DNA of 64,000 nucleotides from Diadema antillarum (Eukaryota), in the NCBI RefSeq assembly GCF_040938485.1, contig NW_027270918.1, positions 5,518,001-5,582,000 on the forward strand, in the 5' to 3' direction. A program made the position numbers and the translations under genes. Below, piece after piece: positions 1 through 64,000 of the stretch. Within the stretch, counting starts at the first letter, position 1, and each line of letters starts with the position of its first letter. The notes under the pieces are model-generated. The model worked only from the letters and a program-made list of their open reading frames with translations. It did not search any database and was not told the DNA's origin.

Positions 1-1369
1 TGTCATTATTTCCTTTTTTGTGACATTTGTTTTCAACGTAAAGGGGATGGCTAGTAACTGATCAGTGGGAATCAGTGAGAATGCTGGGGGATGATTGTTC
101 CAATCCTTGTGGGATTCATTTAAGAGTATATTATATATCTGTTGTTGTGTGAAAATTATTTGCTTCAGAATGGTCTCATATTCAAGTAATGTGCAGTTTA
201 AGGCCCGTCACTGTACAGACATGCTAACCTGGAAATATTCCCACTGATCACTTACTAGCCATCTCCTTTCAATGCATAAATGCTTGCAAGTAGGCCCAGA
301 CATGAATTTCGCAATTACATCTTGCGACTTTACCACAATATGCACGCAGTTTTTGATCGTTGTGTAGTTAGAAAGAAGTGTTTTAGGGATATGTAGACAT
401 CAAACTTTATCTTTACCACATGTTGCTTACTTCGTAATGTGGGTCATTTGTAAAATGTCAACAGCACAGCATGATCACGTCGTTTTGGCGTCAAGTGTGT
501 GGCTTATATACCCTATAAAGAACATATGTTTTCTCACAAATATGACATCAAAGGAATCACAAGTCGATATTTGGCGCAGAATTCCTGAGATAGTATTTTG
601 ATATTAGTATCAAGTCCCACATAATATAGTACTAAAGCAGGTCTTCATTATGAAGGGATGCATTATTTGTCACAAAAACAGAACAAACGTATTTCTTCGG
701 CATTTATTTTCTTATTATTATTTTTTTACTTTTTTTTGTAATTCGTTAACAAATATGTTCCTTCTTTGTGTAATACCATGGACAACTGATTTGGTGTCAC
801 TCAATAAGAATAGACCAAAGTTATGTACGAAACGCTTCCCTAGACGAGGGCTTTAACAAATGTAAATCAATGAGCTTGGTGGCTAGATCTGCTTTGCCGC
901 TGTTAGCTCTTAGATAGCGGAATCGGTTGACCTGAATCTATTTACAGACTCGGCGTTGTTACCCGTTTTCTTCAAATACATTGCGTTGATGTTTCTTTGG
1001 ACAGAGGGTTCGCAGTATTCGTTCGCTAGATTTTTGGAATAAATGCCCATTCTGCATTCTTAGAATCTGTATCATGGACTGTTCGTGCACTTCTTTCACT
1101 CCTCGACTTGAGGATAAATGTCAAGGGAAGCAGCATTGTGTTGTACTTCAGAGTATCTTCAAATATTTTACTTTCACATTGAATGCAGAAATCCTTACGC
1201 CGCTTTCTCTACTCTATGTGGAATATAACGTAAAGTAAAATCTTAAAGAGAAACATAAGATTGAAAACGTTTCTGAAACGCGATCGTGATGATCGTCATC
1301 GAAAATTTTTGCTTCACAGTAGTCGTAAGTATTAGGCAATTACAAATTACACCATTCTATTCTGCAGCA

Positions 1370-1378
1370 TATATAAAG
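1370..1378 (+). promoter_or_regulatory. TATA box of GPCR A1 (TATATAAAG)
   Basis: TATATAAAGAAGCTGA lies about 135-155 nt upstream of the ATG in all three clade A genes (1370, 7930, 26776). Confidence 0.6.
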
Positions 1379-1505
1379 AAGCTGAAGAGATGGTCTACTA
1401 AAATTCGGGAAGTAGAGCTTTTCTGGAATATAAGTTTTCTCCAATGTGACCGCTCGTTGATATTGTAGGTACATTTGGTTCGTGAAGACCTGATCATCAC
1501 CAGAT

Positions 1506-2351
1506 ATGATGGCACTCACAACGTATTCCAATACCATTTTTTCGGTGGATGCCAACCTCGTGAATGTTACCGGGGCACAAGTGGCCCCTTCAACCAACAC
1601 CAAAATTCATACACTTATTTTGCCCTCCGTGTTCACAGGTTCGATAATTGCCGCAAACGTTTTAACGCTAGTAGCATTTTCTGTCGAAAAACGACTTCGA
1701 ACCTACAACAACTACTTCATCATCAACCTGTCCATTCTCGATTTCCTTGTTGGTTTGCATCTAATCGGCAGCGTTGTTCATACCTACATTGGTTACTATC
1801 CTCTCAACCAGTCGTTTTGTAAAATACTGAGCGGAATCGGGCAAGCGGTAACCAATGCCTCCAATTTCGTGGTCGTAATCATCTGTGTAGACCGACATCG
1901 TGCAACCTACGATCCGATCAACCACTTCATGTCTCGCCGCAAACGCAAAGCTATCTTTTTCAATTCTCTGGCCTGGTTGGTGGCATTCAGTTTCCGGATG
2001 ACATATGTGACGGCATGGGAGTTCATTGTCGATTTCGAGAACGGACGGGCTTGTCTTCGTCGATACACAAGATTACCAGGAGCATCGATCGTCGACACGA
2101 TTTTCATGTTTTACATGCCCTTTGCAGTCATTTCCGTGCTATATCTTCGTATCCTGAGAAAAATAAGACAAACTCGAAACAGGAAGAACGTCCCAAGAAA
2201 ATTTGTTTCTAACGCTGATGGGAGCAAGAAACATGTAACAATGACAAATGTCACGAAAGTAAACGCATCATCGACTTCGAGTTCCTCCGACACCAATGTT
2301 TCGACTCAGTTTGTGGCAGGCAAGAGCATTCAGAGAAGTTCACTCAAGAAG
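1506..2351 (+). CDS. GPCR A1 exon 1 (N-term to ICL3); class A orphan GPCR, muscarinic/histamine H3-like; 382 aa with exon 2
   Basis: TM1 AN, RLRTYNNYFIINLSILD (TM2 D2.50), C3.25, DRH (DRY variant), W4.50, ECL2 Cys, TM5 FYMP. The ORF runs past donor AAG|GTGAGA at 2351/2352 (phase 0), which is conserved in A2 and A3. Confidence 0.92.
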
Positions 2352-3165
2352 GTGAGAAGCGTGGAGGAGGAGAAGCTGACAAGTTGTAAGACATCAAATG
2401 TATTTCTCTGACAACAAAACCAGAAGAAATGTAGATATGGGGATACAGTTTTATGCTAAGAAAAAAAAAGACCCCACAGTATTATGAAAGGACTTTCCTG
2501 CTGTCTGATTTAAGTTTGAAAGTGGTTAGGTATCTATATGAACTTTGAAAGAAAGATATTTTTCAGAGGGGTGAAGGTTCAGGTGTGAGTTTCTTCACTT
2601 TGTCTCCCTCTACAAATTAAATTTGTTAAGGTCCAAGTGCTGATCTGTAAATTAAGAAATTAACAAATCAACAATGTCGGAAAAAAAGGAACCTTGTTTT
2701 CTGTTACGTGCCTGACAGCACAGAAAACTCGGAACTATTTATACAGAAATGTGTATCGTCATACTCGTAGATATCCATATATCATAAAAATATAAAGTGC
2801 CTGTACAGTGCGTATAAAAAAAGGTAATCCAACTTTGGAGGACTACCATTTCTTAATTGTCAGCTACGGAGAGCTCAATGTTAGTTGTGAGGAAAGAAGA
2901 ACTCTTCTTCTTTCCATTGGTGCCTAATTATGTTGACAAATATCACGCATGACTGAGCACATGAACTTTAAAGACAACAATGACAAACTACCCTTTTTCC
3001 AAGTTTGAGTGTCACATGAAGGAGCAATGCATGTCTCACTGAATGGATAAAATCTGTCAATGAAAGTGCCTAATTCTAATTTTCATCGATATTGAAAAAA
3101 GAGAGCTAGTTTGTGGTGTTCCTGTGTTATTGCTCTAGTTTTGTTCATCTTTCCACGTGAACAAG

Positions 3166-3468
3166 GTAAATCATGAGGCAGCATCCGAGACGAGGAAGGC
3201 AACACGTACTCTGCTCTTCATTGTCCTGTCTTTCGTGATTTCGTGGTTACCATACAACATCATCCAACTCATCTACGCCATCGAACCTAGCCTAATCTGG
3301 CCTGGCCTACCCCGCTCAGCAAGACTATTCTTCAGTCTGTTGCCGTTCGGCAACAGCCTTCTGAACCCCATCTCCTACGCGATCACCCAACCACTTCTAA
3401 GGGCTACACTCAGAAACATGCTGTGCTGCTGCTGTAAGAGAGACCCCTCTCTCACCGTAACAGTCTGA
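3166..3468 (+). CDS. GPCR A1 exon 2 (TM6, TM7, helix 8, CCCC tail)
   Basis: Acceptor AAG|GTAAAT in phase 0; SWLPYN (CWxP variant), NPISY (NPxxY), stop TGA. Confidence 0.9.
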   Translation, partial: VNHEAASETRKATRTLLFIVLSFVISWLPYNIIQLIYAIEPSLIWPGLPRSARLFFSLLPFGNSLLNPISYAITQPLLRATLRNMLCCCCKRDPSLTVTV

Positions 3469-4354
3469 TGCTAATAGCATGATTAACCAAAATCCAATGG
3501 TCCTATCATGCCCCAATGACCCTCCTCTTACACCCCCTTCCCTCTTCTTCCTCAGACCTGTAACTAGAGTTACACAGGGAAGGTGTTTAAAATAGGAAAT
3601 AGTGGACTTTTCTACGGGAGCGAAGCGACCGAACGTAGCAGGGTCTTGCACGAATTTGTTCAATCTGGGGTAGACGTGTGTAGCGGGAGAGCGCAGCAAT
3701 TGAATGGAACTGAAAACTGCACTGTACTGGACATGGGGAGGAGTGAATTGTTTTGTGAAAAAAAAACTTTGATTAAAAAGACGACACTTTGGTTATGTCT
3801 TTACATTGCAAAATAAAATTAATAAAACAAGTTTGTTTGTTTCTTATTACAGCATGATGCTTTCATTTTCTGATAAATCTATTTGAAAATGTAATATCCA
3901 ACCGTGGCGACCGAGTAGGGGGAAGATGAGGAATCTGCATTTTTGGAATTGAAATTCAACAATCTAGTGCACACATTCTGTGAAACACCTAGACAATTTT
4001 TAATACAAAAAAGGATGACAATATATTGGTTATTGTTCACATTTGCGAAAACAAAATAAAAACAAACGAATTTTTCAATTATCTTATTCAGGGCCCTACT
4101 AATAAGTTGTTTTAAAATGTAATATCTGCGTCAGAGCAGGGGGGGGGGTCCCTCCACCTCCCCCGCAACACACATATAAACGCGAGGGTTTTTTCTCTTT
4201 TACAATTTAAGTTCGACGATATGCGCACTTTAGGTGGAATATTCCATTTTTTGAAAATTTTCAGGCATGTGTATGTGTATGTGCATGTGTATGTGTATGT
4301 GTATGTGTACGTGTATACATGTGAAAGCGTATACTTCATGTAACCATCCGATTC

Positions 4355-4525
4355 GATTGAATGAAAACTGTATACTTTCAATGATTAGCTTGTACGGTAC
4401 ATGTATCGTTGTATTGTGTTATAAAGTCATATATAATTAATGTATTGTAGTAATGTTACGTAAGTGAGGGGACTGCAATCTACAAGTTCGCTTTTTAGCA
4501 GCTCCTCAATTTTCATTTCCATGAA
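4355..4525 (+). mobile_element. 3' fragment of the SINE family seen at 24097-24535
   Basis: Colinear similarity to about 24295-24455 (aaa.tgtatact.caatgatta.cttgt.cggtacatgta ... gtgaggggactg ... caattttcattt). Confidence 0.55.
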
Positions 4526-5368
4526 GTTCTTTTAAGAGCCAATATGTATTATCATGTTCCAATATATGAAATCATGTCCAAGTGTATTACCTATGTTTGA
4601 TTGGAAATGAAAAAAAAAAACATGCATGTGAACATGCATGCGTGTGAAATGAATGAAAATGATATGTAATGATATACATCGATCATTCATTAAAATTGCA
4701 AAAAAGGGACAAACAAAGCGATAATATTCTTTCATTGCTGCCTGATGTGAAAAAAACAAAAGAATCGATTTTCTTCATTCATTAGAGAAGAAAATGACAA
4801 ACAACAAACAAACACATACCAGATAAAGAATACAATTGCTGCCAAAAAAAAAAATAGACAGCAATTATAGAAAACTTTCAGAGTATCATGACAAGTTGTA
4901 TTTACAGGGAGTATACCTGAACTTATAGGCCGAAAAAGATTTTTCAAGTTTTGTGATATATTCTTTTCATTATTTTTCAGAGCCATGCACGTACTGATCG
5001 ATCAATTTCTTTTTGAGTATTTGAATAATCTGCCGTAAAGCATGCCACGCTGTATTACAAGTGAATTTCTCTTCGTTAGCTCTTGAATGTTGTCTTTGAA
5101 ATGTATAGAAGCAAAATCAAATGTCATCGAACTCTTTGCAATACGCATTTGCGTTTGTTTGTTTTTTTTTTTTGGTCAAAATTGCCTTTGTCTTGTACCA
5201 ATTGCTTTCAAATGCCTACTTGCAAGCATAAAGTAGGCCCAGACAAATTTTGCAATGACATCTTGCGACTTTACCATAATGTGCACGCAGTCTTTGATTG
5301 TTGTGTAATTAGAATGAAGGGTTTTAGAGATACTAAGCCATCAAATGATATCTTTCATTGTCTTTACC

Positions 5369-6937
5369 GTTACAGCTCGTTATTCCGAAGGTTTTCTAGT
5401 CCGAATGTTTGTTATTCCGAAGGTTCGTTAATCCGGAAATGAAACAAAGCTCTCTATTCCGAAGGTTCGTTACGGACCCTATATCATTTCGGATCAACGA
5501 CATTTCTTATTGTAACATCATATGGGCAAATTCGATTTATGGCAATGATACCATATTCAAATTGCAAAAGAAAGCTATTCGTATATGTGCAAATGCTGGT
5601 TATTATGATCACACAGATGCCCCTTTTTTCTCTTTTAAGATTTTAAAGGTAAACGATATTCATATTTTACAAAACGCACTTTTCATGTCCGTTTCAATAC
5701 TAATTCATTACCGTGTTCATTCGAATTATGTTCCATCCAAATGCAGAAATTCATTGGTATCCAACAAGGCAAGCAACAGACGTGCACTTATGTAACCCCA
5801 AAACACTCTTAGTCCATAAATCCATTAGACATACTGGCCCAGATATTTGGAATAAATTACAGTACCTCCTGAATTACGTAACGTCAAGTCCATATATTCA
5901 TTCAAAAAAGCAATTAAGAACATGTTGATCACACAGTACCAGCACGATCAGTGATGTACTTTGGCGTTGCAGAAACCCTACCCTTTTCATAAGTGATCAT
6001 TCTTTATCCCTGGCTATTGTAGTTTGTTCTTGAGACTCGGCACATACGGGACACTCCTCCCACATACGTCTTTGTCTCTAATGTCTATTATTCTTGTTAT
6101 GTCGGGCAAGTTATACTCTTCTATACGCCCTAGTAGGGCGCTGAACTGTGTATACTTCGTAGTTGTTCTTACTTCTCTTCTATTAATTCAATGTAACCTT
6201 TATTCGAAAATAGCAACACTGTTTCATGTCTATTTGTGCGTGAAATGTGAATTCATTACCGTAATCTATAATCATGTACATGTGTATGTATTTATTGTGA
6301 GTTTGATCTGGCAGGCCTGGTATCGGAAGGTTTCTATCACCCTCTCTTTCTTGCTCTTTCTGTCTCTCCTATTATTCCTCTTATCCACGAGCATCATGCT
6401 GAATCCCCCTTTCTCTAACGTAACGTATTGTATCATCGGTTGCCAAAGGGTCAAGCTTATAGCTTATTATTGGCGGCCGTTCTGTATGGTATTTCATAAT
6501 ACATGTATTGTAATTTTGTCACAAATGTATTTGTAATCACAATTGTTGAAACTAGCTATAAACGAGTCTCATATTTGTATATCATTATGTTTGATTATGT
6601 TGAAAAGGTGTATATGATGCCATACGGAGAATGAATAAATCAAATCAAATCAAATCAAATCTTAATAACCTTCGGAATAACGAACCCTATTTCACTTTCG
6701 GATTAACGAACCTTCGGAATAACGAACCCTATTTCATTTTAGGATAAACGAGCCTTCGGAATAGCGAACCCTATTTCACTTTCGAATTAACGAACCTTCG
6801 GAATAACGCCACGAATGTTCGGATTAACGAACCCTTTTTCATTCTCGGATTAACGAACCTCTAAGTATAGGGAATTTACGTGTTTCGGATTAACAAACCT
6901 TCGCAATAACGAACCTTCGGAATAACGAACAGCACCC
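5369..6937. mobile_element. Foldback/MITE-like element built of TTCGGA(A/T)TAACGAACC units, interrupted by a LINE fragment
   Basis: The left part carries units as GGTTCGTTATTCCGAA and the right part as their reverse complement. It is flanked by near-direct 9-mers gtctttacc/gtcttgacc and is absent from the paralogous site at about 420. Other copies lie at 16444-16757 and about 60140-60270. Confidence 0.7.
5501..6661 (+). mobile_element. 5'-truncated CR1/L2 (Crack-like) LINE: ORF2 C-terminal remnant, 3'UTR and (CAAAT)n tail
   Basis: ISYCNIIWA...LQKKAIRI...IHILQNALFM and TGPDIWNKL are homologous to the ORF2 C-terminus at 29175-29714 (frameshifted). It ends GAATAAAT(CAAAT)4 and splits a repeat unit between AACGA and ACCTTC. 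Confidence 0.85.
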
Positions 6938-7929
6938 GTCTTGACCACATTTTGCTTACTTCTAAATGTGTGCCGTTTGCAAAATGTCCACAACACATCA
7001 TGATAATGTCGCTTGGGCTTCAAGTACGTTTGGCTTATATATCCAATAATTAAGGGACATCTGTTTTTCTCATAAATATGACTTTGAAGACATCAAAGTA
7101 ATCACACGTCGATATTCCTGAGATACTGTCTTAATATTAGTATCAACTCCCATATGATAATTTTGAGTACTAAATGGTGTCTTCTTTATGAAGGAATGCG
7201 GTTACTGAAATATTAGTTCATCAAACACAGTACCAAATCATTATTTCTTCGGCAGCTATTTTATATTATATCTTTCTTTCTTTTTTATTTCTTTGTCATT
7301 CGTCAACAAATATGCTCCTTCTTTGTGGAATACCATGGACAATTTATTTGGTGTCACTTAATGAGAATAGACCAAAGTTATGTACAAAACGCATCTCCAG
7401 ACGAGGGCTTGAACAACTATAAATCAGCAAGCTTGGTGGCTACGGCTGCTTTGCCGCCATTAGCTCTTAGATAGCGGAATCAGGTGACCTGAATCTATTC
7501 AGAGACTCGGCCTTGTTCTCCGTTTTCTTCAAAATACGTTGCGTTGATGATCCCTTGGATAGAGGGTTCCCAGTATTCGTTCGTTAGATTTGGAATAATG
7601 GGGAATGATTCCCATTCTGCTTTCATGGAATCTGTTTCACGGATTGTTCTAGCACTTCATTCACTCCTCGACTAGTTAGTAAATGTCAAGGGAAGTAGCA
7701 TTGTGCCGCACTTCAGAGTATTTTCAAATATTTTACTTTCACATTGAATTTAGAAATCCGCTTTCTCTATTGCATGTGGAATATTACTTTAAGTAAAATC
7801 TCTAAGAAACATATAAAATTGAAAAAAAAAATCTGAAACGCGATCATGATGATCGTCATTGAAAATTTTTTGCCTCACAGAAGTCGTAAAGATTAGGCAA
7901 TTACAAAGACACGATTCTCTTCTTCAGCG

Positions 7930-7938
7930 TATATAAAG
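7930..7938 (+). promoter_or_regulatory. TATA box of GPCR A2
   Basis: Same TATATAAAGAAGCTGA motif as A1 and A3. Confidence 0.6.
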
Positions 7939-8073
7939 AAGCTGAAGAGAGGGTCTACTAAAATTCGAGAAGTGGAGCTTTTCTGGCAATCTGGAATGTA
8001 AGTTTTCTCCAGTGTGACCGCTCGTTGATCTTGTATGTACATTTAGTTCGTGAAGACCTAATCATCACCAGAT

Positions 8074-8922
8074 ATGATGGCAGTCACAACGTATTCCAAT
8101 ACCATTTTTTCGGTGGATGCCAACCTCGTGAATGTTACTGGGGTACAAGCAGTCCCCTCAACCAACACCAAAATTCATACACTTATTTTGCCCTCCGTGT
8201 TCACAGGTTTGATAATTGCCGCAAACATTTTAACACTAGTGGCATTTTCTGTCGAAAAACGACTTCGAACCTACAACAACTACTTCATCATCAACCTGTC
8301 CATTCTCGATCTTCTTGTTGGCTTGCGTCTAATCGGCAGCGTTGTTCATACCTACATTGGTTACTATCCTCTCAACCAGTCGTTTTGTAAGATACTGAGC
8401 GGGATCGGGCAAGCGGTAACCAATGCCTCCAATTTCGTGGTCGTAATCATCTGTGTAGACCGACATCGTGCAACCTACGATCCAATCAACCACTTCATGT
8501 CTCGCAGCCGACGTAAAGCTATCTTTCTCAATTCTCTGGCCTGGTTGGCCGCATTCGGTTTCCGGATGACATATGTGACGGCATGGGAGTTCATTGTCGA
8601 TTTCGACAACGGACGGCATTGTCTTCGTCGATACACAAGCTCACCAGGAGCATCAATCATCAACACGATTTTCATGTTTTACATGCCCTTTGCAGTCATT
8701 TCCGTGCTATATCTTCGTATCCTGAGAAAAATAAGACAAACTCGAAACAGGAAGAACGTCACAAGGAAATTTGTTTCTAACGCTGATGGGAGCAAGAAAC
8801 ACACGACAACAATGGCAAACCTTATGAAAGAAAACGCATCATCGACTCCGAGTTCCTCCGACACCAATGTTTCGACTCAGTTTGTGGCAGGCAAGAGTAT
8901 TCAGAGAAGTTCGCTCAAGAAG
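8074..8922 (+). CDS. GPCR A2 exon 1; 383 aa with exon 2
   Basis: Close paralog of A1 with the same TM1-TM5 motifs; donor AAG|GTGAGA at 8922/8923, phase 0. Confidence 0.92.
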
Positions 8923-9478
8923 GTGAGAAGCGTGGAGAAGGAGAAGCTAACAAGTTGTAAGACGTCAAATATATTTCTCTGACACCAAAACCAGAAGAAA
9001 TGTAGATATGGGGATGCAGTTTTATGACACGAAAAAAAAAAGGAACCCACAGTATTATGTAAGGATTTTCCTGCTGTCTGCTTTAAGTTTGAAAGTGGTT
9101 GAGTATCTATATGAGTCTTGTTTTCTGTTACGTGCCTAACATTATCACAGAAAACTCTATGTACACAGGAATGTGCATCGCCATACTCGCAGATATCCAT
9201 ATATCAGAAAAGTATGGTACCTGTATTAGTTGCCCTATTGAAGTGTGAAATTAGTGTTCATGAACTGCCATGTTTACATTGCACGGAGATTACGTTTACT
9301 GTAATGGTTAATTTTTACTTTTACTATTTTGTATTTAGATGTTTCGAAGTGATTCGTGGCTTCGTAATGTCCCGGAGTCTAGTTCTAATTTTCATCGAGA
9401 TTGAAAAAAACAGGAGAGCTAGTTTGTGGACTTAATGTGTTGTTGATATAGTTTTCCTTATCTCTTTACGTGAATAAG

Positions 9479-9781
9479 GTAAATCACGAGGCAGCATCCG
9501 AGACGAGGAAGGCAACACGTACTCTGCTCTTCATTGTCCTGTCTTTCGTGATTTCGTGGTTACCACACAACATCATCCAACTCATCTACGCCATCGAACC
9601 TGGCCTAATTGTTCCCGGCCTACCCCGTTCAGTAAGAATATTCTTTAGTTGGTTGGCGTTCGGCAACAGCCTTCTGAACCCCATCTCCTACGCGATCACC
9701 CAACCACTTCTAAGAGCTACACTCAGAAACATGCTGTGCTGCTGCTGTAAGAGAGACCCCTCTCTCACCGTAACAGTCTGA
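9479..9781 (+). CDS. GPCR A2 exon 2
   Basis: Acceptor AAG|GTAAAT; SWLPHN, NPISY, CCCC tail. Confidence 0.9.
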   Translation, partial: VNHEAASETRKATRTLLFIVLSFVISWLPHNIIQLIYAIEPGLIVPGLPRSVRIFFSWLAFGNSLLNPISYAITQPLLRATLRNMLCCCCKRDPSLTVTV

Positions 9782-11184
9782 TGTTTATAGATTGATTAAC
9801 CAAAGTCCAGTAGTTCTAACTTGCCCCAATTAATGTCCCCCCCCCCCTTCCCTCGCCTTCTTCAGCCCTCCTCAGACCTGTCTAGAGTTACACAGGGAAG
9901 GTGTTTAAAATAGGAAAAAGTGGACTTTTCTACGGGAGCGAAGCGACCGAACGGAGGAGTCGGGTCCTTTGCGAATTTGTTCAATCTGGGGTAGACGTGT
10001 GAGCGGGAGAGCGTAAATATCGAACGGAACTGAAAAACCGAACGGATCTGAACAGGGGGAGGAGTGAAATTTTTGTGAAAAAAAAATCTTTGATTAAAAA
10101 AAGTAAGACAACACTTTGGTCTTATTGGTTATTTCTTTACATTGCAATATAAAACTAAGAAAACAAGTTTAGTTTGGTTTTTTATTGCAGCATGATGCTT
10201 TCATTTTCTGATAGAATTATTTGAAAACGTAATATCCAATCGCGGCAACCGAGTAGGGGGAAGATAAGGAACCTGCATTTTTCGAAATGAAATTCAACAA
10301 TCTGGTGCACACTTTTGGAGAAACACCTAGAAAATTTTTCAATGCAAAACGAATGACAATACATTGGTTACTGAAAACTCAATAAAAAAGAAACATAATC
10401 TTTAAATTAGCTTATTCAGATCCCTGCTAATCAAGTTGTTTAAAAGGGTAATATCTGAGTGCTGCCTCCGAGAGGGGGAGGGGTGGGGGGAGGGTGTGGT
10501 ATCCCTCCTACGCCTCCTCGACACTCATGAACTATACACGCTGGGGCTTTTTCGTTTTTACGATTTCAATTCGATGATATGCTGCGCACACTAGGTAGAA
10601 TATTCGGAAAATTATGTTACTCATTTAAATTGCAAAAAAAGAAAAAAGAAAAGAAAAAACTAAGCAAGAATATTTCTTTCATCGTTGCCTGCTGTGAAGA
10701 AAAACATCGATTTTCTTCAATCACCCCTGCTCACGAGCGACATTTCATACACTTTTAGGACGTCCAGTCATCACATAGAAATAATGTGCTAACGCCACAT
10801 TCGTTTCTATAAAGCAAGATAGGTGTTTATGAATAAATACACTTGTAGTGGTAATTGTGAATATCATAAAATTTTTCCTTTGTCTACTGTCCGGCATGAT
10901 GTAAGAAATAGAATCGATGTACGTGGAATATCATTCACAGCTTTGCCCTTACCTAGAGTTCACAACCACAAGCTTATGTTCTTTGTCAAACACTTGTATC
11001 ACTTGTATTATAATGTCATTTTGCAGCACCGTCAAAACGGAATTCCTTTGTGGTTATGTAAATGTTTTTTTTTTCTAAAGCAGCCAGAATTGATATGTTG
11101 TACATCAATCTGTCTAGAGATACGTTGCTATTAGAAAAAAATGCAATGTAGTAACAAGGGAATGGCAAATCTGAATCGCAAACT

Positions 11185-11187
<3 letters not shown>

Positions 11188-11227
<40 letters not shown>

Positions 11228-11344
11228 TAATATGTAAATAATATGTAAATGTATATATATTATACATAGAATGCATATGAATAAATATACATACATATTA
11301 TTAATACATATATACTGTACATACATATAATATATATCTAGGTG

Positions 11345-11376
<32 letters not shown>

Positions 11377-11714
11377 ATGTATATAATATCTATATATGTA
11401 TATATATATATCAGGGCTCCACACTAACTTTTTCATTTGGTGACCCGACGGGGCCACCAAAATCATCAATTCAAAATTTTGGGTGGCCAGAGAGAAAAAT
11501 TTGGTGGCCCGAAAAAACAATAAAAACATTAAAAGTCCTTTTTGTTTATGAGTGAGAAATTTAAGTTTTATCACAGTAAGAATTGGAAGCTGGACATATT
11601 CTTATCTACTCTACTCGAGGCGGGCCACCAAATTTGCCCTTTTTTAGATTTGGTGGCCCGACTTTCATTTTTGGTGGCCCCGGGCCACCGGGCCACCGTT
11701 AGTGTCAAACCTTT

Positions 11715-11758
<44 letters not shown>

Positions 11759-11790
11759 CATATGTATATGTATAGATACACATGTGTGTG
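11188..11790. repeat. (TA)n / AT-rich microsatellite tract hosting a MITE
   Basis: Long (TA)n runs at about 11188-11220, 11345-11370, 11400-11411 and 11717-11752. Confidence 0.9.
11412..11713. mobile_element. hAT-like MITE (CAGGG terminus) inserted in (TA)n
   Basis: Left end CAGGGCTCCACACTAAC, degenerate right end GTTAGTGTCAAACC, internal GGTGGCCC/GGGCCACC motifs in both orientations. The superfamily call rests only on the CAGGG terminus. Confidence 0.55.
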
Positions 11791-13351
11791 TGTATGCTGT
11801 GTATGTTTGTGCGTACATGTATTACGTGTAAAATATGCAAATTGAATGATATTGAGTCCAACCATACCTTTACCGCTCCTGTTGTAAATTGATGATAAAT
11901 TCTTATTCGCCTCAAGTGGAGAAAAACTTTCGCCAATACTTTATAAGCATCTCCTCGCAATCTACAAGTGAAACGAACGTGTACAAGCTGAATATAAATC
12001 ATTCCTATGCTGAAAAAAATGATTATAGTCTATACGCACTTCTCAAAACCTCGTTCGAGGACAGCTTGGTGCACATGATAGTTAATGTTGCTTGCACAGG
12101 AATTGCCACGGGAAGGATACTGTTTCATTCGATTACTGCGTTTTATCTGATTACTCATTATCTTTATTCGCAAAAAGTGATACAACAAGATCGAACTTCA
12201 TCACTGAAAGTCATAAAGATGACATGCAATGACAAGGACACTTTGAATGCAAGGTATGCAGCTGGCTCTTACTTAACCAACAGGTAATTCTATGGTTTGT
12301 TGTTAGGAGATGAACAATGGTTGCCGCTAGAAAGGAATTTCCGCTTTCAGCGAAAACTACTTCAATAAAAGAAAGTTATGCAAAAGCTCCAAGATATGCT
12401 GAGGATGTCGTAATATTTCTTATTGTTAAACTTTCTGTCAAGTTCTTCATTCAAACCCAAAACCAGTTTTTAAAAAGTAATCAGACCTGCCGACTTTGGT
12501 TTGCACTGGAATTATCAATTATGATTCATAAACGTATTTATACGCATACTAACTCATGATACCTATATGTTATCATTAGAAAAAAAATAAGCGCGGGAAT
12601 GAGTACCAGTACTACCCACGCCCAATCCTTTACATAAAAAGCACATTTAGCATTTCTCTTCATTGATTTGATGTTTGATTTAAAAGAAAGTCCAATTCTT
12701 GACATAAAAAGCACATTTAGCATTTCTCTTCATTCATTTGATATTTGAGTTAAAAGGACGTAGAAAAGCGTCTCTCACTATACCCGTAAGTGCGATCAAT
12801 ACTTGACTCAGAATATAGATTTCTTCTGAATCGTCTGTAAAGAGCATCTTTTGTGCAGCGCGCATCACCGGTATCTTCTTCCCTAAAATGACGCCTTTTG
12901 TGTCACGCGGCAATCGAACGAAAGAAAAAAATTCTCATTTGACACTTTTGAAAGATAGGTCCACTTTGCTGCTTTCCTCTTTTCATTTTGTGCTTGCTGT
13001 CTACAAAACGGATGGAGTTACTCGTGAATTTCTTTCTCTGTCGACGCATCATATTCGAGAATTCAGATACATAGTGGGATTCTATCGATAGGAACATTCC
13101 TTATGTTCGTTTCCTGAGAAACGCCATAAATATTTATATTCAGATAGTGGAGATCTTATCAAGGAATTTGTCCCAAAACAAAGGAGTATTTTTTTTTCGG
13201 TCTCAAACCCGAGCCTAAAGCTCACAGGAAGACAAGAGCACATTGTTCTATATTTTTGAACTTTTCCTATCTTTATGACGCTTTGTTGAAAAAAATAACT
13301 CTATTTGTATCGTACTTTTCCTTTTCATATGAAACATTATATTCCTCTTGC

Positions 13352-13480
13352 TGTTCCTCCTTTTTGGAAAAGCGCAAGAGTTGAAAAATTAAGGTGTTGG
13401 CGTTCCATGCCAAAGACCCGGGTTCCAGTCCCGGTGGAGACAATTTTTCAACTCTTGCGCTTTTCCGAAAAGGAGGAACA
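13352..13480. repeat. 39-bp inverted repeat (1 mismatch) enclosing a tRNA-like 3' segment
   Basis: Arms at 13352-13390 and 13442-13480. The loop contains the stem TTGGC/GCCAA around GTTCCAT and the T-arm CCGGG-TTCCAGT-CCCGG. There is no D-arm or 5' acceptor strand, so it is not a tRNA gene. Confidence 0.8.
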
Positions 13481-13511
13481 TTGAGATGAATAATGATGTC
13501 AAATCTAGGCA

Positions 13512-13672
13512 NNNNNNNNNNNNNNNNNNNNNNNNNNNNNNNNNNNNNNNNNNNNNNNNNNNNNNNNNNNNNNNNNNNNNNNNNNNNNNNNNNNNNNNNN
13601 NNNNNNNNNNNNNNNNNNNNNNNNNNNNNNNNNNNNNNNNNNNNNNNNNNNNNNNNNNNNNNNNNNNNNNNN
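13512..13672. other. Assembly gap
   Basis: Run of N. Confidence 1.
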
Positions 13673-15821
13673 CACGAATTACATTGATTTTTTTTCAAAC
13701 TGCAGAAGTATAATTATACCTATATTGATGGGTGGATATCATTAAATTTCGAATGCTATAGATGTGAGCAGATATAAGCATATATCACAAACAAATAATA
13801 TCAAACAAATAATGTGAAGGTTATGTACAAAAACACAATATGTCTATACCCACATGTACAAAAACACAATATGTCTATATACAATGTATATATATACAAT
13901 GTGATTTAGGAGAAAAAAAAAATCCCGTATCACATAACAGGATTGAAGAATATTGGATAATTCGGGGGGACTAGTCATCAGGTTTTAACCGGAACTTGTT
14001 CACTAGTCCGATGTTTTCCCTAACAAAGAAACGCCTTAAACATACAATGGTGAAAAGGAGTGATCAATCCTTGATGAAAACTGCTATGAGCCGTTAATGT
14101 TTTGATGTTTAGAGTCATTGGGTGATGAAACCAGTGAAACAGACGAAATGTGGAATAAAGACTACAGAATATCAACATGACAGTTATAGTAAAAGATTCT
14201 GCTTCATCAAGAAACCTGATATACGGCTGTTGGTGAAATGAATAGTACTTTTTTTGTGTGTAGAATGTCGAGTGTCCACTTCTACAGTGCAAGCGAAGAT
14301 TTTATACATATCTTACAGTGTGTCAGCTTTAGAAGTATAGAATATAAAATTAAATATAACAAAACACCATCATAAAATACAACCCTTTACAGCAGGTTTT
14401 AGAAACAGCACTAACGCATTTTAGCTGTAACTTTCTTCCCATCTACTACACAGAGCAATTAAGGCCGGTGTGCTAGTTACTTTTTGCTACAGCCGTGCAT
14501 GCTACCAAGTTTTCCTGATCATTTCACCTGTCTGATCATGAGAAGTGACAGGGGAAAAGGCATGATGAAGGAAGAAAATGTTCTCATTCAGATCTTCATT
14601 TCAGCTCCAATTACGTTCAGTGCATGGTCCAACCACTTTCGGAATTTTACAAGATAAAACTGTTTTCAAAATGCTGTAATAGTAAGAAAGAGTTACGAAC
14701 ACCCCCCCCCTCCAATATTATCACTTCAGAACAGAACGTAAACGACATAAAGTATATAAATGTATCTGCGTTACTTGTTGATTATAAGACACTGACCCAC
14801 CTGACAACTTTTAACTATCTTACGTAAAAAGACATTGAAATATATAATTTGATTATGCACGTTCAGATTCCACAAGACAAAACTCCATTGCCTGTTCTGG
14901 ACAAAGTATACGAGTTTCCATACATGAAAAGATTTCAATATGCACTGACTATGAAAATCAAATCTCCCAAAACATCCATTCATTCAAAAAGTAAGTAAAC
15001 CGTTTATGATACAAAATGCGGGGCTATGTATGCAAAAAAAAAAAAAAGAAGAGGAAAGAAAAGAGTTTAGTCTTTGGTAATTGGGTGGGGGTCGATACAT
15101 ACACAATTTTCTTAGAAATTGTGTTGTCTCTTAATGTATAGTTTCCAATGTCAAAACAAACCAAAACAAAGCTAATCTTAGCTGGTCATAAAACGTATGA
15201 AATATATGTCATGAAATATGCGGAGGGTTTAATGAGGGCAAATATCACTTATTGTAGATTTCATATACAACGATTAATGATATTGATAGATTTATCTTAC
15301 ATCATACAAAATCCAGCCTCGGGCAAGCGCAGAAACATACTATCACAGAAAGAGTGCAAAAGCACCACATGAGCATTTTGGAGGCTTCCAAACTGTGATA
15401 CGTTAAATGTGACGGTTATCTTAAAAACGTTCATGTACAAGTACTCTACTAGTAGTACTCGACTAGTATAGTCGTACAGGATTGAAACATAATATTACAT
15501 GTCCGTATTGATAACAAAGAGAGTGCGTGTATACTCATCAAATCACTCGAATATTGCAACGATCCTTGCAAACAGTTAGTTACCAAGAGTTAAACCGAAT
15601 TTATGAACGCATTGCATGATCTTCATTCATGACATTCTAAATTTTGATTACATAAGCCTTTAAATGTTTAAAAGTCTTACATTATACCTTTGCCTTACTT
15701 TATTTAATGAATGCAATTTACAGTGAACTGATATGCGTATGGTCAGTTTTATGAAGAATCTACTGAGCTCATTTTTTTAAATCTTTAAACGTCCTTAACA
15801 AATATAGTAAATCCTTAAGCT

Positions 15822-16127
15822 TCAAATATTTACGCTTTTCTGTGGAGATCTTTCCTTGCAATGATTAAAAAGCATGTTCTTTAATGTTGACCTGAGAAGC
15901 GGCTGGCTTACTGCGTAGGAGATCGGGTTCAGAAGGCCGTTACAGGATGCCAACCAGGTGAAAAAGAGTCTTCCAGGTCGAGGTAATCCCTGGAAGACCA
16001 GCAGGGGATTGATGGAGTAGATCAAACCGATGATGCTCTGGGGTAACCAGGCAACAACGAAAGATAGTACGATGAACAAGAGGGTTCGTGTTGCTTTCCG
16101 CATTTCGGCAGCCGACTCACGCTTCCG
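15822..16127 (-). CDS. GPCR B1 exon 2 (TM6-TM7, C-tail)
   Basis: Polypyrimidine tract plus TTCCAG|CGG AAG CGT GAG, phase 0; AWLPQS, NPISY. Confidence 0.9.
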   Translation of the reverse strand, partial: RKRESAAEMRKATRTLLFIVLSFVVAWLPQSIIGLIYSINPLLVFQGLPRPGRLFFTWLASCNGLLNPISYAVSQPLLRSTLKNMLFNHCKERSPQKSVNI

Positions 16128-16443
16128 CTGGAAATAGGGAACAAGGAAAAGCATTTTTGAATTCATACCGTCACATACCTTGGTCTCTTATCATTATCAA
16201 AGACCTTAACAACAAAATTTCCTTCAATAATGTGCCATCTAAAAGAGTTTGCTCCTATTACTGATTATAAGAAATTATAACAAAAAATGATATTTGTGGG
16301 ATATGCGTTTTGTACGTTGTGTTCTATGATAAACTTCTAGATACAGTGAGTTACCTTCTTTTTCTTTTCCATTTCTCATATCATCCATGTCTAAGTCAAA
16401 ATATTTGACAGACTGAGGTGTTTTGTTTAGAGGCATTATGTAC

Positions 16444-16757
16444 TTCCAGATCGTTTTTCCGAAGGTTCGTTAATCCGAAAATGAAGAAGAGAGTTTTGTT
16501 TTAAGGGTTTTAAAAAAAAAATGAAATAAGGTCCCTAGTTTCGAAGATTCGTAAGTACGCAGTTGTTCTTTTTTTTTTCATTTTTGGATTAAGGAACTCG
16601 ATGCCATTTTAGGATTAACGAACCTTTGTAATATTAAACCTTCGAAATAGCTCCGCAGAACGTTAGGGTTAACGAAACCTATTTCATTTTCGAACATGTG
16701 GTATACGGAAAATGTGTGTTACAAAATAACGAACCCTCAGAATGACGAACAACACCC
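16444..16757. mobile_element. Second copy of the TTCGGAATAACGAACC foldback element, in the B1 intron
   Basis: Same left end (ttccagatcgtttttccgaagg) and right end (acgaacaacaccc) as 5369-6937. Confidence 0.65.
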
Positions 16758-16920
16758 ATGTATAGATGCACATAAAATGTATTTGATTGCTGCATTTTTT
16801 TTTTTTTTTGGTCAAGATTTGTCCATATCCGGATATATTAACCATTACCCATTTACTTATGTAAAGAAGTGTCCACTTATATTGTTGTATTGCTAATTTT
16901 GTCTCATTATAGTAAAAACA

Positions 16921-17394
16921 TTTGAAGGAGAACTCCGGCTGATTTTCATACTTTACATTTGAACAACAGCAATTGGTAATAGTGGTACAGACTTTCAGAA
17001 TGTATAGTGATTGGGATTCAGAAATAAGAATGTTTTCAAAATCTATAAACAAATCGAAATGAACAAGGATGATGACATAACAGCTTCACCATATGAATGC
17101 ATGCGTGGGGGCTCAAGGAACCAGAACAAAAGAAGAAAGCACGCATAAATTCGATACAGGTGACCTTGTCCTTGCAATCTCTATCGTAATGGAATCACAT
17201 TGCTACATTTCTGAAACGTGTGAACCTCCTGTACTGATGCATTCTTATGCTGAGCCCCCACTGTTTTAGTCTTTTCAGAGTATTGGTTTCACTTCTCAAG
17301 GACCGCAATTAATTCCATAAATCTAGACATGGAGCTTTCGAACACGTACTACATGAAGTGAAGTTCTGAAAATTGCCTGGATTTCCCCTTTTAA
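16921..17394. mobile_element. Degenerate TTAA-type (Kolobok-like) MITE in the B1 intron
   Basis: Ends gaaggagaactccggctgat ... gatttcccctt-TTAA; internally colinear with 22247-23319. Confidence 0.55.
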
Positions 17395-17701
17395 GACAGG
17401 AGATTAAACTATCTTATAAAACATATAACATTCTGCAACGTACAACAAACACAAAAGGTTCATTTCATCTTCTTATCTCTAAAAGCCAGTCATTTATTAA
17501 TTGTCAATTTCACAACTTATCTTCAGATCTTCATAAAGGATTCTGAAATAACTTGTTTTATATGGGCTTGCTACAGCAGGGAGTAATAACGAAATCAAAT
17601 ATTCTTAAACACACACATTTTAGAGCGGTAATAGACTTATCGTCGTGTTAGTTAACATGACGATTTCACCGTTGAGAAAGGGGGAAAAGCTGATCTCTTA
17701 C

Positions 17702-18592
17702 GATTGGTTTCGTGTTGATAGTTGAACCTGCTTTTCCGGTACTCCTCCTTGGCATATCTTGTCCATATTCCTTTTCTCTGACCGACTCAACGTCGGTATC
17801 GATAACTGGATCATTCAGAGACGAGGTTGTGGTGACCTTGGTAAGATCTGCAACAGCTGTACTGATATCATCCTTCACATCAAATTTCTTTTCGACAAGT
17901 TTCCCACCCCTCGTCTTTCTGATCTTTAGAAATATACGAAGGTAGAGAACGGAGATTATAACGAGCGGCAGGTAAAAGATAACAATGCCATTGACTATGG
18001 ACACGCCTGGCATGTTAGTATATCGACGAACGCAGTGACGTCCGTTGTCAAAGTTGTCCACGAACTCCCATGTTGTGATGAACAACATCCAAAAAGAAAA
18101 AGCACCAAGCCACGCCAGGGAGTTAAGAAACAAAGCCTTACGTTTGCTGCGAGTCATAAAATGGTTGATGGGGTCGTAAGTTGCACGATGTCGGTCAGCG
18201 CAGATGATCACGACGACGAAATTAGAACCACCGATGATAGCCTGACTTATCCCGCTCAGGATCTTGCAAAGGGTTTGGTTCAAAGGATAGTAGCCGACGT
18301 GGGTATGGACAACAGTAATAATAAGATATACACCAGAGAGAAGATCAAGAATGGATAGGTTGATGATAAAGTAGTTGTTGTAAGTGCGAAGTTTTTTGTT
18401 GACGCAAAAAGCTGCAAGAGTGAGAAAATTTGCGACAATGATGCAGGCCGTAAACAGAGAGGGCCAGAGGAGACCGAAAATGCTGGAAGAGTTCGACCCT
18501 CCAGATTTAGGGTATACTTCACTCCCGGTTGAATTGTCGAGAACAATTTCAACCCAAAGTGTAGGGTATGTCTGCACTGATGCCGTGGTCAT
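17702..18592 (-). CDS. GPCR B1 exon 1; 398 aa with exon 2
   Basis: KKLRTYNNYFIINLSILD, C3.25, DRH, AWL, RHC, FYLP; donor ATC|GTAAGA conserved in B2 and B3, phase 0. Confidence 0.92.
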
Positions 18593-19031
18593 ATTTACCC
18601 TGATTATTACGTTGAAAGAAATAGTCTGTCTCCGATCTGGGAAGATTTACTTCACCAATCTCAGTAAACTACAAAGTCAAATAATATGTAAAGGAGCTGT
18701 ACAGACAAGGGCAAAAATGCATCAACTAACTGCAATGATAAGTATTTCACTTGACTTAGCAAATTGTCATGCTCTTTTGAAAGTAGCTCATTGATGCTGC
18801 AGAGAACTACGAGCAGTTTACTACCTGATACTGAATTCAAATTGCTAGAATATATGGAATTTTGCTCAAAGACGTGTTACAAGGCTGAGATGACAAGTTC
18901 ACAATCTCGATTAAAGCGGTAGACCTCCTGCAATGAGTCTCTTTATGACCAGGACGGTGTAAGCTATAAAATATAGAGATATAGGGTGATTCCGGAAAGC
19001 AATAACGAGGGTGTCTTAAAAACAAATATCC

Positions 19032-19100
19032 TTTATAAAAGCTTGCACTCTATTGGCTGGTGGATTGGCACGATCACGTGACTGGATACCATTGTGACGT
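19032..19100 (-). promoter_or_regulatory. B1 core promoter: TATAAA, two CCAAT boxes, CACGTG E-box, TGACG half-site
   Basis: On the minus strand: TATAAA 19037-19032, CCAAT 19056-19052 and 19068-19064, CACGTG 19075-19080. The block is positionally conserved about 420-440 nt upstream of the B2 and B3 ATGs. Confidence 0.6.
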
Positions 19101-20989
19101 GTTTCAAGGCCGCCTACGTTGTCGTCTGCGCGGTCCTCTTATACCTGGTAAAATTAAATCTTCTTGATTATGCCAAGAACATTATTGACGAAGAGAAGTT
19201 TGGAAATTTAACCTAGCGCCATAAGGAGCTCCAAAGTTACTCGTTTTGTTTTGTTTGTTTTGGTTTAGATGACAAATAATGCACGTTAAAAGACCCACTG
19301 AATACTAGTTAATTAATTGAAATGCTTGTATGAAATTGCTGGTGTTACAGTAGGACTGTACTCGACATTACACATTGACTAATATATATATTTGCATAAT
19401 GACATGCCATAATAAGACAGATTCATTGACTGAATTAGTTGGTTTGAAAGAGCCACAGTGATCATGATTATACTGTAATGCATTCTCTCTCCCGCCTTTT
19501 GAAGCACAAGATATCTTTTTCCCCGGGATATAAAGTGTACATAACTTTTTATTTTGTCTTATTTGCCTTGGGAGTGTGACTTTAAGCCTGATATGAAAGA
19601 CATTTGTCAAATCAAGCAAAGCGGACTCTTCGGCTCTACTGTATTCGTGTAAAGGTTCAATATCGGCAATTATGATAAATACACGAGAAATGGAACCGCC
19701 TCTGTTGCACAGGTATACAATGGAATGGAGAGCATAATAGGTTCAATGAAGCCCGAACTCTTTCACACTCTTTCACACAGGAGACTGAAGAAAACATTCA
19801 TTCTTTGAATTGCCACGTCTGCAATAAAATTCCCAGCATGAATTACCGGAGGCTAGTTTTGTGATAGAAGAATAGCATAATGCATATCAAGAAAGGCCGA
19901 GAAAACACCGTTGCCATGCTGTATTTAACCACTTTCGTACTGAATTCTAAAATCCTCATAGACTTAATACACAGGTCACCAGGTTCCCGAAGTGAACGGG
20001 TTAAATGTTGACATTGTGTCTTTTTTTGTCGACGATTTCTGGCTATGACATTTCCTTCTCAAGGGTAACATATTATCAATAGCAATAGAGAATCTATATT
20101 ACGCCCCTTTTTCTTTCATCGACGTAGGAGTATGTCTAAGAGATAGGGATTTACGAAAATGAAAAAGAGGGTATTGAATAGCTTTTATTATCTTTCTGTA
20201 AACCAAAGGAAGGCTTTCCGAAATGTTCCACGGCTCCTATTACCTATGGCGTCATGAAAAGCAGCAATCAAATTAAAGAAGAACATCAAACCCTCTCATC
20301 TAAATAGATTTTACAAAATATTTGAGTAAGCATATTTTCCTTTTGTGTGTGTTATGGCAGTTCTAACTTTATCGTCATTGTTCATATTTTTTTCTCTCCC
20401 TCATTTTTTTCTTCATGTGAAAGTATTATGGACTTCCATGAATATTGCATATACCCAGTAGATGGAAAGACTAGAAAGTGAGACTGTATGAAGAGTCTAT
20501 TTATTCATCTATATTTTTGCTAATCCGTTTTGTGTTGGAAATATTACCCTTGGTTGGGTACTGTCAATCAAACTGCAAAATGCTTGACTAGTATAATAGG
20601 TTAATGATATTAAGTCGAATGTCATCGAAATGAAGGGTTCGATACCAACGAAGAAACACTGTTATGCAATGAGTCATCCAACATCTGGAATTATCTTCCT
20701 CATGAATTACGTTAGTATGAGAAACAAAATATACTTGTTAGAGGCAAGCAAGAAAATGTCCCCTTTTTGTGGTAAATATGCACCAGTAATGGTTCTTGCC
20801 TGAAATTCCTTACATCTTCCCGTATACGTCACGTAGACGTAGTAACGGGTCTTTCCGTGTTACCAGGGTTATTGTATTTGCATACCTTTGATTATCATGC
20901 TGAATTAAGAGCACTTCTCTCTTAATTTCCTCTCAACTTCTCTGAAATTTCTTCTCTTCTATCATATTCCTTACTTTGAACCTACTGAA

Positions 20990-21480
20990 TGTGATATTAC
21001 ATTTGTGTGTGTGTGTGTGTGTGTCTGCCGTTCGTCGTCCGTCCGTCAGTCCGTCCGTCCGTCTTGCCATCCGTAACTCATTTTATGGTTATACAAACCG
21101 TTTGAGGTGTCATAGGAAAACTGTGGGAATTTCGGGGTCATTGAGTGAAAGGTCATGTTAAAATGCTATAATTCTACATTTTGATGCTTAAATTACACTA
21201 ATTCCTCCATACCTTGTAGATTACTCAGTGCATAAAATTAATCAAACTATATATATCTGTGCATGTTACTGCACAATGATCTTGGAGGGAAAGATTTTGG
21301 TCATGGGGTGAAAGGTCAAGTGAAAATGTTAAAATGTCACGATATGAACGTATCTTGAAAATATCTCAAAGTATTGTCATGAAAATGGATGCTAACAGTT
21401 TGTGATTATTTGAAGAATTGTGGGTCAAATTACAAGGGTCAAAGGTCAAGTGAAATGCTAAATTTTCCAAATACTTGCTT
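20990..21480 (-). mobile_element. HINE/Helentron-like non-autonomous element (GACG microsatellite plus TGACCT-type repeats)
   Basis: (GT)n then (CGTC)n, followed by three related units ending aaaggtca(t/a)gt.aaaatg. The architecture mirrors 51831-52935. Confidence 0.45.
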
Positions 21481-21782
21481 TCTATTAGCCATCAATCCAA
21501 ATGAAACCTAGTTAAAGGAAAGTGGGCCGAATAGGTAATACCCACTTTGCACAAATGCATTTTCATGGCAACATTATATACCCCCTCAATCACCCCTTTG
21601 TCCAGAAAGTTGGCAATTCCAGACAGGGAAAACTAACTCCCTACAAGACAAAGTTCTAAAAAGGCACGTAATCAAAGTCAATATGACAGTGTTGTGTCCC
21701 ATCGTCCCATCGTTCAAATCAGTGACGTTGAATGCAACAAGATATCGAAATAAGCAGAGATGATGATGTAACTACCTTTGCG

Positions 21783-22190
21783 AAGTCCTGTACAAATTGT
21801 AAGTATTAGGTCGTACAATTTCCTTTCAGCATGAAATCACAGTGACAATAATTTGTATTCCTCATGGTAGTCGCATTATAATTTAGCATCGACGACCTTT
21901 AAGGGGAGAGCGATTGTAGTTGTTGAATCAGAAACAACACAAATGATGTTGATTAACTTCTTTCAAGTCCTGTACAAATTGTAAGTATTAGGGCGCACAA
22001 TTTCCTTTCAGTATGAAATCACAATGACAATAATTTGTATTCCTTATGGTAGTCGGATTATAATTTAGCATCGACGACCTTTAAGGGGAGAGCGATTGTA
22101 GTTGTTGAATCAGAAACAACACAAATGATGTTGATTATCTTCTTTCAAGTCCTGTACAAATTGTAAGTATTAGGGCGTTTCAATTTGTAA
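21783..22190. repeat. 182-bp tandem repeat, about 2.2 copies
   Basis: AAGTCCTGTACAAATTGTAAGTATTAGG starts at 21783, 21965 and 22147. Confidence 0.85.
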
Positions 22191-22246
22191 AGTGTTGATA
22201 TCATTGCTTCCTATTTGCTGTTGTATCCAGACTTTCATGTACCGCC

Positions 22247-23319
22247 TTAAAGGGGAGCTCCGGCTGATATTCAGACTTTTTCATTGGAACAACTATTGTT
22301 CATACTGCGTATAGGAGAGTTTCAGAATTGACAGTAATTATCAGCTTCGCCAACGCGCACAAATGGGCACGCCAAAGAGCCCTCTCACAGATGCAATGTG
22401 GGATTCCTCGAGAGCATTGTCGCTTCCGGGTGTTTGCCACGTTTCTCAGTTCCCATGGGATTTAATGCAAAATTCTTTCGTTGCTCCTCTATTCCTGGGT
22501 CAGAATTAAGCTTTAAAAAAGTCGAAAACTTATACTAATTAAGAATTTAACGATACCTCTGGATTAAGACGGAACGTGACCTGGATGCAATCGCAGCCAA
22601 AACCGGATGCAACTTTATCCCATGTGCTATCCCATAATGCATCTAAAACGCTGCTCACCGCACGGCACCTGATACTGGTTTAGATAAGGAGAAAGAATGT
22701 TTATAAAAATTGTAACAAATCACAATTGAACAAGGATAATGACATAGCAGCTTTACAGTAGGCGTTGTATCACTCTGATCGAGAAAATTTCTCGAGTCCA
22801 ACTCGGGATATTTCTGAAATAGCGGGATAACATAGCGAACTAGCGCGCTATTTGATGATGTGAAATCGCCTCAAGAAATTAGCGCGATGCATCCCATCAT
22901 GCCTAGCGTGTGTTACCCGAAAGCGTGCGCTGTACTGGTATACCCGACACTGTTTGCGCTTGCTCAGCTGTCGAATTAGCTCGAAAAAAATTTCGAGCTA
23001 ATTCTCTTCGGGCTGATGTGAATAGGAAGTGAAATAGCGCGCTAATTTGCGATCGCGGGGTATTGTAATGGAATTGCATCGCTACATTTCTGTATAAGTC
23101 ATAGTATGTGAGCTCCCTACTCATGCATACTAATGGTGAGCCTCCACTCATTTGTTCTTACGGTGAACTGCTTCTTTGTTAAGTGTATTTTTTCCGTTTT
23201 CAGAACATTGTTTTCTCTGCTCAAGGACCACAATTAAGTCGAAGAATCTAAACTGGGAGCTGTCCATTTATGTATTACATGATGTGAAATTATGTAAATC
23301 GCCTTGATTTTCCCTCTAA
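22247..23319. mobile_element. TTAA-type (Kolobok-like) MITE of the same family as 16921-17394, carrying extra inserts including a CG-rich palindromic segment at about 22770-23060
   Basis: TTAA-AGGGGAGCTCCGGCTGAT left end and gattttccctc-taa right end; colinear with 16921-17394 at about 22700-22760 and 23065-23319. Confidence 0.55.
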
Positions 23320-24096
23320 GTTCATCGCTAAATCCTATTTGTGCCTAAGTGAATTTACATGGATCCTAGGTGTAAATTTTCGGAAACCAAAGAATCAATT
23401 TTCTGAATGAATGCCAATCGTCGTTCTAATTCAACATCAATATCTTAACCCGTCCTTGTCTCTGAATACGTCAACTCTTGATTGTCTGACTAACCATTGT
23501 GTCTATACTATCGTTGTAGCTGAAGAAGCATTTCTTCTCCTTTCTGTATACAGCTTTCTAATCTGATCTCTGAATAGCGCCCTCTCCCGTCAGCAAAATG
23601 TGTCTGTGAACATGGACACATACACAGACACAATCAAATTGACTTTCACAAACTCTGTTAAATCAAAGAGACAGAGAAATAAAATTTGCATTGGTATCTC
23701 ACAAATATAAGACATTTTGACATTTCAGTTTGTTTATTAATTCATTCATTTTTGAACGCCTTTACCTGCTGGTTAACTGCTGAGTCCACCATTACAAACT
23801 AATATTCTACTTTCCACTATAGATTATGTTGTGATATCATATTCTACTTCTCATGAAAATTGAGTCCCTCTTGAATCAAACTCTCTCTCTCTCTCTCTCT
23901 CTCAAAAAAAATGACATCTTATCAGTCATGTTCAGGACAATTGTAGTACCTAATGTTTCTGAGTTATCATAAGACGACTGGTGCAGTCTCTAACTGACAC
24001 GACCTTCTGCTAGTTACACACTTAAACTGGTGAGGATTGTAGAGAATGACTGCCACTGTCGCTCGACTGAAAGCAATGTTAATTTGCTCATCATGT

Positions 24097-24535
24097 GGGG
24101 GCGCTGTGGCATAGTGGATAAGAATCCCGGTTCTCAATCGGGGGACCCGAGTTTGATTCCCGCCCAGTGCTTACATCCTTGAACGAGAGGTATTTTTTTT
24201 TTAATCCACAATGTCTCTCTCGGCTACCTGGCTACCTGGCAATGCTAGAGTAATACTGGTAGCAGGGCTCTCTGCCTCATGTTACTATCGATGTAATGAA
24301 AAGTGTATACTTCCAATGATTAACTTGTTCGGTACATGTATTGTAGTTTTATAAGCTATGTATTAATGCATTGTATAGTAATGTAACGTCAGAGTGAGGG
24401 GACTGAATTATATCAGTTCGCTTTTCACAAGCCCCCCAATTTTCATTTTCACCAAGTCATTATTATTATTATTATCATTATGATTACTATTATTATCACC
24501 ATTGTTATTATTATTATCATTATTATTATTATTGA
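24097..24535 (+). mobile_element. tRNA-derived SINE with (ATT)n tail
   Basis: A box TGGCATAGTGG at 24107, B box GAGTTTGATTCCC at 24149, core-like CAGTGCTTACATCCTTG...TACCTGGC, and a 3' (ATT)n tail. Confidence 0.75.
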
Positions 24536-24557
24536 TATGATGAGGAGGATGACGATC

Positions 24558-35843: not shown

Positions 35844-37445
35844 TTAAAGATAATAAAAAGTTTTGGTACCTCAAAAGTGTCCTTGAATTTCCTTGTCTTA
35901 GTTTGTGTTTCAGGTTAAAGTACCTTTCATATAACTAACACTGTGAGACTTACTCGCCCCAAAGTGCTCTCATGTCTTAGTAATCATGCAATTAAAGGAC
36001 AAGTTCACCCTCATAAACATAAGGATTGAGAGAATGTAGCAATATTAGGAGAATACGTCATTGAAAGTTTGAGGAAAATCGGACAACCCGTTAAAAAGTT
36101 ATGAATTTTTGAAGTTTTTGTGTAGTAACCGCTGGATGAGAAGACTACTGCAGTGTATGAATAACTTAGATGTCACATGCGTACAACAATATAAGGAAAA
36201 TATAAAGAGAATTTCACAAAATTCCATGTTTTGAAAAAAGTACATATTCCCTTGACTCGTTCCCGACATATGTTAGGGGTAATATTATTCCCCCTGCTTT
36301 TAGAAAGAGACAAGTCAAGTGCTCTTTTATTATGCGAAAAAAGTGAAAATATGTTGAATTTTCTTTACATTTTCTTTATCCTGTTGTACGCATATGACTC
36401 ACAAGCTGTAGTAGTCTCCTCATCCAGCGGTTCCAACACAAAAATTTTAAAAATTCATAACTTTTGCATCGATTGTCCGATTTTCTTCAAACTTTCACTG
36501 ATGTGTTCTACTAATATTGTTGCATTTTCTCAATCCTTATGTTTATGAAGGTGAACTTGTCCTTTAACTGCGATCAGCAGCCCCATACGCAGAGCGACCA
36601 GCAGTCCCATACGCATAGCGTAATCGGGCTTCGCATTGTAGCATTCAGGATCATGACAGATTTAGTATCGCAGGGTAATGTCAACTTAAAATCCAATAAA
36701 TTCTTCAATTTGAAGACTTACCAATTAACTTGAAGTATTGAAAACAGGCTTCGGGCAACGTTTGGTTCTGCCTATAGTCCCTTTCTGTTCGAATTGATGA
36801 CTGAATGTGACTCGGTCGACAGGACCTTAGGAGAGCTACATACAGTACACTGAATACTACAGCCAGTGCATGCGAACACATCACATGCACACAAATTTCA
36901 AATCCATGAACGGATAAGATGTTTGTGTGCGCATGCGCTGGCCATGGTATCCAGTGTATGTAGCTCTCCCAAGGTCCTCTCGACCGAGTCACATTCAGTC
37001 ATCAATTCGAACAGAAAGGGACTATTGGCAGAACCAAACGTTGTTCGAAGCCTGTTTTCAATACTTCAACTTAATTGGTAAGTCTTCAAATCGAAGAAAT
37101 TTTTGGATTTTAAGTTGACATTTACCCGCGATACTAATTCTGTCATGATCCTGAATGCTACAATGCGAAGCCCCATTACGCTATGCGTATGGGGCTGCTG
37201 GTCGCAGTTAGCTATGCGTACAATGGGCTGCACGCTGCTGGTCGCAGTCAGTGGTTTCGTACAATATTTATCGACGCTGGACAGCGTCTGCTCTGGTACG
37301 AAACCATTATTGCATGATTACTAAGATATGAGAGCACTTTGGGGCGAGTAATTCTCACAGACAACGTACTTTAACCTGAAACACAAACCAAGACAAGGAA
37401 ATTCAGGGAAGCTTTTGAGGTACCAAAACTTTTTATTATCTTTAA
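35844..37445. mobile_element. 1.6-kb foldback (almost entirely palindromic) element with TTAA TSD, Kolobok-like
   Basis: TTAA-AGATAATAAAAAG...CTTTTTATTATCT-TTAA. Outer arms at 35848-35991 and about 37310-37441; inner arms at about 36569-36890 and 36925-37210 are near-perfect reverse complements. Confidence 0.85.
35992..36567. mobile_element. Kolobok-like MITE (TTAA TSD, long TIRs AGGACAAGTTCACC)
   Basis: TTAA-AGGACAAGTTCACC...GGTGAACTTGTCCT-TTAA with inverted arms over 100 bp; second copy at 61872-62451. Confidence 0.88.
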
Positions 37446-37572
37446 CGGGCACGGCGAACGGCGAACACTTCTACAATGTATTATGGAAATCCCTGTGGAG
37501 GTACGTAATATGGTGATAAATGCAATGAACTTTATGATATACATCAGCATTGTAAATATCGATTAAAAAAGA

Positions 37573-37603
<31 letters not shown>

Positions 37604-37658
37604 TGTATATATATACATATACATATGATGTGAATAAACATGTAAATACATAATATAT

Positions 37659-37817
37659 NNNNNNNNNNNNNNNNNNNNNNNNNNNNNNNNNNNNNNNNNN
37701 NNNNNNNNNNNNNNNNNNNNNNNNNNNNNNNNNNNNNNNNNNNNNNNNNNNNNNNNNNNNNNNNNNNNNNNNNNNNNNNNNNNNNNNNNNNNNNNNNNNN
37801 NNNNNNNNNNNNNNNNN
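37659..37817. other. Assembly gap
   Basis: Run of N next to (TA)n. Confidence 1.
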
Positions 37818-39299
37818 AGAGTGAATCTTCGCATGAAGTGATATAACAAGGACAAATTTGACCTCTGAAAGTCATGTGTATATCAAAGATGACCTGTGAT
37901 GTCACAAACACTTTGCCAACAAGGTGGGCACCTAACATACAGGTCAATGTAATTGTTAAATCTTAGGTGATGAACAGTGTCTCCTACTAGGAACAAATGT
38001 CCCATTCTCTCAGCGGAAAAAAAAAATGTGAGAGAAACTAATATCTGAGTTATAGAGGACCTGTTTAGAATGTCTCGACATAATTACGAATGATATTTCT
38101 GTCGATTTTAAATGCTGGAACAGTCTTAAAAGAACTAATCCTTCTTACAGACTTATATTAGCATTGACATTATCAATTGTAATCATTAAGCTAAACTAAA
38201 TCACTTTTCTTAATACACCATTTAAAAAAGACGAGAGCGTAAATCAGCAGCCACAGCAACCGTTCTCATAAAGAGCAGATATTGAACATAGAAATTACAG
38301 AACAGTATGTCTTCATGACTTAATGTTTGATTTTAAAGGGCGTCAAAACATCTCTCGCAGCCAGGTGCCATCAATGCTTGACTCGAGATGCAGATTTCTT
38401 CATGCTGAGTTGGATCATTATGTAAAAAGCATCTTTTGTATCACGCGCAACTCCGAGGTTTTTTACCCCTGACATTATGACTCCTTTTTTATCACACAGC
38501 AATCTTTCGAGAAAAAAATATCCTTTTAACTTGACACATTTGAAAGACGTGTCAGCTCTGCTCCTTTTCTCTTTTTGTTGTTCCTTTTTTGCCATCTTAA
38601 AACGGATTGAAGTCACCTGTGATTGTTAGCGGTCTCTCGATGCATCATACTTCATGAATTCAGGCACTCGTTGGCATTTTATTGATAAGAGCTTTCGTGC
38701 AAGAAGCAGGAAGGACAAGAAGTGTCATTTCCTGAGAAACACTTTAACATTTGGATGAGATGTTATCTAGTACTTAGCTCTAAAGAAAGAAGTTAGTTGT
38801 GTGTGTATGTGTGTGTGTGTGTGTGTTTGCATTTTTTGTGTTTGTTTGTCTATCCATTCTAAATAGGCTGAAGCTCAGGGGTGAAAGAGCACTTAATTCT
38901 ATTGCTAAAACTTTTCCCCTCACAAAACTTTGTGTTTTCTTTAAAGTGATGTACTTATAGTTATATCTTTGATTTTTTTTTTTTTTTTTTTGGGGGGGGG
39001 GGGGTCATCGTGTGGAGCATCAACTTTCGCTTGATTGTGTGATATTCAATTGCACCAGTTGTTACTCATTGCACAAAGGTCCTCAAAAACCATGAGATAG
39101 AGCACAACTATGCCAGCCTTCTTATGTTGAAATTTCGTGAAGAGCATCGTGCTGATGTACTTGATTTCCTTCTTCTTTCCAGTAGATTCTAAACGATGCC
39201 ATATTTCTATAAAACACACGCACACGTACGCGTAGCTTTGCATATATGCATATATATGCGTGAGAGTATTTGTACGTACACGCACACAAACACATATCG

Positions 39300-39445
39300 N
39301 NNNNNNNNNNNNNNNNNNNNNNNNNNNNNNNNNNNNNNNNNNNNNNNNNNNNNNNNNNNNNNNNNNNNNNNNNNNNNNNNNNNNNNNNNNNNNNNNNNNN
39401 NNNNNNNNNNNNNNNNNNNNNNNNNNNNNNNNNNNNNNNNNNNNN
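39300..39445. other. Assembly gap
   Basis: Run of N. Confidence 1.
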
Positions 39446-41416
39446 TTCTTCGATTGTTCTGTAATGCGTGGCTTGAAGACATCGACAAAATCACGCTGCT
39501 CTATTGCCCATACATTTTACCTATCATATTTTTGCCGAGTAATTCAGTTTCCACTCAAACACTTGATTTCACACTATAAACTATAAGAATTTAATGATGC
39601 TACATTTGGTAATTTCGGCTTTTAAAACATGACCTGCATCATTCCAAGGAAGTATATCTTTATGTTGTGTTCGTAGGGATAGTAAATATATACATTGACA
39701 CAAACAATATACACATTCTCTCTTAAAGTATGCATGTACACATATAATACAGTATACATTTATTCAAGATAAAGATGATTACAATCTTAATGATTATAAC
39801 GATAATAAACGACAGCATAATATGCGTCATCGATCTAGTGACCTATTCTGCAGGAGTATAACAGGAATGATTTACATAATATGATATATTATATGCGAGA
39901 AGGGGAACATACATTATACATTGGATATAATACGTTCACACAAATAGTATAGCGGTGCACATCGATAATGTTGAATGTCTGCTTGAATGCAAACGTACAT
40001 GAAGACGTGAAAATACTGGACCCTTTACTTTTGATTTTATCTGATGAGATTTTAATGTGTTGCAAACTCAAGGACTTTGTTTTACTGATATGACAATAAT
40101 AACTAGAAACTAATAAATACACAAATCTAGGATGAAATCTCTTATTTGCATATACAAATGTAAACACACGCATTCAAACAAAATACACTGTGAAAGTAAT
40201 GATAAATGCTAACAAAATATGCACAAAAATGTATATCATTATATTGTTTTATCCTACGCTATTTAGAGAGAAACTGGGCCATTAAACTTTGTACGTGCGT
40301 GGGTTCCTGCAATCGTGGGCTGCCCTGATTCTTATAAAGCACATAGTGATAGCATGTCAGATATATCTAAACAATTAAAAGCAATTAAAAAAAATTAAAA
40401 TTAAGCAATTAAAAGAACGTATAAAATCTATCCACTACAGGTACTATAGAAGTTATTACGTGTAAGTTTCATTGAGTGCCTGTTGTTCGTTCATATATTG
40501 TTTGTTGTAGTTGCTGTTGTTGTTGTTTTAAGTCTTTTTTTTTTTTGTTAATGTCCTGGTAGCAAATGTAATAAGACCAGTAAAAAGGGGATAAGCCTTC
40601 ATAGGTAAATGGCTTTTGCTATTCCCCCAAATCTCCTGAGATTTCTCTTGTCAGACATGTCATCTGATCTTATTTCAATCCATTTCATGTAATATTTCGA
40701 ATTACATTTTAGTTATGTTTTAAAAGTGAACTATGACATGGAATTTAAACTGAGTATGTTGTATTTCTAATCATTCTGCATTTCTAAAGATGTGAAATAA
40801 ACTTGAACTCGAAACTTCAAATTATAGATTGGTATGTGTCTCAGATGTTTTTCTTCCTTAACAGTATACCACTGTCCTGTCCTATACATTGTATATGGAT
40901 TTTTTAAATCAAATTTACTATTTCGATTTCTGCAAGTTTCTTATCATACTCGTTGAAGATGAATTCATCTTTTATACAACCTCCGACATAACTGAATAAG
41001 CTATTCCACTGTTTCCATTGCTCCTTTATATTCGAATAAAACCGAGTCAATTTTTCATTTCACAAATCTTGAGTTGTTTGAAATTTATTTCTAAGGTAAT
41101 TGTACTCTTGCGATAATTATTGTAGAGCTCCAATCTAGAGAGAGTTTCGTATGGATACAATTGATTTCTTAAAGATTAATGTCATTGTTTTGAACGAATA
41201 TTCTTCATCTCAAATATTCACTAATTTGTTTTAGTAATCATTCACCATTCACAAAGTCGTTATGATGTGTAATATTTATTTATTTATCTATTTTGCAATT
41301 ATTCGACATGTTGGTGATGACCTACAGGCACGTCAAATGTGGTTTGCTCTATATCATAATGTATAGCCGTATTCACATATTTTCCTAATTTACCTAGGGG
41401 ATAGCTAATGATTATG

Positions 41417-41551
41417 ATATTGACAGGCCTTGAGGGAGATACCAGAAAACATTGCCCGCACTAAAATAATATTGCCCCTGTCTTCGACTCTTGCGATATT
41501 CTTTCAGTTTGGGCAATATTTTCTGGTGTCTCCCTCAAGGCCAGTCAATAT
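41417..41551. mobile_element. Short hairpin MITE (about 42-bp TIRs)
   Basis: ATATTGACAGGCCTTGAGGGAGATACCAGAAAACATTGCCC versus GGGCAATATTTTCTGGTGTCTCCCTCAAGGCCAGTCAATAT. Confidence 0.75.
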
Positions 41552-41599
41552 TTTATGATTATTTGCATATTGTCGACGGAACAAGATCATAAATCAGCC

Positions 41600-41975
41600 C
41601 TATTGGAAATTAGACCAAATGAAAATTAGACTAATAGGCGATTAATCGAAACGGTGTTTAGACGAAATGCTAACTGGACGAATCGGCTTGTGGACTAACT
41701 GGAAATTAGACGAAATAAGAGTAGACTAACTATCCCCTAGACCTGGTGAAATATATCCACCAATCGGGCAGTGAACGAAGCGGTAATTAGCCGAAATTTT
41801 GATAGACCAAGTGATAAATAGACTAAATGGAATTTAGATAAACTGACAATATACCAAAAACTATTAGACGAAATGGGGAAAAATCCAAGAAGACCAAATG
41901 AGTTTAGCCATACAGGCATTAGACGAACCGGGAAGTAGACAATTTGATCATAGACCGAGTGCTAATAGACCCTTT
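41600..41975. repeat. Degenerate 15-bp minisatellite (TAGAC(G/C/T)AA units)
   Basis: (T/A)AGAC recurs at about 15-nt spacing, e.g. attagaccaaatgaaa-attagactaataggc. Confidence 0.7.
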
Positions 41976-43174
41976 TGGGTGTCGAGTGCATAGCTAAACA
42001 TGCAATACATAAGGTTTTAAGATTTAGAACTAAACCCCTATAGATATAACCAAATCGCCATTGCACTATATAATCTTGACAGCACGTTTCAACAGTCAAG
42101 CATACACAGAATAGAAATAAAATTTAGGTGTGACTCTCTTCCAATCATTAGAATAGCAAGGCTTTTAGGTATTTACTGTCTGATACGAACCTTTGTGTAA
42201 GATATATACGTTTCTTAAACATTTCCTATGTTTTGCTGATTATGTAAGTGCTAATAAATCATATACTGCATGACGAAGAAAGTGTTCTCAATTAACTCTC
42301 CATTGGGTTTCACGAATATTTATGTTCAGTGCCTGTTAAAGCCATTGATATATTTCAAAACTTGATTTGACACTATTATCCCCAAAGGAAATAAACAGAC
42401 TTAAAAACACAATAACATTAACTTCAGAAGAGAAAGTTTACATGATATAAAATTATAACATGCATTTTATCTGTACTGGTAGTTGATTATGAGACATGAA
42501 ACAGTTAACAGTTATCCAGCTTAGTTTTAAAGAGGGATATTTACAGCTATTTTAAGAATTCAAAATCATACAAATTCCTAAAGATAAAACTTTAAAACTT
42601 TACCCCACCATCATTTACTTCTCTGTAGGTTTCCTTATACATATCTTGACCATCTAATATGAATAGGACATAATCTAGACTGATTGGAATACATTCTGTA
42701 CATTTTAATTGTTATCCTAAATTCAAGTTTTCAATTATCTGTCGTTACTACTTATTGAACTGCAACTGAATGTTACAAATGTAATTCATGTTGAAAACTT
42801 AGTAAATGAAAGAGTGAATGAAAAGGTGGAAAAGGGTACCTTAAACCCCAAAAAGTACAGATAATTGTCAAATTTTAGTTCAGACCAGGTTTTCCAAAAA
42901 AGAAAAATAGTCTTATGATAGAATTCAAGAATCTACGATGGATGAGTTTATTCTATTTAATTTGTCAAGTAACCTCTTTCAAAGATACTCATAAATACAT
43001 ATTCCATATTCATATATTCAGTTTTATGAAAGATTGATTAAGTCTTATTTTCCCTCAATGACGCTTCATTAGGCAATGAAACTGTATATGGTTACAGCAA
43101 ACCACGATGTAATATCTCATAATAATTATTATACTATGTACCACAATGGTGCAAATTCTACTAGATTCAAAAGT

Positions 43175-43462
43175 TTACTTTCTTGGGGATCTTTCCTTGC
43201 AATGAATAAAGAGCATGTCCTTCAGGGTTGACCTGAGAAGCGGCTGACTTACTGCGTAGGAGATCGGGTTCAGAAGGCTGTTACAGGATGCCAACCAGGT
43301 GAAAAAGAGCCTTCCAGGTCGGGGTAGGCCCTGTACGATAAGTAGGGGATCGATAGAGTAGATCACACCGATGATGCTCTGAGGTAACCAGGCAACAACG
43401 AAAGACAGCACGATGAACAAGAGGGTTCGTGTCGCTTTCCGCATTTCGGCAGCCGACTCGCG
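43175..43462 (-). CDS. GPCR B2 exon 2 (acceptor inferred 6 nt downstream of the paralogous site)
   Basis: AWLPQS, NPISY. The paralogous CAG reads CCA here, and the nearest in-frame AG is TCAAAG|CGC GAG. A short C-tail frameshift relative to B1 gives SPRK-stop. Confidence 0.75.
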   Translation of the reverse strand, partial: RESAAEMRKATRTLLFIVLSFVVAWLPQSIIGVIYSIDPLLIVQGLPRPGRLFFTWLASCNSLLNPISYAVSQPLLRSTLKDMLFIHCKERSPRK

Positions 43463-44098
43463 CTTTGATGGCAAAACAGGGAGTAAGACAAAGCATTTTG
43501 GAATTGATTTGTCAAATAACTTGATTTCAGCATTTAATAATCAAAAGCTTAGCTTGGAATTTTACTCTTGTTATGTGAAATTATTCATTTGTGTAAATAA
43601 TATAGTTAAATTACATTTTCAAAAGCATTACCTTGAATTCACTTTTCTTTTAATCATTAAAGCATCCACGTCTAACTCAGAAATACCTGATTAAGGCTTA
43701 AATGAGGTTTATGTCCATAGCCAGGTTTTAAATGAATATGATGATATGTATTTTGGTACAGCATTTATTCATGATTGAAATATATAACTCATTAATCGAT
43801 TAAGATGAAAACTATTCAAAACATATTGTAGTTTCTGTATTTTGTCTGATCATGATTAAAATAATCAAAGTAAATGATTAAAATATGCCTCATTTAGGAT
43901 GTTACTGAAGCATAAGAAGCATTAGTTTTGTTTTCTTATTATTTTGTAAAATCCAAGCATCTATTGTTGATTGTAAATTAATAATTCATGAACGCAGCAA
44001 AGAATTCTGAAATTATTGAGTTGGCTTGCCTCTTTTCTTTAACTATTGAAAGATCTAAAAACATAATCTATATTTCTCATAAAATGTTAGCTAAAATT

Positions 44099-44887
44099 TA
44101 ATTGGCTATCAACTTGGTAAGTCAATAAAAAGGGAAACTTGGCGTATGAAGAACACTTTTTTTTCTCTCTTCCAAGGCACAAAAGTAAAAAATTGCAAAA
44201 ATGAACAAGTTGTCATTCATGCAAAAAGTTCCTCCATGTAACAAAACACAAATACAAATCTAGCACAAAAAAAGACATGAACTCAGTTGCAAAGATATAC
44301 CTATGATCTCTGTTATATCTTTTTAAGCCCAAAAGATCAATAAAGGCTAAATATTAATGGAGGAAAGTGAAGAATTATCTGTCAAATCCAAACTCAAATG
44401 AAATGAGAAAAGAAGCAATTTTAACAAAGAATGGTAGGATTTTTAATTGATTTCTCAAATCAAAAAACCCTGTTAATTATAATGGTTATTGAGTTTGTCT
44501 TATGAACTCTTGAATTACTAAATTACATAAATTAAACAAAGATATTCTGTTCATTTTGTCGTTCTTGTGCCCTTACTCCATATTTCGATTCAAGTTGAGT
44601 TGACAGAAAGTTCTTATTTCCCCCATTCAGTTTCTAATTTTGATTTTGTTTGAGATTATTAAAGAAGTAAGGAGAACGAAAACTTATTTCTGCTATTTCA
44701 TTTATGTCTCTCACAGTGTTAAACTGGTATTTTGTTATCATTGTTATCTCGAAGGGTATTTGCAAATAATGGAAAATATGTCAATTTTTGCAATTTTTAC
44801 TTTTGTGCCTTGGAGGCCAGAAACATATGTGTTTACTCATGTGTAAATTCTCCCTTTATATTGACCTACTAGGTTGATAGTCAATTG
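44099..44887. mobile_element. Degenerate foldback/MITE in the B2 intron
   Basis: AATTGGCTATCAACTTGGTAAGTCAATA versus TATTGACCTACTAGGTTGATAGTCAATT, and CCAAGGCACAAAAGTAAAAAATTGCAAAAA versus TTTTTGCAATTTTTACTTTTGTGCCTTGG. Confidence 0.6.
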
Positions 44888-45221
44888 AATTATGATTATT
44901 ATGGTATACAATGCATTGATTTTCATCAAAATCTATGAAAATTATGAACTCGAAAAGTGTTTACTTTTTTGCTCAGTATATATATTTATATCATATATTG
45001 ATATAATAAATACATAACATCAAAAATAAAACTTTAACCGATTTCATGGTGTAATCACCAACAGTTTATTTCAGCACACAAAGTGATTTGCTCTTTCTCA
45101 AGTGCTCTTAAGAAAACTTGAACAAAAACACTTGAGAAAGAGCGAATCGCTCGAAAATTTGTGTGCCAGAATAAACTGTTGGGGATTGTAGCATGAACTT
45201 GTTTTTAGTTGTATTATCAAC

Positions 45222-45276
<55 letters not shown>

Positions 45277-45590
45277 CGTCAGAGCAGTAAAAGGCCTGAG
45301 CCAGTTTCACAAAGATTGATCGTAAGAGTGATCTTAGAATTGATGCGATACAAAAAAAAAACCAACCCACAAAAATAAAACGTTGCGCTCAATCTGCTAT
45401 CAAATCTGTGTTTTAAATCAAGCCTATATATGTACCTTTATGAAACAGACTTACGATCAGTATTCGTTTTAAGCTAGATTCGCGGAGTGATGCTCAGTAA
45501 ATCGAAATCAGTCGTGATTATTTATGAAATGGGCCCTATATATCTAACAATGGCGATTGTAACTGTTGTGAAAAAAGGCTAATTTCTTAC

Positions 45591-46481
45591 AACTGGTTTC
45601 TTGTTGGTTTTTGGACTTGCTTGCTTGGTGCTCTTCCGTGGCATATCTCGTGCAAATTGTTTTTCTCCGACCGACTCAACGTCCATGTCGATGGCTGCAA
45701 CATTCAGAGAAGAAATCGTGGTGTCCTTTGGAACATTTGTGACCGCTGTACTGAGATTATCGTCAACATCGAATTTTCTTTCGACAAGTTTCCCACCTCG
45801 TGTTTTTCTGATCTTTAGATATATACGAAGGTAGAGAATTGAGATTAAAAAGAAGGGCAGGTAAAAGACAACAACGACATTGACTACGGAGACTCCTGGT
45901 ATTCTGGCATATTTATTAACGCAGTGACGTCCGTTATCAAAATTGTCGATGAACTCCCAGGCAGTGATGAACATCATCCAGAAAGCAAAAGCAACAAGCC
46001 AGGCCAGAGAGTTAAGAAGCAAAGCCTTACGTTTGCTGCGAGTCATGAAATGGTTGATGGGATCGTAAGTCGCACGATGTCGGTCTGCGCAGATGATCAC
46101 GACGACGAAATTAGAAGCACTGAGGAGGGACCGACTTATCCCATTCATAATCTTACAAAGGTCCTGGTTTAGGGGATAGTAACCGACGTGGGTATGGAGT
46201 ACACTGATGATCAGGCGTAAGCCAGACAGGAGATCAATGATGGATAGGTTGATGATGAAGTAGTTGTTGTAAGTGCGAAGTTTTTTGTTCACGCAAAAAG
46301 CTGCAAGAGTGAGAAAATTTGCGACAATGATGCAAGATGTAAACAGGGAGGGCCAGAGGAGACCGAAAATGCTGGAAGAATTCGACCCTCCAGATTTAGT
46401 GTGTACTTCATTCCCGGTTGAATTGTCGAGAACAGTTTCAACCCAAAGAGTAGGGTATGTCTGCACTGATACCGTGGTCAT
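45591..46481 (-). CDS. GPCR B2 exon 1; about 392 aa with exon 2
   Basis: Same TM1-TM5 motifs as B1; donor GTT|GTAAGA, phase 0. Confidence 0.9.
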
Positions 46482-46899
46482 ATTTATCCTTGCTTATTAC
46501 GTTCAGAGAAATAGTCTGTCTCCGATCTGGGAATATTCACTTCACTATGTTGGTGAAATACAGAGTAAATCATATATATATCATATCAGCTTTCCAAACA
46601 AAGGGGCAAACGCTTCAACTTTGTACGATTATTTGTCACCTGACACCCCAAAGCACCATTATCTCCTGAACGTAGATTCGTGTAAGAAAATAGAGATGCG
46701 AGAAATTCACTTCCTAACAATGAAGTGTAAATTTTGCTAGAGAAAATAGAATATCAATTGAATTAGGCACGTGGAGCAAGGCTGTGGTGACAAATTGATC
46801 AAAGATTATAAAAAGTGATATATTGTACATCAGCTGCAGTGTCTCTTTGCACGATCTGTAAGTGACACAAAGTCACTACGCAAGAATATAAAAACAAAA

Positions 46900-46975
46900 T
46901 TATAAGAAGCCCGCATTTGATTGGCTGGCGGATTGACACAATCACGTGATAGAAAAATCATCGTGACGCGTTTCA
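46900..46975 (-). promoter_or_regulatory. B2 core promoter (TATAAT, one CCAAT, CACGTG)
   Basis: Aligns with the B1 promoter block: CCAAT 46924-46920, CACGTG 46943-46948. Confidence 0.55.
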
Positions 46976-48094
46976 ATGGCGCCTGCACATCGCCGTCTAT
47001 ACGTAGGGTTTCCAGGGAGGTAGCCTCACCTCCCTGGGTTTTCTAACCTCTTTTATGGCAAGACTCAAGACTTATATCATCATTTTATTATACTCATATC
47101 ATCGTTTTATTATACTTATATCAGCCGTCTTTAACTCGCCTGATTGCAAAGGGAACTCCGAGTTATCTCTTCCTGTTTTTTTATTTGTTTTCATGACAAA
47201 TGATGCACTGTCAATTTTCAGAAGATGATCTCCATACTATCTGTTAGCCATATGTCCAAAGGGTCAGATATTGACCGGCATATCTACCTGTATGATGGAA
47301 GGCATCATTCACTGGAATAGTTTCTTTAAAAGAGCCACAATGAGCATGAGTTTACCTTGATACATCTACTCTCCAAACCATCATATAAAAAAAAAACAAT
47401 CGCAATTCTTTTTTTTGGGGGGGGGGGGGGCTCGGAATAAAAAAAAAGATACTTGACACTTTTTCTTTCATTAGTTTCTGTTTATTTTGACTGACAAGTA
47501 GGGAATCTAAGTTTAAACCAGAGTGCCTGACATCCATTCAGTCAAGCATTGGGGAGTCGTCGGCGTTCATGTCCTATACCACAGTGTATACTCATAAAGA
47601 AATGTTCAGTGAACGAAAGAGGGTACTGCCTCTTTTGAACAGGTGTACAAAGGAATAGATATCACAGCAGGTACGAACGAAGGCCCAACTCTTTCACACA
47701 CTTTGCTCTGCAGACATTGTCAGAAATGACAATAAGTAGACTGAGTATCTCTATCACCACTTTGAATATGTTGCATCTGAATTTTAAAAAAAGTACCCTC
47801 CGGAATTATTTGTCGAGGATTTTTGTCATTCGAAAGCACAAGTAGTAAGACAGATCGAAAAAGCGCCATTGCTTGGATTCCTGCAAATGTTGACCTTATC
47901 AACAATTTTTAGCTACAACGCCATTTTTTCCAGGGGTAAGATACTGTCAATAAGAATAGAGAATGTATACGTGTGTGTGTGCGTGTGCGAGTGGTGTGTG
48001 TGCGTATTATCTACGCAAGAGGCATAGAAAGGGGAGTGTGGGGAAAAGAAAGAAACGATAGAAAAGGGAGATCAGATCGTACTTTGGCTGAGTG

Positions 48095-48142
<48 letters not shown>

Positions 48143-49186
48143 CAGGGCGCGCGCACGTGTGGGTTTGGGTGTGTGATACCGCAAATACAGCCAATTGAAT
48201 GTTTAGAAAGCGATCGAGAATGAACGAAGAATACATTCATTTATTTTATTCATATTTTTTGCTTAATTTCGTTTTATGTTCATAGCATAAATGTGACACG
48301 ACCCTTAATTTCGAAGTGGGATACTTTTCTGCGAAAGAGATATGTCTTTTTATATCAAGTAGCAATGTAGTTGGTTGATAGTTGCTTAAAGGTGATGTTA
48401 CACCGCATGTCATGAAAATAAGAAAATGCAATAAAAGATCAATGAAGGAACGAATGTGTGGAATGTCTGACAGAAACCAATGTTAACGCTTTAATGCAGT
48501 ATTTATGTAACAACTAAACAATGATGTATGTAGAAAAACATACAACGAATAATTCGATTTTTTATGATACGAAGCAGTCGCGATGCAACATAAAATAATA
48601 CACGTCAGCCGATGGTTCTGAACAAAGACTGATTAGAGACACTTATGCGGAATTTGTATCAAAGTTGTATCCTCTTTACTTCATATAGCCAGCTATCAAA
48701 TTTCCAAATGAAGATTTTAAAAGTAAGAAAAGTATCTACGTTATTACGTTTTCATTATGTTCACTCCTGATGAACAAAGCGTTTTGAAATACCAATACCA
48801 AACACAAGCAATAATGATTCCTGGCGCAAGTGCAAAGAAAGAAGAAAAATGTATAAAAAGAAAGAATCAACGAGCCACTCATAGCCCACAAAATGAAGTG
48901 ACAAGCGAACAAAAATACACATGCTTCCCTTGCCAAGATTTCCGGCGTCGCCATTAAATTCCACTAATGAAAGCCAATGTAACTGCTTTCTCCATACTTT
49001 GTTAATTCATAGTTTGCATTTGTTTTGCATACATTTTCTATACCAGTGAGTCCTCTTTATGCACACAGCCAGACATGGTCTGAAGAAAAGAACCGGCGTT
49101 GAAACTAAAGCTGCTTCTGTTTCATTCATTATTTCTCTTTTCACAGTATTTTGCACATATATATGTGCATATAATGAGTGTGCGTA

Positions 49187-49228
<42 letters not shown>

Positions 49229-51017
49229 ACCCATCCCTCGATTAAAAGGAGGGGTGGTGTTAATCGCTCAATCTCACAACCTGAAGAAACGAAAAAAAAA
49301 AAAAACGTCTGTCCAGTTAAGTTGATGTTGGATAAGCGTGTGATCTTTATCTATTTTCATCTTACAACATGTCTGATACAACGTCGTCGGTAAGTCATGT
49401 AAGTTTCTATACACTATATAGTCTGTAACAGTATGTTGCATACATTGGCAAACACACTTACTGAATTTAACAAAGCATAACAGCAAAACCTTTTACTTGC
49501 AATCCCTTTGTGTTTAACTAATCATATAATTAAAAACAATTATGAAACTACTCTCTTTCATTCCCCGTTATATCAATTATATTGCTGTTGTTTTTTTTAC
49601 TATGCATTGAACCCGTTAAATGTACGTGATCATAATTCTAAGTAGGTAAGGTAAATTTTATGAATACACGATTTATTCCAACGGTTCTTGAACTGTCGAT
49701 ATGATGAAATTAGCGAAGTAATGATGCCACAAGTTGCAAAGGAGTTTGTACACTAATTCTTGAAATTTCCCCCTTTTCAGACGAAATCATACCATAACAT
49801 CAAATTTCAACATATCTAATTGAACTTAATTTTAAGTTATTCAGCCATGAATACCGGTTTACACTTTAACCAAAAAAAAAAAAAAATAATCGTTAGTTTT
49901 TGCTATATTATCATTAAGGAACTGGGAAATTATGACATCATTACCTCACTCATATTGTTATTCATATCAACTTTCCCTGAATTTTTGTGCAATAATGGAC
50001 GAAACTGCATAGTATTAGCGTAGGCAAAGAAGGTGAACCACTCACTGAATCCTAAAATGCTAAATCCTTTACCAGAAATTACTTTATTAATGGTGACGTC
50101 ATAATGTTGTCCCCCGATTTGGTCAAAGGCTAACCAACGTCTTTAGCATGTAAGGTGCCTGCAGGAGGTTACACAATGGCATCAACACCCAGACTAAACG
50201 AAGGTGTAAAACTTTGTTAAGAAATTTACCTTTAGGGCACACAAAGGAAACAATGGCTATACGAATATTGCATCACCAAGTTGCTACTGGATCCTGAGAA
50301 ACTGTACTGGCGTTCATGCGATGCCCTCAAGAATGACCCAATATCTATACGATCAGATCTAAAGTTGAACACTTCCTCTATCGTGTCCATCTTTGCTCCA
50401 TTTCGTGACAGTTTGACGCCTTCGTAAAGCGGGGTTCCCACTATCGTACGATCTATTACGAATGCCAGGATTGGACATTCGTAACTGATCGTGGAAGTTT
50501 AGTTGAACTCGTCTAAAATTTCACGTTTGGATACGAGATTATGCGAGTCAATACGTGTTGCTTCGCTTGGATGCGATGTGGTCACGATTGGTCTATTTCA
50601 AGCGATACGATCTGTCACGATCTGGTCTCGCGTTCAAATACGATCCGATAGGATTGTCCCGATTTAGTCCATGATTGGTTCCGATCTATCACTATCAATA
50701 CGATGCAGCTACGTTCTGATACGTTCCAAAACGAATACCGCGAACCAATGCGGGCTGTTAAGATAAGACACGATATCTATCAAAAGCGATCTCCCTTTAA
50801 GGTGCGATTGGACCCGAATGGGAATGTCATAGTCCGGCTTAAGATGGCTTTCATTGTCTCCTCAGCTTCTGCACAGTGATTAGGCCTACTATTCACAACC
50901 ATTGATAATGGCAAGGATTGACAGGTTGAGAATGATGAGAACGTGACCTTTGCAGTATTGCGAATGACGATTACGTTACCATCAGATTAGAAAGCATCAC
51001 CTAGGCCAGCCACAACC

Positions 51018-51730
51018 TAAGGCCGTGTTTATGCTTCCCCTTTTCGGGCCAGAATCAGCGTTTTGATACACGTTTAGTTCAAAACGTGGTTGCGTCCATG
51101 CTCATTTTGATACAAACACCGTTTCAAAACGTCGTTTCAAAACGCACAAAATAGTGCGTTTACGATCGGCGTTTCTGACTAATCACGTTTGACGTGAAGC
51201 ATAACCGCAACTCACATCACAAACGCGTTTGAATTACGTCATCTCCATCGCCTTTCCGGTCCACTTGAAATTCGCTCGCCAGGCCAGCCGACCTTGTACT
51301 GTGCTGCAAGTGCTGATTCCTCGAGCTCCCTGTTGGTACATTATTGTACATGATGACAGACATAATAGAGCTCACTATTATATCATACATTCCGATTTTG
51401 TCAACAATTTGTAGATGAAAAAAAATACTCGTATTTCTTATCATTGTCTACAGTTCATGTACATGTGTATTAGTAAAGCAATCGAAAATTTGTTAGACAT
51501 GCTACGGAACATGAACAATACACACACTCAGGCCAGAACTTCAAAAAAAAAAGAAAAAAAAAAGCGCGCCCCAATTTGACCTGCCTCTGCTGAGGTCAGC
51601 AAAGCAACCGCATAAGTTACGCTCTTTCCAAGACTCGAAGAAAGTGAGCATAAACAGTGCTCCCGTGAATGGCGTTTTGAATCAGCGTTTTGAATCAGCG
51701 TTTCAAAACGCTGATTCTGCCTCCGCAAAT
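51018..51730. mobile_element. Possible Harbinger-like MITE remnant
   Basis: TAA-GGCCGTGTTTATGCTT left end and repeated GAATCAGCGTTTTGA / TCAAAACGCTGATTC motifs; right terminus not found. Confidence 0.4.
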
Positions 51731-51830
51731 TGAGCGAAACACACCCTCATCAGACAGTCCCTCCTTTACATTTAACCTAAAGAAATTGATAGATTTTTGA
51801 ATCGACGTGCTCACCCCCCCAAAAAAAAAA

Positions 51831-52935
51831 AACCAAGGCAAGTGCCAAATTGTATCTCGCCCATTCGCGTACAACAAATTAATATTTTTCTAACTCCCAG
51901 AAGTTCATTGACCCGCCTATGACCTTTGACCTTGTGGTGACCTTCAACTCCACAAGGGACATTTACCATCCAAGTTTGGTCACAAACGGACATAAAGGGA
52001 TCAAAAGTTATGAGCCACAATCGAAACGCGTCCCAAAAGTTAACATTGGGCCCTAAAAGTTTGTTGATCCCTGTCTGTGACCTTTGACCTTGTGATGACC
52101 TGCACCTCCCCAAGGGACATCTACCATCCAAGTTTGGTCACAAACGGACAAAGGGATCAAAAGTTATGAGCCATAATCAAAATGCACCATAAAAACTTAA
52201 CATTGGGCCCTAAAAGTTCGTTGACCCCTGTCTGTGACCTTTGACCTTGTGATGACCTTTAATTCCCCAAGGGACATCTACCGTCCAAGTTTGGTCACAA
52301 ACGGACATAGGGATCAAAAGTTATAAGCCACAATCAAAACGCATCCTAAAAACATAACATTGGGCCCTAAAAGTTTGTTGACCCCTGTCTGTGACCTTTG
52401 ACCTTGTGATGACCTTCATCTGCCCAAGGGACATCTACCATCCAAGTTTGGTCACAAACGCACAAAGGGATCAAAAGTTATGAGCCATAATCAAAACTCG
52501 CCATAAAAACTTAATATTGGGCCCTAAAAGTTTGTTGACCCCTGTCTGCGACCTATGGCCTTGTGGTAACCTTCAACTTCCCAAGGAACATCTACCATGT
52601 AAGTTTGGTCACAAACAAACAGATACATCAAAAGTTACGAGCCATAAACGAAACGCGCCCTCAAAACTTAACATTGGGCCCTAAAGTTCATTGACCTCTG
52701 CCTGTAACCTTTGACCTTTAGGTGCCCTTCATGTTTAATAAAATGTGTAACTTTGCATAACCACTCTTCCCCCCAAGTTTGATTGAAATTGAAATCCTCA
52801 GTAGAGAATTATTCAAGTTTTTGTAGCGTTACGGACAGACGACGGACGGACGGACGACGGACGGACGACGACGGACGGACAGACGCCGTAGGCGATCCCT
52901 TAGTCTCCCCACACTTCCGGTGGGCTCGACAAAAA
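51831..52935. mobile_element. HINE/Helentron-like element: about 5 tandem 157-bp units, (GACG)n microsatellite, terminal hairpin
   Basis: GACCTTTGACCTT-type unit starts at 51921, 52079, 52236, 52393, 52550 and 52706; (GACG)n at about 52832-52885; CCCAC-acttccg-GTGGG hairpin at 52908-52924; A runs at both ends. Confidence 0.7.
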
Positions 52936-53542
52936 CACACAAAAACGAATACACAAGATCAGATCATTGCCCCATCTTCTCCAGAAAAAACAAAACAAAA
53001 CATCAAGACAAAAGGTTTAATATTTTCACCTTTCTAAGAAATACATGAAGAAAACATGATGAAATTGAAGCAAAAACGATGGGATATTTTTGAATGCTAA
53101 CATAATATGAGTTATGTACGCTCAATATAACAAAGTTGGTATGTATCATATGCATTTTTATTTCAAAATGTCGTTATCTTATGGGGCATTGAAAGTTTGC
53201 TTGATTGGCTTGGTTTATTGTTAAAGGTAACTACCCTAACCCTAACCCAAGCAAAATTATTTCGCAGGTATTGCTACACTTATTGACTAACTTCTATGTG
53301 AAAAATAATGAAGGTGATCTTCATAGTCATGCACGAGTGACCTTACATCCACGACAATGGTCACTTTTCAAAAGTCACAAAAGTTACTTTGTGGGGTATG
53401 TGAAACATTCTGCTTCTGGTAGATGTTTCAGTGGTGTTGCTATTTTATATTTCATTGTGCCACCCTTCCCTAATTCAACCTCGCCGAATACAAAATATAT
53501 ACGATTTGCGAGTGAAATAAGGCGAATATGCAAATAAGTAGA

Positions 53543-53792
53543 AGGAAAGTGAAAAAGTTGATCCCGATCAACACGATTAATAAGCACGAATAGATAAGAT
53601 TTCCTGCGTTTTGATACTACCCAAGACAATCTGATGCGATGATCATGATAAAAAATTAATTGTGTTAATCGTCGAAAATTTTTGAACCGTCCAAAATTTT
53701 TCTACGATTAATCGCGATTGCTACGACTGACGTTAAGATCTGTCTAATCGCACTTCTTAATCGTGTTGATCGGGATCGACTTTTTCACTTCC
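53543..53792. repeat. 250-bp hairpin element with about 40-bp TIRs
   Basis: GGAAAGTGAAAAAGTTGATCCCGATCAACACGATTAA versus TTAATCGTGTTGATCGGGATCGACTTTTTCACTTCC. Confidence 0.75.
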
Positions 53793-53799
53793 CTCCTTC

Positions 53800-53849
<50 letters not shown>

Positions 53850-55827
53850 CTTCTTCTTTTTTTAAATTTGCCCTTATTTTGCTCCAAGATCGTACACATT
53901 TTGTATTCCGCGAGTATTAGATATTTTCATACATATCATTATTATTACTATACATTGTTTTACCATACACAGACGCACAAAAACTGAGTTCCCCGTAGTC
54001 AATTTGGGGTAAGTTTTTAACGAAAAAAAAAATAGAAAAACTAAAATGACTGTGGTATGTTTGCACATACTGACTTAGGTCAGTATAGAAATGAGAATGA
54101 GTTCCTGAATCGTGCATGAGTGAGCACACATCAAAGGCAAATTTGATTACTTTTTAGAACTATCGAAATTATTTTGCTTCAAACTTATTTTGTGTTAAAG
54201 AGTGACATTAGGGGAGTTACTTTTCTGTTGTGTGTATATCGGTTTTGTTAAACACTGTTAAAAAAAAAAAACTATTTATCAAGCTTTACCCACCAAACTT
54301 TTTTTTTCCCCATGAGATAACGACATTTTGAAATAGAAAGGCATATATACGTATTATGCGAATATGACATCAAACACATAAGCAATACTATAAGTTCGGT
54401 CAACTTTCTTATACTGAGCCTATAACACATAATAATGTCATCATCGTAATGATCGTGTTAGATCGAAACAAATCGTAGACTCAATCGGGACAATCCTATC
54501 GGGTCATATTTGAATCGGAGACCACATCGTGACAGATCGTATTGCTTGAAATAGACCAATCGTGACCATATCGCATCCCAGCGAACCAACACGTATTGAC
54601 TCGCATAACCTCGTATCCAAACGTGAAATTTCAGACGAGTTCAACAAATTTTCCACGATCAGTTACGAATGTCCAATCGTGGCGTTCGCAATGGATCGCA
54701 CGATAGTGGGAACCCCGCTTTAACGAACACAAGTTAGAGTGGTTTTCTATAGTGTTTCGGTAATGCGTACTCAGTGAAAGGAATAGAATACAAATGAATA
54801 GAATACAAAAATGCAAGCTTGCTTTCTCTCACGCGTTGCCTAAAATTCAGTTAACGAAGAATTCAACCGATCAACTTGCGTATACACTAGATTAGGAAAA
54901 AAAGGTTTAAAAAAGGGAAATTTAAGCTTACATTCCGAATGGACAAAATCCCGAAATTCTAGGCCAGGTCAGGTATACAGAGTATACGTTTTGTATTTCT
55001 GAAATAATCTTCAACATATGAGGTTTATTTTAAATTAGAAATAAATTCAAGCGCAGAATGAGAATGCACATCCCATGGATCTAATAGTGTATGATGAGCT
55101 GGTTCAAAAATTGAAAACCGACTGAAAGAGTACAGATCTTAGCTGTCCCTTTTTCCTCACACTGTCATCTTTATTCCACTGTTCAAATTATGGAAAGTAA
55201 TAAACGTGAAAACCTTTTATTTCAAATTTTACATGGGAGAAATCTTGCTAGATCAATAACCTGAAGCGAAGATAAATCAAAGCCCTTCCAAGTGCAAAAA
55301 AAAAAAAACACCCCCAATCTGCTTTACACGAATACACAGAAAACGTGGCACAAGCACCACTTACCAAATAATTTTAGGCTTCCGGACATTGACTCGTTGA
55401 GTATGAGACTCATTCAAAGAAAAGTAAGAAATTATACATTAAAAAGCTGTAACAGCCCGAAAGTAAATTGGGCAGGATCGAATTACTATTTCTTTTTCAT
55501 GTCGGAAATACAGTGTAAGTACAAAGACAGTGCGTGTAACCACTAAATACATTGCTTTAACATTAAAAAGAAGAATGATTGACAGAATGATTCAATGAAT
55601 ACTCATTTTGTTGATGAGTGGGATATGGTTATGTTTATAAAAATTCAATATGTCTAAAATTGCCAAATGTTAAAATTGTTTTCCTTTATTCCTAGCTTTG
55701 CTATTGACAGGATACAAAGAAAACTTAATCTGTTTAAATAAAATCAATTAAGATTTTTTTTCCACCATGCAAAGCACATAACTTTCAATAATCTTTGCGG
55801 TTTACCCTAGAGGACAATTTTTCAAAT

Positions 55828-56133
55828 TCAAACTTTCACTTTCTTTAGCGAAGATCTATTCTTGCAATCAATGAACAGTAAGTCCTTCAGCGTTGACCTG
55901 AGAAGCGGCTGGCTCACCGCGTAAGAGATCGGGTTCAGAAGGCTGTTTCCTGTCGCCAACCAGGTGAAGAAAAGCATCAAAGGCCTGGGTAGACCCCGCA
56001 CAATAAGTAGAGGATTGATGGAATAGATCAAACCAATGATGCTCTGAGGTAACCAGGCAACAACGAAAGACAGCACGATGAACAAGAGGGTTCGTGTTGC
56101 TTTCCGCATTTCGGCAGCCGACTCGCGCTTACC
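55828..56133 (-). CDS. GPCR B3 exon 2
   Basis: Acceptor ATGCAG|GGT AAG CGC GAG; AWLPQS, NPISY. Confidence 0.9.
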   Translation of the reverse strand, partial: GKRESAAEMRKATRTLLFIVLSFVVAWLPQSIIGLIYSINPLLIVRGLPRPLMLFFTWLATGNSLLNPISYAVSQPLLRSTLKDLLFIDCKNRSSLKKVKV

Positions 56134-56762
56134 CTGCATATAGAGAATAAGATAAATACATTTTGAAAGTAATTTTCTAAACTAATTTCCTTGAATTAAG
56201 TAAATTCATTTTTTTTCAGCTATAAAGTAGATTGTAGTTTTATTGAAAATTCGAATTGATATTTTTCGTTAATTCGTTTTTTTACATTAAGAAATTTTTA
56301 CATTCGAACAATTTTTCGTGTCTTATCAGTCGTGACCCATTAATATGTGTAATTCAGAACAGAGTTATATATTATCTTTAGACCTATATGTCTGTACAAA
56401 CAAATACAAACGATGCATTTTCTGTTGCACTTTATCAAGATTGGAATATATTACATTATTGTAAAGAAGAAATATTGAAAAATGTAGACAAAATATAAAA
56501 AAAAATGATTGTATCGTTTTTATTTTTTTTTTTTGGTTGGAATAGGAAAACAAAATTTTGGTATATTTGGGATTCGTTAAGGACAAACATTCTTTTAAAT
56601 CCTTAATAGTTTTCGACAGCTTAGAGTTTTCATAAACGATGCTGAAATATTTTCATTGTTTTAACGTGGGCTTGTCGTAACCGAGAAACGAAAGATAACA
56701 ATTACGAATCGAAATCAAGCAAGTAGATATTCCTTTAAAAAAGGATAAAGCTGATTTCTTAC

Positions 56763-57644
56763 ATTCGATTTCTTGTCGGGATTTGAACCGGCTTTCTTGG
56801 TGCTCCTTGGCACATCTTGTCCAAATTGATTTGATCCGGCCGACTCAACGTCCATGTTGATGGCTGAATCATTCTGAGACGACGTTGTTGCGTCCTTCGG
56901 AAAATCTGGAACCACTATACTGAGGTTATTCTTCACATCGAATTTCTTTTCGACAAGTTTCCCACCCCGTGTCTGTCTGATTTTTATAAATATGCGAAAG
57001 TAGAGGATGGAGATTAAAAAGAAGGGCAAGTAGAAAGTAACAACGACACCGAGTAAGGAGACTACTGGTATTGCGAAATACTTGCTAAGGCAGTGACGTC
57101 CGTTGTCAAAGTTGTCGATGAACTCCCAGGCTGTGATGAACATCATCCAGAAAGCAAAAGCACCAAGCCACGCCAGGGAGTTAAGAAACAAAGCCTTACG
57201 TTTGCTGCGTGTCATGAAATGGTTGAGTGGGTCGTAAGTTGCACGATGTCGGTCAGCGCAGATGATCACGACGACGAAATTAGAAGCGCTGAGGAGTGAC
57301 TGACTTATCCCACTTTCAAGCTTACAAAGCTCCTGGTTAAGGGGATAGTAGCCAATGTGGGTATGTATAACGCTAATGATCAGGACCAAACCAGATAGGA
57401 GATCGAGAATGGATAGGTTGATAATGAAATAGTTGTTGTAAGTGCGAAGCTTTTTGTTCACGCAAAAGGCGGCAAGATTAAGACAGTTTGCGACAATGAT
57501 GCAAGCCGTAAACAGGGAGGTCCAGAGGAGACCGAAAATACCGGAAGAGTTTGACCCTCCAGATTTTGTGTAAACTTCACTCCCGGTTGAATTGTCGAGA
57601 GCAGTTTCAACCCAAAGTGTAGGGTACGTCTGCACTGATGCCAT
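56763..57644 (-). CDS. GPCR B3 exon 1; 395 aa with exon 2
   Basis: Same TM1-TM5 motifs; donor AAT|GTAAGA, phase 0. Confidence 0.9.
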
Positions 57645-58061
57645 GGTCAGCTTACCTCGATTATACTTGATATTACGTTGAGAGGGATTTTTCTGTCTCC
57701 GATCTAGGAAGGCTTCACTTCAGCAGAGTGTCAGAAAATCACAAGAGTCAATTATATAAATGCCTCAACTTTACATGCTTAGCATTTCACTTGACCTCGC
57801 AAGGTATCATGGTATTCTGAAAGTCCAGACCTACTAAAGCTGTTCCGAGAGATCCGGGAAATTCAATTTCTTGACAATAAACTGTAAAACTTACTAGAGT
57901 GAATGGAATGTCAATTAAATACACGTGGTGCCAGGCTGAGATGACAAAATCCTCAGAATTGAGAAAAGTGGCATACACCCCCTGCAATTAATCCCTCTTA
58001 GGCAGGTATGACCTTACTTACATAGAGTTGGAATCTAAAACGCTGGAATCTAAAGAGTAAA

Positions 58062-58145
58062 GTTTAAAAAGCTCGCTCACTGTTGACTAGAAAATTGGCA
58101 TTATCAAGTGACTGAATATCACTGCGACGTGTTTCAAAGCCGCCA
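58062..58145 (-). promoter_or_regulatory. B3 promoter-homologous block (eroded)
   Basis: Aligns to the B1/B2 block. TATA reads TTTAAA, only the distal CCAAT (58098-58094) is kept, and the E-box reads CAAGTG. Confidence 0.45.
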
Positions 58146-61100
58146 ACATTTTCGTCTATACAAGCTTACAACCTCCTTTATACAAAGACCTGAACGTTAT
58201 TGAACAGACATTTGGAAAATAAACTGCTGACTTACGGAACTCCGAGACATCTCCTCTTGTGTTATTTTGTTTTATTCTTCTTGACAAATAATGCACTTCC
58301 AAAAGGATTACACTGTTTAAAGTGCTTATCAGGAACCTCGCTGTGGGTTTAATAGGATTATAGACAACATTAGGCAATGAACAATGATGAATGCATGTTG
58401 GCATGTCATAAGACAGTTTCATTTAGGAATAAGTTGCTTGTAACAAAAGAGCCACAATGATCTTGGCTGTACCATGCTGCCTTTTAAGAGAATGAAAATG
58501 AAAATAATCATGATTTTGTTTCGTTCAAAAAAAGTAATCGTAGCACTTTTCGCAGCATACTGTTTTTGTTTTGTTTGACTTGGGAGTCTGAGTTTAAACG
58601 AAAAGTGCAATGAACAAAAAAAAAAATGGAATTGCCTTTAATGAACAGGTACACAATGGAACGACGGAACAGAGATCACACTCGTTCACACACTTACGTC
58701 TGTCGTTTCTTTTGTGAGAAATGACGAGTATATGACTCAAGAAACTGTCACCTCTCTGAATATTCTGCGTCTGCATCGAAAACCCCAGCATGAATTACTG
58801 ACCTAGGTTTTTTATTTTCTGTAAGAATAGAATTATATCAAGAGAGAAAAGGAAGCCACCGTTGCCATGCTCCTTCCTGCAGATGCTGACGTCATCAACG
58901 GTTTCTTACAAAGACATTTCTTTTCCAAGAGTAAGATACTGTCAAGTAAAATAGAGGATCGTGTGATCTGTGTAGCGGTATTACAGATATATAAACTCAA
59001 GAAAGGAGAAAAAGGAGGGGAGGGGTACCATACTTGTCATCTTTTCTGAGTGTTTTTTTAATGAAAGGCTTTCCAGTTCTATCCTTTGCTCTTTTTTAGT
59101 TTGTGACCTCAGAAGGCACAAATGAATTTAAAAAAAGTCTGCTATGTGGAATTCTCAAAACCATGAGAGCAAGTAGCACGGCTTGCTTGTTCTTGCAGTT
59201 TTAAGATCTTTTTTGATTCTGTGCGAGTTTCTCTCTCCCTTTCTTTCTGAATGCAAAAGCATTGCGGATGAAAATTGCTGTGCAAATTGCGATACTGCAA
59301 GTTCCGAAGCCGATGGGAAAGCGAGAATGTATATAAAAAGTAATTTCATTTTTTTTTCTTGCTTATGTATGTGGTAGACCGTTTCAATGTGGATTATATA
59401 GGCCTACTCCTTTTTAAAGGCATGTAAGAGAAACTTTCAATTTAAAATCAGTCAACAAAATATTTGATTAACAGACTGCACTTCATTAATATAGATTGTC
59501 GACTGGCATGAAAGCGAAATATATAAAACAATAAAGGATCAATGAAGGGGCACATTAAAGGAATTGTTGAATGATGAATCATCTACTTTATTAACAAAGT
59601 AATAACTAGTTAGACATTAAAAATAAGTGCGTCCTATTCATGATGATACGAAAAGTCGAAATGGACAGATATTAACACGCTTTATGCAGTTAATCCAAAT
59701 CAGATAAAGCAGTCATGTTTGAGAAAATGGATAGACCTACTACAGAGCATTAATTTGGAAATGATGCAAAGTTACAGCCTGTTTAGCATAACTTGTTATT
59801 AAATCTGCAAGTGTCCTGATTATGTGAGCAGTAAGACAAGTGAAAGGGTAAGGCATTTTTAAATAAATTTTACCGTTCCTACATGATGTTCGAAGTGCTT
59901 TTAAACTCCTACAGCAAACACACTCCCTTATGGTTCTTGAATTGTTAAAGAGAATAACCAAAGAGACAGTTTGATTTTGATTTGATTTGATTTCTTTAAA
60001 AAAAAGGTTGAAAGCCTGCTATCAGCGAGGCCGTGCATAAGGAATAAAAGAACTGAATCATGGATAAACAATATAAGACGAAAATAAAAGAGGGTGCACA
60101 TGAAACAAACGATCCAAATAGGGATTTTTTTTCTTCGTTATTTACGAAATTACCGAATAACGAATCTTACTTCATTTTCGGATTAACAAACCTTCAGAAT
60201 AACGACTCTTGCTCCATTTCCGGATCAATGAATATGCGGAATAGCGAAACTTTAGAATAATGAACTGTAAGCCCTTAAAATAAGACGTCGTCTGTGAGTT
60301 TTCATTTACTCCGCATATGGCTTGTAGCAGTGTGTTGCGTATATTGGCAAACACACTTTCTGAATTTGACAAAGAGTAACAGCAAACCTTTTCTCTTTTT
60401 TTTTGCAATCGATTTATGTTGAACTAGTCATATAATAACAAGATGATTACGAAACTATTTTCTTTCATTCCTCCCTACATCAATTGTATTGCCGTTGTTG
60501 AATTTTAAGAAATCAATGCAGTTGCTATAATATCCTATCAACACTTGTGATCCATTTCTTAGCACTGTAATTAACGCGTTCACACTGGTGCATCACGTAC
60601 AGATTACTAGTCTTGCAACTTTCTAAGACGAAAACATTTTGAAACTTTATGTTCCTTCAAATTTCCATATACATCTTATAATGTTACACAATAACACGAT
60701 TGCACATCTTAGCCACCTCCTGTAGATACACTATAAAAATTATACGAGAAAAATTATGAATGTGAAATAATCAGTATGAATGCTCATTGCCTTGCCAGTG
60801 TTACACCTTGAACATAATTTTTTGCTAAACCATCAAGTACATTCAGACCGTCAACAATACGCTTCTGTGACGTCTATATCATCGTATATATGTTCATTCT
60901 GTTCAACCAGCTAATCTTTATAGTATGAATACAGTATGAATAATTCAAGTAGCAAACTATAAATACGAGGGTCATGGGCAGCATTGTAATTTTGTACAAT
61001 CTTCTTTTTCCATAATAATTATTCACACAATGGACTTCATTCTGCCTGGTGTCGTTTAATCTGAAACTTTACCAGTTTACACCAGGCAATGATAGGCAAA

Positions 61101-61871
61101 TTAAAAACCTCGCATTAACGCACTCAATATAGGTCGTACCAATGTCAAACCCTTACAACCCTCCATGCAAACATATATGTTGATATTGATAAACATGTTG
61201 CTTCTTCTTACCTGAAAGAAGAGAAGACCAAAAGCCCGCCCAGTTGACTTGACGTGGGATGAACATGTGATTATCTGTCACTTTCTCGGAAAGTGTTCCA
61301 CAATGGCTTCTTCTATTTTTTTTTTGAGGGGGGGGGGGGGCGTGTTTAGCTTCCAAAAATGAATGAAGGCATCCCCTTCTTTTTTGCTCTTAGTTTCTTC
61401 GCAGTTAAATAAATTTATGTTTGACTAATTGACTAGAATTGTCTATATATAATTTTACTTTTCAGCCATGAAAGATCAATAGCGATAACCAAAGGTGCGT
61501 GTTTGCTGTAAAGAGTAGCTACCATTAAGTATGTTTATCATAAAATCAATAAATAAATGATAATAAGAATAACAGTTGTGCAGTTAAATCACTTGTGACA
61601 ACTGTGGATGGCCATTGTCCGTCTTTGTCTGTGTCTATGCCAAGCAAGCAATTCCATCTTTTCATTATAGGGTTATTTGCAGGAAAAGTTGCGTCGTGTA
61701 TGGTACTTCATGCATTAAGTATAGACTGCGCAGCTTAGCATTCAAAGTACAGTGTACTGAAAGACACTGGAAGTAATGATCATGTGGTCGGATTACCCAA
61801 GAGGAGAGTTTTGCGATTTGACACTGTGTAACAGGTTGCACTGAACCCGCTGATTAATGTGCGTGATCATA

Positions 61872-62451
61872 TTAAAGGACAAGTTTACCTTTATAAACAT
61901 GTGGATCAAGTGAATGCAGCAATATTAGTAGAAGACATCAGTGAGAGTTTGAGGAAAATCGCACTATCCGTTCAAAAGTTATGAATTTTTGAAGTTTCTT
62001 CTCAGTCATTGCTTGATGAGAATACTACTACAGCTTGTGATGTCACATGTGTACAACGATATAAAGAAAACATAGGGAAAGTTCATCATATTTTCACATA
62101 ACAAACATTGAACATTTCGCATAACAAAAGAACGCTTGACTTGCCTCTTTTTGAAGGCAGGGTAAAGAATATTACCCTTTAATGTCAGTGACAAGTCGAG
62201 GAAATGTGTACTTTTTTCGAAAAGTAAAATTTTGTGAAATTCTCTTTATATTTTACTTATATCCTTGTACGCATATGACATCAAACACTGTAGTAGTGTT
62301 CTTATGCAGCAGGGATTGTGCAGATACTTTAAAAATTCATATAACTTTTGAACAGATTGTCTGATCTTTCTCAAACTTCCATTGAAGTGTTCTACTATCA
62401 TTGTGCCATTCACTCAATTCACAGATTTATGAAGGTAGACTTGTCCTTTAA
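61872..62451. mobile_element. Second, older copy of the Kolobok-like AGGACAAG MITE
   Basis: TTAA-AGGACAAGTTTACC...GGTAGACTTGTCCT-TTAA; colinear with 35992-36567. Confidence 0.85.
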
Positions 62452-63209
62452 GTTAAATTGAAAGATTTATTAATACATAATTTATTCTAACAGTTCTTGA
62501 ACTGTATGGTATATAATGAAATTAGTGAAATGATGATGCCACAACTTGCAAAGTAAAGTTTGTATACTAATTCTTGAAATTTCTCCTTTTCAGACAAAAT
62601 CATGCCACTACAGCAAATTCTGACATATCTAATTGAACATTGTTTTGAAGTTATTCAGCTATGAATACTGTTTACATTTTTAAGGTACAAAAAAATGAAT
62701 ATTGTCAACTTTTTCTACATGATCAATGAGGAACTGGGAGATTATGACATCGTTAGCTCACTTTTTTTTTTCATTCACAGCAACTTTCCAGAAGTTTTAT
62801 GCCATACTTTTAGCCTTTACCCGATTTCGATCAATTTTCACTATTGGGCCTGTATGACCTATAACTCTTCATTTTTATACTATTTTGAATTAGTCTTGAA
62901 AGCCTCGTATCAGAAATAATTGGAAAGACAATGCGTGTTACTACTTATTACAGTGTTTAAATGTAGAAAGATTCTCCTTGAAGCAGAATTAAAAGAATGA
63001 TTGACTGCATTCTTATTTGTTAATGAGTGAGCTGTGGTTATGTTTATAAAACTTCAAAATGTCTAAAAGGCCAAATATTGTTTTCATTTATTTCATCATA
63101 GGTATTAACACAAATAATACATAATCCGTTTAATGTAAAAATCAATTTATTTCTTACCTTACCTCTGAATAATTTTTGTGGGTTACTCTTGGAGAATTTT
63201 TTTCTGAAT

Positions 63210-63515
63210 TCAAACTTTCACGTTCTTCAGTGAAGATCTATTCTTCCAATTAATAAACAGCAGATCCTTCAGCGTTGACCTGATAAGCGGCTGGCTCACC
63301 GCGTAGGAGATCGGGTTGAGAAGGCTGTTTCCGCTCGCCAACCAGGGGAAAAAAAGCATCACAGGCCTGGGTAGACCCTGCACGATAAGTACGGGATTGA
63401 TGGAGTAGATCAAACCGATGATGCTTTGAGGTAACCAAGCAACCACGAATGACAGAACGATGAACAAGAGAGTTCGTGTCGCTTTCCGCATTTCGGCAGC
63501 CGACTCGCGTGTCCC
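63210..63515 (-). CDS. GPCR B4 exon 2 (exon 1 expected beyond the window end)
   Basis: Acceptor TTTTGCAG|GGG ACA CGC GAG; AWLPQS, NPISY. Flanks are colinear with the B3 exon 2 region (about 55550-56580). Confidence 0.85.
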   Translation of the reverse strand, partial: GTRESAAEMRKATRTLLFIVLSFVVAWLPQSIIGLIYSINPVLIVQGLPRPVMLFFPWLASGNSLLNPISYAVSQPLIRSTLKDLLFINWKNRSSLKNVKV

Positions 63516-64000
63516 CTGCAAAAATGGAACAAGAAAGGGTATTCTGAAAATAATTTTGTCAAATACTTGGTTTTTTCTTTACATTGACAAAGAACTTAGC
63601 TTTGAACTTTCCTTGAATTGATTTAATTCATTCTTATTTCAACGATAACTAATAGTATAGTTTTATTGAAAATTCGAATTGATATTTCTTCGTTTATTCC
63701 TTTTTTATATTATACATTGAAAAAACAATATTTCCTGTTATATCATATTTTGACCAACTTAATATGTGTAATTAAGAACAAAGTTAGGCATTATATTTGG
63801 GCCTATGGGTCTGTGAAAACAAATGCAAACGATGCATTTTGCTGTTGTACGTTATCAAGATTGGAATATGTACTTTATTTATTGTAAAGAAGAAATATTG
63901 TAAACTGATTGTTTTTTTTTTTTAATATTTTGGTTGACGGTGAAAATAATACAATCAAGAAAATAAACTTATCGTATATTTGTGATTCAAAAGAACCACA

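Follow-up and report, generated by a model that had tools for sequence, protein, structure and literature searches.

The window analysed here, a stretch of 64,000 nucleotides from the sea urchin Diadema antillarum, contains a cluster of receptor genes that a first-pass annotation had described as seven two-exon class A GPCRs derived from amine receptors and lacking the Asp3.32/Tyr7.43 pair. The question that it raises is whether these genes still encode amine receptors and, if not, what kind of receptor family they represent. The window shows 99.3% identity with a public assembly. By means of tblastn and of the ORF listing, six copies of the first exon and seven of the second were located in it (Table 1). 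An array of seven loci is indeed present; however, only six genes (A1, A2, A3, B1, B2, and B3) are complete, each of them a two-exon class A GPCR, while the seventh (B4) is represented by its last exon. This exon is identical to the C-terminus of the NCBI protein P0017 (101/101 residues), and the first exon of the gene was placed about 7–8 kb beyond the window end. When the sequence just past the window is included, the array comprises at least eight genes, with clades A and B interleaved. The three N gaps are all intergenic and affect no exon or intron; the gene order across them depends on scaffolding.

Table 1. Receptor exons and assembly gaps in the window (position 1 is its first nucleotide).
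Feature	Position	Strand	Residues and remarks
A1 exon 1 (TM1-TM5 and ICL3 start)	1506..2351	+	G3.32, R4.57, D5.42
A1 exon 2 (TM6-TM7, helix 8, stop)	3166..3468	+	Y6.51 N6.52, L7.40, F7.43
A2 exon 1	8074..8922	+	G3.32, R4.57
A2 exon 2	9479..9781	+	W7.40, F7.43
N gap	13512-13672		between A2 and B1
B1 exon 2	15822..16127	-	W7.40, S7.43 aligned to 5-HT1B Tyr7.43
B1 exon 1	17702..18592	-	S3.32, aligned to M1 Asp3.32
A3 exon 1	26930..27751	+	G3.32, W4.57; first ATG 26930
A3 exon 2	28210..28512	+	F7.43
N gap	37659-37817		between LINE element and B2
N gap	39300-39445		between LINE element and B2
B2 exon 2	43175..43462	-	S7.43
B2 exon 1	45591..46481	-	S3.32, R3.33
B3 exon 2	55828..56133	-	T7.43
B3 exon 1	56763..57644	-	S3.32, E3.28
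B4 (seventh gene) exon 2 only	63210..63515	-	S7.43, P7.39; exon 1 outside window

All six spliced models have an intact coding sequence of 373–398 amino acids, interrupted by a GT/AG intron of 0.46–2.1 kb located in the third intracellular loop (ICL3). The B3 model coincides with the NCBI protein P0018 (395/395 residues), and the B2 and B1 models match P0010 and P0005 at 389/392 and 391/398 residues, respectively. No D. antillarum model for clade A was found among the proteins returned by the protein search; the exon junctions of this clade agree with those of the D. setosum NCBI models. The alternative acceptors at 3139 and 9452, which have better pyrimidine tracts, were dropped in favour of AAG|G sites that give the same junctions as in D. 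setosum. The listed ORF of A3 exon 1 begins at a TTG (26897), upstream of the first ATG. The Pfam domain 7tm_1 (PF00001) was matched by all exons, with 99–105 bits for the exon 1 products and 35–39 bits for the exon 2 products (gathering cut-off 30.5). The organisation of the locus is conserved: in D. setosum the same B1-A3-B2-B3 order is found on one chromosome, and in S. purpuratus at least four related genes, all of them with introns, stand in tandem; they span 2.4–5.7 kb for 343–380 amino acids and are not single ORFs. The echinoid family consists of two-exon, tandemly arrayed receptors, with the position of the ICL3 intron mapped in Diadema.

The residues of the putative ligand pocket were numbered according to Ballesteros-Weinstein, counting from anchor residues and aligning the sequences with HMMER to human M1 and 5-HT1B; in proteins with a long ICL3, this loop was cut out for hmmalign, so that TM6-7 were retained. 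Neither of the two residues expected of a functional aminergic receptor, Asp3.32 and Tyr7.43, is present in any copy. Position 3.32, which aligns with M1 Asp105, is Gly in A1-A3 and Ser in B1-B3 and P0017 (B4), and position 7.43, which aligns with the 5-HT1B Tyr, is Phe throughout clade A, Ser in B1, B2, and B4, and Thr in B3. For A1-A3 and B1-B3, this agrees with the first reading of the sequence. The activation motifs D2.50, DR, W6.48-x-P, and NPxxY had been considered intact, and this was borne out. In fact, all six complete genes have N1.50, D2.50, C3.25 and the ECL2 Cys, DRH, W4.50, P5.50, Y5.58, F6.44, W6.48-x-P (CWxP), and NPxxY. All copies deviate from PIF and DRY at two positions: 3.40 (the I of PIF) is Asn, and DRH, with H3.51, replaces DRY. 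With respect to the 11 muscarinic orthosteric residues (D3.32, Y3.33, S3.36, N3.37, W4.57, T5.42, A5.46, Y6.51, N6.52, Y7.39, and Y7.43), the complete A genes keep 2–3, against 1 in each complete B gene and in P0017, while canonical muscarinic receptors (mAChRs) from the same profile search carry the full set. Those retained are N3.37, Y6.51, and N6.52 in A1 and W4.57 in A3 and in the B clade. Among the residues initially cited as signs of ancestry, the YN pair at 6.51/6.52 is thus confirmed and limited to A1, whereas the other two do not extend to every copy: W4.57 is replaced by Arg in A1 and A2, and W7.40 by Leu in A1.

A muscarinic-type ancestry of the window genes is well supported by database matches, fold, and phylogeny. 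The best sequence matches in the PDB were M1, M2, and M4 (E ~1e-24), ahead of H1, 5-HT1A, D2, beta-adrenergic, and H3 receptors, and the best matches of a fold search were M2, M4, and M5 (target-normalised TM-score 0.87). In an exhaustive profile search, the next sequences were other groups without Asp3.32, followed by canonical muscarinic receptors, which carry the signature DYSN...YN...YWY. The muscarinic half of the proposed muscarinic/H3-H4 ancestry therefore stands, whereas the H3/H4 half gave no signal and was rejected because the H3 match (E ~1e-13) is far weaker than the muscarinic one. In a maximum-likelihood tree, the window genes form a single clade (support 100/97) inside a 40-row clade without Asp3.32 (100/99, stem length 0.52). 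The sister group of the latter, also from echinoderms, retains Asp3.32 in part, and the two cluster with muscarinic-like receptors of hemichordates and flatworms (95/93). This supergroup adjoins the canonical mAChR clade (22 rows, 100/97), which excludes the window genes. The rows of the tree were picked by similarity to the family profile and include few non-muscarinic amine receptors; since outgroup sampling is narrow, the term "muscarinic-derived" depends on the tree together with the order of the PDB scores.

The absence of Asp3.32 extends beyond the array. This residue was found in none of the 85 echinoid homologues; in many relatives, Arg or Phe takes its place. The 40-row clade comprises echinoid, holothurian, asteroid, and (probably) crinoid sequences, the crinoid rows being long branches, and two changes suffice to explain the state of position 3.32 on the tree. 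That the loss marks a clade of sea urchins, sea cucumbers, starfish, and probably crinoids is strongly supported. Tyr7.43 behaves differently, being retained in 38 of the 91 aligned sequences (the 85 relatives and the six window models; 73 have a residue at 7.43). Its loss is therefore local, and the two residues, although both absent from the array, were not lost together as a pair.

One alternative reading is that the genes simply belong to the sea-urchin surreal-GPCR chemoreceptor expansions already known (Raible et al., 2006), with nothing new about them. The family is indeed echinoid-expanded, tandemly clustered (arrays in Diadema and S. purpuratus), and variable in the pocket, and according to Libants et al. 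(2009; PMC2728731) the chemosensory GPCR expansions of urchins arose from receptors for biogenic amines. Because this origin is published, the array is a further case of a known type, and its description as an undescribed family is only partly true. Membership of the surreal-GPCRs is, however, unlikely, given the ICL3 intron of the Diadema genes and the introns of the S. purpuratus relatives. The surreal groups analysed by Raible and colleagues are reportedly single-exon. In a survey whose HMMs had been derived from surreal groups A-F, the sea cucumber protein PIK45179.1, which belongs to the same clade without Asp3.32 as the array, appears among the muscarinic-like amine receptors rather than the OR-like ones.

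A different explanation is that some copies have remained receptors for amines or acetylcholine, in which an acidic counter-ion has been relocated, as in the teleost clade III TAARs, where it is Asp5.42. The scaffold is muscarinic-like, and A1 has Asp5.42 and keeps Y6.51/N6.52 and N3.37, while B3 has Glu3.28. These acidic residues, however, are each confined to a single paralogue, without conservation in D. setosum or elsewhere among the relatives; in A1, the nearby Arg4.57 may neutralise D5.42. Considering also that the aromatic cage formed by Y3.33, Y7.39, and Y7.43 is absent and that many relatives carry the opposite charge (Arg) at 3.32, such a relocation appears quite improbable.

The array genes are under purifying selection (dN/dS 0.14–0.43). 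Among paralogues, dN/dS was 0.16–0.43, and with respect to the D. setosum orthologues it was 0.30 for A3 and 0.14 for B2; D. setosum B3 was left out, because no single GT-AG intron yielded its coding sequence. Across the family, pocket positions are hypervariable (1.93 bits, as compared to 1.35 bits for other TM positions; permutation p = 0.0006); within the window, variable sites are weakly concentrated in the pocket (Fisher p = 0.08 and 0.17). Intact ORFs and splice sites in all six genes and a dN/dS well below 1, for paralogues and orthologues alike, rule out pseudogenes, and together with microswitches and a disulfide conserved across echinoderm classes and a variation focused on the pocket rather than evenly spread, they make it very hard to believe that the receptors are constitutive (ligand-independent) or decaying relics without a specific ligand, as the missing canonical anchor, the unusual DRH and N3.40, and a search for RNA runs over positions 1400–9900 that listed none might suggest.

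We therefore read the locus, with a probability of roughly three in four, as a tandem array of intact, predicted signalling-competent class A GPCRs in a muscarinic-derived clade without Asp3.32. This clade would have branched off muscarinic-type acetylcholine receptors and lost Asp3.32 once, early. In each copy, the usual transmembrane pocket would hold a small ligand with no salt bridge to Asp3.32; the small residue at 3.32 (Gly or Ser) may make the cavity larger, and polar or cationic residues (Q/R3.33, R4.57, and R7.35) may take the place of the muscarinic aromatic cage. Activation of a G protein would then proceed via CWxP, NPxxY, and DRH. The ligands are probably neither acetylcholine nor classical monoamines and probably differ among paralogues. 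That they are external cues, and the receptors chemosensory, is a guess to which we give somewhat less than even odds, the alternative being internal signals. More speculative, and on balance doubtful, is a scenario in which the clade, represented in four echinoderm classes, diverged from muscarinic receptors and lost the counter-ion before these classes separated, and then radiated in urchins as a second, so far unrecognised echinoderm chemoreceptor family, apart from the surreal-GPCRs. With dozens of tandem two-exon genes per urchin genome and hypervariable pockets, it would be an invertebrate parallel of the vertebrate TAARs, with an origin, however, in acetylcholine receptors and a tuning to cues other than amines (possibly acidic ones).

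It had been anticipated that automated pipelines would mislabel these genes as amine receptors, and the NCBI names of the array genes are in fact "muscarinic M2/M4-like" or "5-HT1A-like". Echinoderm surveys and automated annotation count such genes as muscarinic, serotonin, or histamine receptors, which makes the neurotransmitter receptor repertoire look larger than it is; A. japonicus, for instance, is credited with 78 "amine" receptors (PMC7042368). Recognising the muscarinic-derived clade without Asp3.32 would correct these counts and offer a dated example of a repurposed amine-receptor scaffold. It would also give candidates for deorphanisation in D. antillarum, a reef grazer of ecological importance, if the genes are expressed in tube feet, spines, or pedicellariae. 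Literature searches returned nothing specific on echinoderm D3.32 and nothing relevant on the Diadema genome in combination with GPCRs.

Compared with known systems, the array is closest to the mAChRs (vertebrate M1-M5 and invertebrate types), which are its best sequence and fold matches and its closest neighbours in the phylogeny. Features in common are the ICL1/TM2 motif (LRTYNNYF in the array, LKTVNNYF in M1), W4.57 in most copies, W7.40 in all but A1, and N3.37 and Y6.51/N6.52 in A1. Unlike in mAChRs, Asp3.32, Y3.33, S3.36, T5.42, A5.46, Y7.39, and Y7.43 are replaced, ICL3 is short (about 70–80 residues), DRH stands for DRY, position 3.40 is Asn, and the genes fall outside the canonical clade. 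The TAARs are likewise a tandem expansion of an amine-receptor lineage with a diversified pocket, in which the canonical Asp3.32 was dropped in part, namely in teleost clade III. Their parent lineage, however, is not muscarinic-type, and they have a proven olfactory role and have remained amine receptors, whereas the array genes, which belong to a large echinoderm-wide group of orphan receptors of muscarinic-type parentage, have many relatives with Arg or Phe at 3.32. Finally, echinoderm lineage-specific, tandemly clustered expansions of rhodopsin-type GPCRs, such as the OR-like GPCRs of starfish and sea cucumbers, have been proposed as chemoreceptors (PMC5442662; PMC7042368), and the array resembles both these and the surreal-GPCRs in being an expansion of this kind. 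By their reported description, it differs from the surreal-GPCRs in its ICL3 intron and its much stronger muscarinic similarity, and from the OR-like GPCRs in that a holothurian member of its clade is not classed among them.

ORF listing and tblastn detected a single gene family in the window, represented by six first exons (long) and seven second exons (short), and a Pfam 7tm_1 match was obtained for every exon product. Enumeration of GT-AG pairs, with scoring by comparison to the nearest proteins in the databases, yielded six coding sequences that are intact and 373-398 residues long; in each, the third intracellular loop (ICL3) is interrupted by a single intron of 0.46-2.1 kb. The two-exon GPCR array reported by the first-pass annotation is therefore real, with a minor correction: the window holds six intact genes and exon 2 of a seventh, B4. 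The order is A1(+), A2(+), B1(-), A3(+), a LINE element, B2(-), B3(-) and B4(-).

Positions of the receptor genes and of the other features in the window
Feature	First exon starts	Span	Strand	Remark
A1	1506	1506-3468	+	ORF listing, tblastn
A1 exon 2		3166-3468	+	C-terminal tail
Short ORF		5409-5795	+	
A2	8074	8074-9781	+	ORF listing, tblastn
A2 exon 2		9479-9781	+	C-terminal tail
N run		13512-13672		intergenic, between 3' ends of A2 and B1
Antisense ORF		18384-18794	+	136 aa, over B1 exon 1
B1	18592		-	ORF listing, tblastn
Short ORF		24809-25174	-	
A3	~26930	26930-28512	+	ORF listing, tblastn; 26930 is the first ATG
A3 exon 2		28210-28512	+	C-terminal tail
LINE-type retrotransposon		29175-33517	-	between A3 and B2
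LINE, 3'-adjoining ORF		29175-29714		179 aa
LINE, ORF1-like ORF		32576-33517		313 aa, coiled-coil, upstream
N run		37659-37817		intergenic, between LINE and 3' end of B2
N run		39300-39445		intergenic, between LINE and 3' end of B2
Antisense ORF		46273-46740	+	155 aa, over B2 exon 1
B2	46481		-	ORF listing, tblastn
B3	57644		-	ORF listing, tblastn
B4, exon 2 only		63515-63210	-	101/101 identical to C-terminus of D. antillarum P0017

Model B3 and the NCBI D. antillarum protein P0018 agree at all 395/395 residues, and B2 and B1 match the D. antillarum proteins P0010 and P0005 at 389/392 and 391/398 residues, respectively. B1-B4, unlike A1-A3, have D. antillarum protein models: a search of 5.8 billion proteins returned for A1-A3 no D. 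antillarum protein among the matches and only D. setosum orthologues, 85-89% identical, so that clade A may be missing from the public D. antillarum annotation. The splice junctions of clade A recur in P0001 and P0003, NCBI models from D. setosum. P0003, orthologous to A1/A2, is only 336 aa long, and its tail diverges after TM6, appears out of frame and contains neither TM7 nor NPxxY; a pseudogene, an assembly error or a mis-model in D. setosum are all possible. The two ORFs lying antisense to B1 and B2 exon 1 resemble each other and are most likely by-products of the conserved sense exons rather than genes.

The three N runs break no exon and no intron, so the reading frames are unaffected. 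The order of the blocks and their spacing are left uncertain by these gaps, but in D. setosum a B1-like gene and the orthologues of A3, B2 and B3 share a single chromosomal stretch of about 40 kb, their order and orientation being those of the window, which supports the block order in the window. The LINE has an unbroken 826-aa ORF that encodes an endonuclease domain (PF03372) as well as a reverse transcriptase domain (PF00078). The translations of the two short ORFs resemble by eye the 179-aa ORF adjoining its 3' end, and a Pfam search gave no match for either; they may be scattered pieces of the same retrotransposon family among the receptor genes.

P0017 spans 9.1 kb of the public D. antillarum assembly (L001 10001-19113), and exon 1 of B4 therefore lies about 7-8 kb past the window end. 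This assembly is 99.26% identical to the window across 10.3 kb, so the window is D. antillarum sequence of a different haplotype or assembly. The P0017 intron is about 8 kb long, whereas the introns of the six complete genes measure 0.46-2.1 kb. Since the next gene in the public assembly is another paralogue, of 396 aa, the array comprises at least eight genes.

Residues were numbered by counting from the anchors N1.50, D2.50, R3.50, W4.50, P5.50, P6.50 and P7.50, in alignment with 85 homologues. Clade A (A1-A3) has Gly at 3.32 and Phe at 7.43; B1-B3 and P0017 have Ser at 3.32, and the clade B residues at 7.43 are Ser, Ser, Thr and Ser. The loss of Asp3.32 claimed at first pass was borne out, its register being checked also by HMMER, which aligned the B1 Ser to Asp105 (3.32) of human M1 and placed the Ser at 7.43 opposite the Tyr of the 5-HT1B WLGY motif. 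The claim that this loss is a property of the array, on the other hand, did not hold. Asp occurs at 3.32 in none of the 85 relatives, and among the 91 aligned sequences (85 plus the six window models) this position is R in 21, F in 21, S in 16 and G in 15, followed by Q, A, N and others, whereas 7.43, for which 73 of them have a residue, is Tyr in 38 and Phe in 23. The loss of Asp3.32 is therefore family-wide, and that of Tyr7.43 is local to the array and a few other members.

The activation switches are intact, as had been noticed before: the array has D2.50, DRH, Y5.58, F6.44, CWxP, N7.45, NPxxY and the cysteine pair between C3.25 and ECL2, and 3.40 is Asn in every copy instead of the usual hydrophobic residue. 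Judging from these residues, the window receptors would retain all the elements that couple ligand binding to G-protein activation. The Asp3.32/Tyr7.43 amine clamp is missing from them, and so is most of the muscarinic aromatic cage. Charged pocket residues differ by paralogue, with Arg4.57 in A1 and A2, Asp5.42 in A1, Glu3.28 in B3, Arg3.33 in B2 and B4, and Arg7.35 in four copies. The Asp5.42 of A1, which lies beside Arg4.57, and the Glu3.28 of B3 could be alternative ligand anchors, and a minority reading is that these few copies still bind amines through such a relocated acidic residue. Most likely, the window receptors are ligand-gated orphan receptors whose enlarged, polar or cationic pockets would bind non-amine small molecules, different ones from paralogue to paralogue. 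The C-terminal tails of A1-A3 carry a CCCC cluster, a likely palmitoylation site, and are nearly identical despite a dS of 0.3 between A3 and A1/A2, which would fit gene conversion.

The proposed muscarinic-type ancestry was well supported by several lines of evidence. For clade A as for clade B, the top sequence matches among solved structures are muscarinic M1, M2 and M4 (E 1e-24 to 1e-25), followed by weaker matches to H1 (1e-15 to 1e-18 by clade), 5-HT1A (1e-16), D2, beta-adrenergic receptors and H3; the last, at 1e-13 to 1e-14, speaks against the H3/H4 ancestry also hinted at. The AlphaFold model of P0010, the near-identical counterpart of B2 (helix pLDDT 80-90), has M2, M4 and M5 as closest folds, with a target-normalised TM-score of 0.87. 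As for the residues adduced for this ancestry, W4.57 does not hold for A1 and A2, nor W7.40 for A1, where Leu is found, and Y6.51/N6.52 is indeed seen in A1, and in A1 only. The 85 relatives came from a word-based protein search, and their named sources are all sea urchins (Diadema, Strongylocentrotus, Lytechinus). NCBI labels them 'muscarinic M1-M5-like', '5-HT1-like', 'TAAR-like' or 'octopamine receptor-like', the kind of mislabelling that had been predicted.

When a profile built from 44 full-length members was searched exhaustively against 1.84 billion representatives, 781 proteins were found at E <= 1e-30. The echinoid family ranked first, then other groups without Asp3.32, then proteins with the full muscarinic pocket signature (D3.32, Y3.33, S3.36, N3.37, T5.42, A5.46, Y6.51, N6.52, Y7.39, W7.40, Y7.43). 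A tree of 89 rows after thinning, with ICL3 cut out, was inferred with IQ-TREE (LG+C20+F+G4 PMSF; supports as UFBoot/SH-aLRT) with two monoamine-type receptors as root. A single clade (100/97) unites the six window genes; it splits into A (99/92) and B (100/99) and lies inside the echinoid family. This family lies in turn inside a 40-row clade (100/99, stem length 0.52) with Asp3.32 in 0/40 rows, hereafter the D3.32-less clade. Its sister group (98/87) has 8 rows, of which five retain Asp3.32. The two groups, 48 rows in all (100/97), nest with 'DYC'-type muscarinic-like receptors that bear D3.32 (95/93), and the whole adjoins the canonical mAChR clade (100/97). Two changes suffice to explain the presence and absence of Asp3.32 on the tree.

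Cluster look-ups placed in the D3.32-less clade echinoids (Diadema, S. purpuratus, Lytechinus), sea cucumbers (Apostichopus, Holothuria), starfish (Asterias) and crinoids (Anneissia, Antedon), the last on long branches. The sister group contains Patiria, Diadema, Lytechinus and Acanthaster, so that every named member of the 48-row clade is an echinoderm, and the named DYC-type outgroups are a fluke and hemichordates (Saccoglossus, Ptychodera, Glandiceps). In S. purpuratus, the relative P0021 is one of at least four family genes arrayed on the same strand in 24 kb; each takes 2.4-5.7 kb for 343-380 residues and hence contains introns. The gene of P0114, which represents Asterias rubens in the D3.32-less clade, stands alone and has one exon (L005 10001-11386), so within this clade the tandem arrays and the ICL3 intron seem to have arisen in echinoids.

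Among the window paralogues dN/dS is 0.16-0.43 (Nei-Gojobori), with a dS of 0.10 between A1 and A2, 0.3-0.5 within clades and saturation (above 1.4) between A and B. With respect to the D. setosum orthologues, dN/dS is 0.30 for A3 and 0.14 for B2, which indicates purifying selection on each copy since the species split. Across the family, mean entropy is higher at 33 generic ligand-pocket positions than at 160 other TM positions (1.93 vs. 1.35 bits; permutation p = 0.0006), and the most variable positions include 6.55, 5.46, 7.39, 3.33, 6.51 and 3.32; the trend is weak in the window genes alone (Fisher p = 0.08 and 0.17).

GPCR expansions are known in echinoderms, such as the 'surreal-GPCRs' of sea urchin and the OR-like genes of starfish and sea cucumber (PMC5442662; PMC7042368). 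That the chemosensory expansions of urchins go back to biogenic amine receptors was stated by Libants et al. 2009 (PMC2728731), who also noted an urchin group, with good support, of receptors resembling amine receptors, so the general idea of such an expansion is not new. The array is a lineage-specific, amine-receptor-derived orphan GPCR expansion, of a kind already known. The added result is that the D3.32-less state marks an old clade with members in four echinoderm classes, the crinoids on long branches. The surreal groups analysed by Raible in 2006 are reportedly single-exon, whereas the window family has an intron. The A. japonicus protein PIK45179.1, with 'muscarinic M1' as best match and classed as not OR-like by Marquet et al. 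2020, falls in the D3.32-less clade by cluster look-up, which suggests that published surveys count this clade among the amine receptors.
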